Below, piece after piece: positions 1 to 64,000 of a stretch of DNA of 64,000 nt (positions are counted from its first letter, which is position 1; each line of letters opens with the position of its first letter). The position numbers were made by a program, and so were the translations under genes. The notes beneath the pieces are model-generated. The model was not told the origin of the DNA and did not search any database. It saw nothing but the letters and a program-made list of their open reading frames with translations. The stretch lies in the IMG/VR virus record IMGVR_UViG_3300032770_000002, positions 166,254-230,253 of that record, one strand, 5' to 3'.

Positions 1-591
1 GGCCAGGGTGAAGGCTCGTCCCGCAGCGACCTTGGCCGGTTTGGCTACATCAGCACTGGCACGACGACGACAGGAGCGTATAAGGTGTGGACGGGAGGTG
101 AACCAGGACTGAGCACAGATGAAGCGTATGGATTTGGTGGCAATTACATCGTGTCAACGGGCGGCACGCCCACCGACCAATTTTACGTCTACATAGGTTT
201 CGGAAACAACGTTGCGGCTGTGCCAACCACGGCCGCGTGCGGCTTCCTTTACGACCCTGGCAACGTCACCGGTTACACAGGGACGTCCTCATCAACCAAC
301 AACTGGTGGTTTCTTCACGGCACTGGCGGCGCCCTCGTGGCAACTGACACCGGCGTGGCTGTGACGTTTACCTCAGCGACGGCTCACAGACTTGGGGCCG
401 AATTTGACGCGTCTGGGATTACGGCAAAGGTTGACAGTTCAACTATCTTCTCTGATTCGACCGACATCACCGAAAGCGCGCTGTATAACTGGATTACCAT
501 CGTCAAGACAGCTGGCACTACATCTCGCCTTCTATATGAAGCTCGGCCTTGGCTGCACATCCGGCAATCGACGCTCAAGTTAAATCCGTAA
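1..591 (+). CDS. C-terminal part of a virion structural / tail-fibre-like beta-rich protein (5' truncated by window)
   Basis: Frame is open from base 1 (GQGEGSSRSDLGRFGY...) to the stop at 591; G/T/S/aromatic-rich lectin-like composition. Confidence 0.5.
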   Translation, partial: GQGEGSSRSDLGRFGYISTGTTTTGAYKVWTGGEPGLSTDEAYGFGGNYIVSTGGTPTDQFYVYIGFGNNVAAVPTTAACGFLYDPGNVTGYTGTSSSTNNWWFLHGTGGALVATDTGVAVTFTSATAHRLGAEFDASGITAKVDSSTIFSDSTDITESALYNWITIVKTAGTTSRLLYEARPWLHIRQSTLKLNP

Positions 592-603
592 GTTCTAAAA
601 CCA

Positions 604-882
604 GTGAACTACATCGTTTACGAAGAAGACGGTTTCGGAGTGGTGGAGTCACCTTGCGTTGAAGGGCGAAGTCTTGGCGTGTTTTCAGGGACGGAAGCTG
701 AGGTCGCGGCCTACTGTGAAGCTGAGACGCGTAAACTCCACCCGAAGCGAACGAACTGGGATTCACCGCAGATTCGTTTTAAGCCAGCGATTCAACTTAA
801 CCCAAATCACGTAGAATGGCAATCTTCATTAGTTTCGAAGGGGACGAGTGTGTCGGAAAGACCACACAAGCAAGCATCTTGA
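604..882 (+). CDS. hypothetical protein
   Basis: 92-aa ORF; GTTCTA element 6 nt before the GTG. Confidence 0.5.
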   Translation: MNYIVYEEDGFGVVESPCVEGRSLGVFSGTEAEVAAYCEAETRKLHPKRTNWDSPQIRFKPAIQLNPNHVEWQSSLVSKGTSVSERPHKQAS

Positions 883-1478
883 CGGCTCGGCTTAAGGCCT
901 CGCGCATCCCGGCCATCTTGGTCCGAGAACCTGGTGGGACGCCGTTTGGCGAAACATGCCGATCGATCCTAAAGGACCCAAACAACGACCTGTGCCCGGA
1001 AGCTGAGCTGCTCTTGATGAACGCTAGCCGCTCGCAACTTGTCAGCACAGTCATCTTGCCAGCTTTGAATGAAGGCGTTACCGTAATTGCCGATCGCTTT
1101 CATGACTCGACCATCGCCTATCAGGGTTACGGGCGTGAATTGGGACAGAAGGCCGAAGACGTTGTCAACGTCGCCATCGGTGACGTCATCCCAGACATTA
1201 CCTTTTACCTGTGGGCGGCCAAGGGCACGAAGGAACGCCGACAAATTCAGCGTGGAGCTCCGCCAACTGACAAGTTTGAGTCGCTAGACCAGGCCTTTTT
1301 TGCTAGGGTGCGTGAAGGCTACGAGCACATCATGACTCATAATGCGCGCGTTGCGTGCATCGAATCTAGCGGCGCCATTGACCAGGTTTCAGACGCAATT
1401 TGGAGCAAGCTACTCAGCTGGAAGGAGTGGTGCGTAAATCGGCCCAAAAAGCCCTGGGAGCCAAGTCTCAGCTTGTGA
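816..1478 (+). CDS. tmk: thymidylate (dNMP) kinase
   Basis: FISFEGDECVGKTTQ P-loop, REPGGT, ADRFHDSTIAYQG, PDITFYL motifs. Confidence 0.92.
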   Translation: MAIFISFEGDECVGKTTQASILTARLKASRIPAILVREPGGTPFGETCRSILKDPNNDLCPEAELLLMNASRSQLVSTVILPALNEGVTVIADRFHDSTIAYQGYGRELGQKAEDVVNVAIGDVIPDITFYLWAAKGTKERRQIQRGAPPTDKFESLDQAFFARVREGYEHIMTHNARVACIESSGAIDQVSDAIWSKLLSWKEWCVNRPKKPWEPSLSL

Positions 1479-1500
1479 GTATATTTAGGTTACGAACGAT

Positions 1501-1722
1501 ATGAAAAACGAACAGTTAGCTAACCAGATCTGTGACCAACTTTTGGCCCGTGAAGAAGTTAAAGAATGCGGCCCTGGAATGCGCGGCAGCCGCTCCGCCG
1601 AAGGGTCCGGAAGCCGAGCTGGGTTTGCTTCTCGGGCTTCGCGTGGATCCGCATCAGCTTCCCGTGAAGCGTCCGCGTCGCGTGAAGCATCGGCCTCGCG
1701 TGAAGCGGCTGGGTCGCGCTAG
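1501..1722 (+). CDS. small low-complexity protein with ASREAS repeats, putative internal head protein
   Basis: 73-aa ORF; N-terminus LANQICDQLLAREE; repeat-rich tail. Confidence 0.55.
   Translation: MKNEQLANQICDQLLAREEVKECGPGMRGSRSAEGSGSRAGFASRASRGSASASREASASREASASREAAGSR
1657..1710 (+). repeat. three imperfect 18-nt coding tandem repeats (ASREAS)
   Basis: gcttcccgtgaagcgtcc / gcgtcgcgtgaagcatcg / gcctcgcgtgaagcggct. Confidence 0.8.
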
Positions 1723-1994
1723 AAGGCCTTGATTTCGATGACCGGAAGTTGTGAACCGTCCGCCATTACCGGACGGTTTCGTTTTGTCTCCTGAAGGTCA
1801 TCTTCGGTTATTGCCGAGTTCCAGCACTCGGAACACAAGAATCCATCGTAGCCGTAGATGGAGTGGAAGTCGGATGATTTAATGAGGAGGGTTTGGCAGT
1901 TGACGCACACCCCACACGTCACCATGTCACGGTGCCACCCGATTATTGAGTAGCCCGCGTTGTCAACCCCAAAGTCGTCTGATTTTGCGGACAT
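1719..1994 (-). CDS. small Cys-rich (Zn-ribbon-like) hypothetical protein
   Basis: CVNC...CSEC pairs; stop overlaps the convergent gene. Confidence 0.45.
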   Translation of the reverse strand: MSAKSDDFGVDNAGYSIIGWHRDMVTCGVCVNCQTLLIKSSDFHSIYGYDGFLCSECWNSAITEDDLQETKRNRPVMADGSQLPVIEIKAF

Positions 1995-2037
1995 TGGTTT
2001 CTTCTCGCGATTTAAGAACAGCAGTGTTCTCAGGTTC

Positions 2038-2643
2038 GTGCGTTATTTACCTGGACATCAATTTGAAAGTGGTTTGATTTTAGTAAGGAGATCTCGAACC
2101 GTTCATCGAGGAATTTTCAAGTGTGTTTGCGGTGATGAATTTGAAACATTTATAGCCAATGTCGCTAGGGGTATTACTCGATCATGTGGATGTCTTAAGT
2201 CAATACTTCGTCGACAAACACTGGGTCCAATCGATTACGAGTCTGCTCGTGATAAAATTCTCTTTTCTACGATCAAATTTCATGCCAAAGATCGAGGTCT
2301 TGAGTTTGAGTTAACTCTCGATGATGTCCGAAGATTAACGCGTCAAAACTGCCATTTCTGTGGGAGTCCTCCGGCCAGTCGTCATTTTATTGGAGGTCGA
2401 AATAGACTTGCGTCATTTTACATCATTCATAATGGGATTGACCGATTGGATAATCTAAAAGGTTACACTGTCAAAAACTCGGTGCCCTGCTGTAAACAGT
2501 GCAACTATTCAAAACGCGACAACAGTGTCGACGAATTTAACGCCTGGATTGATCGCGTTGTGGCCCATCGTAACGCGGTTAAAGATCAAAGTGAGATGGC
2601 TTCAACAGTGATTCTCAGACGAAATTGTCAGTTGACGTGTTAA
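2038..2643 (+). CDS. HNH homing-endonuclease-like protein
   Basis: CVCG...SCGC N-terminal motif; CHFCG...GIDRLDNLKGYTVKNSVPCCKQCNYSK HNH motif; lower GC than flanks; start placed at GTG 2038 (ORF track starts at 1960). Confidence 0.8.
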   Translation: MRYLPGHQFESGLILVRRSRTVHRGIFKCVCGDEFETFIANVARGITRSCGCLKSILRRQTLGPIDYESARDKILFSTIKFHAKDRGLEFELTLDDVRRLTRQNCHFCGSPPASRHFIGGRNRLASFYIIHNGIDRLDNLKGYTVKNSVPCCKQCNYSKRDNSVDEFNAWIDRVVAHRNAVKDQSEMASTVILRRNCQLTC

Positions 2644-3679
2644 GAATTTCGTGAATGAGAAGATTTTTTTCATTGTTCGCACATTGGTGGCAGCAGTCTC
2701 TGACCGGGTCTAAGCCGTCAAACCTTGCCTTGGCCTCGTCGCTGAACCACAGCTCGCTAAACTTTCGGTCCTTGATTGACCCGATTGCGCCAGTCTCATC
2801 ATAGGCCTTGTTGTGGCAAGCATAGACGTTTAAGTCCGCGCCAACGACCGGGACAATCTGCATGAAATAGCACCGGTGATAGGTTCGAAAGCTGTTGTGG
2901 GCCGATGACATCAAGTCATAGGTCGTGTTGACCGAGAACGTCTTGTCAACGATCTTGTCGCGAATCTGGTCGAGTTGAACCTGCACCCGTGCAGCGATCT
3001 TGCGGTGATACTCGTGGAAGCCGGGTGAAAGCCACATCGGGCTGAAGCGCACGTTCTGAACGCCGCAGTCCTTAAGCTGCTGTGAGAATTGGAATAGCTT
3101 GGAGCAGTTGTCGGCGTGGACGATGAAGTTGACGTAGAGGTCGCAGGTCTTTGACTTTCTTTTTGCAAAGGCCGCAATGTTGACCATGATCTCGTCGAAC
3201 ATCGACTCATGGACGTGGCGGAACTTTGCCAGCTCCTCCTTGCACGAGTAGTCCATTGACACGCGAACCCACTTGGCGTTGGCGAGAGTCTCTGCCCGCT
3301 CGTCACTCAGAAAGGACCCGTTGGTGATGATGGAGAGGTCGATGTTCCGCTCAAGCGTGTATCGCATCATCGGCACGATGTCTGGGTGGATGAGCGGCTC
3401 ACCGCCACCAGAGAACGTCAAGGCCTTGACCCCAATGTCGGAAAAGTCGTCGAGAAGCTCAATCATCTTCTCGAGCTTGATGCGGTCACGCACGGCCATC
3501 TCCTTGTGCATCTGGGACATCTCTGGCGCGTGATAGACACACCACCAACAGTGATGGTTGCAGAGATTGATTGGCTTGACCCGGACGTAAATAGGCGCAC
3601 TGATGGTGCCTTTTCTGAACGACTTGAGCTTGTCCGGGAAGTGAACTATCTTCAGGTCTGAATACTTGTTGCTCGGCAC
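2615..3679 (-). CDS. radical SAM protein with SPASM/twitch-like C-terminal domain
   Basis: CNHHCWWC (CxxxCxxC), SGGGEPL, ITNG, WVRVSMD; C-terminal CYF...VYACH...CCHQC. Confidence 0.9.
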   Translation of the reverse strand: MPSNKYSDLKIVHFPDKLKSFRKGTISAPIYVRVKPINLCNHHCWWCVYHAPEMSQMHKEMAVRDRIKLEKMIELLDDFSDIGVKALTFSGGGEPLIHPDIVPMMRYTLERNIDLSIITNGSFLSDERAETLANAKWVRVSMDYSCKEELAKFRHVHESMFDEIMVNIAAFAKRKSKTCDLYVNFIVHADNCSKLFQFSQQLKDCGVQNVRFSPMWLSPGFHEYHRKIAARVQVQLDQIRDKIVDKTFSVNTTYDLMSSAHNSFRTYHRCYFMQIVPVVGADLNVYACHNKAYDETGAIGSIKDRKFSELWFSDEAKARFDGLDPVRDCCHQCANNEKNLLIHEILNTSTDNFV

Positions 3680-3686
3680 GGTTAAA

Positions 3687-4160
3687 CTACGCTGGCACTT
3701 TCTTCAGGCTGATGAACCACGGTCGTTCATAGTCAATTGACTTCATGGCTCGAATGAGGCCGTCGACTGACGCCGGAAATTTGGCCTGGATGTTTCGGAA
3801 CATTCCAGTCATTGACAGTGCGTCAAGTTCGTTGTGGCTTGGGCCGTAGGTTGGGTAGTCCGCGTAGCCAACTAAGCCGACCGGCAGTTTTTGGAAGTCA
3901 ATGTCAAGCTTGACTTGCTCAAAGGCCCGCTCAAGCAGGAATGGCGTGATCGTGTAGACGATCGGACGCAGACCGGCGATGGCCATCCCGGCGGCAAATC
4001 CAACCATGCTCTGCTCGGCAATTCCAAACTCAATGTGCCTCCGCGGGCAGAGCGCGCGAAACGTGTCGAACATCGCTCCGCCGACGTCGCCAGTGATGAG
4101 GTGGACACGCCCGTCTTGCAGGCCTAACGCGGCAATGGATTCGGCAAACTGTTTTCTCAT
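3687..4160 (-). CDS. transketolase, pyrimidine-binding (C-terminal-type) subunit
   Basis: LITGDVG, FGIAEQSMVGFAAGMAIAGLRP, FLLERAFEQVKLD, GPSH. Confidence 0.88.
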   Translation of the reverse strand: MRKQFAESIAALGLQDGRVHLITGDVGGAMFDTFRALCPRRHIEFGIAEQSMVGFAAGMAIAGLRPIVYTITPFLLERAFEQVKLDIDFQKLPVGLVGYADYPTYGPSHNELDALSMTGMFRNIQAKFPASVDGLIRAMKSIDYERPWFISLKKVPA

Positions 4161-4792
4161 AGTTCGGACATGATCGATTGAAATTCAGGGTCGGTTAGGA
4201 AGTGAACGTGCCAGTCAGGGTGGGCTTCGAAAAGCTTGACACCGAAGCCCTTCTGGCGTCCGTATGTCTTGATTGGGAACACTTGGTTCATGAGCTTAGT
4301 GATTGACGGATCGAGACACCGGCACGAGCCCTGCCACCCGTTGTCGTCGACGTGAACGGTGAGATTATCGAGGTTGTATCGGCGGGCGACGTTCAAACTT
4401 TCCCACGTCGTTCCCTCAAGGCACTCGCCATCGCCAAGCAGGACGTGGACGTGGCCAGGGGCGTGGATAAACTTCTTGGCGTAGGCGATCCCGACGGCCG
4501 TTGGAAGGCCGTGTCCAAGGCTGCCTGTTGTTGACGGAATGCCATTGGCCGGGTCAATGTCAGGGTGGACCTTCATGACGTTAGGGTGAAAGCCGTGGCT
4601 CTCCAAGACCGCAAACCACGCGACACACGCGTGACCCTTGCTAAGGATGAAGACGTCATTCTTGTGGTCGAATTGCTTGTAGATGTCCACGATGACCGGA
4701 AGTGCGCTCAGGCTGCTGGCGATGTGGCCGTGTGAGTTGATGTCACGGTGGGACCTGGCTATTTCAATGACGCGGCGAATGAGTTCTTTCAT
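4157..4792 (-). CDS. transketolase, N-terminal TPP-binding subunit
   Basis: GHIASSLS, FILSKGHA, TTGSLGHGL, GDGECLEGTTWE...DDN TPP motif. Confidence 0.9.
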   Translation of the reverse strand: MKELIRRVIEIARSHRDINSHGHIASSLSALPVIVDIYKQFDHKNDVFILSKGHACVAWFAVLESHGFHPNVMKVHPDIDPANGIPSTTGSLGHGLPTAVGIAYAKKFIHAPGHVHVLLGDGECLEGTTWESLNVARRYNLDNLTVHVDDNGWQGSCRCLDPSITKLMNQVFPIKTYGRQKGFGVKLFEAHPDWHVHFLTDPEFQSIMSEL

Positions 4793-4794
4793 AC

Positions 4795-5466
4795 ATGTTT
4801 AGCAAAGAAGAAGTCATCTCGAGCTTGACCACTCCACGTCAAGCTCTGCTTAACCCGGCTCGGTGGAACCAATTCCTCTCGATGGGCCTGCCGATTAAGG
4901 ACAAGACGATTTTTGAGCCAGGCGCTGGCATCGGCGACCAGACTGATTGGCTGTTGAAGCAGGGCGTGAAACACGTCACGGTCCACGACGGCCGGCCGGA
5001 GTCGTTGAAGGTGATTCAAGACCGTTTCGGCTCTGACCCTCGGCTCAGTTACGTGTGCGGTAACTTGGAGAACGGCCTGACTGAAGCGCAGTTCAACTTC
5101 ACCGTTGACTTCATCTACTGCTATGGCGTCTACTATCATCTCAACGAGTCAATGCAGAATTGGAACATCATGAAAGGCCTCGCCAAGATGGGACCAACCA
5201 TGGCCTTTGACTACCTTGAAAGTCACCGTGGTGACGACTACACGTATTCATACGGGTATGAAGTTCCAAGCACGTCAATGAGCCGGTTTGCGCTGCGTCC
5301 GACTCGCGCGACTTTAATCAAGGCTGTCAGGGACATCTGGGGCTTTGCCTACTTGCCAAAGAACCAGCTTCAGTGGAATGACCCTTACGACGGGACGGAG
5401 CGGCGCTTTGTCATGGTCGCTTCTCATGTTCCATTGGACGGCGCTAACCTTGAGCTTCAGACCTGA
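4795..5466 (+). CDS. class I SAM-dependent methyltransferase
   Basis: IFEPGAGIGD motif I, VHDGR, DFIYCYGVYYHL. Confidence 0.8.
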   Translation: MFSKEEVISSLTTPRQALLNPARWNQFLSMGLPIKDKTIFEPGAGIGDQTDWLLKQGVKHVTVHDGRPESLKVIQDRFGSDPRLSYVCGNLENGLTEAQFNFTVDFIYCYGVYYHLNESMQNWNIMKGLAKMGPTMAFDYLESHRGDDYTYSYGYEVPSTSMSRFALRPTRATLIKAVRDIWGFAYLPKNQLQWNDPYDGTERRFVMVASHVPLDGANLELQT

Positions 5467-5839
5467 CAGAGTCTGTTAGGGCTTTAGACACCTTCTGGCG
5501 TAGAATCAACGTGAGCAGGTGTTGGGCCGCGTCGCCTAGTTCTGGGTCATTTTTAATGTTGTGGAGCCATGTTGTGCAAAGGGTCTTGGCCGTTTCAGGG
5601 CCAAACGAGTCAATAAATTCATTGTCTTTCAAAAAGAAGACAATGATACCCTGTGGCAGCTTTCCTTTCAAAACTCGATGAATAGCTTGGTATATGTGCA
5701 TCCGCCTTTGGGCGCCTTTAACGCGAATGACGAGAAGAGACCCTGGCTTTAATTCGCGGACGTCACCCACAAGCTCACACGAGATCAGGGTAGACAACCA
5801 CAAGCCAAAGACGCGTAGAAAGTAAAATTTTTTAATCAT
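5444..5839 (-). CDS. hypothetical protein
   Basis: ORF; ATG 5839 overlaps the upstream stop (ATGATTAA). Confidence 0.45.
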   Translation of the reverse strand: MIKKFYFLRVFGLWLSTLISCELVGDVRELKPGSLLVIRVKGAQRRMHIYQAIHRVLKGKLPQGIIVFFLKDNEFIDSFGPETAKTLCTTWLHNIKNDPELGDAAQHLLTLILRQKVSKALTDSVRSEAQG

Positions 5840-6596
5840 TGAGGTTGTTGAGTTCACGCTCGAGTTGATCGACGCCATTGACGAGAACCACGCGGTCGTC
5901 AAAGTTCACGAGGTCGTGGCTGTAGTTGACCCACCGCTTGACGTGTGGAAAAGCGAGCTCATTGAACGTGGCCAGGAATGGGGCGTTGGCCACGCCAACC
6001 ACGAACTTGCACCGCGACGCCAGTTCACCGATTTGGTTGAGTTTCAACCCGAGTTGAGTCGTCACGGGGATGCGGTCATCGCCGCAAGGGTGAGTGGCCA
6101 CAAGTTTAAACTTTCCAGCAAAGCGGCGAACCAGCTCGTCAACTAGGCCCTGTGAAAACCCATGGCACTGCCCGCTCAATGGCGTGGAGTTGACGAAGAG
6201 CATGTCAAATGACTGGCCGCTGAGAGGGTGATTCGGGTCCATTGACTCGGCTGGAAACAACATCTCCTTGTGGCTCGGCGTGGCCCACGAAAGCCCTAAC
6301 AACTTGGCGATGTAGCCGTGAAACTCAATGAGAAAGTCGAGGAACTTGCTCGGGTTGCGGCGCGTCTGATACCAGTTATCACGGCCTATCCACCCATCAA
6401 AAGACCCGTCGACGTGCTTGTCAGTAATGATTAGGTTTGGCAACTTTCTGGCCATTCCACGAACCTGGTCGACATACTCCGGACGCACTGAAAAGACGAA
6501 CTCGTCCGTAGTTCGTTTGGCCGCAATGTTGAGGAACATTAACATGAACAACTGGTCACCGCAATGAAATGACGAAAAGACGTTCTTTGTTGACAT
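5832..6596 (-). CDS. glycosyltransferase-like protein (GT-B/GT9-like)
   Basis: N-terminal HCGDQL; C-terminal LNQIGELASRCKFVVGVANAP resembles the heptosyltransferase-type motif. Confidence 0.5.
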   Translation of the reverse strand: MSTKNVFSSFHCGDQLFMLMFLNIAAKRTTDEFVFSVRPEYVDQVRGMARKLPNLIITDKHVDGSFDGWIGRDNWYQTRRNPSKFLDFLIEFHGYIAKLLGLSWATPSHKEMLFPAESMDPNHPLSGQSFDMLFVNSTPLSGQCHGFSQGLVDELVRRFAGKFKLVATHPCGDDRIPVTTQLGLKLNQIGELASRCKFVVGVANAPFLATFNELAFPHVKRWVNYSHDLVNFDDRVVLVNGVDQLERELNNLND

Positions 6597-7337
6597 ATGA
6601 TCGTGATGACTACTCTGTTCCGATTAACCGGAGAACTAGCGAGTGATCGATTGAAGGAATTTCGGTATTGCATCGAGAAAAATGCTGACAACCCGATTGT
6701 CGAAAAGCTTCACGTCCTGTGGGAGCGGAAAGATCCTATCAAGTCTCGCGATCCGAAGCTGAAGGTGCGGGAGCATTACTTCGGTGATCCATTCCCGTTC
6801 GATGACGACCATCTATTTTTGAATCATCCTAAGATCACCGTTCATATCTGTGATGGTCGGCCGATGTATAGCGACTTTATTCGTGTGGCCAGGGACGAGC
6901 ACCTTGAAGGAAAGGTCATTGCAATTTGCAACACAGACATTTGGACTGACGAGACCTTAGCCCTGGCCGAGAACATCCAGACTGACACGATTTACGCCAT
7001 CACGCGCCACAACTGGGACCCTGGAAAAAAGGAGTCCACTGGGTTGCAAGGTGACGGGCTGCACGGGTCACAGGACACGTGGATCTTTCGCCACCCGCTC
7101 AGGCCATTCCAGAATGAGATCTACATGGGCGTTCTTGGGTGTGATTCATATTTTGCCCAGAAAGCCATCGAGATGGGCATCACGGTCATCAACCCGTGCC
7201 GCCAGATCAAGACGTATCACCTGCACACGATCGGGTGGCGAAACAACACTCCAGGCGGAAAAAGCTACTGGGATTCACCCGATTACATGGCTGTCTGTAT
7301 TCAACCGAGTGACATTAATGCGCCGCCGGCGCCCTAA
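6597..7337 (+). CDS. glycosyltransferase-like protein (GT-A-like)
   Basis: ICNTDIWTDE (xxD motif), AITR, SQDTWIF, GVLGCDS, NPC...YHLH; pattern typical of viral GT-like proteins. Confidence 0.55.
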   Translation: MIVMTTLFRLTGELASDRLKEFRYCIEKNADNPIVEKLHVLWERKDPIKSRDPKLKVREHYFGDPFPFDDDHLFLNHPKITVHICDGRPMYSDFIRVARDEHLEGKVIAICNTDIWTDETLALAENIQTDTIYAITRHNWDPGKKESTGLQGDGLHGSQDTWIFRHPLRPFQNEIYMGVLGCDSYFAQKAIEMGITVINPCRQIKTYHLHTIGWRNNTPGGKSYWDSPDYMAVCIQPSDINAPPAP

Positions 7338-7356
7338 AAATTTTTCCACTTTTTTG

Positions 7357-7384
7357 TTTACAAATGTCAGAAGAGCGGTATATT
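7357..7384 (+). promoter_or_regulatory. class 1 sigma70-like promoter TTTACA-N16-TATATT
   Basis: tttttgTTTACAaatgtcagaagagcggTATATT. Confidence 0.8.
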
Positions 7385-7429
7385 AGGGATGTAAGTTAAA
7401 ACTTAACACGACCAAAGAAAGATAATCAT

Positions 7430-8134
7430 ATGGCACTCAAAGACATTTCAGTCAAAACTCCCAAGGCCAAAGCCGGCAAGTCCGAAATGCCCGTCGTCGA
7501 GATCAACGCGATGACCACGGTGACCGACGCTGAAGGCGTTGCCAAACAAGTTCCGCTGATCACCGAGTTCAACAAGGCCAAACTGGCCATGAAGGACGCC
7601 GAAGCCAAGGTCAAGGAGATGGAGCCGGAAGTCAAAAAGCTTGGCGTGCTGGAGTGGATCAAAGCCAACGTTGACAAAGGCCCGGGTGAACCGCTCTCGA
7701 GCGTCAAGCTTATCGACCCCAATGGCAGCGAGCTGCGCCTGACCGGTCAAGACCGCTATCCGCTGGCCGACGCCGAGCCCGTCGACGTTCTCTTCACCGA
7801 GACCCTCCACGAGGACATCAACCAGTATGTTCAGTTCACGCTCAAGGCCGCGTTCAACAGCAAGGTGTTCCTCGACGCCGACGGCGACTTCCAGGAGGAG
7901 ATTTATGAGCAGTTCAACCAGGCGTGCGCCGCCGTGGCCAAGAAGCTTGGCGTCGCCAACCCGCTGTCCGCGACCAAGGTCCTCCAGCCGAAGCCTCAGT
8001 TCCACAAGGAACGCTGGGTCAACTTCAACGTCGTGCAGAACCGCCAGCTCTTTGACGTGCTGCCGAACGTCGTGACCATGACGCCGCTCGTGACCAACGA
8101 CAAGCCCGCAGTTAAAGCTGAGTCAGCTGCGTAA
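7430..8134 (+). CDS. hypothetical protein, probably highly expressed
   Basis: 234-aa ORF with strong C/G3 codon bias; own promoter and terminator. Confidence 0.75.
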   Translation: MALKDISVKTPKAKAGKSEMPVVEINAMTTVTDAEGVAKQVPLITEFNKAKLAMKDAEAKVKEMEPEVKKLGVLEWIKANVDKGPGEPLSSVKLIDPNGSELRLTGQDRYPLADAEPVDVLFTETLHEDINQYVQFTLKAAFNSKVFLDADGDFQEEIYEQFNQACAAVAKKLGVANPLSATKVLQPKPQFHKERWVNFNVVQNRQLFDVLPNVVTMTPLVTNDKPAVKAESAA

Positions 8135-8179
8135 CAATTTTGCTGGTGTGGTCGTGTCATCGTAAAGCATCAGCAACTA

Positions 8180-8216
8180 GGTGGCCGGGATTGTCTTCCC
8201 GGCCACCGCTCTTTTT
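8180..8216 (+). terminator. intrinsic terminator
   Basis: 11-bp stem GGTGGCCGGGA / TCCCGGCCACC, 6-nt loop, then gctcttttt. Confidence 0.8.
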
Positions 8217-8525
8217 ATGACTCGATTTGAAAAAGAAATCATGACTCGCTACAGCGATCACCCGTTGGCCATGGCTCGACAACTTTACGAGCGTGACAAT
8301 GAAATTTACGAGCGTGACCATGAAATCAAAAGGTTAAAGGCCGATCTAATCCACCTGACTGTCTGCGTGAGGCGTGCTCACGAAGCTTTGGACCGGGTGA
8401 TGAACGGACCGCCAACCGTCGAGAGGGGTAGAAAGATTGCCAAAATCACCAACTACCTCGAAGACTGCAATTCCATGTTCGGCTTCAAGAAGCCAGTGAA
8501 AAAATCAGCGAAGTCGAAGACATGA
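8217..8525 (+). CDS. hypothetical protein
   Basis: ORF from ATG 8217; ATGA overlap with the next gene. Confidence 0.6.
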   Translation: MTRFEKEIMTRYSDHPLAMARQLYERDNEIYERDHEIKRLKADLIHLTVCVRRAHEALDRVMNGPPTVERGRKIAKITNYLEDCNSMFGFKKPVKKSAKSKT

Positions 8526-9025
8526 GCGAACAACTTCAACGATCGGAACGCTTGACCCTCGACGAGATTGACGACCTTGAGAAGGGTCTCGAAGGGCTCA
8601 AGACGTGGATGGACACCCTTGGATTTGGCGTCATCGCTGAGACCCCGCGCACCATCACATTCAGTCCGCGCATGCGGTCGGCTTTGGCTCGCAGCGGAAA
8701 CCTGATCATGGACATGTCCATCATGGAGACGAGGTTCATCCAGCAGTGCGGCGCCACGACGGTCAAGGCGAAGGACCACGTCCAGGAGGAATTTTGCCTG
8801 CTTGTCACGTTGAACAACGAGCGTGAGACGATGGTCCAACTGTATGGCGTGATGAACGGCCAGGAGGTCTTCAACAACTTCAAGGGCTTCGTCCACGACG
8901 TCGTCACGAACCGGCTGGCCATGCCACAGCCGATCAAAGAAGAGCTGTCCAGGACGTTTCTGGAAGGCCTGCAGGTGCTCAAGAAAGACCCTGTGAAGCT
9001 TCTTCAATTTGGCGTTACGCCATGA
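8522..9025 (+). CDS. hypothetical protein
   Basis: 167-aa ORF with ATGA coupling at both ends. Confidence 0.65.
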   Translation: MSEQLQRSERLTLDEIDDLEKGLEGLKTWMDTLGFGVIAETPRTITFSPRMRSALARSGNLIMDMSIMETRFIQQCGATTVKAKDHVQEEFCLLVTLNNERETMVQLYGVMNGQEVFNNFKGFVHDVVTNRLAMPQPIKEELSRTFLEGLQVLKKDPVKLLQFGVTP

Positions 9026-9648
9026 AATGGACGCATTGCAAATATGACGGTGCAAGGCTGAGGAAAGATGCGGACAATACTGTCCAACGAAAAACTGTCA
9101 GTGGCACCATGGTCTTCCGACGTCAGAAGATGATGGGCCTCCACGTCATCGAAAATTCCATCGTGTTCCTATGGGTGATGTCAACCGCTCGACGAGTCAT
9201 TGACCAAGTTGCTGAGTCTGACGACCTCAGTCAGGCCATTCGTCAGCGTGAACACTTGATCCTGTGCATGCGCGACCCAGCATTTGTCGCGCGGAGTGAA
9301 AATCCTCGGAAAGCCATTACTGGAGACATTCTCAAGATCACACGGAGAATGAAGCACCCGCCTGGTTCAACAGTCCACATCATGCAATTGACCAGGGACG
9401 CCGAGGACATTGATCGGCCGTGGGACCGCGGCACGCGAACGGTTCGTGCAACTCAGTTTCAAGGAATTCCACCGCAGGACAGTAAGACGTGGGGTCGTCC
9501 AACTTATGGTCATTCCGTTGATTATTGGAACTATGAACCACACGAGTGGGGCACCCAGGAAGTCGAACTGGTCGGGCACGGAAAACGTCATGAGCTGGGA
9601 CGGCTATGGACGCCACGGCCTGGAAATCCTGGCTACGATTTGGGCTAG
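9022..9648 (+). CDS. hypothetical protein
   Basis: 208-aa ORF with ATGA coupling. Confidence 0.6.
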   Translation: MKWTHCKYDGARLRKDADNTVQRKTVSGTMVFRRQKMMGLHVIENSIVFLWVMSTARRVIDQVAESDDLSQAIRQREHLILCMRDPAFVARSENPRKAITGDILKITRRMKHPPGSTVHIMQLTRDAEDIDRPWDRGTRTVRATQFQGIPPQDSKTWGRPTYGHSVDYWNYEPHEWGTQEVELVGHGKRHELGRLWTPRPGNPGYDLG

Positions 9649-9655
9649 TTAGCAT

Positions 9656-10075
9656 ATGCCGAGTTTAGCTCGAGTCGTCATCAACATTTTCGAGGCATGT
9701 TACTGCCAAGCCTCTGGCGAGGAGGTCGTCAACTACCTGCTTGACATTGGCACGTCACATGGCGGATTTTTGCCAAAAACCTTGCGTGACATCGCCGGCC
9801 GTGACTTTGAGTTGACGTCAGTTCCCATTGACGACCTGCTCAGGTCCGATGACAAGTTCGCTGAATTTTATCGCAAGACCAAGCGGCCAGACCCAAACAA
9901 ACCTTACCAGCCGCGTGATTTAAGGCAGACCGACAAGGGTGAGCCGGTGGAGGCTGAGGACTTGATTGACTCGCCAGTCGTTGTCATTGATGGGAAGCTC
10001 CGTGACGGGTGGCACAGAACGGCCGGAAAATTGGACAGGGGTGACAAGAAGGTCTTGGCATACGTAGCAAAATGA
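9656..10075 (+). CDS. ParB/Srx-like domain protein
   Basis: VPIDDL...PVVVIDGKLRDGWHR...VLAYV (DGxHR motif). Confidence 0.55.
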   Translation: MPSLARVVINIFEACYCQASGEEVVNYLLDIGTSHGGFLPKTLRDIAGRDFELTSVPIDDLLRSDDKFAEFYRKTKRPDPNKPYQPRDLRQTDKGEPVEAEDLIDSPVVVIDGKLRDGWHRTAGKLDRGDKKVLAYVAK

Positions 10076-10668
10076 AAGCACGCGACATCATCGATTCGGT
10101 CACACCAGAGCGGGCGTGTGTTCAGTGCGAAATTGAACACGGCATTTACGACAAGTCAGACCCTAACAAGTCACATGGCTCGTGCCGGCGTCACCTTGAA
10201 CAGTGGGCAAGGGAACAAGGATTGACTGACGCCCAAGTTGATGAGATCATGCGTGAGACCAAGTCTTACCCACCGGACTTGGGGCCAGTTCGTGAAGCCT
10301 TAGAAAGGGCTTGTTCGCAGTGCGAAAAGGACCACGGGATTCGAAGCCACGGTAAAAGCCACGGGCTCTGCAAGCGGCATACCATTGAGTGGGCCAGGGA
10401 AGGCGGAGTCTCCGAACCTGAGATTGAGGCCATCGTTCGTGAAGTTGACGCTGGTAGTGGCTTTCCAGAGGACCTTGGGCCAGTCAAGAAGGATGAGGAC
10501 CTTGAAAAACAGTGCCTCTACTGTGGGCGGCTATTTGACCCGCAGTCAAACCAGTGGGTCGACGCAAAACCTAGGGACCCGAATAACGTCAGTCACGGCT
10601 ACTGCCCTGATTGTTTGGAGAAGTCCAAGCAACAGGTTCGGTCTATGTTTGGAACGGAGCGCCGTTGA
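10072..10668 (+). CDS. protein with three CxxC...SHGxCxx(H/C) zinc-binding repeats
   Basis: ACVQCE..SHGSCRRH; ACSQCE..SHGLCKRH; QCLYCG..SHGYCPDC. Confidence 0.7.
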   Translation: MKARDIIDSVTPERACVQCEIEHGIYDKSDPNKSHGSCRRHLEQWAREQGLTDAQVDEIMRETKSYPPDLGPVREALERACSQCEKDHGIRSHGKSHGLCKRHTIEWAREGGVSEPEIEAIVREVDAGSGFPEDLGPVKKDEDLEKQCLYCGRLFDPQSNQWVDAKPRDPNNVSHGYCPDCLEKSKQQVRSMFGTERR

Positions 10669-11171
10669 ACGCCCGCAATCTTATCGACCGGTTGGTTGAA
10701 ACGTCTGACTTGACGTTTGTCCCGATGGACGCTGACGAGATCCGGCAGGTTCAGTCTATTGCCGCTGGACAGCTGGCCAACGTGGACAATCTTTACTTCA
10801 TTAACCAGGACATTACTGATTATCACAGCCTTAACATCGACATCCCGCAGGAGTATTTGCGCAAGAAGGTTGGACACGGCCTTGAATCGGGTGACGTTCA
10901 CGGCGAGTTTTACGGATTCGGTCGAATGGCCTTCACACCTTCATCTCTTTTACGGTCTGAAATTGGAAGAGTTCCAGTTGTCTCTGGCTTGCACGTCATG
11001 GTGTTAAAGAGCAGCCAAGGGTGGGTTATTGGAACCACTCGCGGAGGGTCATACGGTGGCATAACTTTTTACAAGGACCACCCGATGCATGACCTCAACG
11101 CGGCCATCCAGAAGTTCATTGCCACGCTGGAAGTCATTGCAAATGGACAAAATTCCCGGTTTGACAGCTGA
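10665..11171 (+). CDS. hypothetical protein (N-terminus NARNLIDRLVE)
   Basis: TTG 10665 overlaps the upstream TGA; N-terminal motif shared with other putative head proteins. Confidence 0.6.
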   Translation: MNARNLIDRLVETSDLTFVPMDADEIRQVQSIAAGQLANVDNLYFINQDITDYHSLNIDIPQEYLRKKVGHGLESGDVHGEFYGFGRMAFTPSSLLRSEIGRVPVVSGLHVMVLKSSQGWVIGTTRGGSYGGITFYKDHPMHDLNAAIQKFIATLEVIANGQNSRFDS

Positions 11172-12126
11172 CGAACATGTCTAGCCGCTTGGCGTAGGGC
11201 GTCAGTCTATGGAAGTCGACCCACTCCAGAAAGTTGTCCAGGTCATTCTGGTCCAAGTTGGTCAGCCCGAGATAGTCAAGGAACGTGAACATCAGCCCGT
11301 CTGGGCGCGCAAGCTGAAGGCTGCGCATAAATTCACCCGTTGAAAATTCAAAGACGCGGCGCACGCGCTTCGTCACGGTTGTGATTTCGGGCTTTACGCC
11401 CAATGACGCCCACGTCAGCTCCTTTCCAGCACACGGCCCAGACGGCCCGCCAGTCCGTATCGGATATGTCCTAAAGACGCCATAGTAGCTCCAGTCAAGT
11501 CCACCAAGCCCATTGCGCTCAACTGCAACCCTCGGCAGCGTTGAGCGTGACGTGACGTGTGGAAAGAGCCCAAAATTCGTGTCGAGCAACAGGCCTTGTG
11601 AGCACTCAAAGATGGCCAAGTTGGAACTGATGTGCGAGATCAGGTTGAAGTAGGCCTCGTTGTCAACGACGACGATGTCCTGGTTGAGTGAGAAGAAGTC
11701 ATGTTCAATGACTGACTCAACACGGCGGTGGATAAACTTCCCTGCCCGGGCCATCCCTGTCCCTGACCCAGTTGACGAAATTCGCCTTACCAGGTCGGAT
11801 TCGTCGGCCTTCATCTCAGGCATTAAGACGGCCGCGTGCTCGTGGATGTAAATCGGCTTTTTGACGGCGCGCCAGTCTCGTTGAAGAAGTTCGAGTTCGA
11901 TGACTGAGTCTGGGCCCATCAAGATCGAGTCGGCCCAAAAGCTTGAAGCCGGGATGGAGCGCGTTGACCCTTGGGTGCTCGTGTGTCCGGAGTTCGGGCC
12001 GTTTTCACCAATGACGGTCAAGTGGAGTCCCGGGTATTCAGCCCTCAGTTTCTTGGCCAAAAATTCAGCCGCTGAGGCTTTTCCTTCACTGCCATATTGC
12101 CCGCCAAAGACAACGACGTGACGCAT
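11134..12126 (-). CDS. purZ: adenylosuccinate synthetase homologue, PurZ/PurZ0-like
   Basis: GGQYGSEGK (Ser where PurA has the catalytic Asp), PNSGHT, STGSGTG, ECSQGLLLD..FPHVTSRS, RTYPIRTGGPSGP, TTVTKRVRRV, TFLDY; 330 aa. Confidence 0.75.
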   Translation of the reverse strand: MRHVVVFGGQYGSEGKASAAEFLAKKLRAEYPGLHLTVIGENGPNSGHTSTQGSTRSIPASSFWADSILMGPDSVIELELLQRDWRAVKKPIYIHEHAAVLMPEMKADESDLVRRISSTGSGTGMARAGKFIHRRVESVIEHDFFSLNQDIVVVDNEAYFNLISHISSNLAIFECSQGLLLDTNFGLFPHVTSRSTLPRVAVERNGLGGLDWSYYGVFRTYPIRTGGPSGPCAGKELTWASLGVKPEITTVTKRVRRVFEFSTGEFMRSLQLARPDGLMFTFLDYLGLTNLDQNDLDNFLEWVDFHRLTPYAKRLDMFVSCQTGNFVHLQ

Positions 12127-12150
12127 GAGCTGAAGAACGTTCTATCGACC
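12127..12150. promoter_or_regulatory. bidirectional class 2 element (palindrome AGAACGTTCT)
   Basis: GTTCTT (minus) and GTTCTA (plus) each lie exactly 6 nt before the ATGs at 12126 and 12151. Confidence 0.65.
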
Positions 12151-12663
12151 ATGCATCGTTCCATCAAGATTATCTCCGGTGGTCAGACGGGGGCCGATCG
12201 TGCTGGTTTAATTTTTGCTCGCGACAACAACATCCCGTATGGAGGCTATGTGCCTTTGCGTCGAAAGGCCGAAGACGGGGTGGTGCCGATGATCTTCACC
12301 GAGATGACTGAGTCGGCATCGTCAGATTATCGTGTCAGGACTGAGTTAAACGTGAGAGAGGCCGACTGCACGATCGTCTTTACACGCTGCCCGCTCAGTG
12401 AAGTGGCCAGCGGGTCATGGCTGACGATTGCCTTCGCAAAGAAGTATGGGAAGGAGTGGCGGCACGTTGACGTCAACAAGCCGAACATGAACGAGGTTGA
12501 CAAGTGGCTTGAGATGCTTTACGCCAGGTGGCATCACTACGGAAGCGGGCTTCAATTCACGATCAACGTCGCTGGTGGGCGCGAGTCAAAGAACCGCGGC
12601 ATTCAAGACGCGGTCCTGGCGCTGTTAAAATCATCCACATTTTTGTTTACAAATCAAGGTTAG
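12151..12663 (+). CDS. SLOG-superfamily protein (putative molybdenum-carrier / YpsA-like)
   Basis: KIISGGQTGADRAGL, YRVRTELNVREADCTIVF, INVAGGRES. Confidence 0.8.
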   Translation: MHRSIKIISGGQTGADRAGLIFARDNNIPYGGYVPLRRKAEDGVVPMIFTEMTESASSDYRVRTELNVREADCTIVFTRCPLSEVASGSWLTIAFAKKYGKEWRHVDVNKPNMNEVDKWLEMLYARWHHYGSGLQFTINVAGGRESKNRGIQDAVLALLKSSTFLFTNQG

Positions 12664-12674
12664 TGTGGTATATT
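12646..12674 (+). promoter_or_regulatory. class 1 promoter, leaderless
   Basis: TTTACA-N17-TATATT, then ATG 6 nt later (12681). Confidence 0.85.
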
Positions 12675-12680
12675 AACGGC

Positions 12681-13769
12681 ATGATACGGATTGACAACGC
12701 GCCTGTTCCAAACGTGGTCTCGGACCGCAAACTGGGCCTTGAGATCGAGATTGATCTCGGCAACAATGGGGACCTCAGCGACCTTCCAGACATTCAAGGC
12801 TGGATCAAAAAGGGTGACGGCTCGCTCACGCACGGCTACGAATACACGTTCAACGGACCGTGCACACCGTCAACATCGAAGGAACGGTGTGAACGATTCT
12901 GTCAGTCGATTAAAGATGTGAACGTTCACCGCTCTGGCGGCTTTCACGTTCATGTCCAGGGCAACAACTATTCACACGAGGACGCATACAACCTTTGCTT
13001 GATTTACACGAAATTCCAGGACGTCATCAACAAGCTTGTGGCGCCTTCTCGAGTCAGCAACACCTACTGCGAAGCCTATTCGTGGACGTCACTCCGACAT
13101 CACACTCCGGCGTCATTCGCCCAGGCCTACAATTTGACGCCGCTTGTCAGCAGTCGTGGCTCCGCGAAAAACGTGGCCAACCGCTATCGGGCAGTCAACA
13201 CGAACATGCTAGCTTGCCGTGACGAGGCCGACCGCAGCATTGAATTTCGACAGGGCAGTGTCAGCAAGCGATTTGGCGTGGTCTACGGGTGGCCTTGCTT
13301 CCTTGCGGCATTGACTGAGTTGGCCCAGTGCAAAGACCTCTTCGACGAAGTCCTTAGTGCGCGGTCCATTCAACTTCGCGACCTCTTGGCCGTGCTTCAC
13401 GCCTGGGAGTCCAAGTCCGGTTCAACGGGCGTCGCCGACTGGGTGGAGTGGCGATACAATTACCTGAATCAGAAGCCTGACGACGCTGAACTTCGCCTCG
13501 CCTTGGAAGCCATCGCTGAGAAGCCAATCGGTCTTTATGGCCTGTCTCGCAAGATCGACATCAACCTGGCCGTGACAAAGCGGATCATTGATGACCTCTT
13601 GGCCAAGGGCCTCATCTTCAAGCGGGCCAACTCGACAGCTTATGTCACGTCCTATGAGTTTAAGGCTGAGGCCGACCTGAAGCAGATGATTGAGGCTTTG
13701 AAGAGCCGAGCGGCCAGTCTTACACCGCCTCCGCCAATGCCGGCCACCCTGCCTCCGCCACAAACATGA
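12681..13769 (+). CDS. putative amidoligase (COOH-NH2 ligase) 1
   Basis: LGLEIEI, DGSL..GYE, SGGFHVHV, NTYC, RYRAVN, SIEFRQ; possible C-terminal HTH and Pro-rich tail. Confidence 0.8.
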   Translation: MIRIDNAPVPNVVSDRKLGLEIEIDLGNNGDLSDLPDIQGWIKKGDGSLTHGYEYTFNGPCTPSTSKERCERFCQSIKDVNVHRSGGFHVHVQGNNYSHEDAYNLCLIYTKFQDVINKLVAPSRVSNTYCEAYSWTSLRHHTPASFAQAYNLTPLVSSRGSAKNVANRYRAVNTNMLACRDEADRSIEFRQGSVSKRFGVVYGWPCFLAALTELAQCKDLFDEVLSARSIQLRDLLAVLHAWESKSGSTGVADWVEWRYNYLNQKPDDAELRLALEAIAEKPIGLYGLSRKIDINLAVTKRIIDDLLAKGLIFKRANSTAYVTSYEFKAEADLKQMIEALKSRAASLTPPPPMPATLPPPQT

Positions 13770-13975
13770 CGACGCTTACCCACGAACAATTCGAAGAATA
13801 CATCAAGGACCCGCTGGCCGCTGACGCTAAAGTGCGCAAGTGGTGTGACCTGCCGGAGGATCGCTACTACACTGTCTCGGTCTGGCCAATGCCGGGGATC
13901 GTTCGGCCCACCAATGTCCACCGGCCGTTGCCGCCAAAAAGATCTCCAAGTCCAATCAGAGTTGAAAATTATTAA
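13766..13975 (+). CDS. hypothetical protein
   Basis: 69-aa ORF coupled by ATGA. Confidence 0.5.
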   Translation: MTTLTHEQFEEYIKDPLAADAKVRKWCDLPEDRYYTVSVWPMPGIVRPTNVHRPLPPKRSPSPIRVENY

Positions 13976-13978
13976 GCC

Positions 13979-14239
13979 ATGCCTGATTTCATCAAGCCTA
14001 ACATCGTCGGTCGGCACTGGGCCACGCACAGCTTTAAGCACGAGAGCACGCAAATTTACCTCTGCGAGAGCTACGATCCAGCTACGGGCTACAACATGAC
14101 GAACGTCAGCGACCCGACTGACAAACACTGCATTTCAGAGCGGGCCCCAAATCGAACTTGGTGGCCGGCTGAAGACCGCGGCGAACACTGGTGGATTGAA
14201 CAGTGGTGCCGTAAAATCCCAAAGCGTAGAATCCTATGA
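13979..14239 (+). CDS. hypothetical protein
   Basis: 86-aa ORF in a co-directional run. Confidence 0.5.
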   Translation: MPDFIKPNIVGRHWATHSFKHESTQIYLCESYDPATGYNMTNVSDPTDKHCISERAPNRTWWPAEDRGEHWWIEQWCRKIPKRRIL

Positions 14240-14769
14240 TGATTATCGTTGACGTTGAGTCTGACGGGCCCTGTCCTGTTGACTATTCAATGGTGTGTTT
14301 CGGTGCCGTCGTGGTTGAAGACACCAGTCGCACATTTTTCGGTCGAACGGCCCCGTTGCCTGGCGCAAAGTGGGACCCACAGGCCCTAGCAGTTAGTGGT
14401 CACACGCGCGAAGAGCACCTAACTTTTATGCATCCTGAAACCACGATGCTCGGGTTTGAAATGTGGCTGACTAGCTTGGGCAAGACCAAGTATCAGTTTA
14501 TCTCGGATAACCCGGCCTTTGATTGGCAGTGGATCAATTACTACTTCCACCACTTTGTCGGGCATAACCCATTCGGCTTTTCAGCAAGACGCATTGGCGA
14601 TTTCTATGCCGGGCTTGTCAAGAATTGGCGGTGCGCCAATGACTGGAAGAGCCTGCGTGTAACTGAGCACACGCACCACCCGGTCGATGACGCAAAAGGA
14701 AACGCTGAAGCGTTAATGGCGATGGCCCACAAGTATTCAGCGAAGCTGCTTAAGGTGGAGTCCACGTGA
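14236..14769 (+). CDS. DEDDh 3'-5' exonuclease (RNase AS-like)
   Basis: VDVESDGP, NPAFDW, THHPVDDA. Confidence 0.82.
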   Translation: MMIIVDVESDGPCPVDYSMVCFGAVVVEDTSRTFFGRTAPLPGAKWDPQALAVSGHTREEHLTFMHPETTMLGFEMWLTSLGKTKYQFISDNPAFDWQWINYYFHHFVGHNPFGFSARRIGDFYAGLVKNWRCANDWKSLRVTEHTHHPVDDAKGNAEALMAMAHKYSAKLLKVEST

Positions 14770-15631
14770 TGGTTCCAGCAACGGGGATTCCAGCCCTGTT
14801 GTCAATGACCGGGTTCTCGTCGATGTCACGCAAGTCTACGGTCGACGTCATCAACTGCTCCAACGTGTCAGGCGCGACGACCGCGTTCAAGTTCGTGGTC
14901 ACTTGCCACAAGGCCGGCAGGACGAGGTCTTGCATGTCGACCTGGTAGCCTTCAACCCGGACTGAGAACGTCGTCTGGTATCGAATCTGCTGGCTTCCAC
15001 GGTCATCCTCAGTGGCGTCGGACACGTCGGACTCAAGGCACAGCCTGATCAGCATCACATTTTCCTCAGTCGGATACTTCGCCCTGATCCACGTCTGGGG
15101 TTGCGCCCCGTTTCGCCAGAAGCATGCCCAGACGCGCTGCATGAATAGGGCCTGAGTGTCGGGACGCAGGCACCAATACGTGACGTCCAGGTGAAAGTTC
15201 AAGCCAATCGGCCTGTTTCTGACGCGGACGTTCCCGAGGTCCTGTTTTACGACGTCATTGGAAACGGTGGGCCAGCTGATGTGGCGGGCCCGGTGGGTTG
15301 AAAATGTCCCATAGTTTCGATACGATTGGCGCCGCCGCGTGATGGAGATGAGCGGGTATCGCGCTGGCGATGGATACGGCTCGTAGAGCGGGGAGCCATT
15401 TTTGTTCTTGGCCTTGAGCAGGTAAAGGTAAGGATTGTCAGGATTGGACCACTGCTGCTTAAAGTCCGCAAAGGCGTCCATCGGCTTTGCGAAGACGACC
15501 GGGACTGGATACCCGTCAGCAACAAAGAAGTGCGTGTGGCACCACCACTGCAGAGCCAGCTCGTGGATCCGCATTGGGGTCAAGTTAAAGTCAGGCGTGA
15601 CTCCAGGGCCGGTTATGATTGGCGCGTCCAT
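14750..15631 (-). CDS. tail completion / sheath terminator protein (T4 gp15-like)
   Basis: VPVVFA..., YPLISITR, PIGLNFHLDVTYW, IRYQTTFSVRVEGY resemble gp15-family proteins. Confidence 0.55.
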   Translation of the reverse strand: MDAPIITGPGVTPDFNLTPMRIHELALQWWCHTHFFVADGYPVPVVFAKPMDAFADFKQQWSNPDNPYLYLLKAKNKNGSPLYEPYPSPARYPLISITRRRQSYRNYGTFSTHRARHISWPTVSNDVVKQDLGNVRVRNRPIGLNFHLDVTYWCLRPDTQALFMQRVWACFWRNGAQPQTWIRAKYPTEENVMLIRLCLESDVSDATEDDRGSQQIRYQTTFSVRVEGYQVDMQDLVLPALWQVTTNLNAVVAPDTLEQLMTSTVDLRDIDENPVIDNRAGIPVAGTITWTPP

Positions 15632-15651
15632 CGTTTGCTACTTAAACTACC

Positions 15652-16002
15652 ATGACAGAATTGTTGACAGGCCGATCACGGCGAGGTTCAGAACCTTGGC
15701 TAGGTGTCGACCTTGACGCTACTTTGGCCACCCACAAAGAGGGCTCTGGCATTGATTCCATCGGTGAGCCAGTGCCTGGCATGCTTGAGAAGGTTAAGCG
15801 CGCATTGCGGGCCGGACGCAAGGTGAAGGTCTTCACCGCGCGAGCGGGTGACCCTAGGCAAATTCCGCTCATTCAGCAGTGGACAGTCAAACATGGGCTT
15901 GGAAAGCTCGAAGTGACCAACGAAAAAGACGAGAACTGTGAAGAGATTTGGGACGACCGTGCCAAGAGCGTGGTTCCTAACAAAGGACGCTTTGCCAACT
16001 AG
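15652..16002 (+). CDS. HAD-superfamily phosphatase-like protein
   Basis: GVDLDATLA (DxDxT), VFTAR, K...WDDRA. Confidence 0.7.
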   Translation: MTELLTGRSRRGSEPWLGVDLDATLATHKEGSGIDSIGEPVPGMLEKVKRALRAGRKVKVFTARAGDPRQIPLIQQWTVKHGLGKLEVTNEKDENCEEIWDDRAKSVVPNKGRFAN

Positions 16003-16006
16003 ATTT

Positions 16007-17143
16007 ATGAGTGAAGAGAACCAACAGGTGCCGGAATTTGACGTTCTAACTCCAGACATTCCACTGCCGCAAGTCGTGGCGAGGCAGGAAATTGCGGATG
16101 AACGGAAGGGAGCGTTTCGATTCAGCTTTATCGGGTCTGGCCAGGGTGGCGGGAGAATTGCGGCGACATTCCGCGCCCTGGGCTACAAGCGCGTTTGCGC
16201 GATCAACACGGCGCGTCAGGACCTGGCGTCGCTCCCAGCCGACGTTAAGAAACTCGTTATCGGCGATGGAGAAGGAGGTGCTGGCAAAGACCCAGCCGTG
16301 GCGAAGGCAGCGTTTGATAAAAACGCTGAAAATGTCCTAGACCTGATGCGGGCGTCATTTGGCCAAGTGTATGACCGAACAATCATCTGTGTTGGGGCCG
16401 GCGGTGGAACTGGCGCTGGAACGGTGATCGGCCTTGTCGACAAAGCGCGTGAGCTTCAGGTTGCCAGCAAGTGTCCGACTGACAAGGTCGGCGTCATCGT
16501 TGCCCTGCCCAAGGTGACCGAAGGCCGGCGTCCAAGCATCAACGCTCACACCGTCTTGTTATCATTGGTCGCCTACGTTGAACAGGGCTTTGTCTCACCG
16601 CTTATCGTTCTTGACAACGAGCGAATGAGCTCACTCTATCCTGGGCTCGCGATCGATCCATTCTGGGACACGGCCAATCAAAGCGTCTGTCGGCTGTTTG
16701 ACCTCTTCAACATGATCTGCGTTCAAAATTCGACATACACCGCGTTCGACCCGGCTGATTACAAGTCGATCCTCGACTCAGGCCTGATCGTCTTTGGGGC
16801 CACGCCCGTCGCCAACTGGTCGGAGGCCGGCCAAATCAGCTCCGCACTGCGAGACAACTTGAAGAAAAACATTCTTGCAGGAGGTGTCAACCTGTCAACT
16901 GGAACGGTCGCCGCGGCAATCGTTATTGCTGGAAAGAGCGTCTTAAGCCAAGTGCCGCACGAGCACCTCGACCAGGCCTTCGATCAATTGACAAGGTTGT
17001 TGAAAACAAACAGCATGGTGCACCGTGGCATCTACAGCGGAAACAAGGACTCCATGGCCATTTACACCGCAATTGGCGGCCTGGCCGCACCGACTGAGAA
17101 GCTGGACGAGCTGGCCAAAATCGGCGGGATAAGCGGTAAATAA
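16007..17143 (+). CDS. tubulin/FtsZ-family GTPase (PhuZ/TubZ/CetZ-like)
   Basis: IGSGQGGGRIA, AINTA, GAGKDP, GAGGGTGAG signature, LDNE, FDPADY (T7 loop); start ATG 16007. Confidence 0.9.
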   Translation: MSEENQQVPEFDVLTPDIPLPQVVARQEIADERKGAFRFSFIGSGQGGGRIAATFRALGYKRVCAINTARQDLASLPADVKKLVIGDGEGGAGKDPAVAKAAFDKNAENVLDLMRASFGQVYDRTIICVGAGGGTGAGTVIGLVDKARELQVASKCPTDKVGVIVALPKVTEGRRPSINAHTVLLSLVAYVEQGFVSPLIVLDNERMSSLYPGLAIDPFWDTANQSVCRLFDLFNMICVQNSTYTAFDPADYKSILDSGLIVFGATPVANWSEAGQISSALRDNLKKNILAGGVNLSTGTVAAAIVIAGKSVLSQVPHEHLDQAFDQLTRLLKTNSMVHRGIYSGNKDSMAIYTAIGGLAAPTEKLDELAKIGGISGK

Positions 17144-17206
17144 TTTGTTAACAACTTAAAGTTGCAAGTTCTATCTGATGTCGTCGTAAACGTCGTAGGA
17201 CGTTTT

Positions 17207-17237
17207 GGCGGGCCGGTTTTGGCGGCCCGCCTTCTTC
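17207..17237 (+). terminator. intrinsic terminator between convergent genes
   Basis: 9-bp stem GGCGGGCCG / CGGCCCGCC followed by ttctt. Confidence 0.7.
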
Positions 17238-17239
17238 AT

Positions 17240-17440
17240 TTAGAGGCCAAGTTCGTCAGGCGTTCCCTCGATTAGCCCATCAGACCTGGTCGAGGCTTTT
17301 GGCTCCAAATTTTCAACGTCTCCATGCGTTTTCGTGTGGTCTTCGTAGCATGCAGCACAGACGTTGTCGTCACAGTGCTCACACCGGCCAATCGTCATTC
17401 TCCCGCACTCACAGCAGGGTTGTTCAAGAGCGTCTGCCAT
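17240..17440 (-). CDS. small zinc-finger protein
   Basis: CCECG..CEHC..CAAC..H. Confidence 0.55.
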   Translation of the reverse strand: MADALEQPCCECGRMTIGRCEHCDDNVCAACYEDHTKTHGDVENLEPKASTRSDGLIEGTPDELGL

Positions 17441-17455
17441 ATCAAAAATAATCTA

Positions 17456-18298
17456 CTAGTCCCTAATTGCCCGGTCGAGGACTTCTGAATAGTGGTCAAT
17501 TTGGTTGTGCTTAAACCGCCTGACCCAGGCCGGGTGGCTGACTCGCCGAATCGGTGTCAACCCTAATTTTCTCAAGCCTTCGTGGGCTACGTTGCCCATG
17601 GCGATGATCTTCAACGTTGGTTTCCAGACCATCAAAGCCTGAATCAGGTTGGCTTCAGTCGGGTGAATGATGTTTGTCCACATTAGGTCCGATTCAAGCA
17701 CGTTGCTTTTTTCAAGGGCCAAGCTAATGTAACTGGCGGCGTCCCGGTCGTCGAAAAATGGCCAATGTTCGAAGTCCAAATATCGGTTGATTTCTTCACC
17801 TACTAAGACGGCCCGCGCTCGAATGTGCCCGCTCAGATTTTTGAGCCTAGGGTCAAGGGCTTCCGGAAACTGTGAATGGCGAAGCGCCGTCATTCGTTCG
17901 ATGGCGACGCGCGGCGTGTGCGAACCTGTCCACACGATGACGTCCGGGCGTGGAGCTTGGAGTGTCTCACACTTGAGCAAGGCCTTTTGGAGCGTGCTAG
18001 ACGTGATGATGTTGACAGCTCCAAATCGAAGCATGACTCTGTCGATGGCGCGAGCGGCTGCGAGAAAATTCTCTGATGAATCGGCAAGTTCTTTAACCCA
18101 GTTTGTGCAAACAATGACGAGATGATCACACGAAAGATCAATCGATTTTCTGACGATTTCGGTCAAGTAGATAAAGCGTCTTGACGATGACGACTTATCC
18201 ACGCGAATCACACTTGACTTAACCGTCGGTCCGACCACTTTTTGAATCAAGTCAACCATTTCGTGGCTAAAGTCATCTATGCAGATCAGTCCACGCAT
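17456..18298 (-). CDS. hypothetical protein with C-terminal uracil-DNA-glycosylase-like domain
   Basis: VLVGEE..WPFF..WTN..IIAMGNVA..SHPAWVRR resembles UDG-superfamily motifs. Confidence 0.5.
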   Translation of the reverse strand: MRGLICIDDFSHEMVDLIQKVVGPTVKSSVIRVDKSSSSRRFIYLTEIVRKSIDLSCDHLVIVCTNWVKELADSSENFLAAARAIDRVMLRFGAVNIITSSTLQKALLKCETLQAPRPDVIVWTGSHTPRVAIERMTALRHSQFPEALDPRLKNLSGHIRARAVLVGEEINRYLDFEHWPFFDDRDAASYISLALEKSNVLESDLMWTNIIHPTEANLIQALMVWKPTLKIIAMGNVAHEGLRKLGLTPIRRVSHPAWVRRFKHNQIDHYSEVLDRAIRD

Positions 18299-18321
18299 GC
18301 TAGGGTAGAACGAATTTCACT

Positions 18322-21135
18322 ATGAATGAGCCAATGCCAACACTGAATGAGCGCGTTGAGATCTTAGATGACCTACCAAAACCGATAATTGACGACGCTT
18401 CTGCTGCACCTGAACCAGCTCGCCTGACGCGAGTCTTTTCAAAGTCAGGAATTTGCCCATTTGACGACGTCACGTGGATCAAGCGAGACGTCGACATCAC
18501 CGATGACAAGGGTAAGGTCGTCTTCACGCAGAAGGGCGTCGAGACTCCAGAATTTTGGTCCGACCTGGCTGTCAAGATCGTCGCTTCGAAGTATTTTTGG
18601 GGCGAAAAGAACACCGACCAGCGTGAACACTCCGTGCGCCAGTTGATTCATCGCGTGTGTGACACCATTGCGACGTGGGCCGTTGAAGGACGATACGTTC
18701 ACCCTGACGACGAGACGCTCTTCTACAACGAACTTTGCTGGCTTTGCCTGCATCAACACGCGTCTTTTAATTCGCCCGTTTGGTTTAACGTTGGGCTGTT
18801 CCACCAATATGAAGCCGGGCGCGGCAGTGAAGGCGGGTGGGCTTGGGACCAAGACCTCGGCGAAGCTGTGAGGGTCAGGACGATGTATGAGAAGCCACAG
18901 TGCTCGGCTTGCTTCATCGTGTCCGTCGCTGACAACATGGAGGCACTCCTTGACTTGGCCAAGACTGAGGCGATGCTCTTCAAGTTTGGAAGCGGAACTG
19001 GGACGGACCTGACGCCCATTCGTTCATTTCGTGAGAAACTCTCCGGCGGTGGGTCGCCGTCAGGCCCGATGAGTTTTTTGCGCGTCTACGACCAGGTTGC
19101 TGGCATCGTCAAGTCAGGCGGCCGAACTCGTCGTGCGGCGAAGATGAACACCATCCGTGACTGGCACCCTGACATCGAGGAGTTCATTAACGCGAAGCCA
19201 GTTGAGGAACGAAAAGCGCGGGCCCTAATCGAGTCAGGCTATGATGGCTCCATTAACGGTGACGCCTACTCGAGCGTGATGTATCAGAATGAGAACCTTT
19301 CTGTTCGAGTCAGCGACCAGTTCATGAAGGCAGCCACGAATGGCGATGGAACGTGGTGGACAAAAGCGGTCACGAGTGGAGACCGGGTTGAGAAGAAAGA
19401 CGCCAAGGACTTGCTGCACAAGATGGCCGAAGCAGCTTGGTTCTGTGGTGACCCAGGCGTGCAGTTTGACGGCGTCATCCAGCGTTACCACACGTGTGCT
19501 GGAACGGAGCCGATTCACAGCACAAACCCATGTGCTGAATATGTCTTCATCAACAACACGTCGTGCAACCTCGCCTCAATTAACCTCGTCAAGTTCATGG
19601 AAGGCGAGGTGTTCAACGTCGAGCGGTTCAAAGCCGCGGTGCGGCTCATCTTTACGGCCCAAGAGATCTTGTTTGACAACTCGAGCTATCCAACCAAGAC
19701 GATTGCCGAGAACTCGCACATCTTCAGGACTGTAGGGCTTGGCTTTGCGAACCTTGGCTCGCTGTTGATGGGCCTTGGCATTCCATATAACTCTGACCAA
19801 GGCCGTAGCATTGCCGCTTCGATTACGGCCATCATGACGGGTGAAGCTTACGCCACGTCGGCTGGAATGGCCAAGACGCTGGGACCGTTTCCGGGGTTCT
19901 ATGACGCGCGCTGTTCGCACGTCAAGCACCCGGTCAAGGCGAACAATGTTGAGTCGATGCGCGACGTCTTAAACCTCCACGCCGCACACGCGAGCAAGCT
20001 CAAGACTCCAGGGCACCGCTATCTCGATGCCGCCGCAAACGAGTGTTGGCTGCGGGCGATTGGACTGTTCAACTGCCACGGTGTGCGCAACGCCCAGGCA
20101 ACGGTCATTGCGCCAACTGGAACGATCGCATTCATGATGGACTGCGACACGACCGGGATAGAGCCAGAGCTTAGCTTGGTCAAGGTTAAGTCGCTCATCG
20201 GTGGCGGGTCCTTGACGATCGTCAATCGCTCCATCGGTCGGGTGCTTCGCCAGCTCGGCTACAGTGAGCCTGAAATTGATGCCGCGATCAAACACGTGGA
20301 GAAATATGGCCACCTTGAGGCCATCAGCGAGGACATCAAGTCGCCGCTCAGGATTGACGACCACCACGACGTCTTTGACACGTCACTGCCGGCCGGGCCG
20401 AGCAAGCGCTCCATCCCATACATGGCCCACGTCCAGATGATGGCTGCAGTTCAGCCGTTCATCTCTGGGGCGATTTCAAAGACGATCAACATGCCAGAAA
20501 GCTCCACGGTCGAAGACGTGAAGCAGGCTTACGTGGAAGCGTGGAAGTCTGGTCTGAAGTGTGTGGCCATCTACCGTGATGGCTCTAAACGAGCCCAGCC
20601 ATTAAACGTCAAAAAGTTTGGTCAAGACAAAGCAGCGGACCCGGCGTTAAATGGCCACGGTGTTTATCTCCCAAATCGACACCGGCTCCCTGACACCCGG
20701 AAGGCCGTGACGCACAAGTTCAGCGTTGGTGGCCATGAGGGTTACCTGACTGTCGGCCTCTTTGAAAACGACATGCCAGGTGAGCTGTTCATCACGATGG
20801 CCAAGGAGGGTTCGACGGTAGGCGGCCTGATGGACACGATTGGCACGCTGACAAGTTTGGCGCTGCAGTATGGCGTGCCACTCGAAGCTTTAATCCGCAA
20901 GTTTCGGTCAACTCACTTCGAGCCATCTGGCATTACGACAAATCCAAAAATCCGGATGTCGGCCTCGATCATCGACTACATATTCCACTGGATGGCCCTT
21001 GAATTTGACCACGATGACGAAGTTTCCAGCGTCAGTGACGAGGTAAAGACGTGCCCACATTGCGGCCACGTGGCGCAGCGTAGTGGGACGTGTTACACTT
21101 GCACGAATTGCGGAAGCAGTCTCGGTTGCAGTTGA
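18322..21135 (+). CDS. nrdJ: class II (B12-dependent) ribonucleotide reductase
   Basis: FNSPVWFN, QCSACF, GGRTRRAAKM, TNPCAE, CNLASINL, IAPTGTI, ISGAISKTIN; TSCPD domain and C-terminal Zn ribbon. Confidence 0.95.
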   Translation: MNEPMPTLNERVEILDDLPKPIIDDASAAPEPARLTRVFSKSGICPFDDVTWIKRDVDITDDKGKVVFTQKGVETPEFWSDLAVKIVASKYFWGEKNTDQREHSVRQLIHRVCDTIATWAVEGRYVHPDDETLFYNELCWLCLHQHASFNSPVWFNVGLFHQYEAGRGSEGGWAWDQDLGEAVRVRTMYEKPQCSACFIVSVADNMEALLDLAKTEAMLFKFGSGTGTDLTPIRSFREKLSGGGSPSGPMSFLRVYDQVAGIVKSGGRTRRAAKMNTIRDWHPDIEEFINAKPVEERKARALIESGYDGSINGDAYSSVMYQNENLSVRVSDQFMKAATNGDGTWWTKAVTSGDRVEKKDAKDLLHKMAEAAWFCGDPGVQFDGVIQRYHTCAGTEPIHSTNPCAEYVFINNTSCNLASINLVKFMEGEVFNVERFKAAVRLIFTAQEILFDNSSYPTKTIAENSHIFRTVGLGFANLGSLLMGLGIPYNSDQGRSIAASITAIMTGEAYATSAGMAKTLGPFPGFYDARCSHVKHPVKANNVESMRDVLNLHAAHASKLKTPGHRYLDAAANECWLRAIGLFNCHGVRNAQATVIAPTGTIAFMMDCDTTGIEPELSLVKVKSLIGGGSLTIVNRSIGRVLRQLGYSEPEIDAAIKHVEKYGHLEAISEDIKSPLRIDDHHDVFDTSLPAGPSKRSIPYMAHVQMMAAVQPFISGAISKTINMPESSTVEDVKQAYVEAWKSGLKCVAIYRDGSKRAQPLNVKKFGQDKAADPALNGHGVYLPNRHRLPDTRKAVTHKFSVGGHEGYLTVGLFENDMPGELFITMAKEGSTVGGLMDTIGTLTSLALQYGVPLEALIRKFRSTHFEPSGITTNPKIRMSASIIDYIFHWMALEFDHDDEVSSVSDEVKTCPHCGHVAQRSGTCYTCTNCGSSLGCS

Positions 21136-21144
21136 GAAAGTCAC

Positions 21145-21441
21145 GTGATGAAAAAAGGCAAGAAGTCGGACAAGAAAATTGGCAAAAAACTCGAGAAGGT
21201 TTTGTTTCATGGGCTGGACCCTAAGATGTGCGACCTTCTTCGCCCGTCAGTGGAAAAGCTGAACAACACCGAAAAAGGCCTGCTCACGTTGATGGTCTTG
21301 ACACAGCGGGCCCACTCGAAGTTCATGCAGGAAGTCATGAATGAATTGATTCCAATGCAGTCGATGAATACGCCGGCGGCGAACGTCTTTTATCCAGACA
21401 TCGTTCACCGGAACGGCAGTAAGAAGAAGTCCAAGAAGTAA
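21145..21441 (+). CDS. hypothetical basic protein
   Basis: 98-aa ORF with Lys-rich ends. Confidence 0.55.
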   Translation: MMKKGKKSDKKIGKKLEKVLFHGLDPKMCDLLRPSVEKLNNTEKGLLTLMVLTQRAHSKFMQEVMNELIPMQSMNTPAANVFYPDIVHRNGSKKKSKK

Positions 21442-21451
21442 CGTATTTTTG

Positions 21452-21480
21452 TTTACAAACGTCTCTCTCCCGTGTAGATT
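21452..21480 (+). promoter_or_regulatory. class 1 promoter
   Basis: TTTACA-N17-TAGATT; in-frame GTG 7 nt later (21488). Confidence 0.7.
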
Positions 21481-21487
21481 ATGGCTC

Positions 21488-21772
21488 GTGAAGACGCTCA
21501 ATTTGCAAGTCGGTGCGATGTGCGGCATGCCAAGCCAGACGTGCCTCATGTCCAAGAAAAATCGTGAAGCTCTTCAACTTGACGTCAACGGCCTGGTCGT
21601 TGTGCGGTCCAATGACCAAGACACCTCGGTGGTTCGACGCATCCTTAAGGCTCCAAACATCCCGCAAAAGGACGCCTTCGTGTTCTTGTCACCTGACGAC
21701 CTAAACTTGCTCAATGTCAACATTGCAGACAACGTCGAGCTCAGCCAAGACACCGAGGGAGTGGAGACTTAG
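21488..21772 (+). CDS. hypothetical protein
   Basis: ORF, start reassigned to the GTG after the promoter. Confidence 0.55.
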   Translation: MKTLNLQVGAMCGMPSQTCLMSKKNREALQLDVNGLVVVRSNDQDTSVVRRILKAPNIPQKDAFVFLSPDDLNLLNVNIADNVELSQDTEGVET

Positions 21773-22544
21773 CGACTTTCTTTTAAACGAAACCGAAGTG
21801 GCCTATCTGACGTGTTTGGCTAACGTCATGGACAATGGAAAACCGACCGGTCCAAGGGGCCAGCAAACGCGTGAAGTCTTAAACGCGTCATTCAAAATCA
21901 GGCACCCATCTTCAGCCCCAATTCGAACGTGTGACCTAGAACGGAACAAGGTCATTGCGGAGTATACCCACAAGGAGATGGAGCTTTATCTTAGCGGTTC
22001 GAATAGCGTCAGTGACTTTGCAAAGGCAAGCCAATTCTGGAAGAAAATTGCCAACCCAGATGGGACCATCAATTCGGCCTACGGTTATTTGATTTGGCAC
22101 GAGAAAAGCTGTGGTGACCCAACAATGGAGGTCCCACATTTTGAACCAGGACGGATGAATGGAAGTTTGGCCATGCGGACTCCGTGGGAGTGGGCCCGCA
22201 ATTCCATGCTTCAAGATAAGGACACCAGACAAGCATTCCTTCGGTTTAGCCTGCCACGTCACCAGTGGGTCGGCAACCGCGACCAAGTCTGCACGATGCA
22301 CGGTCACTTTGTCATCCGCGACGACAAGCTGAACTTCTCCATCGTGATGCGGTCAAATGATTGTTTTAAGGGCCTCGTCTATGACCTTCCGTTTTTCATT
22401 AAGCTCATGGAATTGATGGCCGACGAGCTGAAGCCGACTTATCCAAATCTCCAAGTTGGCGAGTATTTTCACCTCGCCCACAGTCTCCACATCTACGAGT
22501 CAGACATCCCAAAGATCTTGAAGATGCTAGGCAGTTCTGCTTAG
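21714..22544 (+). CDS. thymidylate synthase homologue, probable dCMP (hydroxy)methylase type
   Basis: NSAYG, DTRQA, DQVCT (catalytic Cys), MRSNDCFKGLVYD (Asp at the E. coli ThyA N177 position), HSLHIYE; start uncertain. Confidence 0.8.
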   Translation: MSTLQTTSSSAKTPREWRLSDFLLNETEVAYLTCLANVMDNGKPTGPRGQQTREVLNASFKIRHPSSAPIRTCDLERNKVIAEYTHKEMELYLSGSNSVSDFAKASQFWKKIANPDGTINSAYGYLIWHEKSCGDPTMEVPHFEPGRMNGSLAMRTPWEWARNSMLQDKDTRQAFLRFSLPRHQWVGNRDQVCTMHGHFVIRDDKLNFSIVMRSNDCFKGLVYDLPFFIKLMELMADELKPTYPNLQVGEYFHLAHSLHIYESDIPKILKMLGSSA

Positions 22545-22545
22545 T

Positions 22546-23055
22546 GTGTCAAGACAAATCGTCCACTACTTGGGCCACGGCATGTCAGCCTGCATGCGGG
22601 AAGGGCCCCCTTCGCTGTGGCCTGACAACCATAAGTGGTCAAGTGACTGGAAGGACGTTACATGTGGAGAATGTCTCCTTGGAAAAAACGAAGTCCACAC
22701 GTTCATGATTTCGCCTGATGGTCGAAGCATCACGTGTCTTCGGTGCCACATGACGAGCTTTAATCCAACGGACGTCGAGCGACACTACTGCAGCTACTGT
22801 GATGTCTTCCATGACGACCTTTGGCCTCCAGCAAGGCGGGCGTGGATGCATTCACTTCTGGCCACGGTTAACCAAGTCTATGACGAAGACACGTTTTCGG
22901 TGACGGATCGACAAGGACAATCACACTGCATTTACGTTTCCAACCATGACGTCAATGTTGGCGACATCGGCATTCTTCGATATAACGATCGTGATTGGTC
23001 TTGGAAGCGGTTGGAAAAGCGCGAAACCGGCGTCGTCCTGATCTCCAGAAAATAA
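22546..23055 (+). CDS. Cys/His-rich hypothetical protein
   Basis: VTCGEC, ITCLRC..YCSYC..FH; GTTCTG 6 nt upstream. Confidence 0.6.
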   Translation: MSRQIVHYLGHGMSACMREGPPSLWPDNHKWSSDWKDVTCGECLLGKNEVHTFMISPDGRSITCLRCHMTSFNPTDVERHYCSYCDVFHDDLWPPARRAWMHSLLATVNQVYDEDTFSVTDRQGQSHCIYVSNHDVNVGDIGILRYNDRDWSWKRLEKRETGVVLISRK

Positions 23056-23058
23056 TTG

Positions 23059-23086
23059 TTTACAAACCTCAGAAGTGTGGTATATT
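23059..23086 (+). promoter_or_regulatory. class 1 promoter, leaderless
   Basis: TTTACA-N16-TATATT; ATG at 23093. Confidence 0.85.
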
Positions 23087-23092
23087 GGTTCC

Positions 23093-23281
23093 ATGAGTGA
23101 TGCACTTCGAGACAAAAATGGACGTGCCATCGGTTACGTGACCGAGGACAGCAGCCGCAAAACGGTCCGTGACGTCAACGGCCGGCCTCAAGGCAGCTAC
23201 GACTCACGAGACAACGCAACTCGCGATAAAAATGGGCGCGTGACCGGATACGGTGACCAGACATTCGGCTTTCTTCGATAA
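23093..23281 (+). CDS. small protein with three RDxNGR repeats
   Basis: LRDKNGRAIG / VRDVNGRPQG / TRDKNGRVTG. Confidence 0.7.
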   Translation: MSDALRDKNGRAIGYVTEDSSRKTVRDVNGRPQGSYDSRDNATRDKNGRVTGYGDQTFGFLR

Positions 23282-24531
23282 TGAACTTGACGACATCAGT
23301 TGGGTTTGAACTCGAGTTTAGCGGGTCAAATCTTGACCGTGTTGAACGCGAGCTTCGCTCTAAGGGGATCGACTGTCACAATTACGGCCGGTGGCGCCAC
23401 TCTGACGGCGACCTGTGGGACCTTAAGACCGACTCGTCATGTGGGTTTGAAGCCGTCAGCCCGATATTGCAGACCTATGAGGAGCTGGTTGATGCTGCTG
23501 GTGTCGGCGCCTTGATCGCCAATGTCGGTGGAACTGCGACAGAGAGGTGCGGGCTTCACGTTCACATCGGCGGCGGTGACTTCAGTTCGCTTCAACTTGA
23601 AAACGTCTTTCGATTTTTCACACGGTATGAGTTCGCCTTTTTTCTCATGGTGCCTCCGGCTAGGCGGACAAACATCTACTGCAAGCGGCTTTCACCAGCT
23701 ACGATCAACTCAATCAAGCGGGCGTCATTTCAGCGCAATGACTGGTGGATTCACACGTGGACTGACAAGAATGTCTGGCTGAATGGGCGCCGTTGGCCGG
23801 ACATCAGGACGCTTGAGTTTCGCATCATGCCCGGGTCACTCAGCCCATACTTCATCATTGGCTACGTGACGTTTCTTCAGTGCGTGATCAACACGGTCAA
23901 GGACCGAACGATTAACTGGGGCATGGCTCGCAGCAAGGATGACCGCTCGCTCTTCCAGACGATGCTTGGTCAGTCCGGATTTTATGGCCCATGGATTAGT
24001 GAAGACCTTAAGGAACTCTACCTCACCGGGCGCAAGTGGGCGATCGAGCGGTATAAGCTGGCGAACGAGTTAGTGTCGGGTTTCTTTGAAATGACGCGGG
24101 TCGTTCCTAAAATCCCGTCGGTCGACTGCCGGCCAAGTTGGGACCGTGGAGACACATCGCTCCCACAACGGACACGCCGTGTGAGGCGACGAGTGCCGGA
24201 AGTAGAGGTGCGAAGCCCCGCGTCATCTCCGCCTCCGCCATCGACGGCTTATTCACCGATTCAGCAGCCTCAGTTTATAAGCTCAACGCCTGTGGTGACG
24301 TCATTTGCTACTCAGACGACGCAGACGATGCCAGAAATTTCAATCAGCAACGCTACCACTACTTCCGGCGATTGGATTGTCTCATGGGGACAAGGAGGAA
24401 CGAGCCACTTGAACATGGGCCAAGCTTCTAGCTCAGCGGAAACAACTCCAACCGCAGAACGCAGTGAAACGACAGCAACTCCGCCGACGCCGTCGTCCGA
24501 ATCTACACCGTCTGAATCTCAGGGCTCGTAG
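23281..24531 (+). CDS. putative amidoligase 2
   Basis: VGFELEF, TDSSCGFEAVSP, CGLHVHIG, NIYC, TLEFR; long S/T/P-rich tail. Confidence 0.82.
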   Translation: MNLTTSVGFELEFSGSNLDRVERELRSKGIDCHNYGRWRHSDGDLWDLKTDSSCGFEAVSPILQTYEELVDAAGVGALIANVGGTATERCGLHVHIGGGDFSSLQLENVFRFFTRYEFAFFLMVPPARRTNIYCKRLSPATINSIKRASFQRNDWWIHTWTDKNVWLNGRRWPDIRTLEFRIMPGSLSPYFIIGYVTFLQCVINTVKDRTINWGMARSKDDRSLFQTMLGQSGFYGPWISEDLKELYLTGRKWAIERYKLANELVSGFFEMTRVVPKIPSVDCRPSWDRGDTSLPQRTRRVRRRVPEVEVRSPASSPPPPSTAYSPIQQPQFISSTPVVTSFATQTTQTMPEISISNATTTSGDWIVSWGQGGTSHLNMGQASSSAETTPTAERSETTATPPTPSSESTPSESQGS

Positions 24532-24541
24532 TTAGCCCAAG

Positions 24542-25702
24542 ATGAGACAGGCAAAAGCTACTATCGACCAGCTGTTTGAGCGCCAGATTGATGAGATCTG
24601 GCGCCCTCCAAATCTTCCCGATAAGGAGCCTGAAGACATCTTTCAAGACACCATGGACCGCGCTTACGCGGGCTATGAGCAAAAGGCTGGTCGACAGCAG
24701 GTTAATCGGGCATTCGACAACCGTGAAAAGCAGTCCGGTCATCGTAATTTTCTAGACGCTTTGGCGGAACCCGAACAACTTGCAGTCGTCTTCGGGAACC
24801 TCAACTATCAAGTTGAAAATGGCGGATTCACACAGTGGATCGACAACAATTATTACGAAGACACGATCGACAGGCTGCGTGAATTTGGTGACCGATTCAA
24901 GGAACGATTTCCAGTTTTAGGCCGGGTGTTAGCGATCATCGATGAGTTGGAGGAGTATGCCTCGAATTTTGGCGAGGACATGACCCTGCCCAAGTTGACC
25001 GGCCGCGAGTGGGATGAGGACATCGGCAACGCCTTTTACGATGAGGATTGGGACAGGCTCAACGAGCTTACGGGCGGAACTGACATCGACAAGCGCAGGG
25101 TTGACGACGCCACGGAGGATGTGCTCAAGGACATGATCGAACTTTCGGTCGATGAGTCAGAGACCGAAGGCCAGTTTTACTGGGCGATTAAGCGGTCACG
25201 CCTGCATGGCCACGATGAGGAGATTGAGCGTTCGAGCATGACATATGCTGACGAGGACCAGGCTTACGAAGCGGGTGAAAAGAGAGCTGAGGAACTCCAA
25301 AAAGAAGCCATGGAGGAGCAGAATGAGCTCTACGACTTAGCCCGTGAGGAAGCAAAGAATGAACTGGAAAAGGAGCTGCGTGAGGGTCTTGACAAAGACG
25401 TTCATCGGACTTTTGAACGAGCCGACCACGACTATTACGCGATTCACACCGAGGTTCTTGACGCAATTTCTAGCATCCTTCGCACGGAATATAACGTCAA
25501 TTCGTCATTCAGTCAATTTTTCACTCAGGCCATGGGCAAGGTCCGTCAGTCACTTAAACGCGTGGCCGATGTAGCTCGACAAAAACTCTCGTCCGGACTT
25601 GGACGGGCAGCTGGAGCATTGACTCGAGCTTCACAGAAAGTTCGTCCGGGAGAATCTGCGGAAGAATCTGCGAAAGACTCGATCTGTCGACTCATCTCAT
25701 AG
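24542..25702 (+). CDS. acidic protein with DMP19/DUF4375-like motif
   Basis: LNYQVENGGFTQWIDNNY...ADHDYY; D/E-rich middle. Confidence 0.6.
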   Translation: MRQAKATIDQLFERQIDEIWRPPNLPDKEPEDIFQDTMDRAYAGYEQKAGRQQVNRAFDNREKQSGHRNFLDALAEPEQLAVVFGNLNYQVENGGFTQWIDNNYYEDTIDRLREFGDRFKERFPVLGRVLAIIDELEEYASNFGEDMTLPKLTGREWDEDIGNAFYDEDWDRLNELTGGTDIDKRRVDDATEDVLKDMIELSVDESETEGQFYWAIKRSRLHGHDEEIERSSMTYADEDQAYEAGEKRAEELQKEAMEEQNELYDLAREEAKNELEKELREGLDKDVHRTFERADHDYYAIHTEVLDAISSILRTEYNVNSSFSQFFTQAMGKVRQSLKRVADVARQKLSSGLGRAAGALTRASQKVRPGESAEESAKDSICRLIS

Positions 25703-25718
25703 CCTGGGAGGTCAGGAC

Positions 25719-26021
25719 ATGATTATGGGCCGAGAACAGACAAAAGGAGGAACAAGCCTGCTTCAGGCCATTCAGATGATCTTAGTCGCAGTCATGCTGG
25801 GGGCCATCTCATGGATGGCAAACTCAATCGTTCAAAGCCGTGAGGAGATAGTTAGATTAAGGACTCAATTCGACGAGCGTAAAGCTACTGTCGATGATTT
25901 GGTCAAAACGCAGCAAGAGGTTTTGAGAACGTTGATTAGCCTGAGGGATGAAGATGCCAGGGCCGATCAACGAATTAGTCAGCTTGAACAGCGGGTTCAA
26001 CGTTTAGAAAAAAGTCCGTGA
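25719..26021 (+). CDS. membrane-anchored coiled-coil protein (lysis-related?)
   Basis: One N-terminal TM segment followed by heptad repeats. Confidence 0.55.
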   Translation: MIMGREQTKGGTSLLQAIQMILVAVMLGAISWMANSIVQSREEIVRLRTQFDERKATVDDLVKTQQEVLRTLISLRDEDARADQRISQLEQRVQRLEKSP

Positions 26022-26440
26022 AAAGCATCGTCAAATTCGCCTGGCTAAGCACCGGGTTGACGTCGTTGCTCACAGGTCTCGTTACGGGTCTTATGGGAAA
26101 GTTCAACGCTAAAATGGTGGCCAGCATATTAAGCTTGCTGACCATTGCCATCGCCACGTTTTTTGCAATGGGCTACATCTTCAACCAGCCAAATCTTTAT
26201 ACGTGGCCGACGAATGCCACCCCCGTGGCTCTTCCAACGTCGATCATCTTCATCATTGTCGGTTCATCCGTGTTCATTCTGTCAGCCAGAACGCACGGGG
26301 AAGTATATCATCGCTTTGATGTCGAGGACGATCGGTTGGACCTCGTTGAGAGGCGGGTCAATCGCGTTGAATCGATGGTCGCTGAATTACGCCATCAGAA
26401 TGGAAATGGCGAAGTCAGTTCGCGATCACACGATACTTGA
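26018..26440 (+). CDS. multi-TM membrane protein (holin-like?)
   Basis: About three hydrophobic segments and a charged C-terminus. Confidence 0.5.
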   Translation: MKSIVKFAWLSTGLTSLLTGLVTGLMGKFNAKMVASILSLLTIAIATFFAMGYIFNQPNLYTWPTNATPVALPTSIIFIIVGSSVFILSARTHGEVYHRFDVEDDRLDLVERRVNRVESMVAELRHQNGNGEVSSRSHDT

Positions 26441-26996
26441 ACTTAAACCAGTCCGAAGAGTCTTGTTCGGGACTTCCAAGCGGCCGATAAGGAGTGCCTT
26501 TTCGTTTCAACACAACGCCCTCGAACTCAGATCGAAGCGTGTGCTCAGTGAGCAGCTCCCCAAGCAGCCAGTCCTCTGTCACTGAAAACATCCACGGAAG
26601 TCCAAGTTGTCCACTGATCTTGACAGCCGCGGCTTGGCGCACGTCCGGTCCTTGGTCGAGGAGTGAAAAGCCGTCGACGCAGAGAGCCTCAAACGGGTAG
26701 AATTTTGACTTGTAGACCTCACCGTCGAGGACCATCAGTTTGCTGACGTGTGTGAAGTCTTTGGCGTTGAGCGCCGGGTGACGAAATTGTTCGGCTCGTC
26801 GATTGATGATTTGAACCTGTCCATTGATGACGGCCAAGACGGCACGGTCACCGTTGAGCTTTCGCTGGACGACGTCGCCGTTTTTCATGCGCGTCATCAG
26901 TTCTGTAATCTTTGACGCCGTCAATTCTTGGCCTTTGGTTGGCCGCATCGGGAACAGGGGAAAGCTCAGTCCTGGGACGATCAGAGTTCGATTCAT
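26415..26996 (-). CDS. ATP-dependent ligase / capping-type nucleotidyltransferase domain only
   Basis: KLNGDR (motif I), LDGEV (III), FEAL (IIIa), EGVVLK (IV), WFKFK (V); no OB domain. Confidence 0.75.
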   Translation of the reverse strand: MNRTLIVPGLSFPLFPMRPTKGQELTASKITELMTRMKNGDVVQRKLNGDRAVLAVINGQVQIINRRAEQFRHPALNAKDFTHVSKLMVLDGEVYKSKFYPFEALCVDGFSLLDQGPDVRQAAAVKISGQLGLPWMFSVTEDWLLGELLTEHTLRSEFEGVVLKRKGTPYRPLGSPEQDSSDWFKFKYRVIAN

Positions 26997-27002
26997 GGCT
27001 CA

Positions 27003-27030
27003 AATATAACGACCGGCCGTAATTTGTAAA
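27003..27030 (-). promoter_or_regulatory. class 1 promoter, leaderless (minus strand)
   Basis: TTTACA-N16-TATATT, then tgagcc-ATG (26996). Confidence 0.85.
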
Positions 27031-27044
27031 CAGAAAAATAATTG

Positions 27045-27073
27045 TTTACAAATTATGGAACTTGTGGTATATT
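27045..27073 (+). promoter_or_regulatory. class 1 promoter, leaderless
   Basis: TTTACA-N17-TATATT, then ccaccc-ATG (27080). Confidence 0.85.
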
Positions 27074-27079
27074 CCACCC

Positions 27080-27691
27080 ATGAACATCGCCACGATCGAT
27101 TTTCAGATGACGGTAAAGTCCAACGGGTGGTCGAGCGACAAGCTCAAATACGCCGACCTGGCCAAGGACGCTTCCATGCTTGTCGACATGCTCGACGACC
27201 TCGACGCGGACCTGGAAGTCATCACGTTCATCTTCAACGTCAGCATGACATACGATCAGGTCATGCGCATGTTCAGGCTTTTTGCCAAGGGCCGAAACCA
27301 CATGGCATACCACTTCGGCCGATCCTTGCAGGCGACGTCGGCATACGACCCTGATTACAGCCGTGACGGTCAGACGCTGGTTTTCCGGGACATCTGCAAG
27401 GTTGAAAATGCGTCGTGGGACGGGAACAAATCTGCTCCAGTCACAATCACGTTCGAGGACATCCTCAAAATTCAAAACCAACAGCTTCGCGGGTTTACGA
27501 TCGTGGCCAACCTGATTCGATTGGCCAACCTCATTGCGTGGTCCGTGGTGAATGACGTCAAGCTCTCACCAAAACCGGTGACGATGAAGACGTGGAACAC
27601 GATCACCATCTGGGGCGAGAGCCCGTGGACGAAAAAAGTCGAAGGTGTTGGAGCGGTCCCGGACGACGATGACCTTTACGCCGAGGAGTAA
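27080..27691 (+). CDS. hypothetical protein
   Basis: ORF starting 6 nt after the -10 element. Confidence 0.7.
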   Translation: MNIATIDFQMTVKSNGWSSDKLKYADLAKDASMLVDMLDDLDADLEVITFIFNVSMTYDQVMRMFRLFAKGRNHMAYHFGRSLQATSAYDPDYSRDGQTLVFRDICKVENASWDGNKSAPVTITFEDILKIQNQQLRGFTIVANLIRLANLIAWSVVNDVKLSPKPVTMKTWNTITIWGESPWTKKVEGVGAVPDDDDLYAEE

Positions 27692-27694
27692 CAC

Positions 27695-27925
27695 ATGAAC
27701 TTAAAAGAGCAAATTGTGCAGCTTTCTTCCCAAGCTATCGCCACTAAAAAGGATACCTGTTTGGAATTTAACACGACTGGAGGATACATGTCGTTGACGT
27801 TGACGCCAGCCGGTCGAGTAGAAATTTTGTGGAGAGATAGAGCTGGCATTAAAGAGGGTTGGTTCATGAAAGACTGGACTGTTGAAACCACGTTAAAAAA
27901 GCTCGATGGACTCTTGCGGTCATGA
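27695..27925 (+). CDS. hypothetical protein
   Basis: 76-aa ORF coupled to the next gene. Confidence 0.55.
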   Translation: MNLKEQIVQLSSQAIATKKDTCLEFNTTGGYMSLTLTPAGRVEILWRDRAGIKEGWFMKDWTVETTLKKLDGLLRS

Positions 27926-28935
27926 AGGAGCGATTTCAAGACATCAGCTTTACTGAGCAGGAGGGCGCGCTCATCAAGGTCTGCAACCGGATCATTGACG
28001 GGTATGCTCGTCAGGGCTACGATTTGTCACTCCGTCAGCTCTACTACGTGCTGGTGACCAAGAACATCATCCCAAACGTCCCGCGCTCCTATGAGAAACT
28101 GGGCGCTCTCATCAACGAGGCGAGAATGGCAGGCCTGGTCGACTGGGACATGATCGTTGACCGTGGGCGCCACGCCATCGTGACTCGGAAATTTTCCGGC
28201 CCTGGAAAGGCCGTCAGCCAGCTCGTCAAGACCTTCAAGCTGAACCGCTGGATTCACCAGCCATTTTACATCGAGGTGATGGCCGAGAAGCAGGCCCTTG
28301 AGGGCGTGCTTTCACCCGTCTGCAGTTATTGGGGCATCACCTACAGCTCGAACAAAGGCTACAGCTCAGCGTCGGCCCTTTATGCGGCGGCCAAGCGCTT
28401 GGCGAAGAAGGCCGAGGCCGGCAAGCAAGTTGTCGTGCTTTACCTTGGCGACCATGACCCAAGTGGCATCGACATGACGCGAGACATCCGTGACCGACTG
28501 ACCATGTTTTCAAGGCTTCCCATCGACGTCAAGCGCCTCGCGTTGAACATGAGCCAGGTTCAGAAGCTCAACTTGCCGCCAAATCCGGCCAAGATGTCGG
28601 ACAGTCGAGCGCCGGACTATTGTGCGAAATTTGGCAACTCATCGTGGGAATTGGACGCCATCCCACCGCGCATCTTGTCAGAGATCATCTCACGTGCTGT
28701 CATGCGTCGCTTGGACGATGACGCGTGGAAAAAAGATGAGAAGCGTGAGAAAAAGGCGATCGAAATTTTAAAGAATGCTGTTCATAGTATTGATCGCGAG
28801 TTCTCAGGCCCGGCGAAGCAGGAAGTTGTTGTCGATGACGATTCAACGCCTCCTCCGAAAGTAGAGATGCCTAAGTTAACTCGTGAGAGTGGCGACGACG
28901 TTGACGAAGGCGACTCAACTCAGCCAACAACATAG
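27922..28935 (+). CDS. Topo VI-A/Spo11/JetD-like WHD-TOPRIM protein
   Basis: LSLRQLYY, EVMAEKQAL, YLGDHDPSG (DxD), WELDA. Confidence 0.8.
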   Translation: MKERFQDISFTEQEGALIKVCNRIIDGYARQGYDLSLRQLYYVLVTKNIIPNVPRSYEKLGALINEARMAGLVDWDMIVDRGRHAIVTRKFSGPGKAVSQLVKTFKLNRWIHQPFYIEVMAEKQALEGVLSPVCSYWGITYSSNKGYSSASALYAAAKRLAKKAEAGKQVVVLYLGDHDPSGIDMTRDIRDRLTMFSRLPIDVKRLALNMSQVQKLNLPPNPAKMSDSRAPDYCAKFGNSSWELDAIPPRILSEIISRAVMRRLDDDAWKKDEKREKKAIEILKNAVHSIDREFSGPAKQEVVVDDDSTPPPKVEMPKLTRESGDDVDEGDSTQPTT

Positions 28936-29461
28936 TCTCCATCGTCGCCTTGGCAACGTGTTCAAGACGACGACAATCAAGATCACAGTGGGCGCGTCAT
29001 CATTCGAAAGGGTGGCGATGCGTTGTTTTGAGGCTTCCGAGGATCTTCACATCGTCATCCTTGGCGAGGACCACGACGACCACGACGTCTGGGCGCTCAC
29101 GTCGGACACGATCGAGCTGATTGGCACGTTCAAGAAGTCAGCGCTCAAACGATTTCACGAGCTGATGTTAATGAAGCGGATCAAGCTTGTCGCAAAGGAC
29201 TTCGAGTTTCTCCAGGACCACTACGCGAGAATTGACATGGAGGTCCGACGTGTCTCGATGCGGCTGATTGAAGGGTCCTACAACTACGTTGAATTCTGCA
29301 CGCACTGCAATCGGTATCTCATGGACCCGATTGAGCTTTGCGAACAGAAGGAATGCCTCAAAAACATTCGCAGGCCGGATGAAATTCGCCGAGTTCTTAA
29401 GCTGCCGTGGCCAAAGCTTCAGCCGCAGCCGCATTCTCGGTCTCAGCGCCATTCTGACTGA
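28883..29461 (+). CDS. hypothetical protein
   Basis: ORF of about 190 aa; start uncertain. Confidence 0.5.
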   Translation: MRVATTLTKATQLSQQHSLHRRLGNVFKTTTIKITVGASSFERVAMRCFEASEDLHIVILGEDHDDHDVWALTSDTIELIGTFKKSALKRFHELMLMKRIKLVAKDFEFLQDHYARIDMEVRRVSMRLIEGSYNYVEFCTHCNRYLMDPIELCEQKECLKNIRRPDEIRRVLKLPWPKLQPQPHSRSQRHSD

Positions 29462-29972
29462 CCACCATCGCGGCAAGTTCAGCCGCTGCAGCCTGCATTG
29501 CCGAGGAGATGGACTGGTATTCACCTGCATTCTGGCCGTAGTGGCGAATGACGCTAAGGAACCCGGTGATGAAGATGTCATCAGGCACCAGCTTTAACTG
29601 GACCCGCTCGTCCTCATCGCGTTTCGGAATTCCATGGCGGTCGGTGACAACCTTGATGTGGGAAAGCTCGTGGTCAAGCAAAGCTTCACGCTGCTGGTCG
29701 TTCTTCTCCTCCCACATGTGGCCGTCAATGTCAATTTCGGCCTCGTGCGGGTCGCGCAACTTACGCCTCCGGCTAATCAGCTTTACGTAGGCTTCGCAAT
29801 AGTGCCCGGCGTGCTTGAGGGCCGGGGTTGGCTCGTCGTCCTTGTCAAAGGCCTTGACGAAGTTCAATGACACCCTGGACTGGGCGTCAACGAGTTCGTG
29901 GTGATATCGGGCCATGACTTGGTTGAGCATGGCGTAATCGGCACGCGTGCCGTCGGAGAACGCTTTAGACAT
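29397..29972 (-). CDS. phage metallopeptidase-like protein
   Basis: REALLDHELSHI (HExxH), then VIRHYG. Confidence 0.72.
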   Translation of the reverse strand: MSKAFSDGTRADYAMLNQVMARYHHELVDAQSRVSLNFVKAFDKDDEPTPALKHAGHYCEAYVKLISRRRKLRDPHEAEIDIDGHMWEEKNDQQREALLDHELSHIKVVTDRHGIPKRDEDERVQLKLVPDDIFITGFLSVIRHYGQNAGEYQSISSAMQAAAAELAAMVVSQNGAETENAAAAEALATAA

Positions 29973-29986
29973 ACAGATGAGAACTA

Positions 29987-30235
29987 CTAGTCTTCAGTTT
30001 TTGCGTGGCCAATGTCAGGGAATTTCCGATGAACAGCCGCGCGCACTTTGGCTTTTTCAGCCGGAGTGCCGTGCTGCGAAACTCGTGCCAGGGCATTTCT
30101 GGCGTGGGCTTTGTCATGAATTGGATAGCGGCGTTCTTTTGGAAAGACAAAGTCACCGCCGGGCAAATTCTTGCGAGCTTGGGTCGTTAGTTTACGCTCA
30201 TCAATCAGAGCGTCAATCAGGTGTCTTGCGTTCAC
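29987..30235 (-). CDS. small basic protein (DUF6582-like), putative head protein
   Basis: RKNLPGGDFVFPKERRYPIHDKAHARNALAR. Confidence 0.7.
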   Translation of the reverse strand: MNARHLIDALIDERKLTTQARKNLPGGDFVFPKERRYPIHDKAHARNALARVSQHGTPAEKAKVRAAVHRKFPDIGHAKTED

Positions 30236-30250
30236 GGGCTTAAGTATAGC

Positions 30251-30598
30251 ATGAGCGACGAACCACTGCCAGCTGGGCGCCTTTTATCGGATGACCAGAT
30301 CAAAACTGCGATTGGTGCTGGACAATTTTATTTTGAGGTGCTTCAGTATTATGACCGTGACTTTAGCCTGGTTTCCATCAGCACGGAGGCCGACCTCGAC
30401 AGGGCTATTTCACTGGCCACGCAGTTTTCAAGCGCTCCACAGACGTTGTTCAAGCCGCATGTTTGGCTGATGGTTCCGGTCGTGTGGAGCGAGTCTCAAG
30501 CCCAGCCGACGTCGCTCGTTGACATGCAGCGAATCAAGGAACTGTTTGTCGGGATGGGCGACTCAGACAAGTATGCGCCCGATGTCGGTGAGCTTTAG
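30251..30598 (+). CDS. hypothetical protein
   Basis: ORF from ATG 30251. Confidence 0.55.
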   Translation: MSDEPLPAGRLLSDDQIKTAIGAGQFYFEVLQYYDRDFSLVSISTEADLDRAISLATQFSSAPQTLFKPHVWLMVPVVWSESQAQPTSLVDMQRIKELFVGMGDSDKYAPDVGEL

Positions 30599-31542
30599 CC
30601 CAGTCGAGCCACGCCATTCGTGCTGTTGTCAACGATGACCGACGACTTGAGGCGCTGGAGAACCTCGCGGACTGGTTCCTTCAACGCGTAAGCGCCGACG
30701 ATCAGTTCGCGCAGGTGTCCAAATGACATGCCATTGGTCTGCTCGGCGAGCCACTGAATCTGCTCTGGTTTTTCAACGGCTTCGAGCTTCTTGGTCAAGT
30801 AGACCTTGCGGGCTTCGAGGGCTGGCGGCCCAAGGTGAATGACCTTGTCAAACCGGCCAGGTCGGCGCAGCCGCGGTGGGATTCGGTCAAGGTAGTTCGT
30901 GCTGCCAAGGTAAAGGATGTTTTGAATCTGGGCGTCGCCGTCGAGGAGCTGGAGCATGGACCGCTCTGAATAGCCGACAATTTCATCAAGGTCTTCGAAG
31001 ACGACCACGACCTTGCGCTCTGGCTCGACCTCACGGTAATTCTTCAGGCCCTCACGCAGCGTGCCAACTTCCGTCGTGAAGAAGATGATGTCGCCGCGGT
31101 TGACCATCATCTCACTGACCTGTTGAAACATCGATGACTTGCCGCACCCGGGCGGGCCCTCCACGAGGATGCCTCGGTTGTGGAGAAAACCAAGCTGATT
31201 GAAGTTTTCCTTCAGGCCCCAGAATCGGTCGATCTCGTCAAGGACCTTTCGCATCGGGCTGGACTCGAACAGGTAAAGCTCGTCGGTCTTTGGCGCAAAC
31301 TTGGTGTAGACCGGGCCTTCCATCGAGCTTTCAATGCGATACGCGAATGCTTGAAGTGCCGGGCGCAGGGTCACGTCACCGATTGGCTTGAGTGAGTTGC
31401 CGCTTTGAAGAAATTGAATGTAGTGCTTCTTAAGTTCTTCTTCGTTTTTAGACTTAAGCCCCTCCATGATGGCGCCACTTTGACGGGCGATGTCACGGGC
31501 TTCGACCACATTCCCGAGAATTTTTGAGATGCTGTTGATCAC
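30595..31542 (-). CDS. AAA+ ATPase
   Basis: GPPGCGKS Walker A, FEDLD Walker B, STN, RRPGRFD. Confidence 0.9.
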   Translation of the reverse strand: MINSISKILGNVVEARDIARQSGAIMEGLKSKNEEELKKHYIQFLQSGNSLKPIGDVTLRPALQAFAYRIESSMEGPVYTKFAPKTDELYLFESSPMRKVLDEIDRFWGLKENFNQLGFLHNRGILVEGPPGCGKSSMFQQVSEMMVNRGDIIFFTTEVGTLREGLKNYREVEPERKVVVVFEDLDEIVGYSERSMLQLLDGDAQIQNILYLGSTNYLDRIPPRLRRPGRFDKVIHLGPPALEARKVYLTKKLEAVEKPEQIQWLAEQTNGMSFGHLRELIVGAYALKEPVREVLQRLKSSVIVDNSTNGVARLG

Positions 31543-31682
31543 GTTTTATCTATCAGTCAAAACAATCCCCGGCGGTCCATTTCGCTCACGGAGCGCGTGA
31601 TTGAGCCGCTAAAATACGCTGTTTGACGGTCTTTAAACGTCACTGTTACGCCCCAGGCGTCAAAACTTTTTACATTTTTTTG

Positions 31683-31711
31683 TTTACAAATGGCAGGAGA
31701 CGTGATATATT
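31683..31711 (+). promoter_or_regulatory. class 1 promoter, leaderless
   Basis: TTTACA-N17-TATATT, then ccctcc-ATG (31718). Confidence 0.85.
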
Positions 31712-31717
31712 CCCTCC

Positions 31718-33718
31718 ATGACAACGACCACAGTTGAGATTGAGAAGCTCCTCAAGTGGAGTGAGCCTCAGATTCGTCAGACGTCGCGCGGCATCCGCTG
31801 CTTGCGCACGGCCGAACCGACCCAAGAATTTCGCGCCATTTGGAAGACCAACAGGCAGGTGCTCAAGGACGCTGGCCTTGGTTGGACCGAGTATCAGGGT
31901 GTCTGGACCGTCAATTGGTGGACTGACCCGCCGAAGGACTTCATGGAAGAGACCGCCGCGAAGGTCGCCGCCTCTTACAAAAAGGTCAGCGACATCACCG
32001 TCCCATCTCCCGACGGCCTCGCATACATGCCCTACCAGCTGGCGGCCATCGAGTTTGCGCAAGGGCGCAACGGCACGCTGTTTGGCGACGAGATGGGCCT
32101 GGGCAAGACCATCGAGGCCATTGGCGTCATCAACAACGACGCGACGATCAAAAATGTCCTGGTCATCTGTCCGTCTCGCCTCAAGATCAATTGGTCCCGT
32201 GAGTTGAACAAGTGGCTTACTCGGCCGATGACTGTCGGCTTGACCAACGGCATTCTTCCCGCCACGAACGTGGTCATCATCGCTTATACGTCTTGCGCCA
32301 AGTTTGAGGCCGAGATCCTGGCCCGCAAGTGGGACCTCGTTGTGATGGACGAAATTCACTACATCAAAAACCCTGGTGCGCAGCGCACTCGGACGGTCAC
32401 CAACATCGCCAAGGAGACGGCGCGCAAGATCGGCATGACTGGCACCCCGATTCAGAATCGCATTGGCGAGCTGTTCACCGTCCTCAACCTCCTTGACCCG
32501 GTCACCTGGAATGACCGCAACAAGTTTTTCCGCCGCTACGTCTACTACGCGAATGAAACTCGCCTCGCTGAACTGCAGCGCCTGCTTCGGACGAGCGTGA
32601 TGATTCGCCGGATGAAGAAGGACGTGCTGACTGAGCTCCCGGCGAAGCGCCGCCAGACCATCATCATCGGCAAGGAAGGTTACGAGAATGCCCTCGCCCA
32701 CGAGCGCGAAGTTATGGCCAAGTTTGAGAAGCAGCTTCTCGAAAGCCACGTCGAGCTCGAGTTAGCCAAGGCCAGTGGCAATGAGGCTGAATATAAGTCA
32801 GCGCTTGCCCGCCTTCGCAGCGCCAACACCGTTTGCTTCGCTGAGATTTCGAAGGCCCGCCACGAGACGGCCAAGGCCAAAGTCCCCGACGTCATCGAGC
32901 AGGTCAAAGGGTTCCTTGACGCAACGAGCGAGAAGATCGTCGTCTTCGCCCATCACGTTGACGTGCTCGAGGCCATTCACGCTGCGTTTCCTGGCTCTGG
33001 GCTTATCCACGGCCAAGTCAGTCAACAGGCTGGTCAAGCCGCTCTGGATCGCTTTCAGACCGACCCTGACTGCCGCGTGCTGGTCAGCTCCATCCTCGCT
33101 GGTGGACTTGGGCTGAACATGACCGCGGGCAGCGTGGCCATCTTTGCCGAACTCGATTGGGTTCCCACAAACTTGGACCAAGCTGAAAGCCGCCTGCATC
33201 GCAAAGGCCAAGAGCTGTCCACGCTGTTTGCCTACGTCATCCTCGAAGACTCGCTCGACGGGCGGATGATTGACATCCTCCTTGAGAAGCTGGCCATCAT
33301 TGACTCAGCCATGGGCGATGAGAAAGACGGCGACGAGCCGCTGTTCCCGAACCTGTCCGGAAACACGGACAAGTCGGCAGTCACCATCACGATGAAGGAA
33401 TATCGTGAGACGACCCTCGTGATGCCCGAGGCCCAGATGAAGGCCATTCACACCGGTCTGCGAATGCTCGCGCGGGTCTGTGACGGAGCCGTTGAGCTGG
33501 ATGGCCAGGGCTTCAACAAGCTTGACACGGCGGTTGGGCATCGGCTGGCCACGCTCAATTATCTCAGCCCGCGGCAAGCCCTGCTAGGTCAGAAGCTGGT
33601 CAATCGCTATCGTGGTCAGCTCCCGGCTGACTTGGTCGCCGTGGCTAAGGGAACACCAGCTACGCAGCCTGAAACTTCCGTGGCGCAGCCCACGCAAACC
33701 TACGACTGTGGGCTATGA
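31718..33718 (+). CDS. SNF2-family helicase (HARP/SMARCAL1-like)
   Basis: DEMGLGKT, DEIH, TGTPIQN, RRMKKDVLTELPAK, GLGLNM, QAESRLHRKGQ. Confidence 0.92.
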   Translation: MTTTTVEIEKLLKWSEPQIRQTSRGIRCLRTAEPTQEFRAIWKTNRQVLKDAGLGWTEYQGVWTVNWWTDPPKDFMEETAAKVAASYKKVSDITVPSPDGLAYMPYQLAAIEFAQGRNGTLFGDEMGLGKTIEAIGVINNDATIKNVLVICPSRLKINWSRELNKWLTRPMTVGLTNGILPATNVVIIAYTSCAKFEAEILARKWDLVVMDEIHYIKNPGAQRTRTVTNIAKETARKIGMTGTPIQNRIGELFTVLNLLDPVTWNDRNKFFRRYVYYANETRLAELQRLLRTSVMIRRMKKDVLTELPAKRRQTIIIGKEGYENALAHEREVMAKFEKQLLESHVELELAKASGNEAEYKSALARLRSANTVCFAEISKARHETAKAKVPDVIEQVKGFLDATSEKIVVFAHHVDVLEAIHAAFPGSGLIHGQVSQQAGQAALDRFQTDPDCRVLVSSILAGGLGLNMTAGSVAIFAELDWVPTNLDQAESRLHRKGQELSTLFAYVILEDSLDGRMIDILLEKLAIIDSAMGDEKDGDEPLFPNLSGNTDKSAVTITMKEYRETTLVMPEAQMKAIHTGLRMLARVCDGAVELDGQGFNKLDTAVGHRLATLNYLSPRQALLGQKLVNRYRGQLPADLVAVAKGTPATQPETSVAQPTQTYDCGL

Positions 33719-34137
33719 GCGACTTGCCATTTAACGTGCTTGTCGGTTTGACGTTGACTGAGGTTAACGCGACTGTCGGTGACACTGAAGTCTTTCTTCT
33801 TTCAGCCGATGGGCGTCTTTTTAGGATGCACAACTTCGAGTCGGATTGCGGCAATGACGTCGACGTTCAACTTGACGACATCTGCGGTGAGCTCAGCGAC
33901 ATCATCGGTGAACCGATCGTTCAAGCCGAGATGTCGAACAATGACCGCCAGACAATTCACGAACTTCTTGAAACTGGCGTCGTAAAGGGAAAGTCCGATG
34001 ACGAGAATTTTACCTGGACATTTTATCGGATTACGACAATAAAAGGCCAGGTCGTTCTTCGATGGTATGGAAGATCCAATGGCTACTACAGTGAGGAAGT
34101 CCAACTAACGGAGATTAAACCGCGTGAAAACATTTAA
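33715..34137 (+). CDS. conserved phage hypothetical protein
   Basis: TWTFYRITTIKG..LRWYGRSNGYYSE motif. Confidence 0.7.
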   Translation: MSDLPFNVLVGLTLTEVNATVGDTEVFLLSADGRLFRMHNFESDCGNDVDVQLDDICGELSDIIGEPIVQAEMSNNDRQTIHELLETGVVKGKSDDENFTWTFYRITTIKGQVVLRWYGRSNGYYSEEVQLTEIKPRENI

Positions 34138-34492
34138 AGCAAGACTAATCGCTGAATTTGAGTTCGAGACTGACGCCGACAGTGTCGGTGACGCCCAAGT
34201 TGACGCCTTGCGTTTCGTGCAGGCGCACATCATGGACGACGAAGACCAGCGTCCAATTCGGATTAAACGGTTGGCCATCGGTGAGGAACCGCTTACCTTA
34301 GACAAGGGCCACATCGACCAGGTAGAGCACAACATCTCGCCACCAATGAGGAAAGCCATCACACTTCCCATTGAACTTGGCGGTGGTAAACGATGCGCCG
34401 TCTACGTGGCGCTGGGCGGTTTTACCGCGCTCAACTACCCAATCTCTAACGAGGAACTTCAAACAATCGCAAAAAGATTGGAGGTCATATGA
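34124..34492 (+). CDS. hypothetical protein
   Basis: ORF in a coupled run. Confidence 0.55.
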   Translation: MKTFKARLIAEFEFETDADSVGDAQVDALRFVQAHIMDDEDQRPIRIKRLAIGEEPLTLDKGHIDQVEHNISPPMRKAITLPIELGGGKRCAVYVALGGFTALNYPISNEELQTIAKRLEVI

Positions 34493-34878
34493 CACTGCCT
34501 GAACTACGAAAGCGGCTTGGCTTGACTGAAGGCCAGTTGCTAAAAAGCGACACCGGGATGCTCGGTGACATACTGGGCGTCGTCGATGACTACGCCCTGA
34601 TCGGCGTGCTAGCCACTGGAAGGGTCGAGCGGGTGCCGATCACCTCCCTGCTTGCCAACGCGCCGTGCAAGCTGACGGACCAGGAGAAAGAGGTGGCGCT
34701 TTGCCTTGCCCAAGGGTTCAACAGCATCGAAAAAATTGCCAACATGACAGGCGTTGATGAGGAGGCCGTTGAGGCAATGGTGGCTGTCGTGCGCGACGAA
34801 AAGACCTACCTCGAACTCCTTGAAAAGGACCTTGACGACACGGTCGAATTTTTGGGTGAACACAATTGTGGATTATGA
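34489..34878 (+). CDS. hypothetical protein, possible LuxR-like HTH
   Basis: LTDQEKEVALCLAQGFNSIEKIANMTG. Confidence 0.55.
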   Translation: MTLPELRKRLGLTEGQLLKSDTGMLGDILGVVDDYALIGVLATGRVERVPITSLLANAPCKLTDQEKEVALCLAQGFNSIEKIANMTGVDEEAVEAMVAVVRDEKTYLELLEKDLDDTVEFLGEHNCGL

Positions 34879-35102
34879 GAAAAACGATCAATGACGCTGA
34901 GAAACCTCGTGGCACGCCCATCGAACGGCCGTGGCTTGACAAGGAAGACAAGCCGATACTTGACGAACTGGGTCAACAAATGCGCTGCACTCAGCGTCTT
35001 CTCGTTGACCACGGGCACCACTACATCTTCTGTGGGGCTTACCATCCTAAACTGCCGACCGTCATGACTGAAAAAGGGCCGAGGTGCATTTTTCACCGAT
35101 GA
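34875..35102 (+). CDS. hypothetical protein
   Basis: ATGA coupling at both ends. Confidence 0.5.
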   Translation: MRKTINDAEKPRGTPIERPWLDKEDKPILDELGQQMRCTQRLLVDHGHHYIFCGAYHPKLPTVMTEKGPRCIFHR

Positions 35103-35818
35103 AAACTCTCGTTCTCCACCTTAAGGATTCGACAACGGACTTTCTCAAGGCCATTTACGATGGCCGGCCTGACTGCACGGTCATGACGAATGGTTCGAGG
35201 CGCCAGATCGCGGAAGCTCTGGCTAGTCACGATCAAGTCTACATGCTTGGCCATGGTTGCTTTGACGGTCTCTTCTGGGACGGCTTCATGATCAGCCATG
35301 AGTTTGGGCCGCTCATCAAACTAAAGCCGGGCCTCTTTATCTGGTGCAACGCCGACGGTTACGCCATTCGGCACAAACTGACCGGGCTTGTCTCAGGGAT
35401 GTTCATCTCCGAGGTGATGGAGGCCCAAATTTACAGCGTCCCAACCACGCAGGAGCAGGTGACGGCCTCGAATGACTTCTTCTCAAGGACCGTTCGAAAC
35501 TGCATCGACTCCAATACTCCGCTGGACGCCGTTCGTTTGAACTACTCCAATCACCTTCCAGTGACGGCTTTTAACCGAGATCGGATCTACGTCTTCGACA
35601 AAGGTGAACCGACTCCAAAACTTCACCCAACGAGCGTGGTCAACAAGCTTTATGAAATACGTGATGTTCACTCACAAACCATCAGGGATGCGCTACCCGG
35701 TCTTCATGGCCGGCCATATCAGCCATTCGGACGTAAAACTGGACGACAAAAACTTCGAGGCGACGTCGGCCGGCGAATTCGACGTCGAGACGGGGAGGTG
35801 CGTGGGCCAGAGCTCTAG
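35099..35818 (+). CDS. hypothetical protein
   Basis: MLGHG...FIWCNAD...SGMFISE; His-Cys pair could be caspase/CHAT-like. Confidence 0.55.
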   Translation: MKTLVLHLKDSTTDFLKAIYDGRPDCTVMTNGSRRQIAEALASHDQVYMLGHGCFDGLFWDGFMISHEFGPLIKLKPGLFIWCNADGYAIRHKLTGLVSGMFISEVMEAQIYSVPTTQEQVTASNDFFSRTVRNCIDSNTPLDAVRLNYSNHLPVTAFNRDRIYVFDKGEPTPKLHPTSVVNKLYEIRDVHSQTIRDALPGLHGRPYQPFGRKTGRQKLRGDVGRRIRRRDGEVRGPEL

Positions 35819-35927
35819 CCTGCGGATGAAGCCGGCCCACGGCGACGACGTCATCTGCCACCTGGTCGTTTCAAACCTCGAGTCGATGATGATCATGGCC
35901 CAGGACATTGTCGATAATTCTCGTTAA
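35652..35927 (+). CDS. hypothetical protein
   Basis: MKYVMF...H...SAGEF...GQSSSL; overlaps the end of the upstream ORF. Confidence 0.55.
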   Translation: MKYVMFTHKPSGMRYPVFMAGHISHSDVKLDDKNFEATSAGEFDVETGRCVGQSSSLRMKPAHGDDVICHLVVSNLESMMIMAQDIVDNSR

Positions 35928-35933
35928 TTTTTG

Positions 35934-35961
35934 TTTACAAAATTCGGATTGTATGTATAAT
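35934..35961 (+). promoter_or_regulatory. class 1 promoter
   Basis: TTTACA-N16-TATAAT; ATGs at 35966 and 35969. Confidence 0.85.
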
Positions 35962-35965
35962 GGTT

Positions 35966-36604
35966 ATGATGACATTTGACAAAGGCAAACTTGACTTGAT
36001 GGCGATTTACCTGTGCCAGTGTCGCGTGAAGTCGCTGGCCGAATCACAGGACGTCCACGTTCCGCCGAGCGCTGGCGAGGCCATTCAGCTCATTCGATTT
36101 CTCAAGGACGCGGGTGTCAAGCCGCTGGTCATCGGGTCCGTTGGCGTCCTCAGTTACCTGAACGTTGACCCAACCAAGAATTTCAGGCCGACCGTTGACC
36201 TGGACCTCTGGGTTGAAAAAGTTCCGCGTCAGTTGCCGCGTGGTTGGACGATCGACCACGAAGCGATTGGCGTCGACAGCTGGGTGAGTCCTTCGGGTGG
36301 CACGGTTGACTTCATTGTTCCTGGACAAAAATTTCCGTCTGGCGGGCGTTCACCGAAGTCGATCAACGCCAACCCTGACTTTGTCGACACTGACTTTCCA
36401 GTCGCTGATTGGGTTGACTTGGTTAAGCTGAAGCTTAACTCGGTTCGTGAGAAAGACCTGGCTGACGTCATTGCGCTTGTGCGCGCCATGGGCCGCGTTC
36501 CAAGTCCAACTGAACTTGGTTCTTTGAATGGTGACCAGCGCGATAATCTTGACTTGGTTAAGAAGTGGTTCCAGCTTCGTCCAAGTGGTCAATACGGCGA
36601 GTGA
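35966..36604 (+). CDS. nucleotidyltransferase (AbiEii/MenT/DUF6036-like)
   Basis: VIGSVGV, RPTVDLDL, VDFI, LVKLKL..REKDLADV. Confidence 0.7.
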   Translation: MMTFDKGKLDLMAIYLCQCRVKSLAESQDVHVPPSAGEAIQLIRFLKDAGVKPLVIGSVGVLSYLNVDPTKNFRPTVDLDLWVEKVPRQLPRGWTIDHEAIGVDSWVSPSGGTVDFIVPGQKFPSGGRSPKSINANPDFVDTDFPVADWVDLVKLKLNSVREKDLADVIALVRAMGRVPSPTELGSLNGDQRDNLDLVKKWFQLRPSGQYGE

Positions 36605-36612
36605 TCAACGTT

Positions 36613-37179
36613 ATGCCAGACGAAAAGGAAAGTAAGCCAAAGCCGGCGGCAAAGCGACCGCCCGTTCTCGACGTTCATCGCCACATTCGTGAACTTGACG
36701 TCGTGTGGTATCACCACAGCTGCTGGGCGTGCGTTCGCTTGACCGACTGTTCAGCCAAGCTGGTCGAAGTGGGCCCAAACTGGGCCGAGGCGACTGGCAT
36801 TCGAACTGACGGAAACGGGATACGCGTCAGTCCTGGGATTCTGGTGGGCTCTGAGGACGGGGTGACAAGCCGTGACTCGACCACGATGTGGCTCATCGGC
36901 CGCCTTACGCCGGGTCAGATTATTCGTGAGGAGACGCCGATCTCGCCAAGTCGAGGACGAACGATCATTGGGACAGTTGACGTGCCAATGCCTGGATTTG
37001 CCCCAAGCGCCAAGCGAAAGCGCGCCCCGGTTGAAGTTGAATCGGCCAGTGATGACTCGCCTATACCGGCTCCCCTGGACCCAATTTTGATGGCGCTACA
37101 ATCTGCCGCCGAACAATTTGCCCGCGTCTTGGGACCGGTTGCGGCACCCGCTGGCGAATCATCTGCTGCCACCGAGTAA
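36613..37179 (+). CDS. hypothetical protein
   Basis: ORF from ATG 36613. Confidence 0.55.
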   Translation: MPDEKESKPKPAAKRPPVLDVHRHIRELDVVWYHHSCWACVRLTDCSAKLVEVGPNWAEATGIRTDGNGIRVSPGILVGSEDGVTSRDSTTMWLIGRLTPGQIIREETPISPSRGRTIIGTVDVPMPGFAPSAKRKRAPVEVESASDDSPIPAPLDPILMALQSAAEQFARVLGPVAAPAGESSAATE

Positions 37180-37423
37180 GCGGATACTCGCGCAAGAGGC
37201 GGCCCAGTTCCTGGATTACCTTAAAAGCGTCCCCGTTGCGCCCAGTCTCTTCCATCCACAAGGCCACGGCATTCCTCAGCCCTTCGCTGCCAAGAGTCTT
37301 CCAGAGTGAATGCAGGTTGTCCTGCCAGTCATATTGGCCGACCTCGTCCTGGATGAACTCGGCCGCCAGGTCCTCTGGGTCTTCAACTTCAAAGGCAGAC
37401 TCAATCAGTTTCTTTGCCAGCAC
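37061..37423 (-). CDS. hypothetical protein (N-terminus LAKKLIESAFE)
   Basis: TAGTTA 4 nt upstream; convergent overlap with the neighbour. Confidence 0.5.
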   Translation of the reverse strand: MLAKKLIESAFEVEDPEDLAAEFIQDEVGQYDWQDNLHSLWKTLGSEGLRNAVALWMEETGRNGDAFKVIQELGRLLREYPLTRWQQMIRQRVPQPVPRRGQIVRRQIVAPSKLGPGEPV

Positions 37424-37474
37424 GCCGTAACTAATGCGAGTTTACACACGAGCCGAAGTTCTGTATCTTGTCAT

Positions 37475-37666
37475 ATGAGTGAAGACGCTAACGGGAAGTG
37501 GTGCGTGCTCGTTGACGGGCGCCAGGTGACTGGTCCACTTGACGAGTCCTCCGCTAAGACCCAAGCAGATGAACGCCGACGAAAAATCGCCAAGTCCAAG
37601 TCAACCAACGAAGGACAAGGCGCTTCCGTCCCAATCATCGAAGCGAAACAAATCCTCTTCGGTTGA
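37475..37666 (+). CDS. hypothetical protein
   Basis: ORF from ATG 37475 ending KQILFG. Confidence 0.5.
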   Translation: MSEDANGKWCVLVDGRQVTGPLDESSAKTQADERRRKIAKSKSTNEGQGASVPIIEAKQILFG

Positions 37667-38276
37667 GAAACAATCGACGCCACCACCGTCGGTTCAGGCT
37701 TCCGTTGCGATTCCACTCGAGGTCCTTCTCAACCCTGGACAATTTCTTAAGGCCTGTCTAGACGCCCCTGAAACCGGGGCTGAGCTCCTAACCACTGACC
37801 CATCGCTATCCGTTTTGCAGGACTTGGTTGAGGCGATGCGGACTGGCGAGAGCGTTGACGACCTCAAAGTCCCAATCATTCAGCTGACTGGGAACCAGGA
37901 AGAACGGGCCAAGCTCGTTCGCAGCCTCCAACTTTCACACGACTACACGCGCCTCGCAAAATTCCTCATCATTCGGTCGAAACTGGAGCAAGTCGTGATG
38001 GGCTATGCCGCGGATGGAAAGTTTACCCCGGCCGAAAGCCTTTCATTTTACCGCACGGTTCGTGAGGAAATTTCTGACATTCAAAGCGCCGTTAGTGAGG
38101 GTGCTGCCGCGGGCGGTGACGTGACGACGATGCTGAACAAGGTTACGTTTGCGACCAAGGCCCAGGAGGTTGAGCTGGCCAAGCGAGTCAAGGGCTCGCC
38201 TTACAACCGCGAGCTAGTTAGAAAGCTAGTTTACAAACTCTCAAAATTGGTTAGGGATAAAAAGGTTAAGGCATGA
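37539..38276 (+). CDS. hypothetical helical protein, candidate terminase small subunit
   Basis: Directly upstream of terL; start uncertain. Confidence 0.45.
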   Translation: MTSPPLRPKQMNADEKSPSPSQPTKDKALPSQSSKRNKSSSVEKQSTPPPSVQASVAIPLEVLLNPGQFLKACLDAPETGAELLTTDPSLSVLQDLVEAMRTGESVDDLKVPIIQLTGNQEERAKLVRSLQLSHDYTRLAKFLIIRSKLEQVVMGYAADGKFTPAESLSFYRTVREEISDIQSAVSEGAAAGGDVTTMLNKVTFATKAQEVELAKRVKGSPYNRELVRKLVYKLSKLVRDKKVKA

Positions 38277-38279
38277 GCG

Positions 38280-40388
38280 ATGGCTGACAAGCAGACCGAA
38301 AGTCCGATTATCGAGCCAGTTGGCCCGCCAATCATCCACACGGGCCACACGACCGATGTCGATCGGTCCCTTGACTTGATCTTAGATGGTGAGGACGCGA
38401 CAAGGGTTCTCGCCAATCTTGACCCAACAAGCCTCGAGTTTTTCTACGAGCTGATTGATTCGATTAGGCAGGGCAACGACAAGGAGGCCCTTGACCGGCT
38501 GTGGCGGGTTGACTACATCAAGGCTCCGCCGACCATCGAGGAGTTCATTGACGACCCGTATTGGCTGGGTGAGGTGACCTGCCACACGGACGAAAATGAA
38601 GGCATTTTTCCAATATGGCGAAAGGTGCTGCTGACTGACTTTGACCTCGACTCAAAAATCCATAACGCGGTTGTCACTGGCAGCTTGGGCGTTGGCAAAA
38701 GCTTCATCTCCGTCGTCATCTTGCTCTACCGCATTGCCTTGGCTAGGCTCCTGAGAAACCCGTATAACTTCTTCTCGATGTCGAGGGGCACGCAGCTTTT
38801 CTACACGATCATCTCCATCACGCGGGCCCAGGTTCAAGAGACTGCCTTTGGCGACGCGCTGAACTTCATGGCGAACAGCCCGTTCTTCATTGAGGAGTGC
38901 GGGTTTGACCCAAACATGATGTATCGCTCACAGGTCATTGACCTTGGCAACAACGTCATGATCAACGCGGGGTCAAAAGGCTGGCACTTCATCGGTAAAA
39001 GCGTGATGGGGATTCTCTTTGACGAAGGCAACTTTCGCATTGAATCGAACCCAAATTTAAAAGCCTACCAGATGTTCAACGAGGCGAGGAAGCGGTTTAA
39101 GTCACGCTTCCAGAAGAAGGCCACCTACCTTCCGGCCATCTCACTGCTCTCCTCATCTGCAGCTGACGAGTCATCATTCACCGAGCAAATCGTCAAGGAG
39201 ATTGCTGAGTCAGGTGACCCACACCAGAAGGTGTATCGGTTTTCAACTTACGTTGCCCGCGCGCACCTTCTTGAAGACCTCAACCAAGACCGGTGGTTCA
39301 GGGTTTCTTACGGCTTGCGCAACATTGAGCCGACGATTCTTCGTGGGTGGTTTGACGCCGATGGTAAACTGCTGCTGGCGTCTGGCACCCCTGAAGAGCA
39401 AACTCTGGAGCAACCTGCTCCAGGTTGTTCGGTTGAGTATGTGCCAGAGCGGTATTTCGACGTCTATCGACGCGACTGCCGTGGCTCACTTCAGGCGATT
39501 AGCGGCATTTCCGTTGGCGGCACGCATCGGTTGTTCCCATCGACGATTGACATCGAGATCTGCATCGACATGGCCATTAAGGACGGACTGAAAAACCCGT
39601 GCTTGACTGAGCTGATGCCGATCTCGATGGAGGACGACAAGAACGTCTGGGACTACCTGGACCACAACTCATTCTTGATGCTCCATCGCAGCCAGGTCGT
39701 GCCGCGCAGACACCCTGACATGCTGCGATTCGCCCACATCGACTTGGCCACCGAGACCATGGCCGGCGTCAGCATCTGCCACCTTCTCGGGCGGCAGTTG
39801 GTTGAGGACCAAAAGCTCGGCGAGGTCTTCAAGGAATATCGGCTCATCGTCGAGTATGACTTTGTCCTGACCATTATCGCTGGGCAGCGAAAGCCAATTT
39901 CGATTGGGAAGATCTTCAACTTCTTCTTTTGGCTGCGTGACAAGTGCGGCTTCCACTTCGGGTTAATCACCGCGGACCAGTGGCAGTCGGTCCTTCCACT
40001 CCAGACGCTCGAAGCGGCTGGTTTTAACGTCGGCAACGTCTCGTTGGACAGGACGTCGGCGCCATACCATGAGTGGCGCCGTGGATTCAGTGAACACCGC
40101 ATCCGAACTTATCGCCAAAACCAGATGATCAAGGAATGTGAAGCGCTGCTTGACTTCGGCGACCGCGTTGAAAAGCCAGAGGGCGGGTCGAAAGACACGA
40201 CTGACGGTGCCGCTGGAGCGTATTGGAATGCGGTCAGTTCAGCAAGCGAGATGGGCAAGCAGACGACGTCAGCTCCACCGTCCGTGTTTCAGGAAAATGT
40301 CTTCGCCAACGAGGAGGCAGAGAAGCCGCCCATTGAAATTCCAGTCAACATCGAACACCCGCAGGTCGATTCGATCACGATCATTTAG
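38280..40388 (+). CDS. terL: terminase large subunit
   Basis: PPTIEEFIDDPYWLG, TGSLGVGKS Walker A, LFDEGN Walker B, LLSSS, HIDLA and TADQWQS nuclease motifs, SKDTTDG. Confidence 0.85.
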   Translation: MADKQTESPIIEPVGPPIIHTGHTTDVDRSLDLILDGEDATRVLANLDPTSLEFFYELIDSIRQGNDKEALDRLWRVDYIKAPPTIEEFIDDPYWLGEVTCHTDENEGIFPIWRKVLLTDFDLDSKIHNAVVTGSLGVGKSFISVVILLYRIALARLLRNPYNFFSMSRGTQLFYTIISITRAQVQETAFGDALNFMANSPFFIEECGFDPNMMYRSQVIDLGNNVMINAGSKGWHFIGKSVMGILFDEGNFRIESNPNLKAYQMFNEARKRFKSRFQKKATYLPAISLLSSSAADESSFTEQIVKEIAESGDPHQKVYRFSTYVARAHLLEDLNQDRWFRVSYGLRNIEPTILRGWFDADGKLLLASGTPEEQTLEQPAPGCSVEYVPERYFDVYRRDCRGSLQAISGISVGGTHRLFPSTIDIEICIDMAIKDGLKNPCLTELMPISMEDDKNVWDYLDHNSFLMLHRSQVVPRRHPDMLRFAHIDLATETMAGVSICHLLGRQLVEDQKLGEVFKEYRLIVEYDFVLTIIAGQRKPISIGKIFNFFFWLRDKCGFHFGLITADQWQSVLPLQTLEAAGFNVGNVSLDRTSAPYHEWRRGFSEHRIRTYRQNQMIKECEALLDFGDRVEKPEGGSKDTTDGAAGAYWNAVSSASEMGKQTTSAPPSVFQENVFANEEAEKPPIEIPVNIEHPQVDSITII

Positions 40389-40391
40389 TTG

Positions 40392-40419
40392 TTTACAAAT
40401 TTAGGATTCGTGGTATACT
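40392..40419 (+). promoter_or_regulatory. class 1 promoter, leaderless
   Basis: TTTACA-N16-TATACT, then ggggcc-ATG (40426). Confidence 0.85.
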
Positions 40420-40425
40420 GGGGCC

Positions 40426-40608
40426 ATGAAGAAGTTTGTTGTCCTGCTCTTTATGGCCTGCTCAGGGTGCGTCACATACATCGAGCCGGGCTATCACGAC
40501 ATTGACGGGGCCGCTCGATGGACGAGCGCCGATTACAGTCAAAGTTCCTGGGTTGAATTTCAATCTGAACCAGGGACTCCAGTCAGAATTCGTCGGTCTA
40601 ACCCTTAG
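40426..40608 (+). CDS. small putative lipoprotein
   Basis: MKKFVVLLFMACSGC signal with lipobox-like SGC. Confidence 0.6.
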   Translation: MKKFVVLLFMACSGCVTYIEPGYHDIDGAARWTSADYSQSSWVEFQSEPGTPVRIRRSNP

Positions 40609-40613
40609 ACTTT

Positions 40614-41288
40614 ATGCCAGAATACGTCCTTGGAAAGAAGCCAAGAAAAAAGATCACGCCATTCATTGATTGCGAATTTTTTGTGATTTCTCACTCACGT
40701 CATCGGCTCTATTGGACTATCAGAGGTCAATTTGTAGGGTTAAATGGGTCAAAGCGTAAAATCTACATTGAAGATCTATTAGATGAGTCCTATATTCTAA
40801 TTCATCTAATTCATCCAGATAGGTTTTGCTTTAAATTTAAGGCCCATCCTTCTAACGTGGAGGCGGAATTTCGTGAGGCCGTCAGCCGAATGGGCGTTTC
40901 TCCATCTCACTATGAATTTATCTTAGATCGACCACTGACAGAGCTCCTTAATCTGTTGAAGACATTTCACGAAATGGACGTGGAAAAAGTCTACATGGGC
41001 GAACGCATCAAGCCAGACCGTTGCTTTGAGATTAAGGCAGATTTTCGTCCGTTCGTCTCAAAGTATCGATACATCGACAGGACTCGGAATGACTCAAAGC
41101 CAACATTTTACGCCTTTGTCCTGGGCCACAGAAAACCAGGAGACCAAGTCATGGAGGTTAAAGTCAGAGGTTCCTGGCAAAATAGGTGCGAGTTTGTCCT
41201 GCTCATCGGGCCTGACGAGGCCGATCAATTTCAGCTTGACATAAAGTTGTGCATGCGGGACATGGTTCAAAACGCCCTGAGTAGTTAG
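40614..41288 (+). CDS. hypothetical protein (lower GC)
   Basis: 224-aa ORF with AT-rich codons. Confidence 0.6.
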   Translation: MPEYVLGKKPRKKITPFIDCEFFVISHSRHRLYWTIRGQFVGLNGSKRKIYIEDLLDESYILIHLIHPDRFCFKFKAHPSNVEAEFREAVSRMGVSPSHYEFILDRPLTELLNLLKTFHEMDVEKVYMGERIKPDRCFEIKADFRPFVSKYRYIDRTRNDSKPTFYAFVLGHRKPGDQVMEVKVRGSWQNRCEFVLLIGPDEADQFQLDIKLCMRDMVQNALSS

Positions 41289-41336
41289 GCCGTTCTTTGA
41301 CATCCGCACCAGCGGTAGAAAGCGAGGTGATTGCAA

Positions 41337-41624
41337 ATGACGCGAACCGTCATAAAAGGTCAGCACGTAATCTTCGTTGATGAGGACAGAGTCGAACACG
41401 CGGCGCTCGTGACACAAGTCTGGGGCACTGGAACGTGGGATGACGAAAAACCACTGGTTCCGAATGGAGACCAAGCAAATTGGCCGACATGTCTGAATAT
41501 GGTCTATGTCCTCAAAGATGATAAACGCACGGACCAATACGGCAACCAAATTCGCCACGTGTCAAGTGTGGTTCACCAGTCCTTGAGTCAAGCGGCTGGC
41601 GGCTACATGTGGCATCACGCGTAA
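41337..41624 (+). CDS. hypothetical protein
   Basis: HAALVTQVW...CLNMVYV phage-type motif. Confidence 0.6.
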   Translation: MTRTVIKGQHVIFVDEDRVEHAALVTQVWGTGTWDDEKPLVPNGDQANWPTCLNMVYVLKDDKRTDQYGNQIRHVSSVVHQSLSQAAGGYMWHHA

Positions 41625-41642
41625 AGAGGTTCTGTAAAGTGC

Positions 41643-41918
41643 ATGAGGAATGTAATACAAACCAATAATGCGTTTTACGTTTACACGCTTTCTGGTCCTT
41701 GTGGGGTGTTTTATGTGGGTAAAGGTCAAGGACATAGAATGCTGTGGCATGTCGCTACGGTTAAGCGCACCGGCAGCCATCCACACAATCAAAGACTGGC
41801 CAATTGCATTCGTCAAATTCTCGAGTCTGGCCATGATGTTGTCATTCAAAAAGTTTTTACGGGTTCAGAACAATTGGGGCCGAAGCAGTCAGGAAGTAGC
41901 CATGTTCTAAGTGGCTGA
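41643..41918 (+). pseudogene. GIY-YIG endonuclease fragment
   Basis: FYVYTL..VFYVGKGQGHR..H, ending before the expected catalytic Glu helix and Asn. Confidence 0.55.
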
Positions 41919-41939
41919 CGGTTCAAACGTCAGCCACGT

Positions 41940-42449
41940 ATGTTTTACCACATTCAAGGTCTCTGCCCACGTCCAAAAGAGGTTTCTGGGTGTGGATTCT
42001 GCGTCTCACTCTGGCTTGCGTTCAAGGAGGCCGTCGCCAGGTCTGATCTCACTCAAGACATGGTCAACACGGGCATTAGCAACTTGCACCGTGAGTGGCT
42101 TGACGGCTGTGGCTATGACGGAATGTTTGACCCTGACGAGGACCCACTGGAGCGGTGGAAGACTGACCGTGGCCTGCAGGAGAAAAAATATGGCCCGCGT
42201 GCCCATCACCTTTATGACGTCCACTCGATTCGGGTTCAGTGGGGTGAGTGGGGTCCAGAGCACATCACCGTTCCAGGGAATGCGTGTGGTTTAGATTTGG
42301 ACCGAAGCGCGATAGGCCATCCACGTGGTGGAGTTTCTCTGCTGCCGCACAATGTCGACACGATCCGACAGGCCCACCTTCTGCTTGTGATCTTTACGTT
42401 TTTTGCCGACAGCGTCATCCTTCGATCCTCAGCAAAGACGGTTAGATAG
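41940..42449 (+). CDS. hypothetical protein
   Basis: 169-aa ORF. Confidence 0.55.
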   Translation: MFYHIQGLCPRPKEVSGCGFCVSLWLAFKEAVARSDLTQDMVNTGISNLHREWLDGCGYDGMFDPDEDPLERWKTDRGLQEKKYGPRAHHLYDVHSIRVQWGEWGPEHITVPGNACGLDLDRSAIGHPRGGVSLLPHNVDTIRQAHLLLVIFTFFADSVILRSSAKTVR

Positions 42450-42451
42450 TT

Positions 42452-42799
42452 GTGGACAACACGACTGCAGACCAACTCATTCTGGACCAGGTAACCCGAC
42501 CGGCGTTCTCGATGTTTGTGGCAACGCCGCTCTATGTCATTGACGGATTTCCTGTCTACGGGTTAATGCGTCCACCAGTGTTTCCTGACCCGACAGACCA
42601 GGTTTTTACGATGACGGTCCAAGCACAACACAGGCTTGACCTTGTGTCCTACGCATTTTACCAGACGCCTGAATTGGCGCCAGTCATCGCCGAAGTCAAC
42701 AACATTCACGACATGCTGATGGGAGTGCGTGTTGGCTCAACGCTGCGCATACCCCTGAAGTCGAGGTTGACGGCGCTTGGCTTATTGAACAACGCTTGA
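42452..42799 (+). CDS. baseplate LysM-like protein (gp53 / tail X-like)
   Basis: RLDLVSYAFYQTPELAPVIAEVNNI...GSTLRIP. Confidence 0.75.
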   Translation: MDNTTADQLILDQVTRPAFSMFVATPLYVIDGFPVYGLMRPPVFPDPTDQVFTMTVQAQHRLDLVSYAFYQTPELAPVIAEVNNIHDMLMGVRVGSTLRIPLKSRLTALGLLNNA

Positions 42800-42800
42800 T

Positions 42801-43289
42801 ATGGCCTACATCACTGACAGCGTGTTGCGAAACACGATTGACGTTCCAATCTCACTTCCAGGGACTCGTGTGACAGCGAACGCGTGGCTTGTCGTCGCGA
42901 CGGTCCCAATCAGCGGGTCAACGACGGCCGAGTTCAGGTTCATGCTGCTCCAGCTGCTTGACGCCATTCGAAACAACGTGGTCATCACCCTGAATGACGC
43001 GTGCAATCCAGTCTCGATTGGATTGGTGAACAACAACCGCGGACTGGCTTATTTAGGCATCGTCAAGGACATCGTTGGAAATTCCATTGATCCGGCGACC
43101 GTCCAGTTTGTTGGCACCGTGGCCGATGTCATCTCAGTCTCAACTCAGGGGGTCGTTGTGCGTGACGAGTCCGCGCCATCGCTAATCATCGACGCCCCTG
43201 GGAATTACTCGTTTGTCATCATCAACAACTGCGTCGACGTGGACCTTAGGCTTCTCGTTTCAGGCGTCTTACGGGTCAACTCTTCATAG
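42801..43289 (+). CDS. putative virion structural protein
   Basis: beta-rich; NNCVDVDLRLLVSG C-terminus resembles the next gene. Confidence 0.55.
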   Translation: MAYITDSVLRNTIDVPISLPGTRVTANAWLVVATVPISGSTTAEFRFMLLQLLDAIRNNVVITLNDACNPVSIGLVNNNRGLAYLGIVKDIVGNSIDPATVQFVGTVADVISVSTQGVVVRDESAPSLIIDAPGNYSFVIINNCVDVDLRLLVSGVLRVNSS

Positions 43290-43291
43290 CC

Positions 43292-43930
43292 ATGGGCTTT
43301 GTCACTACTGAGGACTTTGCGAACTCAACGGCGTTTCCCATTGCCATGCCACAGGGCAAGATGCAGGCGGGTGAAACGATCACGCTGGCGACCATTCAAC
43401 TTGATGAAACGTCGCGCCTCGACCTCGCGTGGTTGACGATGCACCTCTTGACGACGGCTCCGGCCATCCGCAGCAGCTTGTTGACGTTCGCTTCACAGCT
43501 TGGATTTACGGTCACGGCCAACACGCCAATCTTTCAACCTCAAGACGTCGGGTCATTTATCCAGTGGGAGGCAGGAACTCGGTCAACCATCGTGGCCTAC
43601 GTCAGTCCAACGGTCGTGACAGTTGACGTGTCGACGACGCTCGACCCTGACTACTTCACGATTGTCGGCAGCTCACCAGCCTTCATCAACAGCAGCTTTG
43701 GACTTGTCTACGTCGGCCTTTACACCCAAGAATTTTACCGCCTAAGCACTCCTGGAGCGGTGCCGATTTTCTTCCTTTCACTTCCAAACATTGGCCTGGC
43801 TTCGTTGCCTTCACGAACAAGGCGCATCGTTCACGGCCCTGACGTGGTGACGGTCGCCGTGACAAACAACACCACAAACGTCGACGACGTTGAAGTAACG
43901 GTCAGTGGTGTCATCAAAGTTTACAACTGA
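43292..43930 (+). CDS. putative virion structural protein
   Basis: beta-rich; NNTTNVDDVEVTVSG. Confidence 0.55.
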   Translation: MGFVTTEDFANSTAFPIAMPQGKMQAGETITLATIQLDETSRLDLAWLTMHLLTTAPAIRSSLLTFASQLGFTVTANTPIFQPQDVGSFIQWEAGTRSTIVAYVSPTVVTVDVSTTLDPDYFTIVGSSPAFINSSFGLVYVGLYTQEFYRLSTPGAVPIFFLSLPNIGLASLPSRTRRIVHGPDVVTVAVTNNTTNVDDVEVTVSGVIKVYN

Positions 43931-46170
43931 TGTTCGACGCAACCATCATCCTCAACCGTGACGACATTCTCGTCTGGGCCAGTGCCGGAACGCTGACAAG
44001 CGACCTTGACCAGCAGTCTGGCATCGTCTTTGACTGGTCCACGGCCGCTCGTCGTGACGCCCAGTTGTCACGCCGGGACATTGCACTGGCCAACTCGATT
44101 GCTGATGTGGCCGCGACCGTCGCGACTGTCTGGGGTGGCACCGTGGCGTATTCAGCGCCGCCTGAGCCCCAGGGTGTCGACATTCCAGGCGAGATGGCAC
44201 CGATCACCAACGTGGCAGGAACGGTTGCTCACGTCAAGCCAAGCTCAGTTCCTGGGGACTCCTACACGACCGACCAAGACCTTCTGCAGCGTGACTTGGT
44301 CATCCTTGAAGGGCTTCGCCAGGTCACGAAGATGGTGCCTGACGCTGTCATCAGCGGGACATTGCCGGGTCCAGTGGAACTGTCCGTCGCCTGGTCGCTG
44401 GCTGAAGGGGCGCCAACTGGGGTTTCGGTCAGTCCGATCCTTCCGATGGCCATTGACACGTTTAAGTCGCCTGACGAAGACCTGGCCAACAACGACAACC
44501 AGCTTGCACTGAACGTCGCCTCGCTGTCTCAGTTGTTGAGCAACCCGTTTTTGATGGCCAGTCGGCTGATTGTTCAATCTTCAGACGGGTCGCATGAGGC
44601 CGAAAGTTACGTCCTCATCTCTGAGGATTCGAACACGAAGGTGTGGCAAGCTGAGCCTGGGATTGAAGGGCGGATGCGTGTCACCTATGACAAGCTGCGT
44701 CACACGCTGGCCTGGACTGACGAAACGGAGTCTCCTGCGTTGCCCTACCCACAACCTTATGCTGTGGGCGGCACGATTTCCGGGCCAATTGAGGTCTTGC
44801 CGGCGCTCGACGAGGCGAAGGACGTTGAATTTTGGCGTAAGAAGGCCACGCAGGTCAACTTGCTTTCCGTCAAGGAAGTTCAAGCCGCCCACGTCACCGA
44901 CCCTGGACTGACGGCGATGGGCGACGCTTATGAAAGTCACGGAGCGGCCGTCTTTGTCCAAGCTGGGACATTGACGACAATCGTGGCTGGAACACTCGAC
45001 CCTGGGACGACGCGAGTCGCGCTGCTTGCCGCGTCGGTTCCTGAAGTGGTTGTTGACGGCGCTAAGGGCGTCGGTGGGACACCAACGGGTTTTGCAACGG
45101 ACTTTCCAGCGTCAGGCGGCACAATCCTGTGGGGCATCCAGTTGACTCCAGGGCTGTGGTCAATGACGGTTTATTTTACGAACGTGCTCGGAACGGCGCC
45201 GACGTCGTGGCCATTTTTGGTCCAACTTGGGACGAATGTCGTGTCGGCCTTGGGGCTGCGCTTCACAAAGGACAACGGTGAAGTCGACTCGGCCAACTAT
45301 GCCATCAACGCTCCGGCCGGTCCAGTCACTCTGTCGCTGGCGTGGGGACCGCCAGACGCGTCAAACCAACTTCGCATTGAACGCATTGTCTTTACGCGGC
45401 AAAGCGCTGAACAGACCTATTCATTGTCCGCCTTTCTAGGTTCAACTGGGCCGGCGACCGTCGAGGTGGACATGCTTCCGTATAGGTTGGACGTTCTTTC
45501 GTTTGCCTTTGAAACGACGGAGCAGCTGATTGACCCGGTCTTGACGCTCCTGTGGGAGGACACGGTCATCGTGACTCCAAACGCGACGGACGCGGACACG
45601 ACGCCACTCAGCATCTTTGCGGTCGACGCGATGAACTACCACTCGGTTGAGGTGACAAAGAATGCTGATGGGTTTGAGGCGTGGAAGAGCGAGATGGTCG
45701 AGCGCGCGGCTGAATCGGTCGTTGACGCGTTTAACGCCAGCATCCTAGTCGATCCTGGTTTTGACCCGACTGTTCTCGTGTATGGAACAATCGGTGGCAC
45801 TGTCGTAACTCAGCGGTATTGGACGCTCGACTCCACAAACGCGTGGCTCAACTACCTGCGTGAAAGCGAAGCCAGGTTTGACCTCGCCCTGCGTGAAGGC
45901 GGACCGGGCGACATTGGTCGGCCGGCCATCATTCCAATGGGACTCAAGTATGACTTCGACCAAAACGTGTTTCCACGCAGTGTCACGCTTGAGGAAGAGG
46001 TCATCAACGACACGGTCCCACTCCAAGTGACTGCACGCGTGGCCGGCACGCTGTGCACGCCAATCCTTGCGGCGTATCAGCCATGGATGGCTCGAATCTC
46101 ACTGCCGGTCTTCGTCGAAGATTTTTGGGCCGAAAGCCGAGTTGGTGGGACGGTGACCACAGTCGACTAG
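43930..46170 (+). CDS. putative virion structural protein (746 aa)
   Basis: Acidic and V/T/G-rich, with a recurring (G/A)GT(V/L/I) motif; co-directional with the baseplate gene. Confidence 0.55.
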   Translation: MFDATIILNRDDILVWASAGTLTSDLDQQSGIVFDWSTAARRDAQLSRRDIALANSIADVAATVATVWGGTVAYSAPPEPQGVDIPGEMAPITNVAGTVAHVKPSSVPGDSYTTDQDLLQRDLVILEGLRQVTKMVPDAVISGTLPGPVELSVAWSLAEGAPTGVSVSPILPMAIDTFKSPDEDLANNDNQLALNVASLSQLLSNPFLMASRLIVQSSDGSHEAESYVLISEDSNTKVWQAEPGIEGRMRVTYDKLRHTLAWTDETESPALPYPQPYAVGGTISGPIEVLPALDEAKDVEFWRKKATQVNLLSVKEVQAAHVTDPGLTAMGDAYESHGAAVFVQAGTLTTIVAGTLDPGTTRVALLAASVPEVVVDGAKGVGGTPTGFATDFPASGGTILWGIQLTPGLWSMTVYFTNVLGTAPTSWPFLVQLGTNVVSALGLRFTKDNGEVDSANYAINAPAGPVTLSLAWGPPDASNQLRIERIVFTRQSAEQTYSLSAFLGSTGPATVEVDMLPYRLDVLSFAFETTEQLIDPVLTLLWEDTVIVTPNATDADTTPLSIFAVDAMNYHSVEVTKNADGFEAWKSEMVERAAESVVDAFNASILVDPGFDPTVLVYGTIGGTVVTQRYWTLDSTNAWLNYLRESEARFDLALREGGPGDIGRPAIIPMGLKYDFDQNVFPRSVTLEEEVINDTVPLQVTARVAGTLCTPILAAYQPWMARISLPVFVEDFWAESRVGGTVTTVD

Positions 46171-47738
46171 TGGAGTCTTTGAACGGCCTGTTTCCACCAA
46201 TTCGGGAAGAAACCGGAGTAGCGTCCGTAAATCATCTCAAAGTCAGCGTCTAGGAAGTATGTCACTCCCCAGTCGTCATCAGACCTGACAATTCGCCCGG
46301 ACATCTGGACAATCGTCTTGACCGTTTCAACTTGATACCACTCAGGGTCACGCTGCATCTTTGCGTGGACCTGCCTGTCGCCAAGATTTGGAAATGGAAC
46401 TTTGACAATGACTTGCCACCTGGCTAGGTTTCCCATGAAGTCGAAGCCTTCAGTCATTGATGGGCTGATGATGACTGTCGGGTCTACAGAATTTTTGTGC
46501 AGCTCAAAGGCCGTTTCACGGTCTTCACTGCTTAGCGGCGCGATGATCCTTGCCCTGTGCCTGGTTCGGCCAAGAGCGGTCACAATCTCCTTTTGGATAG
46601 CGTAGCTGTTGGAGTGAATAAGGCCCTTCTCACCCGCGTGCTTGTCAAGAATCATCGTGATAAACTTGATGGCTTTCGGCAGCGTCTGCTCTTGGCAGGC
46701 CTTGCGCATCTGGCCGACATAGGTCAGCATGATGGGTCGCTTGTCTGGGGCGAATGAGCTCGTCAACTTGGCCCACATGACCTTCGCCGGGTCAATGCCG
46801 AGTGACCGGCAGTAGACGGCCTTCTGCCCTGGGAAAGCCGACATGTGAACCTTGACCTTGGCTGAATCGAACAAGAGCGGGGCAAATGGAGCTGCATTCA
46901 GCGGGCGGATAAGCGCTTCGAACGTGCCATCTTCCTGCTCTTGTTGCCAATAGACCCAGTCAGTCGGGTCTTTTTCATAGAGCGTGATGGCCGTCTTAAG
47001 CTTACTGACGTGCTGTGAAATGGCGATGGCCTCACGCGTAAGCTTGTCATCAGCTTGGCCGTCGGACATGATCAGCAGGTTTTCTGAGACCTCAACAAGG
47101 CGTGGCATCAGTTGAAGTTTAATCCAGCTGAGAAACTGGCCAAGGTCAGTCGTTCGAAGGATCTCAATGTCGACGTTCCACTTCTTGAGTTGCTTCGAGT
47201 TGATCGCAAACTCAACGGCGTTGATGATTTGTTTTTCGACGGAGTGGCACTCGTCTAGGACCAAGATCGGCCTTGCGCCAAGCTTGTTGACGTAGAGTCG
47301 TTCCGTCAGGAAGAATGGGTAGTTTGTCACTCCAATCCGCGAACCCATAAAATCAAGCCTGGCCTGAGAGTAGGAGCACGCGCCTTCCTTAAATCGTTCA
47401 CACTTTCGAATGCCACCGAGCGCACAATTTTTATGGCGCTGGCAAGGATACTCGACGGCGGATTTAAGCAAAAAGCACCCCAGTGTCCGGTCAGCGGCCA
47501 GTTCACTTTCAAGCTGGTCTTGGAGCAATTTTTGTGTGACGAGATAGTATCCACTCCCGTGTGAAAGGCAGGCCGTGGCTCCCAACAAACTCTTGCCTGC
47601 CCCAGTTGGCGCCTCAATGACAATGTGTTCGTAACCGCGCCCAATGGCCTCGTCCATAAAGCGCATGGCTTCGACCTGAGACTGCCGCGGAATTTTAAGC
47701 GGAAAGAAGTCGGCCATTTGACGCTTGGTATCGCTCAT
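46167..47738 (-). CDS. DinG/Rad3-family SF2 helicase
   Basis: EAPTGAGKS, DECH, HMSA, TEGFDF, KVPFP, QMSGRIVRS. Confidence 0.9.
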   Translation of the reverse strand: MSDTKRQMADFFPLKIPRQSQVEAMRFMDEAIGRGYEHIVIEAPTGAGKSLLGATACLSHGSGYYLVTQKLLQDQLESELAADRTLGCFLLKSAVEYPCQRHKNCALGGIRKCERFKEGACSYSQARLDFMGSRIGVTNYPFFLTERLYVNKLGARPILVLDECHSVEKQIINAVEFAINSKQLKKWNVDIEILRTTDLGQFLSWIKLQLMPRLVEVSENLLIMSDGQADDKLTREAIAISQHVSKLKTAITLYEKDPTDWVYWQQEQEDGTFEALIRPLNAAPFAPLLFDSAKVKVHMSAFPGQKAVYCRSLGIDPAKVMWAKLTSSFAPDKRPIMLTYVGQMRKACQEQTLPKAIKFITMILDKHAGEKGLIHSNSYAIQKEIVTALGRTRHRARIIAPLSSEDRETAFELHKNSVDPTVIISPSMTEGFDFMGNLARWQVIVKVPFPNLGDRQVHAKMQRDPEWYQVETVKTIVQMSGRIVRSDDDWGVTYFLDADFEMIYGRYSGFFPNWWKQAVQRLH

Positions 47739-47748
47739 GGAAATTTTG

Positions 47749-47777
47749 TTTACAAGTTTATGGTTCTTTGGTATGGA
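47749..47777 (+). promoter_or_regulatory. degenerate class 1 promoter
   Basis: ttttgTTTACAag present; -10 is poor (TATGGA). Confidence 0.4.
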
Positions 47778-47840
47778 TAGACTGCGGATGCCGCCACCAG
47801 GCTCTGTGTGACATGTTAGTTAAGCGTGATGGCGTAAAAC

Positions 47841-48566
47841 ATGAAGACCGTCAATCAACTTGTTGAATTTCTCTTTCATAGCTCGAAAGAACTGGCCTCG
47901 CTTGGTGATGACCAGCCGTTCTTTGAGGAGCTGAGCGCCGCTGTGCCTGTCAAGGTGTTGGACAAGCAACCGCTGGTTTCTGCCTTAAAGAAGGCTGGCA
48001 TTGAGGGCCTTGGCAACAACCTCAAGTCTGACGCGTCGGGCTTGTTCGCGGAGTTTGACAATACCGCTGATTATCAAGCATTTGTCGGCCAGCTTGTCGA
48101 TGGCGGAAAGCTTTATGACCTCGCTTCGTATGGGTGGGTCGCCACATACTGCGACGACACTTCGGCCCTGGGTGACACGCCCAAGTTTCGAGTCAATTTC
48201 CTTGACATCGGCGAGGTCGAGCCAGGTGACACCAAAGGACATGAGTCTGAAGACGCCGACATCATGGCCATGGACCGCGAGGCCGTCGCGGCCTATAAGG
48301 AAGTCAATGACCTCACAGGACGCAAGGACCAGTTGAAGAAAAAGGAAGAGACGGCGACCTACACTGAGAGTCGAAAGATTGTCGACAACCTGTCGAACGC
48401 CGCCCAAGTAGTGGACGAAATGCTGCGTCGTTCAGAGTCCAAGAAAGACAACACGGACAACACTGTTACCTGCCCAAAATGCCACACCGGGCACGTTAAA
48501 CAGAAGACCGTCAGCGGACAGAGCGAGTTTGAGTGCCAGGACTGTGGCCACACTTTTAAAAGATGA
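47841..48566 (+). CDS. hypothetical protein with C-terminal Zn ribbon
   Basis: CPKC...CQDC. Confidence 0.65.
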   Translation: MKTVNQLVEFLFHSSKELASLGDDQPFFEELSAAVPVKVLDKQPLVSALKKAGIEGLGNNLKSDASGLFAEFDNTADYQAFVGQLVDGGKLYDLASYGWVATYCDDTSALGDTPKFRVNFLDIGEVEPGDTKGHESEDADIMAMDREAVAAYKEVNDLTGRKDQLKKKEETATYTESRKIVDNLSNAAQVVDEMLRRSESKKDNTDNTVTCPKCHTGHVKQKTVSGQSEFECQDCGHTFKR

Positions 48567-49096
48567 GCGAGTTTGGCTTTGACCAAGAGTGGGCGTCGCA
48601 GGCCTTGCGTAATACTCAACGGGCCTTGGTCGAATTTTATGACGGTGAGGACCTGACGGACTGGCAGGAGCGCAAGATTCGCATTCAGCTTTACAACTTG
48701 GCCCGCTCCTACAAGGAGAAAAATGCTGACTACGCCAAGACCCTTGAGAAGTTCATTGAGATTTGGGAGAATCCCGCGAACAAGCTGGACGGCAACACGA
48801 ACATTGAGGCCGTCAACGCTTTAATTGGGGCCGCGAGTTTGGAAGCGGCGCGCGAGTGGCCGCTGCAGAATTTCTTCATGAACCTCGAGGCGTCACTTCG
48901 TCGAATCACCTCGTCTGAAAACAAGCTCCCTCGAATGCCAGTCGGCGGCAATGAACCGCCCAAGGGCATGACCGGCAAAAAACCACTTGGCGCTCAACTC
49001 CCGTCCATGTTTGGCCCAGAGAAGGAGATGCCGACCGGAGCACAACCTGAATTTCCAAAACCTGGAGAAGCTGAAAAACCAGAGCCTGCACTATGA
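48563..49096 (+). CDS. hypothetical protein
   Basis: ATGA-coupled ORF with Pro-rich tail. Confidence 0.65.
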   Translation: MSEFGFDQEWASQALRNTQRALVEFYDGEDLTDWQERKIRIQLYNLARSYKEKNADYAKTLEKFIEIWENPANKLDGNTNIEAVNALIGAASLEAAREWPLQNFFMNLEASLRRITSSENKLPRMPVGGNEPPKGMTGKKPLGAQLPSMFGPEKEMPTGAQPEFPKPGEAEKPEPAL

Positions 49097-49632
49097 GAAA
49101 GCAAATCGCGACAAAGTTACTCGAGCATCGGGTCGTCAATTTTTCATCGTTTATACCCGCTGGCTTGCTTGAGCCGGACGAGCTCGCGGAGGCGATTCGC
49201 TTGCGGTGGGTTGAGGGAACGCCCGAGACGGATGGGCGCCTTCACGTGACGCACCAGCTTGGCAAGATTGAGGAGATGGAAAATTCACGTGACGAACTTG
49301 GCCAAGGTGACACCGTCACAGTTGGTGAGGACGGCGAGAGCTACACCGGCACCGTTCACTCGATTGACAAGGACGGCGTGCGCGTCTCATTTGGCACTGG
49401 AACGGACACGGCGGGAAATGTCAAGAAGACGCCGAAGAAAGCTCAAGGCGGAGTGGCTTTATATCGGCCTGAAGAGCTTCAACGTGTAGCCCAGCCAAAG
49501 TTTGTGGCGCCTCCAGGCCAGCAGGCGACTGACCGCCAGCACCAGATGTTCGGCTACGCCAGGCAGATGATGGGCGGCGCGGCACCTACGTCCGGAAGCG
49601 GTGGACCTGGCGCTTTTGGACTGTCTCGCTGA
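49093..49632 (+). CDS. hypothetical protein
   Basis: ATGA-coupled; SH3-like GDTVTV..GTVHSI..VRVSF. Confidence 0.6.
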   Translation: MRKQIATKLLEHRVVNFSSFIPAGLLEPDELAEAIRLRWVEGTPETDGRLHVTHQLGKIEEMENSRDELGQGDTVTVGEDGESYTGTVHSIDKDGVRVSFGTGTDTAGNVKKTPKKAQGGVALYRPEELQRVAQPKFVAPPGQQATDRQHQMFGYARQMMGGAAPTSGSGGPGAFGLSR

Positions 49633-50085
49633 TCATTCCTTGGTCACGTTACCGCACTCCTTGCAGACATAGGTGGTGACGACGTTGTTCTCACCGATGG
49701 TTCGGTGTATTGCTTCCCTTTGGCCACCGCAGGAAACGCACCGTTCGACCTCCTCTTCAACTTCGAGATTCGTGCTTGGGCTGTGAATTTTGTCTAGCTC
49801 ACGCACCTTGTCGAGCTCACGTGTGTTGTCCTGTTTTTGGTCTTCAACAGTCAGGGCCTGATTTTCTGGGGTTGCCGGTCGAGTTGGCCTGGTCAGTGGA
49901 AGCAACGTTGACCAGCTTGTGCTTGGGATGGGCTGAGTGGTGTCCGACGTCGACTTTTTAAACAGGTCTTGCAGGGCCCTTAACGTCGACTTAAAAGCGA
50001 GAATCAAGACCACGGAAGAAACGATCTGGAGCGCCGCAAGAATCGCCAGGATAACGACCAGGATTGTGTTTGAATTTTGGTTCAC
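49633..50085 (-). CDS. membrane-anchored protein with C-terminal Zn ribbon
   Basis: N-terminal TM segment; CVSCG...CKECG. Confidence 0.6.
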   Translation of the reverse strand: MNQNSNTILVVILAILAALQIVSSVVLILAFKSTLRALQDLFKKSTSDTTQPIPSTSWSTLLPLTRPTRPATPENQALTVEDQKQDNTRELDKVRELDKIHSPSTNLEVEEEVERCVSCGGQREAIHRTIGENNVVTTYVCKECGNVTKE

Positions 50086-50092
50086 TTTTTTG

Positions 50093-50121
50093 TTTACAAA
50101 TTACGGTTGTTGTGGTATAGT
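50093..50121 (+). promoter_or_regulatory. class 1 promoter, leaderless
   Basis: TTTACA-N17-TATAGT, then gtggcc-ATG (50128). Confidence 0.85.
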
Positions 50122-50127
50122 GTGGCC

Positions 50128-50349
50128 ATGATGACCGACGACATTCTTGACGGAGCAGAACTTGCTATTGATGACGGAAGCGCCAGGGAAGACTTGGACA
50201 GGCTGGAAGCCGCCGTCTCAAAGACCATCGCTGAGGACCAGTATTTCTGGGCCATTGAGATGGGCTTCAACAACACCGAAGCCTGCGCCATCGCTGACGC
50301 TGCTGTGATCGATTACAACTCGAGCTTTATCTTAGCTCGAGCCAATTGA
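50128..50349 (+). CDS. small acidic early protein
   Basis: 73 aa; about 16 D/E against 4 K/R. Confidence 0.6.
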   Translation: MMTDDILDGAELAIDDGSAREDLDRLEAAVSKTIAEDQYFWAIEMGFNNTEACAIADAAVIDYNSSFILARAN

Positions 50350-51625
50350 TGGAAAACGAGCAGGCGCTCGTCCCGGTATAACTGGTGAGCAGCAAAGTGA
50401 GCGTGCCAAGTGACCGAACGGCCCCTGAGCGGTCCAAACTGATCGGGTAACTCATTGCGATGTCCTTCGACACTGATTGCTTGCCGGCAGTTCCACCCGT
50501 TGGAACAAACCCCGATTGGATGACGAGGCCGCCAGTCAAGTTTGAATACGTTGCCCCAGTTGCGGCCTCAATAAATGAATAGGTGCTGTTGACGGCCGCG
50601 TAACTCGGAGCCGGGCTGAAGTTGCAACCGATGACGAGTTCCCACAGCACTTGATTCGCTCCTGACAGGATTTCAATCGAATCAAGCACGAAGAGTCCAC
50701 GATTTGTAAGCCCATTGAACGTGGTCAGCGGACGGAGTGAGACGGCCTGCGTGCGAGTGTCCTTGGCCGCGGTGACTGAGCCGTTGGTTGAAAAGTTTCT
50801 TCCAAGCCCAAATTCGAGGCCGCCTTCACTGATGACAGTCGCGCATTTAAACTGGGCCGACGCGGGACTTCCAAGGCCACTTGCGGCAACCACTTCGGCC
50901 ATGACTGGAAGCGTGGCCGTCTGCATGTATGGGACGCTCAGGACGTTGGCGCTCACAAATTGGTGCGCATAGGTGATGACGCCGTTAAAGTCAAAGCCAA
51001 CTCGGACACGGCCCATTGAGAGGAACTGCAGGTCGATGACAAGGATGAAGTCCTTGGTCGGGTCTAACGTGATCCCGCTGTAACCGGTCCCGTCGAGCCT
51101 GTCCAAGTTCCAGTTCGCTTGGGTAACGGTGTTGTTGACGATGCTGCCACTGGTTGACGTGCGGCGGTTAAACTGGAGCCCACTGGTGCCATTCTGTTCG
51201 TAGAAGATGCCATTGGACGCGTCCCCGTAGCCAAAGCGCTTGACTGCACCAGCTACTGCGGAGTTGAGCACGCCGGTCATGAAAATCAACTGTGACTTTC
51301 CTGGCTGATAAGGAACGTATTGAAAACTTTGGGTGAATGACGTCCCGCCAGAGGAGCCAGCGTTGACTTGCAGTGTTACCATCCTAGTGCTTGATGACCA
51401 AGATGGAGCAATGGCGTCAGTTCCGCTGTTTCCTGTCTCCATCCGCAGCGTGTCGGAGTTGTATTGGGTCTGTGACTCGAAGAGTGTTATCGGGTTGCTG
51501 ACACGTAGACGGCCAAAGGCGTCCACATTGTAGCAATCATTAAGCTCGACGACCGCTACTTCCGATTCCGGCGCTGTCGTGTATGGAACGCGAGTTACCC
51601 ACGACGGTAACGCTATTTGGGCCAC
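50327..51625 (-). CDS. virion structural protein (lectin-like fold)
   Basis: VDAFGRLRVS, YQPGKSQ, DLQFLSMGRVRVGF, INWLEL motifs common in phage structural proteins. Confidence 0.65.
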   Translation of the reverse strand: MAQIALPSWVTRVPYTTAPESEVAVVELNDCYNVDAFGRLRVSNPITLFESQTQYNSDTLRMETGNSGTDAIAPSWSSSTRMVTLQVNAGSSGGTSFTQSFQYVPYQPGKSQLIFMTGVLNSAVAGAVKRFGYGDASNGIFYEQNGTSGLQFNRRTSTSGSIVNNTVTQANWNLDRLDGTGYSGITLDPTKDFILVIDLQFLSMGRVRVGFDFNGVITYAHQFVSANVLSVPYMQTATLPVMAEVVAASGLGSPASAQFKCATVISEGGLEFGLGRNFSTNGSVTAAKDTRTQAVSLRPLTTFNGLTNRGLFVLDSIEILSGANQVLWELVIGCNFSPAPSYAAVNSTYSFIEAATGATYSNLTGGLVIQSGFVPTGGTAGKQSVSKDIAMSYPISLDRSGAVRSLGTLTLLLTSYTGTSACSFSINWLELR

Positions 51626-51639
51626 GCATTTTAACTACC

Positions 51640-54600
51640 TTATTGGTCCTGTCGCTCATCTAGCAACTTGTCCCAATCGATGTCACCTGTCTTAGGAATG
51701 GTGCGCAGGTCGTAGTAGTTCTTGCCGATTTCACCGTCGCCGTCAAATGGCACGATCATCCAACTGAGGTCGACGTCGTCGCCGAACCAGAGCTGCATCA
51801 CCTCTGGCATGTTTTGAAGGACCGACATGACGATCTCATGGATAGTCGGCAACTCTGACCGCCGTCGGAAGTCGATGGCCAAGGAGTCGTGGACGGTTAG
51901 GACTAGCTTCGATTCCAGTTCGGCCTGTCGCATTAGGTCCTCAATGACGCACAGGCAAATCAGCATCATGTCTGAGGCCGTGGCTTGGATGAGGTGATTG
52001 CACCCAGCTCGCAAGGCCTTGTTGACCAGTCCTCGGTCATCGCTGAACACCTCTTCGAAGACTCGAACGCGCCCGAGGATGGAGACGGCCACGCCATATT
52101 CGAGGATGAACTGCTTGTATGCGGCAAGGTAATTTTTCAGCGTTGGATAGCTGTCGAAGAAGGCCTCAAGGAACTCTTCACAGGCCTCGAGCGTGAAGTA
52201 GACAGAGTCAGCCGCGAGCGTGCCTTGCAGGCCATTGGCTCCGCCACCATACCCCGTGAGAAAGTTGATCGTCTTTGAAATTTTACGCTGGATTTTGCAC
52301 TTCTTCGACTCTTCGGTTCGTCCCTGTTGCTGGAGCCACTCGTCAAACTCCTTCGTGCATTCCTCATAGGGTCGGTTGAAGATCTTGCTGTGTGACAGTG
52401 AGTGCAAGTCAATCCCATTCCAGTAAGCGTCGACCATGGCCGAATCGCCACACGCGGCGGCAATGAGGCGCAACTCAATCTGGCTCAGGTCATACGACAT
52501 GATGCCACCGTCTTCGCTGGCCCACCTGGAATTGTAGATGCGCTTGACGAAGGACTTTGTTGGAAGCTGCTGAAGGTTGGGGTCATGCGCGGCCAGCCTC
52601 CCAGAGCGAGTGCCCGGGATGATGAACTGTCCGTGGACACAACCATCAGCCATCAGGTGCGGGTGCTTCTCTCGGTGTTTCTTGTCAAGTCCTTCGGAGA
52701 ACGCATTGCGCATTGGCCTGATGTAGCTCGACCAAGCCTTGAAGAGGCGCCGGTAGTCGAGCATAGGCCTGATTGACTCGTGTTCAGCGGCCAGCGCGTT
52801 CAGCGTGTATTTGTCGACGGCCGCATACTTGAGCAGCTCATCTTTCGGTAACAGGCTAAAGTCAGCGTCGTCACCGTAGAGCTTTCGGCCTCCTTCAGTT
52901 AAGGCCTTGACTGGATACTCGAGGACGTCAAATAACAGTCCTTTGAGGACTTCCTTGTTTTCGAGGTCAAACTCCCACTCCGGGTCGTTGGCTACCTGCA
53001 CGTCACACCAGCTGAGAATGCGTGGGTCGCTTTCACGAATTTTGTGCTTTGCCTCAGCGATTTGGCGTGGAAGAAATGTCTCTTGGTTTTGAAGCTCAGC
53101 GAGGTCGACGTGCATTCCACGGGCCATCATCTTGATGAGCGTGCGTGAGGCCGGCGAGATGACCTTATTGTAGACCGTGTTGCGTGAAATGGGCGTAAAC
53201 CGCCTGAACCGGCCACGGTTGGTCACGTGGGCCAGTGGGATCTGGTAGACAGGCGCCTCCTCAAGCTTATTCTGGAGCGCCCGGTGGCACAGGTGGGTTG
53301 CCTCAACGTCACCCATGACGTAGCACTTAAGGTGCGTGTCCCAATACTCCGTGGGACACCGGGCGTAGTGCCCACCAAAATCTGGGTGCATCTGCTCCTT
53401 GAACAGCTCAATGAGGAGCGTAAAGTCCTCTTCGTAGCCTGCAATGTCCGGCGCGTATGTGTAGGCGAGGAGCTCAAGGCCAAGCGATCCACGTTGCTGG
53501 CGGAGCGTGTAAGCTTCATGCCACGTGTCAAACTTCATGGACGGCGCGATGACGTCAATGCTATCAGGGCCAAGGTCGGCCATCTCGAAAAGGGCGTCAA
53601 AGGTCAGGTTGTGGCCAACGACGTTGGAGACACGAAAAACTTCGAGGACGTAGGGTCGTAGCTCATCGAGGTGGCCAAGAAGCGGGCTTTCAGGGTAGTC
53701 CCACGGAAAGCCAATGGACTGCGGCTGCCCTTGGTCGTCAACCCATCGAAACATCTTGAAGACGACGCCCTGCCGAACGTCAAGAAGTTGTTTCTTGATC
53801 ATCTTCCAACCCCACGGCTTGAGGCCGCTCGTTTCGGTGTCGAACGTCACCTCAGTTCCAGGGTGCTCAATGATCCACATCAATTTCGACTTGATGTGCT
53901 CGACGTCAGTGGAGATGTCATACCAGGGCCGAAAATAGTTCGGTGGTTGGATGCCATTGACGGCCACGGTCATGGCCTTTTTGACGTGAAGCCGCCACCG
54001 GTCAATGACCTGCCTGTTTTGCGTGGCCCAGACGATTCGTGGATTTTGAATCGGAAGGAGCGTCACTCTTTCAGTTGGAATTGGCCCAAAGAGCGGGTGG
54101 CCAGTGATGGTGGAGTGTTCTGGGTCGCGTGGGTCTGGGCGTGGCAGGACATTTTCCTTGTCCGTCAGCCAATCGTCAGGCCAGCCGCGCCACGTCAACA
54201 CGCGGCCACCCCAATCTTGGGCATTTGACTTGTGGCTTAGCAGACCAAGGACAACGCTGCCAATGGGCATGATGACCTTTGGCGTGTGGTCACGCAGCTC
54301 TTGGATGACGTGATTTCTGCACCACCCTCCTTTGGTGCCGAAGTCGGGCCGCTTTCCTATTCGCGCGGAACACCGGGTGATCGGGACCCACCGAATCCGA
54401 CTGAGGTCAAACTTTGTCTCGATGGCCAATTCGGCCATGACCTTGTGGACAAACCCTGACACGCCGTCTTTTCCAAGGTCGCCAGAGTCATCTTCACGGG
54501 CGGACACGCTTTCGTAGATGACGGTGATAAGCGGCTCTTCACTTCCGGCGTAATTGATAAATGGGTTTTTAGCGCCGCTGGTGTGCAGTCCACACTTTGC

Positions 54601-54846
54601 GCAGATGGGTGAGTCCGGCCCTGGAATGAGCAGCGAGCCATTAAGCGGGTTAACTGGGTCAAAGCTTGTAACCTGGTTGCGTTCATCCCCTTGAACTCCG
54701 TGGACCCACTTCAATGTGTCGCGAAAAACTTTGTTGACTGACTTGAGGTCGAGCGGCCGACCATCGTAGTCCTGAAATATGTGGCGCGGCTTCTTCTGAC
54801 GTCGTGGCTGTGGGACGTTAATCAGATCAAGCTGCTTGTTGGACAT
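51640..54846 (-). CDS. polA: family A DNA polymerase with N-terminal UDG-like domain and 3'-5' exonuclease
   Basis: CAKCGL..RC..WC UDG4-like N-terminus; FDTETSG, GHNLTFD, YVMGD exonuclease; TRSGRL..PNLQQLP, DLSQIELR, RKISKTINFLTGYG, IQATASD, VHDS. Confidence 0.93.
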   Translation of the reverse strand: MSNKQLDLINVPQPRRQKKPRHIFQDYDGRPLDLKSVNKVFRDTLKWVHGVQGDERNQVTSFDPVNPLNGSLLIPGPDSPICAKCGLHTSGAKNPFINYAGSEEPLITVIYESVSAREDDSGDLGKDGVSGFVHKVMAELAIETKFDLSRIRWVPITRCSARIGKRPDFGTKGGWCRNHVIQELRDHTPKVIMPIGSVVLGLLSHKSNAQDWGGRVLTWRGWPDDWLTDKENVLPRPDPRDPEHSTITGHPLFGPIPTERVTLLPIQNPRIVWATQNRQVIDRWRLHVKKAMTVAVNGIQPPNYFRPWYDISTDVEHIKSKLMWIIEHPGTEVTFDTETSGLKPWGWKMIKKQLLDVRQGVVFKMFRWVDDQGQPQSIGFPWDYPESPLLGHLDELRPYVLEVFRVSNVVGHNLTFDALFEMADLGPDSIDVIAPSMKFDTWHEAYTLRQQRGSLGLELLAYTYAPDIAGYEEDFTLLIELFKEQMHPDFGGHYARCPTEYWDTHLKCYVMGDVEATHLCHRALQNKLEEAPVYQIPLAHVTNRGRFRRFTPISRNTVYNKVISPASRTLIKMMARGMHVDLAELQNQETFLPRQIAEAKHKIRESDPRILSWCDVQVANDPEWEFDLENKEVLKGLLFDVLEYPVKALTEGGRKLYGDDADFSLLPKDELLKYAAVDKYTLNALAAEHESIRPMLDYRRLFKAWSSYIRPMRNAFSEGLDKKHREKHPHLMADGCVHGQFIIPGTRSGRLAAHDPNLQQLPTKSFVKRIYNSRWASEDGGIMSYDLSQIELRLIAAACGDSAMVDAYWNGIDLHSLSHSKIFNRPYEECTKEFDEWLQQQGRTEESKKCKIQRKISKTINFLTGYGGGANGLQGTLAADSVYFTLEACEEFLEAFFDSYPTLKNYLAAYKQFILEYGVAVSILGRVRVFEEVFSDDRGLVNKALRAGCNHLIQATASDMMLICLCVIEDLMRQAELESKLVLTVHDSLAIDFRRRSELPTIHEIVMSVLQNMPEVMQLWFGDDVDLSWMIVPFDGDGEIGKNYYDLRTIPKTGDIDWDKLLDERQDQ

Positions 54847-54868
54847 ATAATTCTAAGCACTGCTCTAG

Positions 54869-55831
54869 ATGAGAACACCGCGGCCGCCATCGCCTTTGCC
54901 TTGTTTTGGACTTTGGACCGAAAGTCTTCAGCCTTGTGTCGTGTGCCCGCACCGTCCGGCGTGTCAGAACTCAAATCAAGCTAGAAAACAACGCGTCCCG
55001 ATTGAAAGCGTCCAAGTCGAACTGGCGCCAAAAAAGCTGGCTGAGGACGTGGCCGTTAAGGAAAGCTTGGACCAGCTGTATGACTTGACCCACGTCATCG
55101 TCTATGACCGGCCAGCGAAAGATAAGATCTCACGCATTGACGACTATGAAACGCGTTACGATGAGATCTGCGACCAGCTTGGGTGCTCACGCCAGCTGTT
55201 CATGCTCGCGGTCATGACCAGTGCTTTTGCCGCTGACAAGGACCAGGTATTTTGGGCGAACATGCTGTTCGGGCCAAGTGCAATTTCACGCTACGAGCAA
55301 TACAAGGAGATGTGCCGGGTTAAGTTTGGCCAATTTGACTTGACGTCCATCGAACTGACTCGGCCGTCAGCTTCCCGTGGCCGATTTTTGAGCAGTGAGC
55401 AGATCTTCGGTGATTTCGTCATTGACGCCATCATCAACAAGGAGAATGAGATTTCATTTTGGAACCTTTACAGGTTTCGCGAGCTGGCTTTTGACCCGTT
55501 TTGGCTGGCCATTGAGGACAGTTATTTGGACACCGTTCTCAAGCCGCACTTGAATGGTCTGATTGAAAAGACCGGTGAGACGAGCCACTTCCGGTCCAAC
55601 GTCGCTCAAGCTAGGCGGGCGCTTTTAAAACACAAGGCCCACGCACTGACAGTGTTTAAACTTCGTGGTCTCGTTCTTAAGGACGCGATGCGGCTCGTTC
55701 TTCATCGCTATCGCTTGAATGAACACGATTTTCTCTTCGAGCCGCAATTCACGGATGCCGTTCATTTTTGGACATCTTTAGGTTTGGCCATTCGGCGCGT
55801 TGAGTTGCTGCGCCTGCTTGGCGACTTATGA
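54869..55831 (+). CDS. hypothetical protein with N-terminal Cys cluster
   Basis: PCFG..PCVVCPHRPAC; lies between the polymerase and the helicase. Confidence 0.65.
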   Translation: MRTPRPPSPLPCFGLWTESLQPCVVCPHRPACQNSNQARKQRVPIESVQVELAPKKLAEDVAVKESLDQLYDLTHVIVYDRPAKDKISRIDDYETRYDEICDQLGCSRQLFMLAVMTSAFAADKDQVFWANMLFGPSAISRYEQYKEMCRVKFGQFDLTSIELTRPSASRGRFLSSEQIFGDFVIDAIINKENEISFWNLYRFRELAFDPFWLAIEDSYLDTVLKPHLNGLIEKTGETSHFRSNVAQARRALLKHKAHALTVFKLRGLVLKDAMRLVLHRYRLNEHDFLFEPQFTDAVHFWTSLGLAIRRVELLRLLGDL

Positions 55832-55846
55832 TCGAAAGAGCTTTGA

Positions 55847-57259
55847 ATGCCTGAAGTTTCAGACCAATCCTTTAATTTTTCGCCAGAATTTCAAGACTTA
55901 ATCCTGTCTTGCATTGTCAAGGAACACCAGGAGTTTGGCTTTCTCACGATCAACCTTTCAGCGCGCCACTTTACCGGGTTGCAAGCGTCGGTCATCGCGA
56001 AGGTCATGCTTGAATATATTGGCATCTACACCACGCCGCCGTCTTTTCCGATGCTCTATGAGCTCTCCAGATCGGAGGCCGTCCGCCACGGGATGGACAA
56101 GACCCAGCTCTCGGACTACGTCAAGAAGCTTGAGGACATGGACACGACGCGGCACTGGCGCAAGGTCAAGGACAAGGTGGCCAACTTCATCAAGGAGCGT
56201 GAGATCATCGCGACGCACCGTCGGTCACTTGAGTCCATGCGTGAGGGAACGCCTTTTGACTACGTGACGGAGTTCACCAAGGCTGTCAACGTCTGCAATG
56301 ACTTGAATGAGATGGGGCTTCTGTTCGACCCAACGGACACGGCCAAGACGATCAGGAAGGTGACGTCACGCGGCTACGGCGTCAGGTGCGGGTATCCGCT
56401 GATTGACAACCACTTCCCATGGGGCTTTATGCCAGGTGAGCTCATTGTCCCATTGGCCCCACCCAAGTCCTGCAAAACGACCTTGTGTTTGAATTTTGCA
56501 TTCAACATGGTTTCGCCAGCCGTTGACGTTGACGTGCTCTATTACACCTGCGAGATCAGCCAAGAGATTGCGTTGCTTCGCCAGGCCTGTCGATTGGCCC
56601 GCCTTCCACTGGCGTCAATCTTTCAGAATCCGGACCTTTTCATCGAGCAGTTCAACCAGGCTTTTGCGACAATCGGGTTTCGTTCACGGCTTTTGTTTAA
56701 GGGCTTTGCGTCCAACACGGCCACGATTTCAGACATTCAAAATCACGCGCTGGCCATCAAGGCCATGGGGCTGGAACCGAAGGCCATCTTCATTGACTAT
56801 GCCGAGCGCGTCAAATACTCGAAGCCAGTCGGTGAAGCGAAAGACCACCGGTTGTCGGCTAACATCTTCAGTGAGGCTAGAGCGTTCGGAACAAACCTCG
56901 AGTGCCCAGTCTTCATGCCTGAACGCTGCAACGCGGAGACCGTGTCAAAAGCTGTCCCGAACATGACGTCATTCCAAGGGTCTTTCGAAAAAGGAGGCAT
57001 TGTCGACTACGCGTTTGGAATTTGCATGACGGAGCAGGAGAAGTTGAACAACATCTTTCGCCTGTTCTTTTTCCTGGCCCGCAATCAAAAGTCGATGCAG
57101 TATTTTCGAGGCACGCTTGACCTTGAGACATACCGAATGGAGGTGAATGAGGAGATCGAGTATGCCCCGGATCCTGACGATCATGTGGCCGTTAGAGCGC
57201 GCCAAAGCAGGACGCGGAACAGCGGCGACCACGCTTTGCCAACGGAGCTTCAAGAATGA
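55847..57259 (+). CDS. DnaB/T4 gp41-like replicative helicase
   Basis: GFMPGELIVPLAPPKSCKT, YYTCEIS, IFIDYA, ARN. Confidence 0.8.
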   Translation: MPEVSDQSFNFSPEFQDLILSCIVKEHQEFGFLTINLSARHFTGLQASVIAKVMLEYIGIYTTPPSFPMLYELSRSEAVRHGMDKTQLSDYVKKLEDMDTTRHWRKVKDKVANFIKEREIIATHRRSLESMREGTPFDYVTEFTKAVNVCNDLNEMGLLFDPTDTAKTIRKVTSRGYGVRCGYPLIDNHFPWGFMPGELIVPLAPPKSCKTTLCLNFAFNMVSPAVDVDVLYYTCEISQEIALLRQACRLARLPLASIFQNPDLFIEQFNQAFATIGFRSRLLFKGFASNTATISDIQNHALAIKAMGLEPKAIFIDYAERVKYSKPVGEAKDHRLSANIFSEARAFGTNLECPVFMPERCNAETVSKAVPNMTSFQGSFEKGGIVDYAFGICMTEQEKLNNIFRLFFFLARNQKSMQYFRGTLDLETYRMEVNEEIEYAPDPDDHVAVRARQSRTRNSGDHALPTELQE

Positions 57260-57474
57260 ACGTTCGACTGTGGTTTGTCAGAGACAATCCCGGCGGTTTG
57301 TCGAGGATTTATTCACGCATTCCGAGTTCACGAAATCCGGATGACTTTGACATGATTCTCATTCCACGAAGTCAAATTGAACGCTGTCAAAAGTGGCCAG
57401 TCAAGGAGGGTGAAAGGTGGCCTGAGCACCACATTACTATTCCGGACTGGCTTGCCCAAAAGAAGGGCCTGTAA
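57256..57474 (+). CDS. hypothetical protein
   Basis: IPRSQI...ITIPDWLAQKKGL motif. Confidence 0.65.
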   Translation: MNVRLWFVRDNPGGLSRIYSRIPSSRNPDDFDMILIPRSQIERCQKWPVKEGERWPEHHITIPDWLAQKKGL

Positions 57475-57491
57475 ATTTTTTCAATTTTTTG

Positions 57492-57520
57492 TTTACAACT
57501 TCGGTTCGTTGTGGTATATT
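57492..57520 (+). promoter_or_regulatory. class 1 promoter
   Basis: TTTACA-N17-TATATT; ATG at 57534. Confidence 0.85.
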
Positions 57521-57533
57521 CATCCCAGAGTTT

Positions 57534-58634
57534 ATGCCAAACGTTGATGAGAAACTGACATTCGGGATTGAGTTGGAAGGCGTGCGAGCCTCCTCTGAAT
57601 CGCAGGTCTTGGCCCAAATGTGGAACTTCACAAAGCGTTACGATCACTCCATCACTGACGACCACGGGCAACCGCTTCCTCGGACACTTGAAGAGGGCGG
57701 CGGCTTTGAATACATCACGCCTGTGCTGAGCGTCGATGTTCGCATGACCAACGCCGGTGAGCGATTGGCCATCAACTGGGGCACTTCACTGAATGCCATC
57801 CGCGACCTCTGTTTATGCGTCGCTCACGTCAACAAGTCGTGCGGCGTTCACATTCACCTCGGCCGCCCGGCAAGTGACAGCGTGACCCACTCGAAGTGGG
57901 AGCCAGAGCGAGTTCGGACCATGCTGACAGTCGGCATGCTCCTGGAGCCCAAGATTTTTGACGTCGTTCCTGAAAGCCGCCGTGGAAATCACCACTCGAA
58001 CTTCATTCGTTCACGATACTCCTCTGACGACATCTGCCAATTTTATCCGACTGGAAATGTGGTCGCCAGAAAGTTCGATAATCCCAAGCGGTATTGCTGG
58101 ATGAACCTCATTGAGACTCGGCGAGTGGGCAACGACACGCGTCCAGGGCGTGGTTCATCGACGGCTCTTGGAACGATCGAAATCCGGGCTCTTGGCAACA
58201 CAGCGTCTTACGACTACATCAGCGCTTGGACAGTCCTGTGGATGAAGATTGCAGCTTTCGTGGCCTACTTGCCATCATCGCTGGCCATGATGCGGTGCGT
58301 GTTTTCCGAAGAGCTTGCGTCGGACTTTGCGACACTGGCCAAGCTCAAGTCGACGGTCGACGAGAGCGTGGTGCTGCCGGCTGAACCGCCATCGCCGGCT
58401 CTGCCTCAGTTGACTCCTCAGCCAGCACCGCCGCGGCCACATCGACCGCTTCGTCGCCCGCTGAATGTGCTGGCCGAGCGTGAAGCTCGAAGAGAGCGCG
58501 CTCCACGTGAAGCTCGACAAGCTGGCATCCCGTCGCATGACGCAATTTTACGTGGGGCTGAACGGCTTGCTGAACCACAGACGCCTCAAATCCCGGCTGA
58601 AAATGACGGTCCGGTCGAGGAAAATCGTGACTGA
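57534..58634 (+). CDS. putative amidoligase 3
   Basis: FGIELEG, YDHSI, GFEYITP, SCGVHIHLG, RYCWMN, TIEIR; Pro-rich tail. Confidence 0.82.
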   Translation: MPNVDEKLTFGIELEGVRASSESQVLAQMWNFTKRYDHSITDDHGQPLPRTLEEGGGFEYITPVLSVDVRMTNAGERLAINWGTSLNAIRDLCLCVAHVNKSCGVHIHLGRPASDSVTHSKWEPERVRTMLTVGMLLEPKIFDVVPESRRGNHHSNFIRSRYSSDDICQFYPTGNVVARKFDNPKRYCWMNLIETRRVGNDTRPGRGSSTALGTIEIRALGNTASYDYISAWTVLWMKIAAFVAYLPSSLAMMRCVFSEELASDFATLAKLKSTVDESVVLPAEPPSPALPQLTPQPAPPRPHRPLRRPLNVLAEREARRERAPREARQAGIPSHDAILRGAERLAEPQTPQIPAENDGPVEENRD

Positions 58635-58644
58635 CGTTTAATTG

Positions 58645-58672
58645 TTTACAAATCGCAGAAACGTGATATATT
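58645..58672 (+). promoter_or_regulatory. class 1 promoter
   Basis: TTTACA-N16-TATATT; ATG at 58683. Confidence 0.85.
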
Positions 58673-58682
58673 AAGGACAAGT

Positions 58683-59645
58683 ATGTGTGCCATCATCTCC
58701 TGGAAAGGAAAACTTCCAAAAGGCCTGCTGACTCAGTTGCTTCTCAAGTCTGAGCGGCGTGGGCGTGACTCGACTGGCGTTGCATTTCGCTTGGCGTCAA
58801 GCACGGTGTCATATCGTCAGGCAGTTCCGGCCAATGAATTTGTCAGCGACCCTGAAAACAACAAGTTTTTGGGTGACGCTCGTCGGGCCATGAGCGGCAT
58901 TGCTCACACTCGTCGCGCCAGTCCTGGCATGCCAATTGACAACAGGAACGCACACCCGTTCCTTTATTGGCGGTATTTCTTTGCGCACAATGGCAAGATC
59001 CAAAACTGGAAGTCGTTGCAACAGCGCTTGATCGACCACTACTCTCAGGTGGCCAATTCCGCGACTGACGATGAGAGCAGGAAAAGCGCCGAGTGGTGTG
59101 TTCACTATTGCCGAAACATTCAGACCGATTCGAAGGTCCTTGGTCCATACATCCACACTGAGAACTTTTCACTGATCGAAGGGTGCATGGCCTTGGTGTG
59201 GCTTAAGGGCGACGAAGCCTTTACGCTGCGCATGGCCAAAGAGGCCACGGCCACGTCAGTCATTTGGCGATACATCGTTCCGCCGAAGGACGAGGAAATT
59301 GAGGACCACATGGTGACGATTGTCGGGTCAACTCACGAGATCATCGATGACTCGCTCAAGTCGCTGTCGAAGGTCATTGAGTATGACCGTGGCTCATTCA
59401 ACGACTTTCCTGAAGGGATCATTTACAAGATCGAGGCCAATGGCCTGAAGGAGCACAAGCGCCTTGACCAAAAGCCCGTCGCAATGGAGGACCAGTTTAC
59501 GTCCGAGGAAGTCAAGGACGAGACGCCCATTCAAGAGAATATCGGGTCGACTCCAGCTACTGGAGAACCTGGCGAGCCGCCGTCACCCAACTTTGAGTCG
59601 GCCCCGGCGCCTGAGTCAGCGACCACGACCACGAATCCTGTCTAA
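58683..59645 (+). CDS. class II (Ntn) glutamine amidotransferase
   Basis: N-terminal MC, RGRDSTG, HTRRAS, NAHPF, AHNGKI, TDS. Confidence 0.88.
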   Translation: MCAIISWKGKLPKGLLTQLLLKSERRGRDSTGVAFRLASSTVSYRQAVPANEFVSDPENNKFLGDARRAMSGIAHTRRASPGMPIDNRNAHPFLYWRYFFAHNGKIQNWKSLQQRLIDHYSQVANSATDDESRKSAEWCVHYCRNIQTDSKVLGPYIHTENFSLIEGCMALVWLKGDEAFTLRMAKEATATSVIWRYIVPPKDEEIEDHMVTIVGSTHEIIDDSLKSLSKVIEYDRGSFNDFPEGIIYKIEANGLKEHKRLDQKPVAMEDQFTSEEVKDETPIQENIGSTPATGEPGEPPSPNFESAPAPESATTTTNPV

Positions 59646-59647
59646 CC

Positions 59648-60184
59648 GTGTCAATCTGCCTTTCATGTTACAAGCCCATTGAGCAGGAGAAGGTCGCCGT
59701 TCTCCCTGACGCTCGATACTGCATGAAGTGCGCTCACGCGATGATGGTCGCACCCTCAAAGAGGAAGAAGAGCAATAACGGCAATGGCCACATCTCCATG
59801 GTGCCGACCCAAATGCCGACTCAGCTGCTTCTTCCTGATTCTTCGACGGTCTTGACGACGGACGCCCCAAAGGTCGTCTACGTCAAGCGTCCGTCCGTTT
59901 TGAAGGAGGAGGTTTTTGACGATGGCAAGTGCTCAACGTCGATGATGAAACGTCATCGCAAGCGAAAATCATCGCCGAGTGCTTGGCGTTATTCAAATGG
60001 CGGTGAGGCTAAAGTCGGTGACATCGTTGGACAAAGTGACGACTGTCCATCATGGGTCGTTGTTGAAGTTGACGCCAACGTGATCCACTGCCGGCGAGCT
60101 GGAGAAAGCAAGGGAACGGCCTCATTCTACATTCGCATGATGGAGCTGTTCTTCAGAGAATCGGAACTCTCAGTCGATGAATGA
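59648..60184 (+). CDS. protein with N-terminal DksA/TraR-type C4 zinc finger
   Basis: CLSCYKPIEQEKVAVLPDARYCMKC. Confidence 0.6.
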   Translation: MSICLSCYKPIEQEKVAVLPDARYCMKCAHAMMVAPSKRKKSNNGNGHISMVPTQMPTQLLLPDSSTVLTTDAPKVVYVKRPSVLKEEVFDDGKCSTSMMKRHRKRKSSPSAWRYSNGGEAKVGDIVGQSDDCPSWVVVEVDANVIHCRRAGESKGTASFYIRMMELFFRESELSVDE

Positions 60185-60548
60185 ACCACAATACATCCTG
60201 CCGGAATATCGCGAGCTCTTTAAGCGGCTGCGACCGGAAGACCTTCAATTCCCTGAGTGGCTTCAACGCAAGCTGCAGTCAAGTTTTTGCTACAGCCAGT
60301 GGGGCCCGCACTTGAGGGCTGCCGTCGTGGCCTGCCTTCAGGAGTCGGTTGTCCGGACGGACGATGACTTCGTCATTGAACTGGCCCTTCGATTCGAGAA
60401 TGAAGCCAACGCACGCCGCGACCTGGTGCGGGTCTTGGCCAAGATCGCCGAGAAGAAGGCCATCCCGTTTGACGAGTTCGTCAACGTCCAGTTTGACCAC
60501 ACTTCGCCCATGGCCAATTTGACGCCGCACCCGCTTGACGATATTTAA
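60177..60548 (+). CDS. hypothetical protein
   Basis: 123-aa ORF. Confidence 0.55.
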   Translation: MNEPQYILPEYRELFKRLRPEDLQFPEWLQRKLQSSFCYSQWGPHLRAAVVACLQESVVRTDDDFVIELALRFENEANARRDLVRVLAKIAEKKAIPFDEFVNVQFDHTSPMANLTPHPLDDI

Positions 60549-60573
60549 GCGTCTGGCAAGCTGAAAATTTTTG

Positions 60574-60602
60574 TTTACAAACCACGGTAAGCGTGGTATA
60601 TT
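60574..60602 (+). promoter_or_regulatory. class 1 promoter, leaderless
   Basis: TTTACA-N17-TATATT, then acctac-ATG (60609). Confidence 0.85.
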
Positions 60603-60608
60603 ACCTAC

Positions 60609-62729
60609 ATGAATGACACGATCTCCATCTCTGACAGAATCAAAGAGCTGCGTCAAATCATCCACACGCACAACCACAATTACTTCATTCTCAACAAGCC
60701 GACAATCCCTGACGAGACGTTCGACCAGATATTCCGCGAGCTTCTTGAGCTTGAAAGAGCGCACCCTGAATTTGCCGACCCAAACAGCCCGACAGTGCGG
60801 GTTGGGTGTGACCTCGTCAACGACTTCTCAAAGGTCCAGCACGTTCGGCCGATGCAAAGCCTGGCCAAGTCGTTCACGACCGAAGAGACCGTCGGATTTT
60901 TCGTCTCGGCTCTTGGCGAAAGCTTTGACACCGACGTCGAGGTCGTTGTTGAGCCAAAAATTGACGGCCTGTCCCTGTCACTTCACTATGAGAATGGCAA
61001 GCTGGTCCAAGCCGTGACGCGTGGTGACGGAGCTGTCGGCGATGACGTCACGGCAAATGCTCGAACGATCGTGTCGGTCCCTATCGACGTTGTCCCGGAC
61101 GCCAAGGTGCGAAGCACAAACCTCACGTTTGAAGTTCGTGGTGAGGTTTACATGAGCCGGCAAACCTTGAATGAGCTCAACGCCGAACGGGCCGAAAACA
61201 ACCTTGAACCCTTTGCCAACCCACGCAATGCGGCCGCTGGAACCATGAAGCTGAAGGACTCGCGTGAAGTGGCTCGCCGGCACCTTAAGTTCGTGGCTTA
61301 TCAGGCCTTTGGCTTGGACGTCGAGTCACACGCGGCCATGATCGGCATGCTCAACCTTCTTGGCTTTACCACGCCGAACACCCACGTTTATTCCTGCAAG
61401 TTGGACGCTGATGAGGTCGACGCGATCATCGAAAAAATCAGCAAGGAACGCAATGATTACCCTTACGACATCGATGGCGTCGTTTTCAAGATCGCCTCAA
61501 TTCCACTGCGAACTGAACTGGGCCTGGCCACGTCGACACCACGTTGGGCCGTGGCCTACAAGTTTCCGGCTGAGCGCAAAGCGACAAAGCTTCTTGGCAT
61601 TGAACTGACCGTTGGTCGCACGGGCCAAATCACGCCAAACGCTCGCATCGAGCCGGTCCAATTGGCCGGAACGACGGTTAAAAACGCCAGCTTGAGCAAC
61701 ATCGATGAGATCGTCAGGATGCGAATCAATGTGGGTGACAGGGTCATCATCCAAAAGGCGGGCGAAATTATCCCACAGGTTGTCGGCGTTGAATTTGGCC
61801 GATTTTGCTTCATCGAGGGCGTGCTCGACAGCGAAGCCACTGGCGGCCTTGACGCCGATGCTCCGGCAGCCGCTGAAAAGACCGTCGCCGATTTCAGCCA
61901 GAAGCCCGTCTGGCCAATGCCTGAAACCTGCCCAAGTTGCAACGAGCCATTGCACCGAGACGGCGTCCACTACTTCTGCGTCAATGCGCGCTGCAAGGAA
62001 CGCCTTGTCCAGGGCCTAATCTATTCCCTTGGAAAAGGGTGCCTTGACATGAATGGGTCTGGTGAGGCGACTTGCCGAGCCCTCGTGGACAATGGCCGGT
62101 TGACGCTCCTGGACGTTTTTAAGATGTCCAAAACTGAAGTCTGCAGTCTATTCACAGGGTCGGCCGCAAGTAAGTTCATGCGCGAACGGGAGCGCATCAA
62201 GACGGCTCCGCTCTGGCGTAAGCTGAAGGCGCTAGGCATCAATGGACTTGGGTCAACTAACGCCAAGGCCTTGGCTCAGAAGTGGAGCAACATTGCCGAC
62301 ATCGTCGACCACATGCCGGAGCTTGCTTCTGTCATTGGCACGGTCAACGCGGGTGAATTTTCCAAGTATGTTGAGGAAAACCAAGACTACCTCATTCAGC
62401 TTCAAGAGGTTGGTCTTGTCTTTGCTGAAGAGCGCCACGACGGTCCGCTTTCTGGGAAGGTCTTCGTGATCACCGGCGCGCTGCAATCTGGATCGCGCGA
62501 ACAAGTTGTTTCGCGAATTGAAGCGGCGGGCGGCATCGTCAAAGACTCAGTGGGTCGAAAGGTCAATTACCTCATTGCTGGTGAAGGCGGCGGTCGGAAG
62601 CGTCAAGACGCCGCGAAGCACAATGTGCCAGTCATTTCCGAGGAAGACCTCTACAAAATGCTTGGCCAGGAGATGCCGACCGGAACCGGCCACGGCAAAG
62701 CCAACGAGTTCGAGTTTCAACAACCCTAA
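60609..62729 (+). CDS. ligA: NAD-dependent DNA ligase
   Basis: EPKIDGLS, TRGDG, EVRGEVY, ANPRNAAAG, DGVVFK, AYKFP, C4 zinc finger, HhH, BRCT (FVITG). Confidence 0.95.
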   Translation: MNDTISISDRIKELRQIIHTHNHNYFILNKPTIPDETFDQIFRELLELERAHPEFADPNSPTVRVGCDLVNDFSKVQHVRPMQSLAKSFTTEETVGFFVSALGESFDTDVEVVVEPKIDGLSLSLHYENGKLVQAVTRGDGAVGDDVTANARTIVSVPIDVVPDAKVRSTNLTFEVRGEVYMSRQTLNELNAERAENNLEPFANPRNAAAGTMKLKDSREVARRHLKFVAYQAFGLDVESHAAMIGMLNLLGFTTPNTHVYSCKLDADEVDAIIEKISKERNDYPYDIDGVVFKIASIPLRTELGLATSTPRWAVAYKFPAERKATKLLGIELTVGRTGQITPNARIEPVQLAGTTVKNASLSNIDEIVRMRINVGDRVIIQKAGEIIPQVVGVEFGRFCFIEGVLDSEATGGLDADAPAAAEKTVADFSQKPVWPMPETCPSCNEPLHRDGVHYFCVNARCKERLVQGLIYSLGKGCLDMNGSGEATCRALVDNGRLTLLDVFKMSKTEVCSLFTGSAASKFMRERERIKTAPLWRKLKALGINGLGSTNAKALAQKWSNIADIVDHMPELASVIGTVNAGEFSKYVEENQDYLIQLQEVGLVFAEERHDGPLSGKVFVITGALQSGSREQVVSRIEAAGGIVKDSVGRKVNYLIAGEGGGRKRQDAAKHNVPVISEEDLYKMLGQEMPTGTGHGKANEFEFQQP

Positions 62730-63181
62730 TGTCCACGTTCGTTACAATCAAGGTTCAGGACACGATTCAGGTCGATGAGTTCGAGGCAAGGCTGACGTGT
62801 GGCGTTGATGGCTTTCACGTGTGGGACTTCTTTGCGCCAAAACTGTCAAACAGTCTGCGGCACAAGGTTGGCCAAGTTGTGCTGACGCGTGAAATTGGCT
62901 CAGACATGTGGACCGTGGCCAACTTGTTTCTTCGTGACTCGATTACAAACAAGCACGCCAAGTTTGTTGGGTTGAAGTCTGAGGCGATTGACGTCAACAT
63001 TCGTGGGCGCGGCATCATGCGCCGCTTTCTGATGATGATCTTGCCACGTTACGGCAAGATCTGTGCCGATCGGTCTGGGACGTGGTCAGATGACGCGATT
63101 AAGATGTGGAAGGCCATCGGGGCCAAGCGGCTTAAAACTAAGGAGTGCCCTAAAGGATTCGTTTATGTCATCGAAGTCTAA
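62729..63181 (+). CDS. GNAT acetyltransferase-like protein
   Basis: IRGRGIMRR acetyl-CoA motif; SDDAIKMWKAIG. Confidence 0.55.
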   Translation: MSTFVTIKVQDTIQVDEFEARLTCGVDGFHVWDFFAPKLSNSLRHKVGQVVLTREIGSDMWTVANLFLRDSITNKHAKFVGLKSEAIDVNIRGRGIMRRFLMMILPRYGKICADRSGTWSDDAIKMWKAIGAKRLKTKECPKGFVYVIEV

Positions 63182-63377
63182 TAAAGTCGTGCGAATCGTC
63201 AAAGGAACGCTTGGGATTTTAATCATCATCGGTTTCTTTGTCCCCAAGTTGTTGGAGATCTACCGTGATGAAGGAGGCTTGTCAGCTGTGTTTCTCAATG
63301 TCGGAATTTTTGGCGCGTTATTAGCCCTGCTTTTGTTAGCCATGTGGCTGATAGTAAGCTCGGTGTTCGACCACTAG
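63165..63377 (+). CDS. small two-TM membrane protein
   Basis: Two hydrophobic segments. Confidence 0.5.
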   Translation: MSSKSNKVVRIVKGTLGILIIIGFFVPKLLEIYRDEGGLSAVFLNVGIFGALLALLLLAMWLIVSSVFDH

Positions 63378-64000
63378 TCCGTGTTTCCATTTAGGATTAT
63401 ATTGCCCACCTTTAGAAGCTCGGTCTCACCCGCGACGACACTGGAACTGCTGTTCAGTGGCGTTCCAAGCGAAAGCTTGGTGACGCTGTCAACGTCTGGA
63501 GTTGCCTCGATGACGGCCGTTAAATTTGACTGCGAGATGGTGACTCCTTGGGCCGTGTCCCCGTAAAGGGTTGACCCAATCCCAAGTCCTTCAGCCCACG
63601 TTCGAATGCGTGTGCGAATTTCCTGTCGTTTTTCAGGCGTGGACAGGCCCGTGTAATTGGCGTAGACGTTGATGGTCCGCTCCGTCGTGTAGCCTTGAAT
63701 CGTGATGAGTGACAGTGTCAAGTCACCGACCACGCCGATGGTTGACAGCACGGCTTGGCCAGTCAGGAGGTTGACGTAAGACGGAAAGGCTGGGTCGCTG
63801 CTCAAAAGCTGCGTGTTGTAAAGCTGAGCTGTTCCTGGAGTGATTCCAGGCACGACGGCGATGTTTTGCCCGACGAGCGCAAGATTGAATGCCCAGGGTG
63901 CCAACGGAGCGACTGGAAGTTGAGCGGTGTAAACAGTCACGGTCTGGAGGTCAACCGTGGACAGGGCGTCGCTTTGGTAATTCTTCGTGACCGTGTATGA
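63374..64000 (-). CDS. baseplate wedge / baseplate J-like protein, C-terminal part (5' truncated)
   Basis: Frame is open to the window end; LGIGSTLY..ISQSNLTAVIEATPDVDSV..ELLKVGNI. Confidence 0.6.
   Translation of the reverse strand, partial: SYTVTKNYQSDALSTVDLQTVTVYTAQLPVAPLAPWAFNLALVGQNIAVVPGITPGTAQLYNTQLLSSDPAFPSYVNLLTGQAVLSTIGVVGDLTLSLITIQGYTTERTINVYANYTGLSTPEKRQEIRTRIRTWAEGLGIGSTLYGDTAQGVTISQSNLTAVIEATPDVDSVTKLSLGTPLNSSSSVVAGETELLKVGNIILNGNTD

What the first reader, a model, noticed from the sequence alone, without database searches (positions are those of the whole stretch)
7351..60608. About 14 near-identical sigma70-like promoters, most placing the start codon at +1 (leaderless early regulon)
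Seen: (T)TTGTTTACAA-N-(TG/GG)TATATT-like elements at 7357, 12646, 21452, 23059, 27030(-), 27045, 31683, 35934, 40392, 47749 (weak), 50093, 57492, 58645 and 60574, with 16-17 nt spacers. In about ten the start codon follows the -10 box by 6-7 nt, leaving no room for a Shine-Dalgarno site. The invariant TGTTTACAA extends beyond the -35 hexamer and could also be an operator. It corrects several ORF-track starts (12681, 21488, 23093, 27080, 35966, 50128, 57534). Inference: an early regulon (amidoligases, GATase, ligases, SNF2, NTase, small proteins) in a host that translates leaderless mRNA well.
Basis: seen in the sequence. Interest (0 to 1): 0.72.

Follow-up and report, generated by a model that had tools for sequence, protein, structure and literature searches.

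The report
Leaderless early promoters of a jumbo phage
A 230-kb phage from a wetland metagenome carries about 27 copies of one very strong bacterial-type promoter, and most sit so close to the gene that the messenger RNA would begin at the start codon itself; this is a clear new example of a known arrangement, not a new kind of system.

Summary
TGTTTACAA occurs 14 times in the window (0.28 expected) and 33 times in the complete 230,253-bp phage genome. It is the genome's most frequent 9-mer.

In 27 copies, TTTACA is followed after 16-17 nt by TAnnnT, mostly TATATT. TGn precedes that box in 19 of the 27, and an A/T tract lies upstream.

In 16 of the 27, an ATG that opens a real ORF lies 6-7 nt after the -10 box (null 1.7%, p about 6e-22). 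Position -1 is a pyrimidine in 15 of those 16. Six more start 9-13 nt after the box.

Three closer relatives keep the motif, the -10 box and the start geometry at the three orthologous genes, while the spacers diverge.

The phage shows no Shine-Dalgarno signal and no detectable sigma factor, RNA polymerase, AsiA or MotA.

Best reading: strong host sigma-70-type promoters of the T4-early style, driving non-structural operons as leaderless or nearly leaderless mRNAs. Start sites, timing and host are unmeasured.

An open extra: the invariant 9-mer may also be an operator. It occurs as a conserved triple repeat before a ribbon-helix-helix gene, and in one distant relative it is enriched inside genes.

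The parts
7347..7384 (+). Promoter copy 1: A/T tract, 9-mer 7355-7363, spacer 16, -10 TATATT 7379-7384. It is leadered: the first gene starts at 7430, about 40 nt downstream of the predicted +1.
12636..12683 (+). Promoter copy 2: 9-mer 12644-12652, spacer 17, TGG + TATATT 12669-12674. ATG 12681 is the predicted +1 (362-aa ORF).
21442..21490 (+). Promoter copy 3: 9-mer 21450-21458, spacer 17, -10 TAGATT 21475-21480. GTG 21488 lies 7 nt after the box (94-aa ORF); thymidylate-synthase-like gene 21714-22544 follows.
23049..23095 (+). Promoter copy 4: 9-mer 23057-23065, spacer 16, TGG + TATATT. ATG 23093 is the predicted +1 (62 aa); amidoligase gene 23281-24531 follows.
26994..27040 (-). Promoter copy 5, back to back with copy 6: 9-mer 27032-27024, spacer 16, -10 TATATT 27008-27003. 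ATG 26996 is the predicted +1 of an ATP-dependent ligase-like gene (193 aa). An in-frame stop lies 3 nt upstream.
27035..27082 (+). Promoter copy 6: 9-mer 27043-27051, spacer 17, TGG + TATATT. ATG 27080 is the predicted +1 (203 aa).
31673..31720 (+). Promoter copy 7: 9-mer 31681-31689, spacer 17, TGA + TATATT. ATG 31718 is the predicted +1 of the SNF2 helicase (666 aa). An in-frame stop lies 12 nt upstream and there is no other possible start.
35924..35971 (+). Promoter copy 8: 9-mer 35932-35940, spacer 16, -10 TATAAT 35956-35961. In-frame ATGs at 35966 and 35969 lie 4 and 7 nt after the box.
40382..40428 (+). Promoter copy 9: 9-mer 40390-40398, spacer 16, TGG + TATACT. ATG 40426 is the predicted +1 (60 aa, first gene of an eight-gene unit).
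47739..47777 (+). Copy 10, weak: exact 9-mer 47747-47755, but the -10 is TATGGA without the final T, and the next gene starts at 47841. It may be a weak promoter or a binding site only.
50083..50130 (+). Promoter copy 11: 9-mer 50091-50099, spacer 17, TGG + TATAGT. ATG 50128 is the predicted +1 (73 aa).
57482..57536 (+). Promoter copy 12: 9-mer 57490-57498, spacer 17, TGG + TATATT. ATG 57534 lies 13 nt after the box (leader about 6-7 nt). The gene is amidoligase-like (366 aa). The promoter and the MPNV start are conserved in L097 and L099.
58635..58685 (+). Promoter copy 13: 9-mer 58643-58651, spacer 16, TGA + TATATT. ATG 58683 lies 10 nt after the box (leader about 3-4 nt). The gene is a class-II glutamine amidotransferase whose Met-Cys start is conserved in L099.
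60564..60611 (+). Promoter copy 14: 9-mer 60572-60580, spacer 17, TGG + TATATT. ATG 60609 is the predicted +1 of the NAD-dependent DNA ligase (706 aa). No upstream start is possible, and Pfam domain Ia begins at residue 7. The promoter is conserved in L101, L097 and L099.
37439..37477 (+). Possible extra weak copy: AGTTTACAC (2 mismatches), spacer 17, TG + TATCTT 37464-37469. An ATG lies 5 nt after the box and opens a 63-aa ORF.

Best explanation
The repeated element is one family of very strong promoters read by the host's housekeeping (sigma-70-type) RNA polymerase.

Anatomy. It has an A/T-rich UP-like tract, then a -35 hexamer TTTACA embedded in the invariant TTGTTTACAAA. A 16-17 nt spacer follows, then an extended -10 (TGn + TATAtT). 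The initiating purine is most often the A of the start codon.

Proposed function. After infection the host polymerase would fire these roughly 27 promoters (14 in the window). They would transcribe operons for replication, nucleotide metabolism, probable DNA modification and many small proteins. About two thirds of the first genes would be made from mRNAs with no 5' leader, or one of only a few nucleotides, and translated without a Shine-Dalgarno site.

Shown: the motif, its geometry, its excess over chance, its conservation at orthologous positions, the start-codon positions, and the lack of SD signal.

Inferred: the actual start sites, early timing, recognition by host sigma, and the host's ability to translate leaderless mRNA.
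For: - Copy number: 14 exact copies in the window against 0.28 expected. There are 33 in the complete genome, where it is the top 9-mer.
- Geometry: 27 of 33 have TAnnnT at 16/17 nt, and 19 of 27 have TGn. The profile shows the A/T tract, an invariant 10-mer and the -10 box.
- Independent scan: a generic sigma-70 scan ranks these sites first.
- Start codons: an ATG opening an ORF of at least 45 aa lies 6-7 nt after the -10 in 16 of 27 (null 1.7%, p = 6e-22). Six more lie at 9-13 nt.
- Start-site rule: position -1 is a pyrimidine in 15 of those 16. This fits the known pyrimidine(-1)/purine(+1) preference, which I cite from memory.
- No alternative starts: several of these genes have an in-frame stop just upstream and no other possible start. 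In the window these are 26996(-), 31718, 40426 and 60609.
- N-termini: the LigA Pfam Ia domain starts at residue 7. LigA, amidoligase and GATase N-termini are conserved in relatives.
- Conservation: at three orthologous genes in L097, L099 and L101 (LigA 61-72% identical), TTGTTTACA, the -10 box and the spacing are kept while the spacers diverge (alignment A3).
- Relatives: more distant phages also place -35/-10 boxes 6-10 nt before start codons.
- Translation signal: there is no SD signal upstream of genes in this genome or in G001.
- Phage factors: no sigma-70, T7-type polymerase, AsiA or MotA domain is found in the complete genome.
- Gene content: downstream genes are non-structural, namely SNF2 helicase, two ligases, amidoligases, GATases, thymidylate-synthase-like, and PolA nearby. 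The capsid, sheath and portal genes have no such promoter directly upstream.
- Literature: a TANNNT box about 12 nt before the start codon is the accepted in-silico mark of leaderless genes (PMC3160421).
Against: - No transcription start site or expression timing is available. No RNA run holds this phage, and relatives' RNA gave only 35-nt scraps.
- The 10-mer is invariant, more so than the -10 box and beyond what a -35 hexamer needs. One- or two-mismatch variants look like chance.
- In the distant relative G001 the same 9-mer is enriched about 20-fold without a -10 box downstream, and 13-14 of its 21 copies lie inside genes.
- Six of the 33 copies in this genome lack a proper -10 box.
- The same genes may also be reached by read-through from upstream units; terminator-like sites are not enriched.
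- Because no gene here has an SD site, the lack of room for one is not in itself diagnostic.
Confidence: 0.7

Rival explanations
1. Dual function. The promoters are as described, but the invariant TTGTTTACAA (an imperfect palindrome, TTGT-nn-ACAA) is also the binding site of a phage-encoded regulator that switches the whole regulon. The best candidate is the 80-aa ribbon-helix-helix-like protein P0121 (L004:1092-1334, minus strand, outside the window). It could act as a repressor sitting on the -35 to shut early transcription off.
For: - The 10-mer is fully invariant while the -10 box varies.
- Three tandem GTTTACAA copies, 13-14 nt apart, lie directly upstream of P0121. The third copy is in -35 position of a weak promoter. 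The triple is conserved in relative L105 (78% identical protein) while the linkers differ.
- Double copies with the same 13-14 nt spacing occur at genome positions 89583/89596 and 154037/154051.
- The P0121 model (pLDDT 80 with an alignment) matches mainly ribbon-helix-helix repressors: DinJ, NikR, RelB, ParG, omega, Arc and AmrZ.
- The 9-mer is enriched in G001 (21 against 1 control) and G003 (10 against 1), and both encode a P0121 homologue. G002 is 82% complete; it has no enrichment and no homologue was found.
- In G001 most copies are intragenic, so there the 9-mer is not only a promoter part.
Against: - Fold-match Z scores are low (4.5 or less), and there is no Pfam or PDB sequence hit.
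- The triple repeat is absent upstream of the homologues in L224, G001 and G003.
- The co-occurrence rests on five related, partly incomplete genomes and is confounded by kinship.
- No binding test was possible; the complex job was not folded.
- T4 early promoters also show extra conserved positions without a dedicated binding protein (PMC2988021).
Confidence: 0.25
2. Activator-dependent 'middle' promoters of the T4 MotA/AsiA type. A phage protein would bind the 9-mer in place of sigma region 4, so the promoters would fire only after early proteins are made.
For: The upstream box is invariant and paired with a good -10 and frequent TGn, as in T4 middle promoters (PMC2988021).
Against: - The box is not where a MotA box sits, which is 12 +/- 1 bp from the -10. 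TTTACA lies at the canonical 16-17 bp and matches 5 of 6 positions of TTGACA.
- No AsiA or MotA domain is found in the complete genome.
- If these were not early promoters, the genome would have no evident host-type promoters to start infection, and no polymerase of its own was detected.
Confidence: 0.07
3. The TATATT box 6-7 nt before the ATG is an A/U-rich ribosome-loading element in a longer 5' leader. Transcription would start further upstream, so the mRNAs would not be leaderless.
For: The host evidently does not use SD sites. Hosts that do not rely on SD sites often use A/U-rich leaders (PMC5397173). Read-through from upstream units is possible.
Against: - The box is tied to TTTACA at 16-17 nt and to TGn at the exact extended -10 position.
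- A pyrimidine at -1 and an A at +1 fit a start site.
- Genes inside the operons do not carry the box.
- No second promoter-like element is conserved upstream of the 9-mer.
Confidence: 0.05

Closest known systems
Bacteriophage T4 early promoters ('uber' UP/-35/TGn/-10 promoters read by unmodified host sigma-70 polymerase; PMC2988021)
   Same: All four recognition elements are present together. Further positions are conserved beyond the hexamers. Many copies are spread over a large myovirus genome, upstream of pre-replicative genes, and the phage has no polymerase of its own. From memory, the T4 early -35 consensus is also GTTTAC-like rather than TTGACA. The figure with that consensus is not held, so this point is not checked.
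   Different: T4 early mRNAs have leaders and SD sites. Here the start codon sits at or within a few nucleotides of +1, and no SD signal exists. The upstream 10-mer here is invariant. The phage is only distantly related: capsid 25-30% identical to known phages.
Leaderless genes marked by a -10 box next to the ORF, in Deinococcus-Thermus and Actinobacteria and in Thermus phages (PMC3160421, PMC12340547; phiYS40 and P23-45 from memory)
   Same: A TANNNT box begins about 12 nt before the ATG, the start codon is AUG, there is no SD site, and the first genes of operons are affected.
   Different: In those hosts leadered genes keep strong SD sites; this phage has none at all. From memory, the leaderless Thermus-phage promoters are middle/late ones that lack a -35. 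Here there is a full -35/UP architecture on probable early genes. The host here is unknown and mesophilic (wetland).
Phage lambda cI mRNA from PRM
   Same: A leaderless phage mRNA made from a sigma-70 promoter, with the AUG at the 5' end (from memory).
   Different: That is a single regulated transcript, not a genome-wide set of about 20 uniform promoters.
T4 middle promoters (MotA box plus -10; sigma appropriation; PMC2988021)
   Same: A conserved upstream box plus a good -10 and frequent TGn.
   Different: The box position differs (16-17 bp against 12 +/- 1 bp from the -10), and no AsiA or MotA homologue was found.
Ribbon-helix-helix repressors acting on repeated short sites (omega, Arc/Mnt, CopG)
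   Same: A small ribbon-helix-helix-like protein is encoded behind an array of short repeats, and the same short site overlaps many promoters.
   Different: Binding is untested, the repeat array is conserved only in the nearest relative, and the fold match is weak.

Membership tests
Sigma-70 (housekeeping) -35/-10 promoter | -35 hexamer close to TTGACA | tested here: met
   TTTACA (5 of 6) in all 33 copies.
Sigma-70 (housekeeping) -35/-10 promoter | Spacer of 17 +/- 1 nt to a TAnnnT -10 hexamer | tested here: met
   27 of 33 copies: 15 with 17 nt and 12 with 16 nt. In the window, 13 of 14.
Sigma-70 (housekeeping) -35/-10 promoter | Lies upstream of, and points toward, a gene | tested here: met
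   All 27 point to a downstream ORF. Three are conserved at orthologous genes in relatives.
Sigma-70 (housekeeping) -35/-10 promoter | Bound and used by host holoenzyme, with a mapped start site | not testable with these tools
   The host is unknown and no RNA data exist for this phage.
T4-early-type 'uber' promoter | UP-like A/T tract, -35, TGn and -10 all present in one promoter | tested here: met
   The A/T tract at positions -8 to -1 of the 9-mer carries 0.5-1.9 bits per position. TGn is present in 19 of 27.
Leaderless mRNA | Transcription start coincides with the start codon (leader of 0 to about 5 nt) | tested here: inconclusive
   The geometry fits: the ATG lies 6-7 nt after the -10 in 16 of 27 (p = 6e-22), with a pyrimidine at -1. 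No 5' ends are measured.
Leaderless mRNA | The codon at +1 is the true translation start | tested here: met
   Several genes have upstream in-frame stops and no other start. The LigA domain starts at residue 7. N-termini are conserved in relatives. This was checked for some genes only.
Leaderless mRNA | No Shine-Dalgarno site | tested here: met
   There is no room for one, and no SD signal anywhere in the genome.
T4 middle (MotA-dependent) promoter | Activator box centred at -30, 12 +/- 1 bp from the -10 | tested here: not met
   The conserved box ends 15-16 bp from the -10, and TTTACA sits at the -35 position.
T4 middle (MotA-dependent) promoter | AsiA and MotA homologues encoded by the phage | tested here: not met
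   No match to PF09010 or PF09158 in the complete genome. Very distant analogues cannot be excluded.
Ribbon-helix-helix repressor with its operator | Protein with the ribbon-helix-helix fold | tested here: inconclusive
   The top structural matches are almost all ribbon-helix-helix proteins, but Z is 4.5 or less. There is no sequence-family hit.
Ribbon-helix-helix repressor with its operator | Repeated sites at its own promoter, and binding to them | tested here: inconclusive
   The triple repeat is present here and in L105 but absent in L224, G001 and G003. Binding is not testable.

The most novel reading that the evidence does not exclude
The invariant TTGTTTACAA is a clade-wide DNA signal read by a small phage ribbon-helix-helix protein. 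In this phage it has been built into the -35 of every strong early promoter. One protein could then switch off, or time, a whole regulon of leaderless operons. In relatives such as G001 the same site is scattered inside genes and would serve another purpose.
Probability: 0.2. Interest if true: 0.6.

Novelty: new member of a known kind. Interest (0 to 1): 0.45.

Why it matters
It gives a ready-made, testable transcription map for an uncultured jumbo phage lineage from wetland and soil samples. The map covers about 27 promoter sites, corrected start codons, and operon boundaries.

The complete lack of SD signal, together with start codons at +1, constrains the unknown host. The host must use canonical -35/-10 promoters but translate without SD sites. 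This also means that standard gene callers will misplace many starts in these phages.

The promoter is compact and very uniform, so it could serve as a strong expression element once the host is known.

If the 9-mer also proves to be an operator, it would be a simple example of one site controlling a whole early regulon.

Tried and rejected
- RNA evidence. No public RNA run holds this phage. Laying four metatranscriptomes that hold relatives' RNA on 57401-63000 gave only 35-nt scraps at under 90% identity. This is no evidence either way.
- Complex prediction of four P0121 copies with the double-site DNA. The job was counted but not folded, and gave no verdict.
- Collection scan for the composite pattern in viral contigs.
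- Close relatives of the early genes in IMG/VR, using LigA and SNF2 as queries. Nothing useful was found. Relatives came instead from the protein collection.
- Host assignment. A related contig is labelled as a Planctomycetota MAG. Another contig of 3.8 kb sits in a Flavobacteriales bin. The two labels conflict and both are weak. There are no tRNA genes. I did not assign a host.
- Bacteroidetes-type promoter (TTTG / TAnnTTTG, from memory). Rejected: neither the spacing nor the last three positions fit.
- Dyad symmetry in the spacer (CCAC...GTGG). It is seen in some copies only, and the profile shows just a conserved CGG and one G near -22. I did not pursue it.
- P0121 by sequence. No Pfam or PDB hit. 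Foldseek found nothing. The single-sequence model was poor.
- Mobile or repeat element. Rejected, because only about 45 nt are shared and the spacers differ.

Full report
What the window is. The window is the last 64 kb (166254-230253) of a complete virus record of 230,253 bp with direct terminal repeats and 54% G+C. The record was assembled from a wetland metagenome. It is a myovirus-like jumbo phage, with a major capsid protein at L001:17422-18873, a tail sheath at L003:57-2720 and a T4-like portal at L004:1398-3329. Its capsid is only 25-30% identical to that of any isolated phage. IMG/VR holds uncultured relatives with capsid identity of 58-87%.

The observation. In the whole genome there are 33 copies, and it is the most frequent 9-mer. 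Copies with one or two mismatches are no more frequent than chance, and almost none has a -10 box. In 27 of the 33 copies TTTACA is followed after 16 nt (12 copies) or 17 nt (15 copies) by TAnnnT. That box is mostly TATATT and is preceded by TGn in 19 cases. The profile reads: an A/T tract (cAAAtTTTT), the invariant TGTTTACAAA, a weakly conserved CGG, gTGG, TATAtT, four free positions, cC, then ATG. A generic sigma-70 scan of 20-40 kb places these sites at the top of its list: 23 sites against 9.1 in shuffles.

Start codons. I measured the distance from the last T of the -10 box to the first ATG that opens an ORF of at least 45 codons. It is 6 nt in 12 promoters and 7 nt in 4. The chance of that at a random position is 1.7%, giving p = 6e-22. 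A 6-nt gap puts the A of the ATG at the usual +1. Two more promoters fit: a GTG at 7 nt (21488), and the second of two ATGs at 35966/35969. Six have the ATG at 9-13 nt, which implies leaders of about 2-6 nt. The base before the ATG is C in 13 and T in 2 of the 16, which matches the pyrimidine(-1)/purine(+1) preference of bacterial start sites (known from memory).

Are these the true starts? For several genes an in-frame stop lies a few codons upstream and no other start exists. In the window these are 26996(-), 31718, 40426 and 60609. In the NAD-dependent ligase, Pfam domain Ia begins at residue 7. The class-II glutamine amidotransferase at 58683 begins Met-Cys. This fits the N-terminal catalytic cysteine that class-II amidotransferases use (from memory), and the same start is kept in a relative.

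Comparative evidence. The protein collection holds closer relatives of the ligase, at 58-72% identity. Their contigs L097, L099 and L101 are syntenic with window 51-64 kb. At all three orthologous positions (amidoligase-like, amidotransferase, ligase) these phages keep TTGTTTACA, a -10 box at 16-17 nt and the distance to the start codon. The spacer and flanks have diverged. In alignment A3, TTGTTTACA is invariant in 10 of 10 sequences. Even the 12-13 nt gap before the amidoligase start (MPNV) is kept. More distant relatives use other boxes but the same layout. G001 has eight copies of TTGAC, 15 nt, GTTTACAttt, with an ATG 6-10 nt after TACATT. One of these precedes its SNF2 helicase. L103 has TTGACA-17-TAACCT-9-ATG. 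Promoter-adjacent start codons are therefore a habit of this phage group.

Translation and transcription machinery. Upstream of 145 well-scored genes there is no purine-rich signal. SD-like 4-mers are no more common than in random sequence, and the same holds in G001. The complete genome has no hit to sigma-70 regions 2 or 4, T7-type polymerase, AsiA or MotA. Transcription at the start of infection therefore most likely relies on unmodified host polymerase. That is the situation for which T4 uses its 'uber' UP/-35/TGn/-10 early promoters (PMC2988021). Low-SD phyla named in the literature include Planctomycetes, Bacteroidetes, Chlorobi and Cyanobacteria (PMC5397173). One related phage contig is labelled as a Planctomycetota MAG, and a 3.8-kb one sits in a Flavobacteriales bin. 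That is too weak and too contradictory to name a host.

What the promoters drive. In the window the units contain many small proteins of unknown function, plus:
- an SNF2 helicase
- an ATP-dependent ligase-like protein and the NAD-dependent ligase
- two amidoligase-like proteins and a class-II amidotransferase
- a thymidylate-synthase-like enzyme
- a DksA/TraR zinc-finger protein
. Outside the window the same promoter precedes further amidoligase, amidotransferase and ATPase genes. The capsid, sheath and portal genes have no copy pointing into them. This fits an early or pre-replicative regulon, but timing is not measured.

Is the 9-mer more than a -35? Four things suggest so.
- The 10-mer is invariant while the -10 box varies.
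- Six copies lack a proper -10 box. Three of them form a tandem array, 13-14 nt apart, directly upstream of an 80-aa gene next to the portal gene (P0121). The array is conserved in the nearest relative, L105.
- With an alignment of 35 homologues, P0121 gives a model of pLDDT 80. Its best structural matches are almost all ribbon-helix-helix repressors, at low Z as expected for a 45-residue domain.
- In G001 the 9-mer is enriched (21 copies against 1 control) without a -10 box, and mostly inside genes. Both genomes with such enrichment encode a P0121 homologue.

Against this, the array is absent before the homologues in L224, G001 and G003, and binding could not be tested. I keep this as a secondary, non-exclusive reading at about 0.25.

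Verdict. The best-supported explanation is a family of strong host-type promoters, most of which would give leaderless or nearly leaderless mRNAs for non-structural genes. This is a new member of known kinds: T4-style early promoters, and leaderless genes with the -10 box next to the ORF. It occurs in an uncultured lineage with an unknown host that does not rely on SD sites. Measured 5' ends are the missing piece.

Noticed in passing
Whole genome; in the window 24527-24533 (+), before the gene at 24542, and 3691-3685 (-), before the gene ending at 3679: A second short motif, CGTAGTT. Nine of its 25 genomic copies lie within 40 nt upstream of called starts (0.64 expected). Six of those begin 12-19 nt before the start codon, so that TAGTTa sits 4-11 nt before the ATG or GTG. 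No -35 is evident. It may be a second, factor-dependent promoter class that also gives leaderless or short-leader mRNAs.
   Followed up: partly
L004:1092-1401 (genome 61092-61401), outside the window: Three tandem GTTTACAA copies, 13-14 nt apart, lie between the portal gene and a divergent 80-aa ribbon-helix-helix-like gene (P0121). The array is conserved in relative L105.
   Followed up: partly
Related record G001 (L078-L089): G001 has 21 exact TGTTTACAA copies (control 1), mostly inside genes and without a -10 box. It also has eight promoters in which GTTTACAttt occupies the -10 position behind TTGAC. The shared heptamer in two different promoter positions is unexplained.
   Followed up: partly
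window 59648-60184 (+): A 178-aa protein with a DksA/TraR C4 zinc finger (Pfam E = 6e-6) sits in the amidotransferase operon. It could act on host RNA polymerase. A similar gene is present in relative L099.
   Followed up: no
window 21714-22544, 23281-24531, 57534-58634 and 58683-59645; also L002:6189-7217 and L002:16372-17550: There are a thymidylate-synthase-like gene, several amidoligase-like genes and several class-II amidotransferases. The set resembles phage pathways for hypermodified DNA bases (from memory). The T-rich promoters might then be read on modified DNA.
   Followed up: no
window about 63870-64000, and genome 1-130: The same sequence stands at both ends of the record (for example around genome positions 61 and 230187). 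This is the direct terminal repeat, so the window's last bases duplicate the genome's first.
   Followed up: partly
window 7385-7394: Directly after the -10 box of the first promoter stands ATG-TAA, a start codon followed at once by a stop. The real gene begins about 40 nt later, at 7430.
   Followed up: no
All 33 copies of the motif: GTTTAC fits GTWWAC, the target of an orphan adenine methyltransferase described in Burkholderia and Ralstonia (PMC11380664, PMC11460718). Whether host or phage methylation touches these promoters is unknown.
   Followed up: no
L001:18874-18944 (genome 18874-18944): A G+C-rich hairpin with a T run (terminator-like) after the capsid gene runs straight into the A/T tract of a promoter copy. 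In relative L010 the hairpin is kept but the promoter is not.
   Followed up: partly

What the first reader, a model, noticed from the sequence alone, without database searches (positions are those of the whole stretch)
12681..59645. Dispersed amidoligase system: three paralogues plus an Ntn glutamine amidotransferase, all in the early regulon
Seen: amidoligase-motif genes at 12681, 23281 and 57534 (GxExE, DxS, E, GxHxH, xExR), and a GATase at 58683. Each is the first or second gene after a class 1 promoter. All four have unrelated Pro/Ser/Thr-rich tails, and paralogue 1 has an extra HTH-like region. Established: this glutamine-synthetase-like COOH-NH2 ligase family co-occurs with class II GATases in phages, with unknown substrates. 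Inference: an early peptide-tagging, amidation or cell-wall-modifying system with diversified targets, linked by regulation rather than by position.
Basis: partly seen in the sequence, partly recalled or inferred. Interest (0 to 1): 0.7.

Follow-up and report, generated by a model that had tools for sequence, protein, structure and literature searches.

The report
Expanded, scattered phage amidoligase system
An uncultured 230-kb wetland phage carries an enlarged, scattered version of a known but never-tested phage enzyme set that makes and trims glutamate-type amide bonds, and its DNA-binding-type add-on domains suggest targets near DNA rather than the cell wall.

Summary
The window has three glutamine-synthetase-fold amidoligases (12681-13769, 23281-24531, 57534-58634) and a class II Ntn amidotransferase (58683-59645). 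Each starts 6-195 nt after a near-consensus sigma-70-type promoter. All four have low-complexity tails, and paralogue 1 has a winged helix.

The window shows only part of the system. The 230,253-bp genome also holds three more Amidoligase_2 genes (one fused to WGR), a probable phiEco32-type ligase, a second amidotransferase and a gamma-glutamyl cyclotransferase.

In a distant relative, orthologues of paralogues 1-3, the cyclotransferase and the amidotransferase form one operon. An amidoligase abuts the amidotransferase in all 12 related loci examined (about 9 distinct). LUZ24 has the same four families in one early cassette.

So this is an expanded, dispersed variant of a known but biochemically untested phage cassette, usually guessed to modify peptidoglycan. 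My best reading is a set of ATP-dependent carboxylate-amine ligases with diversified acceptors, plus enzymes specific for glutamine or gamma-glutamyl amides. WGR, winged-helix and Arg-rich modules, and a constant replication-gene context, point to DNA-proximal targets.

Substrates and timing are unproven. The known thymidine-hypermodification markers are absent. New variant of a known kind; moderate interest.

The parts
12646..12674 (+). Promoter of paralogue A: TTTACA, 17-nt spacer, TG-extended TATATT. The ATG starts 7 nt after the -10 hexamer, so the transcript is probably leaderless.
12681..13769 (+). Amidoligase paralogue A (362 aa). GS-like core is residues 1-225, with motifs GLEIEI 19-24, GGFHVH 86-91, SR 123-124 and IEFRQ 187-191. 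Winged HTH is residues 226-342 (13356-13706). Short Pro-rich tail is residues 347-362.
   Evidence: PHROG amidoligase families at 4e-12; in-genome profile; 16 orthologues with invariant catalytic set; wHTH model and PDB matches
23059..23086 (+). Promoter of the 62-aa ORF and paralogue B (16-nt spacer, TG extension).
23093..23281 (+). Leaderless 62-aa ORF with three RDxNGRxxGY-like repeats. Its stop codon overlaps the ATG of paralogue B. It is absent at the same place in the relative L019, so membership of the system is doubtful.
   Evidence: (weak Bflower hit, E 0.002)
23281..24531 (+). Amidoligase paralogue B (416 aa). Core is residues 1-~210. Arg-rich patch QRTRRVRRRV is residues 296-305 (24166-24195). 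A ~100-aa Ser/Thr/Pro-rich tail starts at residue 312.
   Evidence: PF12224 at 4e-14; tail ranks 1st of 228; orthologue beside the ThyA-like gene, with the same Arg patch plus PST tail, in L019
57492..57520 (+). Promoter of paralogue C (17-nt spacer, TG extension). The ATG lies 13 nt after the -10 hexamer.
57534..58634 (+). Amidoligase paralogue C (366 aa). Core is residues 1-~275. The Pro-rich then Arg/Glu-rich disordered tail starts at residue 282 (58377).
   Evidence: 28 orthologues with 30 invariant columns; AF2 core pLDDT above 90; best PDB and AFDB matches are GS, YbdK/GCS2, EgtA and gamma-glutamyl-amine synthetases
58645..58672 (+). Promoter of the GATase gene, lying in the 48-nt gap after paralogue C.
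58683..59645 (+). Stand-alone class II (Ntn) glutamine amidotransferase-fold protein (320 aa). Features: Cys2, R26, D29, HTRR 75-78, N103-G104, D149. A conserved EDxF(T/S)S motif at residues 269-277 is followed by a variable acidic/PST tail.
   Evidence: PF13522; alignment to the GlmS N-terminal domain; 97 homologues with the invariant set; adjacent to an amidoligase in all 12 related loci examined

Best explanation
Composition. The genes belong to one phage-encoded system for making and trimming glutamate/glutamine-type amide bonds. It is an enlarged, scattered version of the phiEco32/LUZ24-type early cassette.

Proposed chemistry. Each glutamine-synthetase-fold ligase (six Amidoligase_2 and one probable type-2) would use ATP to activate a carboxylate as an acyl-phosphate and join it to an amine. 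By analogy with every characterised member of the fold, the carboxylate is the gamma-carboxyl of glutamate or of a C-terminal Glu. Two other enzyme types are both specific for glutamine or gamma-glutamyl amides: the stand-alone Ntn amidotransferase-fold proteins and the gamma-glutamyl cyclotransferase. They would either feed ammonia to a ligase or remove and trim the gamma-glutamyl group.

Proposed targeting. The paralogues are old, separately conserved groups, and each is aimed at a different acceptor by its own add-on. Group D has WGR, group A a winged helix, and groups B and C have disordered tails with an Arg-rich patch. I infer that the acceptors are DNA-associated: proteins of the nucleoid or of the replication or transcription machinery, or DNA-bound amines.

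Proposed timing. Transcription would be by host RNA polymerase from strong sigma-70-type promoters that give leaderless mRNAs, probably early in infection.

Shown: family and fold assignments, conserved catalytic residues, gene linkage in relatives, accessory folds, and promoter sequences and positions.

Inferred: the glutamyl chemistry, the role of the amidotransferase, the target class and the timing.
For: - Families, residues and fold. The nearest solved folds are GS, YbdK/GCS2, GshF, gamma-glutamylmethylamide synthetase and 1-naphthylamine GS. All of these activate a glutamate gamma-carboxyl.
- The GATase keeps the Cys1, Arg, Asn-Gly and Asp set that binds a glutamine or gamma-glutamyl moiety.
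- A GGACT is in the genome, next to the probable type-2 ligase.
- One operon, B-GGACT-A-C-GAT, in the distant relative L006.
- An amidoligase abuts the GAT-II in all 12 related loci examined.
- LUZ24 has PF14395, PF12224, PF13522 and PF06094 in one early cassette.
- A viral protein cluster fuses GAT-II to Amidoligase_2 (automatic labels only).
- WGR scores above its Pfam cut-off and is conserved in group D. The winged helix is conserved in group A. Arg-rich patches recur in the B and C tails.
- The context is always PolA, DnaB, RNR, ThyA-like, ligase, gp32 and RecA genes.
- Promoter proximity: P = 6e-5.
Against: - There is no biochemical datum for any member of Amidoligase_2, and no solved structure is detectable by sequence.
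- Fold matches are weak (TM about 0.33), so the glutamate-binding pocket could not be mapped.
- Complex prediction for C plus the GATase gave no answer, and it was run without the tails.
- A winged helix can be a dimerisation module, and WGR function in bacteria is not established.
- A GAT-II/amidoligase fusion is what a glutamine-dependent amidating enzyme would look like. The amidotransferase may therefore be an ammonia donor rather than a gamma-glutamyl hydrolase.
- Replication-module context may only reflect shared early timing.
- The literature favours peptidoglycan as the target (PMC5498523).
Confidence: 0.4

Rival explanations
1. Cell-wall precursor modification (the literature's hypothesis). 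The ligases, amidotransferase and cyclotransferase would rebuild or amidate the peptide stem of peptidoglycan precursors in the cytoplasm. This would change the cell surface and exclude superinfecting phages.
For: The same four families form the cassette called a 'peptidoglycan modification cassette' in phiEco32, LUZ24, PaP3, tf and RIO-1 (PMC5498523, PMC10580990). Peptidoglycan stems contain gamma-linked D-Glu, which is amidated in many bacteria by a ligase plus glutaminase pair (MurT/GatD, PMC3267633). The proteins have no signal peptides, which is compatible with action on cytoplasmic precursors.
Against: The hypothesis has never been tested. It does not explain the WGR and winged-helix modules or the Arg-rich tails. 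The RimK-type ATP-grasp of the classical cassette is absent here. Six or seven separately conserved ligases exceed the number of unusual bonds in a peptide stem. The genes always sit among replication genes, not lysis or envelope genes.
Confidence: 0.2
2. DNA or nucleotide hypermodification. The ligases and the amidotransferase would decorate a modified base, for example a 5-hydroxymethylpyrimidine derivative, at nucleotide or polymer level to evade restriction.
For: Paralogue B lies beside a ThyA-like gene here and in L019. That enzyme has Asp at the position of TS Asn177, as dCMP hydroxymethylases do (inference from knowledge of the TS family). A PurZ-like gene lies next to paralogue A. Lee et al. 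2021 found amidoligase and amidotransferase genes beside thymidine-hypermodification genes in viral contigs (PMC8989533). The WGR and winged-helix modules would fit a DNA substrate.
Against: The defining enzymes of the known pathway are absent from this complete genome: 5-HMUDK (PF18748, PF18723) and the amino-acid:DNA transferase (PF18724). M6 pathway proteins find nothing. In L006 the operon is not next to a ThyA-like gene. The cassette also occurs in small phages not known to carry modified bases.
Confidence: 0.15
3. Small-molecule metabolism. The ligases would gamma-glutamylate or amidate free amines or acids (polyamines, amino acids, thiols). The amidotransferase-fold enzyme and GGACT would recycle them. 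The model is PuuA/PuuD or EgtA/EgtC, remodelling host nitrogen, polyamine or redox pools.
For: The best structural neighbours include amine gamma-glutamylating GS-like enzymes and EgtA. GGACT acts on free gamma-glutamylamines (family knowledge). Characterised stand-alone class II amidotransferase-fold proteins such as EgtC are gamma-glutamyl-amide hydrolases (my knowledge).
Against: It does not explain the nucleic-acid-type modules or the long disordered tails. Enzymes of small-molecule metabolism rarely need six anciently diverged paralogues with targeting domains.
Confidence: 0.15
4. No joint system. The paralogues would be independent enzymes that merely share ancestry and an abundant promoter.
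For: The genes are up to about 200 kb apart. About 26 such promoters serve many unrelated genes. Complex prediction gave no support (not evidence either way).
Against: Orthologues form a single operon in L006. The AL-GAT adjacency holds in all 12 related loci examined. The same families are clustered in LUZ24. A natural GAT-amidoligase fusion cluster exists.
Confidence: 0.05

Closest known systems
phiEco32 / LUZ24 / PaP3 / tf / RIO-1 early cassette (type-2 COOH-NH2 ligase, Amidoligase_2, GAT-II, ATP-grasp, GGACT), predicted by Iyer et al. 2009 and called a 'peptidoglycan modification cassette'
   Same: Same four protein families (PF14395-like, PF12224, PF13522, PF06094). Early or replication-module location, just upstream of primase/helicase in LUZ24. 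Function untested.
   Different: Here there are six Amidoligase_2 paralogues instead of one, two GAT-II genes and no RimK-type ATP-grasp. The genes are scattered over the genome, many with their own promoter. Added WGR, winged-helix and disordered Arg-patch/PST tails are not described for the cassette. The carrier is a ~230-kb jumbo-phage clade, not ~45-kb podoviruses.
GS-fold ligase plus amidotransferase-fold hydrolase pairs acting on gamma-glutamyl amides (EgtA/EgtC of ergothioneine synthesis; PuuA/PuuD of putrescine use)
   Same: A GS/GCS-fold ATP-dependent ligase is paired with a glutaminase-fold enzyme. EgtA is among the structural neighbours. The GATase is stand-alone, like EgtC.
   Different: No sequence-level orthology. 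The partners here are phage-specific families with unknown acceptors. PuuD is class I, not class II.
Glutamine-dependent amidating enzymes (class II amidotransferases such as AsnB; MurT/GatD for peptidoglycan iso-Glu amidation)
   Same: N-terminal Cys glutaminase with a full glutamine-binding set, partnered with, and in some viruses fused to, an ATP-dependent ligase.
   Different: The synthetase partner is GS-fold, not PP-loop or Mur-ligase fold. No channel or complex could be shown. The co-conserved GGACT has no place in a simple amidation scheme.
Pupylation (PafA ligase / Dop deamidase, GS-fold)
   Same: GS-fold enzymes join a Glu gamma-carboxyl to protein lysines, with a deamidating or trimming partner. 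This is a model for protein tagging by this fold.
   Different: No Pup-like tag gene was identified or searched for. The trimming enzymes here have Ntn and GGACT folds. There is no proteasome link.

Membership tests
Amidoligase_2 (PF12224), GS-like COOH-NH2 ligases | Profile match above the curated Pfam cut-off | tested here: met
   B scores 53.4 bits against a cut-off of 22. The three out-of-window paralogues score 82, 36 and 32 bits. C itself scores 16.3 bits, below the cut-off, and A has no Pfam hit. Both join through PHROG amidoligase families (A, 4e-12), the in-genome profile and orthologues that carry PF12224.
Amidoligase_2 (PF12224), GS-like COOH-NH2 ligases | Conserved metal, ATP and acyl-phosphate residue set (ExE, E, HxH, R, ExR) | tested here: met
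   Invariant in all six paralogues: G, E, E, H, R, N, E, R. Invariant within 28 C orthologues and 16 A orthologues. Paralogue D has Thr in place of the second His.
Amidoligase_2 (PF12224), GS-like COOH-NH2 ligases | Glutamine-synthetase / GCS fold | tested here: met
   AF2 model of C has core pLDDT above 90. Top PDB and AFDB hits are all GS, YbdK/GCS2, GshF, EgtA or gamma-glutamyl-amine synthetases, at E about 3e-4 and probability 0.9-1.0, but TM is only about 0.3.
Amidoligase_2 (PF12224), GS-like COOH-NH2 ligases | ATP-dependent carboxylate-amine ligase activity | not testable with these tools
No member with a solved structure was found by sequence.
Class II (Ntn) glutamine amidotransferase | Nucleophilic Cys directly after the initiator Met | tested here: met
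   MCAII at the N-terminus. Cys2 is nearly invariant in 43 homologues. The second copy has MCAII as its probable start.
Class II (Ntn) glutamine amidotransferase | Glutamine-binding and oxyanion residues (equivalents of GlmS Arg26, Arg73, Asn98-Gly99, Asp123) | tested here: met
   R26, HTRR 75-78, N103-G104 and D149 are invariant. They align with the GlmS glutaminase domain 1xff.
Class II (Ntn) glutamine amidotransferase | Coupled synthase domain or subunit that receives ammonia | tested here: inconclusive
   No fused synthase domain: 320 aa, with a core of about 265 aa. An amidoligase gene is always adjacent, and fused forms exist in other viruses. Complex prediction gave no answer.
phiEco32/LUZ24-type early amidoligase cassette | Full component set: type-2 ligase, Amidoligase_2, GAT-II, GGACT, ATP-grasp | tested here: inconclusive
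   Amidoligase_2, GAT-II and GGACT are present. The type-2 ligase is probable: PF14395 at E 0.006 and Atlas score 0.93 to PF14395 clusters, but hhalign against A1 was negative. The RimK-type ATP-grasp was not found. Other ATP-grasp families were not searched.
phiEco32/LUZ24-type early amidoligase cassette | Genes contiguous in one cassette | tested here: not met
   In this genome the ten genes lie at eight places between 26 kb and 226 kb. The cassette is contiguous in the relative L006 and in LUZ24.
Thymidine hypermodification clusters (5-HMUDK plus amino-acid:DNA transferase) | Presence of 5-hmdU DNA kinase and ADDT/aGPT-Pplase | tested here: not met
   PF18748, PF18723 and PF18724 give no match at E <= 1 in the complete genome. 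The accessions were verified on phage M6 proteins.
Pupylation-like protein tagging (PafA/Dop) | A small disordered tag protein ending in Gly-Gly-Gln/Glu | not tested
   No search for a Pup-like ORF was made. The only small ORF linked to a ligase (23093-23281) is not conserved in L019.

The most novel reading that the evidence does not exclude
These phages might encode a writer/eraser toolkit for gamma-glutamyl-type (or amidating) modification of DNA-associated macromolecules. Six or seven GS-fold 'writers' would each be steered by its own reader-like module (WGR for DNA ends or nicks, a winged helix, Arg-rich disordered tails). Two Ntn hydrolases and a cyclotransferase would act as 'erasers' or maturases. 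The system would be deployed early to reprogramme the host nucleoid, replication or transcription machinery, or to decorate phage DNA. That would be the first assigned function for the Amidoligase_2 family, and it would be a bacterial-virus counterpart of the predicted eukaryotic 'chromatin protein amino-acid ligases'.
Probability: 0.15. Interest if true: 0.85.

Novelty: new variant of a known kind. Interest (0 to 1): 0.5.

Why it matters
The amidoligase / GAT-II / gamma-glutamyl-cyclotransferase cassette has been seen in many phages since 2009, and no substrate has ever been shown. The usual label, 'peptidoglycan modification, superinfection exclusion', is a guess.

This jumbo-phage clade offers new handles on the problem:
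- The ligase has split into at least four anciently separate groups, each conserved across relatives and each with a different targeting module.
- Two of those modules are nucleic-acid-type folds.
- The genes are dispersed here, but their orthologues form one operon in a relative.

This gives testable predictions. The modules should bind DNA or DNA-bound partners. The products should be gamma-glutamyl or amide adducts on such partners rather than on muropeptides.

If the predictions hold, the result would assign a function to a widespread orphan enzyme family. It would also reveal a new way in which phages chemically rewrite host or viral macromolecules.

Tried and rejected
- Close relatives in GenBank phages: megablast and blastn found none. 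tblastn found only distant single-copy amidoligases and GAT-II genes.
- IMG/VR search with paralogue A: nothing found.
- Complex prediction of the C core with the GATase core: score 0.00, 'no answer', so it is not evidence.
- Sequence search of solved structures with the six-paralogue profile: no hit.
- Known thymidine-hypermodification route: M6 pathway proteins found nothing by phmmer. ADDT and 5-HMUDK families are absent.
- RimK ATP-grasp: absent.
- The seventh ligase (genome 81984-82817): hhalign against the paralogue profile was negative and Pfam is sub-threshold. The Atlas feature and structure search supports PF14395/GCS2. I keep it as 'probable'.
- The 62-aa repeat ORF before paralogue B as a precursor peptide or tag: rejected as a conserved partner, because L019 has no such ORF between the ThyA-like gene and the B orthologue.
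- The 178-aa zinc-finger protein after the GATase as a conserved partner: not similar to the gene at that position in L006.
- RNA evidence for timing: the only public run holding this sequence is one wetland DNA metagenome.
- Counting paralogues in whole related metagenome contigs: those records are not held.
- Extra promoters near the two out-of-window paralogues E and F: none found.

Full report
**Where the window lies.** The window is the last 64 kb (166254-230253) of a 230,253-bp IMG/VR virus record with 127-bp direct terminal repeats, rated complete. The only public run holding it is a wetland DNA metagenome. No GenBank phage is similar at the DNA level.

**The observation: genes.** ORFs are at the stated coordinates.
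- Paralogue B (23281-24531) matches Pfam Amidoligase_2 at 4e-14.
- Paralogue A (12681-13769) has no Pfam hit but matches three PHROG 'amidoligase' families at about 1e-11.
- Paralogue C (57534-58634) is sub-threshold in Pfam (16 bits against a cut-off of 22). A profile built from A, B and a third genomic copy recruits it at 1e-7, and most of its 28 orthologues carry PF12224.
- The protein at 58683-59645 matches GATase_6 above the cut-off and begins Met-Cys.

**The observation: residues.** An alignment of all six genomic paralogues leaves G, E and E (GxExE), H (of GxHxH), R, N, and E and R (ExR) invariant. The orthologue sets of C and A keep the full pattern.

**The observation: promoters.** Four near-consensus promoters lie at 12646-12674, 23059-23086, 57492-57520 and 58645-58672. 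Each is TTTACA, 16-17 nt, TG, TATATT, with a T-rich upstream stretch. I found them by repeat search and by an independent consensus scan.

**The observation: tails.** B, the GATase and A rank 1st, 2nd and 5th of 228 proteins for P+S+T in the last 40 residues. C's tail is Pro/Arg/Glu-rich.

**The observation: HTH.** Residues 226-342 of A fold as a winged helix (pLDDT 92). All leading PDB matches are MarR/ArsR/SmtB-type.

**The set is larger than the window.**
- The genome has three more Amidoligase_2 genes. The copy at 26189-27217(-) has an N-terminal WGR domain scoring above its Pfam cut-off. The other two are at 88423-89535 and 100080-101141.
- A second GAT-II lies at about 36372-37474(-).
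- A GGACT/AIG2 gamma-glutamyl cyclotransferase lies at 81248-81799.
- The next gene, 81984-82817, has its own promoter and is probably a phiEco32-type 'type 2' COOH-NH2 ligase. Support: a weak PF14395 hit, and an Atlas feature score of 0.93 to PF14395 clusters with structural matches to GCS2. Against: a negative profile-profile comparison with the paralogue alignment.

**Are they one system?**
- The GATase has 97 metagenomic homologues, several on 110-222-kb contigs.
- In the nearest relatives the order PolA, DnaB, C orthologue, GATase, NAD ligase is kept. Three or four amidoligase genes lie within 21 kb.
- The B orthologue sits right after the ThyA-like gene and RNR in L019.
- A tree of 30 amidoligases resolves well-supported groups A, B, C and D (WGR). 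Each has members in several phages. E and F form a pair seen only in this genome. Paralogues share only 21-27% identity with each other, against 40-77% with their orthologues. The duplication is therefore old.
- In the distant relative L006 (143-kb contig), members of B, A and C, a GGACT and the GATase lie in one operon, in the order B-GGACT-A-C-GAT.
- In all 12 related loci examined (about 9 distinct, since L026, L028 and L029/L030 repeat others), an amidoligase gene directly abuts the GATase gene. GGACT is nearby in three.
- Phage LUZ24 carries PF14395, PF12224, PF13522 and PF06094 genes in one early cassette, just before its primase/helicase.
- An Atlas cluster of ~933-aa viral proteins combines GATase_6 (100% of members) with Amidoligase_2 (88%), which is a natural fusion (automatic labels).
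- The dispersed genes here are therefore parts of one system.

**Regulation.**
- About 26 copies of the promoter occur in the genome, 13 of them in this window.
- Six of the nine clear system genes start within 600 nt of one, against 29 of 272 genes overall (hypergeometric P = 6e-5).
- 'Early' is an inference from the sigma-70-like consensus. There are no RNA data.

**What the proteins tell us.**
- The AF2 model of C has a confident core. Its nearest solved and predicted structures are glutamine synthetase, YbdK/GCS2, GshF, EgtA, gamma-glutamylmethylamide synthetase and 1-naphthylamine GS. TM-scores are low (about 0.3), so this shows the fold, not the pocket. From established knowledge, all these enzymes activate the gamma-carboxyl of glutamate with ATP.
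- The GATase keeps the residues that hold a glutamine or gamma-glutamyl moiety. It has no synthase domain.
- GGACT enzymes cleave gamma-glutamyl-amines to 5-oxoproline (family knowledge).
- All three enzyme types thus point to glutamate/glutamine-centred amide chemistry.
- Two sub-models remain open. In one, the GATase supplies ammonia to a ligase; the adjacency and the fusion favour this. In the other, it hydrolyses gamma-glutamyl amides, as the stand-alone class II protein EgtC does (my knowledge); the co-conserved GGACT favours this. Complex prediction gave no answer.

**Targets.**
- The accessory modules are conserved within groups. WGR is present in D orthologues of two other phages. The winged-helix region is present in A orthologues, including L006.
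- The tails of B and C orthologues vary in length from 12 to 223 aa. Many carry an Arg-rich patch (10 of 28 for C). The B orthologue in L019 repeats the Arg-patch-then-PST layout.
- GATase homologues end in a conserved EDxF(T/S)S motif, followed by a variable acidic/PST tail.
- The genes always lie among replication and nucleotide-metabolism genes.
- These features fit DNA-proximal acceptors better than peptidoglycan, which is the literature's untested guess (PMC5498523, PMC10580990).
- The DNA-hypermodification idea has some support. Amidoligases and amidotransferases have been seen beside thymidine-modifying genes (PMC8989533). The neighbouring ThyA-like enzyme has Asp where thymidylate synthase has Asn177. 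However, the defining 5-HMUDK and ADDT families are absent.

**Verdict.** This is an expanded, dispersed and module-decorated variant of the known phiEco32/LUZ24-type amidoligase cassette, in a clade of uncultured jumbo phages. The chemistry, the targets and the timing remain to be shown.

Noticed in passing
window-wide, e.g. 12669-12683, 27044-27090, 31682-31720, 50092-50130, 60574-60611; genome-wide list: For 15 of 26 promoters the ATG starts 6-7 nt after the -10 hexamer, and for 22 of 26 within 11 nt. That leaves no room for a Shine-Dalgarno site, so the first genes of these units are probably translated from leaderless mRNAs. This is unusual for a phage with perfect sigma-70-type promoters and may hint at the host.
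   Followed up: partly
window 11134-12126 (-): A 329-aa adenylosuccinate-synthetase homologue (PF00709 at 8e-18; PHROG 1211 at 2.5e-41, the PurZ-type family) lies next to paralogue A. The phage may replace adenine with 2-aminoadenine. MazZ and DatZ partners were not searched for.
   Followed up: partly
window 21714-22544 (+): A divergent thymidylate-synthase homologue (PF00303, 57 bits) has RSNDCFKGLVYD, with Asp at the position of TS Asn177, as in dCMP hydroxymethylases. It probably acts on dCMP (hydroxymethylase or methylase). Its position next to the B-group amidoligase is conserved in L019.
   Followed up: partly
window 12097-12663 (+): A circularly permuted YpsA (SLOG) domain protein (PF12694 at 4e-36) lies between the PurZ-like gene and paralogue A. 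The promoter of A lies inside its 3' end.
   Followed up: no
window 15938-17143 (+): A tubulin/TubZ-like GTPase (PF00091 and the TubZ C-terminal domain), as in phages that position their DNA with a tubulin spindle.
   Followed up: no
window 24542-25702 (+): A 386-aa protein with a DMP19-like (DNA-mimic) domain (PF14300 at 2e-6) lies immediately downstream of paralogue B.
   Followed up: no
window 23093-23281 (+): A 62-aa leaderless ORF made of three RDxNGRxxGY-like repeats (weak '4-fold beta flower' hit). Its stop codon overlaps the start of paralogue B. It is not present at that place in the relative L019.
   Followed up: partly
window 27003-27074: Two copies of the promoter sit back to back on opposite strands. 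Each is followed 6 nt later by an ATG, giving divergent leaderless units.
   Followed up: no
genome 61370-61396 (-), outside the window: Three GTTTACAA boxes lie in tandem within 35 nt, without the usual -10 element. This may be a regulator binding site, since the box TTGTTTACAA is nearly palindromic.
   Followed up: no
window 59648-60184 (+) and 60609-62729 (+): A DksA/TraR-type zinc-finger protein follows the GATase. An NAD-dependent DNA ligase follows with its own leaderless promoter.
   Followed up: no

What the first reader, a model, noticed from the sequence alone, without database searches (positions are those of the whole stretch)
16007..17143. Phage tubulin/FtsZ homologue in a genome with T4-like tail and helicase genes and PolA
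Seen: complete GTPase motifs, including GGGTGAG and the T7-loop DxxD. Established: PhuZ positions the phage nucleus in phiKZ-like phages, and TubZ partitions plasmid and prophage DNA. The neighbouring genes (gp15-like protein, family A polymerase, sigma70-like promoters) are not phiKZ-like. Inference: a cytoskeletal function in a different large-phage lineage, or interference with host division.
Basis: partly seen in the sequence, partly recalled or inferred. Interest (0 to 1): 0.6.

Follow-up and report, generated by a model that had tools for sequence, protein, structure and literature searches.

The report
TubZ-like tubulin in uncultured jumbo phage
The gene is a real, intact tubulin/FtsZ-type GTPase in a complete 230-kb wetland phage that has no phage-nucleus genes; it belongs to a large, uncharacterised phage family closest to plasmid TubZ, so it most likely builds a filament inside infected cells by a route not yet studied.

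Summary
Window 16007-17143 (+) encodes a 378-aa tubulin/FtsZ-superfamily GTPase with intact T1 (GSGQGGGR), T4 (GGGTGAG) and T7 (FDPAD) motifs. Its AF2 model is confident (pLDDT 91.7).

The window is part of a complete 230,253-bp myovirus-like phage genome from a wetland metagenome. The genome lacks chimallin and phiKZ-type multisubunit RNA polymerase, so it is not a nucleus-forming phage.

- **Not FtsZ or PhuZ:** both form 100/100 clades that exclude the protein, and identity to FtsZ is about 20%.
- **Closest to TubZ:** the profile-profile E-value is 6e-42 against Bacillales plasmid TubZ-like proteins, 4e-12 against FtsZ and 4e-7 against PhuZ. Structural Z is 36.7 for TubZ, 35.7 for CetZ, 30 for FtsZ and 22 for PhuZ.
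- **No TubZ partition set:** no TubR gene, no centromere repeats and no integrase were found.
- **Distribution:** the family has at least 857 protein clusters and 412 IMG/VR contigs. It has no match in 50,697 deposited phage genomes and only one gene fragment, on a 2.2-kb MAG contig, in 185,579 species genomes.
- **Mobility between phages:** it sits in unrelated phage backbones. In 53 of 84 related loci it lies directly after the portal gene.
- **Distinctive feature:** a near-invariant N-terminal peptide, FDxxxPDIP(L/M)P.

The most likely role is a GTP-driven filament used during lytic infection. The cargo is unknown.

The parts
16007..17143 (+). TubZ-like tubulin/FtsZ-superfamily GTPase gene (P0001, 378 aa, about 40 kDa)
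   Evidence: Pfam PF00091 above its cut-off. AF2 model pLDDT 91.7. Best structural matches are TubZ and CetZ, Z 36-37. Hundreds of homologues at 50-71% identity.
16037..16069 (+). Conserved N-terminal peptide FDVLTPDIPLP (residues 11-21), in a low-confidence extension ahead of the GTPase core
   Evidence: D12, I18, P19 and P21 are invariant in 42 sequences. The motif [DE][IV]P[LMVI]P occurs in 112 of the 115 members in which the T1 loop could be located (120 listed), 26-28 residues before T1. The model shows no secondary structure at 1-38, pLDDT 55-77.
16133..16156 (+). T1 nucleotide-binding loop GSGQGGGR (residues 43-50)
   Evidence: G43, G45, Q46, G48 and R50 are invariant. Coordinates.
16400..16420 (+). 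T4 tubulin signature GGGTGAG (residues 132-138)
   Evidence: G133, G134, G136 and G138 are invariant. Coordinates.
16745..16759 (+). T7 loop FDPAD (residues 247-251). By alignment to the FtsZ DFAD motif, these acidic residues would activate GTP hydrolysis in the neighbouring subunit.
   Evidence: F247, D248 and D251 are invariant. The stretch aligns to the FtsZ motif 'LDFADLK'.
17096..17128 (+). Short conserved C-terminal helix EKLDELAKIGG (residues 364-374). There is no long TubZ-type tail. This copy also lacks the LLAEKPGVGxVLGE tail of its closest relatives.
   Evidence: Model helix at 363-373. Family consensus EKLxELKRLGD. Tails compared.
15652..16002 (+). Upstream 116-aa gene ending 4 nt before the tubulin start. 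It is HAD/LNS2 phosphatase-like, not a TubR-type DNA-binding protein.
   Evidence: phrog_1238, E 1.9e-9. A weak LNS2 hit in the L014 orthologue. Atlas leads point to LNS2 and polynucleotide-kinase phosphatase clusters. A DxDxT motif is visible in the sequence. It holds the same position only in the closest relatives, L014 and L016.
17207..17231 (+). GC-rich hairpin followed by a T-run, between the tubulin gene and the convergent 66-aa gene. It probably ends the transcription unit.
   Evidence: 9-bp all-GC stem plus TTCTTCATTT.

Best explanation
The gene encodes a self-assembling, GTP-hydrolysing filament protein of the tubulin/FtsZ superfamily. It belongs to a distinct, uncharacterised phage subfamily whose nearest characterised relatives are the TubZ proteins of plasmid and prophage partition systems.

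Shown:
- Intact nucleotide-binding loops (T1, T4) and the T7 loop.
- The two-domain fold.
- Family membership.
- Absence of phage-nucleus genes from the genome.

Inferred: subunits stack head to tail so that the T7 aspartates of one subunit complete the GTPase site of the next. This would give a dynamic, TubZ-like (possibly treadmilling) filament.

The gene sits in lytic-cycle modules: replication and nucleotide metabolism here, and directly after the portal gene in most relatives. No TubR adaptor, centromere repeats or integrase were found. The filament is therefore most likely used during lytic infection to position or move a phage cargo, either replicating DNA or assembling and packaging capsids, without a chimallin nucleus.

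The near-invariant, flexible N-terminal peptide FDxxxPDIP(L/M)P is proposed as the handle that binds the cargo, an anchor, or the neighbouring subunit. That step is speculation.
For: Identity:
- PF00091 scores above its cut-off.
- The motifs are invariant in 42 members.
- The model has pLDDT 91.7.

Affinity to TubZ:
- Foldseek: TubZ-Bt E 3e-25, TMq 0.76 over about 380 columns; FtsZ TMq 0.63-0.67.
- Exhaustive structural alignment: B. cereus TubZ Z 36.7, CetZ2 35.7, TubZ-Bt 33.7, c-st TubZ 32.0, FtsZ 30.1, tubulins about 26, PhuZ 22.4.
- hhalign score 301, E 6e-42, over residues 37-363 against Bacillales plasmid TubZ-like proteins. The score is 92 against FtsZ and 57 against PhuZ.
- Best PDB profile hit is RepX/TubZ 4ei7, E 1.2e-19.
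- Family member P0056 passes the TubZ-like_C PF22453 cut-off.

Not a nucleus phage:
- No chimallin or phiKZ RNA polymerase subunits, with a positive control.
- Five related genomes also lack chimallin.

Lytic context:
- Neighbours here are an exonuclease, a phosphatase-like protein, a UDG-like protein, class II RNR and ThyA.
- A portal gene lies directly upstream in 53 of 84 related loci, often overlapping the tubulin start.
- No integrase in this genome or four relatives.

Selection: identity is 50-71% across phage backbones whose TerL and portal are not detectably related to anything in this genome.
Against: - No polymerisation, localisation or expression data exist. No RNA run holds the sequence.
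- The homodimer prediction gave no verdict.
- No cargo or adaptor is identified. The only conserved upstream partner here is an enzyme-like protein, and it is shared only with close kin, so synteny may simply reflect common descent.
- The gene's neighbourhood varies between lineages, so guilt by association is weak.
- The plasmid TubZ-like set used for hhalign was chosen as the best tblastn hits, which biases that comparison.
- CetZ scores almost as high as TubZ by structure, and no CetZ or archaeal FtsZ sequences could be put in the tree.
Confidence: 0.55

Rival explanations
1. It is the motor of a type III (TubZRC-like) partition system. The filament would segregate the phage genome as a low-copy plasmid prophage or during pseudolysogeny, as in Clostridium phage c-st and the Bacillus plasmids pBtoxis and pXO1.
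For: - The closest characterised relatives by sequence profile and by structure are TubZ/RepX.
- No integrase was found, so any lysogeny would have to be episomal.
- One related contig is classed as a provirus by IMG/VR.
- A small gene sits directly upstream, in the position tubR holds in five of the six plasmid loci fetched.
Against: - The upstream gene is HAD/phosphatase-like, not a winged-helix protein.
- No iteron or centromere-like repeats lie within 2.5 kb.
- The protein lacks the long C-terminal tail that binds TubR.
- Most relatives carry the gene in the TerL-portal late operon, an odd place for a maintenance gene.
- Only one short fragment of the family was found in 185,579 species genomes, so resident prophages or plasmids are not seen.
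- The family was not found in 72,556 plasmids other than distant Bacillales TubZ at 20-31% identity.
Confidence: 0.15
2. It interferes with host cell division or hijacks the host divisome. It would do so either by co-assembling with or capping host FtsZ, or by competing for FtsZ anchors through its N-terminal peptide. That peptide resembles the first half of the FtsZ C-terminal peptide: family FDVEVPDIPLP against FtsZ FDLDVPAFLRN and DYLDIPAFLRKQ.
For: - The N-terminal motif is present in 112 of 115 assessable members.
- It lies in a flexible extension.
- FtsZ tails seen here share F-D-x-[DE]-[VI]-P.
- Blocking division is a known phage strategy (general knowledge; not with tubulin homologues).
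Against: - Identity to FtsZ is only about 20% and the protein is excluded from the FtsZ clade, so co-polymerisation is unlikely.
- Both polymer interfaces (nucleotide face and T7) are conserved, as expected for a homopolymer rather than a cap.
- The motif lacks the F-L-R helical half, which from general knowledge of the FtsZ C-terminal peptide carries the main contacts with FtsA and ZipA.
- The resemblance covers only a few residues and may be chance.
- No test was possible.
Confidence: 0.12
3. It is a PhuZ-type spindle protein that positions a compartment built from a shell protein unrelated to chimallin.
For: It is a jumbo phage with a tubulin. Many large ORFs have no annotation: 702 aa and 746 aa in the window, and others in the genome.
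Against: - PhuZ is the most distant tubulin class by structure, Z 22.4, and by profile, hhalign score 57.
- There is no PF22334 domain and no acidic C-terminal tail.
- There is no multisubunit RNA polymerase, which accompanies nucleus-based replication (PMC7824862).
- The family also occurs in relatives whose largest recovered contigs are well under 200 kb (116-142 kb at 71-83% estimated completeness) and next to a siphovirus-like tail module.
Confidence: 0.08

Closest known systems
TubZ / RepX (type III plasmid and prophage partition GTPases: B. thuringiensis pBtoxis, B. cereus/anthracis pXO1, Clostridium phage c-st)
   Same: - Same two-domain fold with the best structural scores: Z 36.7, 33.7 and 32.0; TMq 0.76 over nearly the full length.
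- Best profile hits.
- TubZ-like_C domain at or near the Pfam cut-off.
- A T1 loop of the G-x-G-Q-x-G-G-R type, shared with the Alicyclobacillus TubZ-like proteins.
   Different: - Only 19-27% identity.
- No TubR gene, no centromere repeats, and no long C-terminal TubR-binding tail.
- It carries a family-specific conserved N-terminal peptide.
- It resides in lytic-looking phage modules rather than plasmid maintenance loci.
PhuZ (phiKZ-like nucleus-forming phages, Chimalliviridae)
   Same: A phage-encoded tubulin in a genome larger than 200 kb. It presumably also forms a cytomotive filament during infection.
   Different: - Most distant class by structure, Z 22.4, and by profile.
- BLAST between phiKZ PhuZ and this genome finds nothing.
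- The PhuZ PHROG scores only E 0.007.
- No PF22334 C-domain and no acidic tail.
- The genome lacks chimallin and phiKZ RNA polymerases.
FtsZ (bacterial and archaeal cell-division protein)
   Same: GTPase core and T7 logic. Profile match over residues 38-257, E about 1e-16 to 4e-12. IMG automatically names many family members 'cell division GTPase FtsZ'.
   Different: - About 20% identity.
- Excluded from a 100/100 FtsZ clade.
- No FtsZ_C Pfam hit and no C-terminal anchor peptide.
- Not in a cellular genome.
CetZ (archaeal cell-shape tubulin-like proteins)
   Same: Structural similarity is nearly as high as for TubZ: Z 35.7 and 32.0. The profile hit to 3zid has E 2.5e-17.
   Different: No CetZ_C Pfam hit. 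The source is viral, not archaeal. CetZ sequences could not be obtained for the tree, so the relationship is untested phylogenetically.

Membership tests
Tubulin/FtsZ superfamily | GTPase domain with T1 glycine loop, T4 GGGTG(S/A)G signature and T7 acidic loop | tested here: met
   PF00091 scores 38.1 bits against a cut-off of 33. Motif coordinates. Motifs are invariant in 42 sequences.
Tubulin/FtsZ superfamily | Two-domain fold: Rossmann-like N-domain, H7 helix, C-terminal domain | tested here: met
   Model pLDDT 91.7. Z 22-37 to every tubulin class, against about 11 for the next unrelated fold.
Tubulin/FtsZ superfamily | GTP-dependent head-to-tail polymerisation | not testable with these tools
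   The homodimer prediction gave no verdict. This needs biochemistry.
TubZ (type III partition) | TubZ-type C-terminal domain and overall closest similarity to TubZ | tested here: inconclusive
   - PF22453 scores 24.7 bits in P0001, just under the cut-off of 26, but 31.2 in family member P0056.
- Structure and profiles rank TubZ first, with CetZ close behind.
- The tree does not resolve the deep order.
TubZ (type III partition) | Adjacent tubR gene encoding a small DNA-binding adaptor | tested here: not met
   The upstream 116-aa gene is HAD/LNS2 phosphatase-like. Five of the six plasmid TubZ-like loci fetched show the small upstream gene; the Pontibacillus locus does not.
TubZ (type III partition) | Centromere (tubC) iterons next to the operon | tested here: not met
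   No repeat family beyond chance two-copy matches in 13500-18500. The only tandem repeat there is the terminator hairpin.
TubZ (type III partition) | Long flexible C-terminal tail that binds TubR | tested here: not met
   The protein ends 5 residues after a short helix at 363-373.
PhuZ | PhuZ-type C-terminal domain (PF22334) and PhuZ family profile | tested here: not met
   No PF22334 hit in P0001, while phiKZ PhuZ scores 1.7e-37. phrog_4733 scores only E 0.007.
PhuZ | Co-occurrence with chimallin and phiKZ-type multisubunit RNA polymerases | tested here: not met
   phrog_4795, PF25677, phrog_3015 and phrog_2987 find nothing in the complete genome. The chimallin profile finds all four PhuZ phages tested.
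FtsZ | Membership of the FtsZ clade, FtsZ_C domain and C-terminal anchor peptide | tested here: not met
   The FtsZ clade (100/100) excludes the family. No PF12327 hit. The C-terminus lacks the D-I-P-x-F-L-R peptide. Only two bacterial phyla of FtsZ were sampled.
CetZ | CetZ_C domain, archaeal origin | tested here: not met
   No PF21011 hit at E<=1. The record is viral. No phylogenetic placement was possible because no CetZ sequences were available.

The most novel reading that the evidence does not exclude
This is the type member of a third functional class of phage tubulin, beside PhuZ and TubZ. It would be an adaptor-free (or new-adaptor) TubZ-like filament, spread by gene exchange among unrelated tailed phages. 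In most of them it is wired into the terminase-portal operon. Its conserved N-terminal FDxxxPDIP(L/M)P peptide would couple the filament to procapsids or the packaging machinery, or to host FtsZ-anchor proteins, organising virion assembly in space without a phage nucleus.
Probability: 0.2. Interest if true: 0.8.

Novelty: new variant of a known kind. Interest (0 to 1): 0.55.

Why it matters
Phage tubulins are known from two settings. PhuZ centres and rotates the chimallin nucleus. TubZ partitions plasmid prophages.

This gene represents a very large family: at least 857 protein clusters at 90% identity and 412 IMG/VR contigs. None of its members was found in a cultured or deposited phage, and the papers found and read here, including jumbo-phage reviews up to 2026, do not discuss it. 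It fits neither setting: it has no nucleus genes and no TubR or centromere.

If it does build filaments during lytic growth, then cytoskeleton-based organisation of infection is much more widespread among tailed phages than the Chimalliviridae. It would also extend to phages whose recovered contigs are well under 200 kb. The frequent fusion of the gene into the terminase-portal operon gives a concrete, testable lead linking a bacterial-type cytoskeleton to capsid assembly or DNA packaging.

Tried and rejected
- **Homodimer prediction** with GTP and Mg: no verdict (score 0.00, controls not run). It counts neither for nor against self-assembly.
- **tblastn of P0001 against 50,697 deposited phages:** no match at E<=1e-3, and only a spurious helicase hit at E<=10. 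No cultured relative is available to anchor function. Records of this genome or very near ones may be masked.
- **BLAST of phiKZ genes** (PhuZ, chimallin and the neighbouring genes gp50-gp77, which include the non-virion RNA polymerase subunits) against the genome: nothing.
- **Search for a conserved partner gene** in 84 loci. No gene accompanies the tubulin in all lineages. HMMs of the commonest neighbours (portal, TerL, ERCC4 nuclease and others) find nothing in this genome.
- **Centromere-like repeats and promoters near the gene:** none beyond chance.
- **Expression:** only two DNA runs, both wetland metagenomes, hold the sequence and there are no RNA runs.
- **Deep phylogeny:** the order of TubZ-like, FtsZ, PhuZ and the new family is unresolved (supports 46/18 and 55/20). 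P0093, which has an internal duplication, is unstable. CetZ, archaeal FtsZ and eukaryotic tubulin sequences could not be obtained as references, so they are represented only by PDB profile and structure scores.
- **The large representative-protein search** was not run, on the operators' advice, because the word search and family scans had already placed the protein.
- **Z-genome check:** phiVC8 DatZ has no BLAST match in the genome.
- **T4 gp15 Pfam model:** finds nothing, but the search had no positive control.
Full report
**1. The observation**

The ORF at window 16007-17143 (+) translates cleanly to 378 aa. A longer GTG-initiated version starts at 15938 and overlaps the upstream gene. Homologues align from the ATG, so 16007 is the likely start. 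It lies 4 nt after the stop codon of the upstream gene, which suggests coupled translation.

Pfam places the protein in Tubulin PF00091 above the curated cut-off, 38.1 against 33 bits. There is a near-threshold TubZ-like_C hit (PF22453, 24.7 against 26 bits).

- T4 GGGTGAG at residues 132-138.
- T7 FDPAD at residues 247-251.
- T1 GSGQGGGR at residues 43-50.

All are invariant in a 42-sequence family alignment (A1). An AlphaFold2 model built on A1 has mean pLDDT 91.7 and pTM 0.89.

**2. The genome**

The window is bases 166254-230253 of a 230,253-bp IMG/VR virus record. The record has direct terminal repeats and is estimated 100% complete. The last 100 bases recur near the start, consistent with a terminal repeat of about 127 bp. 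GC content is 54%, and there are no tRNA genes.

Elsewhere the genome encodes:
- a major head protein, a prohead protease, an 887-aa tail sheath and a UvsX-like recombinase;
- a T4-like portal.

The window holds replication and nucleotide-metabolism genes:
- a family A polymerase, a DnaB-like helicase, two further helicases and an NAD-dependent ligase;
- a topoisomerase, class II ribonucleotide reductase and thymidylate synthase.

The nearest cultured relatives are very distant. The major head protein is about 30% identical to Bacillus phage SP-15 and HSE3. The polymerase is about 25% identical to Bacillus myoviruses. The only sequencing runs that hold the DNA are wetland metagenomes.

**3. 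Not a nucleus-forming phage**

Profiles for chimallin (phrog_4795, PF25677) find nothing in the complete genome at E<=1. Neither do profiles for two phiKZ non-virion RNA polymerase subunits (phrog_3015, phrog_2987).

- The RNA polymerase profiles ring in cellular control genomes.
- The chimallin profile rings strongly in phiKZ, Goslar, Aphrodite1 and RSL2, so the negative result is meaningful.
- BLAST with phiKZ gp39, gp54 and neighbouring genes (gp50-gp77, including the non-virion RNA polymerase subunits) also finds nothing.
- Five related large phage records lack chimallin too.

**4. Which tubulin**

Sequence and profile evidence:
- Single-sequence PDB hits are weak and mixed: FtsZ 2.8e-10, RepX 8e-9, TubZ 2e-5. 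PhuZ is absent from the list.
- With the family profile, the best PDB hit is RepX/TubZ 4ei7 (1.2e-19). It is followed by CetZ 3zid (2.5e-17), FtsZ (about 1e-16), c-st TubZ (5e-13) and TubZ-Bt, the last over the full length. PhuZ is not in the top 60.
- tblastn against plasmids finds only Bacillales TubZ/RepX-like genes at 20-31% identity. Five of the six fetched have the classical small upstream gene.
- Profile-profile comparison gives score 301, E 6e-42, over residues 37-363 against these plasmid proteins. The score is 92 (E 3.8e-12) against FtsZ and 57 (E 3.5e-7) against PhuZ. This plasmid set was chosen by similarity to the query, which biases the comparison.

Structural evidence:
- Foldseek ranks TubZ-Bt first (E 3e-25, TMq 0.76, about 380 columns). 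FtsZ gives TMq 0.63-0.67.
- An exhaustive alignment against 48,161 PDB representatives gives B. cereus TubZ Z 36.7, CetZ2 35.7, TubZ-Bt 33.7, c-st TubZ 32.0, CetZ 32.0 and FtsZ 30.1. Eukaryotic, Asgard and Btub tubulins score about 26, and PhuZ 22.4.

Phylogenetic evidence comes from a maximum-likelihood tree of 41 rows (LG+C20, ultrafast bootstrap / SH-aLRT):
- FtsZ and PhuZ each form 100/100 clades that exclude every family member.
- The deeper order is unresolved.
- One family member with an internal duplication (P0093) is unstable.

The protein is therefore neither a recently captured host FtsZ nor a PhuZ. It is a separate branch nearest to TubZ.

**5. The family**

The word-based search found 857 proteins at E<=0.001. 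Hundreds are 50-71% identical, all are metagenomic, and they lie on contigs up to about 250 kb. IMG/VR holds 412 contigs with a relative. The ESM Atlas holds several viral clusters with the same shape, TM 0.87-0.90. The nearest BFVD model is an 'FtsZ' from an uncultured Caudovirales phage at 29% identity.

By contrast:
- None of 50,697 deposited phage genomes has a match even at E<=10, while phiKZ PhuZ finds 194 records.
- A scan of one genome for each of 185,579 prokaryotic species, using family-specific peptide patterns, found a single gene fragment. It lies on a 2.2-kb contig of a Margulisbacteria MAG.
- The papers found and read mention only PhuZ, TubZ and a different FtsZ-like gene in phage G.

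**6. Context in relatives**

Only the closest relatives (L014 and L016, on contigs of 181 kb and 203 kb) share the upstream 116-aa gene. That gene is HAD/LNS2 phosphatase-like. The downstream 280-aa gene is a weak UDG-like lead.

In 53 of 84 loci a protein of about 657 aa lies directly upstream on the same strand, in 18 of them overlapping or within 9 nt of the tubulin start. It is preceded by a large terminase and an ERCC4 nuclease. The model of this protein is only moderate (pLDDT 61.8), but all of its Foldseek matches at E<=0.001 are phage portal proteins.

HMMs of these neighbours find nothing in the present genome. A Tara contig carries a 55%-identical tubulin right after lambda-like tail genes. 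The same tubulin therefore sits in unrelated phage backbones, which points to exchange between phages under strong purifying selection.

**7. Distinctive features**

A peptide F-D-x-x-x-P-[DE]-I-P-[LM]-P lies 26-28 residues before the T1 loop in 112 of the 115 members in which T1 could be located. In the model it sits in an extension without secondary structure, pLDDT 55-77.

It recalls the first half of the FtsZ C-terminal anchor peptide: FDLDVPAFLRN and DYLDIPAFLRKQ in FtsZs fetched here. It lacks the F-L-R half, so I treat the resemblance as a lead only.

The C-terminus is a short helix (EKLxELKRLGD). This copy lacks the LLAEKPGVGxVLGE tail of its nearest relatives.

**8. Mechanism**

- **Shown:** a conserved, intact tubulin-type GTPase with both polymer interfaces preserved; TubZ-like in fold; encoded in a phage with no nucleus genes.
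- **Inferred:** GTP-dependent head-to-tail assembly into a dynamic filament.
- **Favoured role:** positioning of phage DNA or of capsid assembly and packaging during lytic growth. The surrounding genes here and in relatives belong to replication or head-morphogenesis modules. No TubR gene, centromere repeats or integrase were found.
- **Rivals:** TubZRC-like episome partition, interference with the host divisome, or a spindle for a non-chimallin compartment. These are less supported but not excluded.
- **Untested:** the homodimer prediction gave no verdict, and no RNA data exist.

**9. Verdict**

This is a real feature. The gene is a member of a large, uncharacterised, TubZ-like tubulin family of uncultured phages, found here in a jumbo phage that does not form a nucleus. 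It is a new variant of a known kind, of moderate to good interest.

Noticed in passing
window 11134-12126 (-): A 330-aa PurZ-like adenylosuccinate-synthetase homologue. It hits phrog_1211 at E 1.6e-41 and Pfam Adenylsucc_synt at 8e-18. It is 31-34% identical to the PurZ genes of phiVC8, Burkholderia Bm1 and others. This hints at a 2-aminoadenine (Z) genome in a jumbo phage. However, phiVC8 DatZ has no BLAST match in the genome, and the polymerase is only faintly like DpoZ.
   Followed up: partly
window 12528-13769 (+), 23281-24531 (+), 58683-59645 (+), 2615-3679 (-): Two amidoligase-like genes, a class II glutamine amidotransferase-like gene and a radical SAM/SPASM gene are scattered among the replication genes. 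Together they may form a DNA or nucleotide hypermodification set.
   Followed up: no
L071:5929-7902 and 52 other related loci (cluster 1): In most related phages the tubulin gene directly follows, and often overlaps, a portal gene of about 657 aa that has no Pfam or PHROG match. The portal is itself preceded by TerL and an ERCC4 nuclease.
   Followed up: partly
L015:11178-21170 (-): A Tara Oceans contig has a giant ORF of at least 3948 aa next to its tubulin gene. The tubulin there follows lambda-like tail genes (gpM, gpL, gpK and gpJ types).
   Followed up: no
L013:1-1423 and L014:14368-15680: Two large relatives carry Ro60/TROVE plus vWA genes within about 10 kb of the tubulin gene.
   Followed up: no
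window 24542-25702 (+): A 386-aa protein with a DMP19-like domain (PF14300, E 1.8e-6). DMP19 proteins are DNA mimics, so it may have an anti-defence or regulatory role.
   Followed up: no
whole genome G000 (230,253 bp): No tRNA gene was found in the entire jumbo genome. Many large ORFs have no PHROG match (702, 746, 1131 aa; the 702- and 746-aa window ORFs also have no Pfam match), and a 1789-aa ORF was not scanned at all.
   Followed up: no
IMG/VR record behind L047 (G018, 142 kb): IMG/VR classes this tubulin-bearing relative as a provirus, yet no tyrosine integrase was found in it. Its ends were not inspected for host genes.
   Followed up: no
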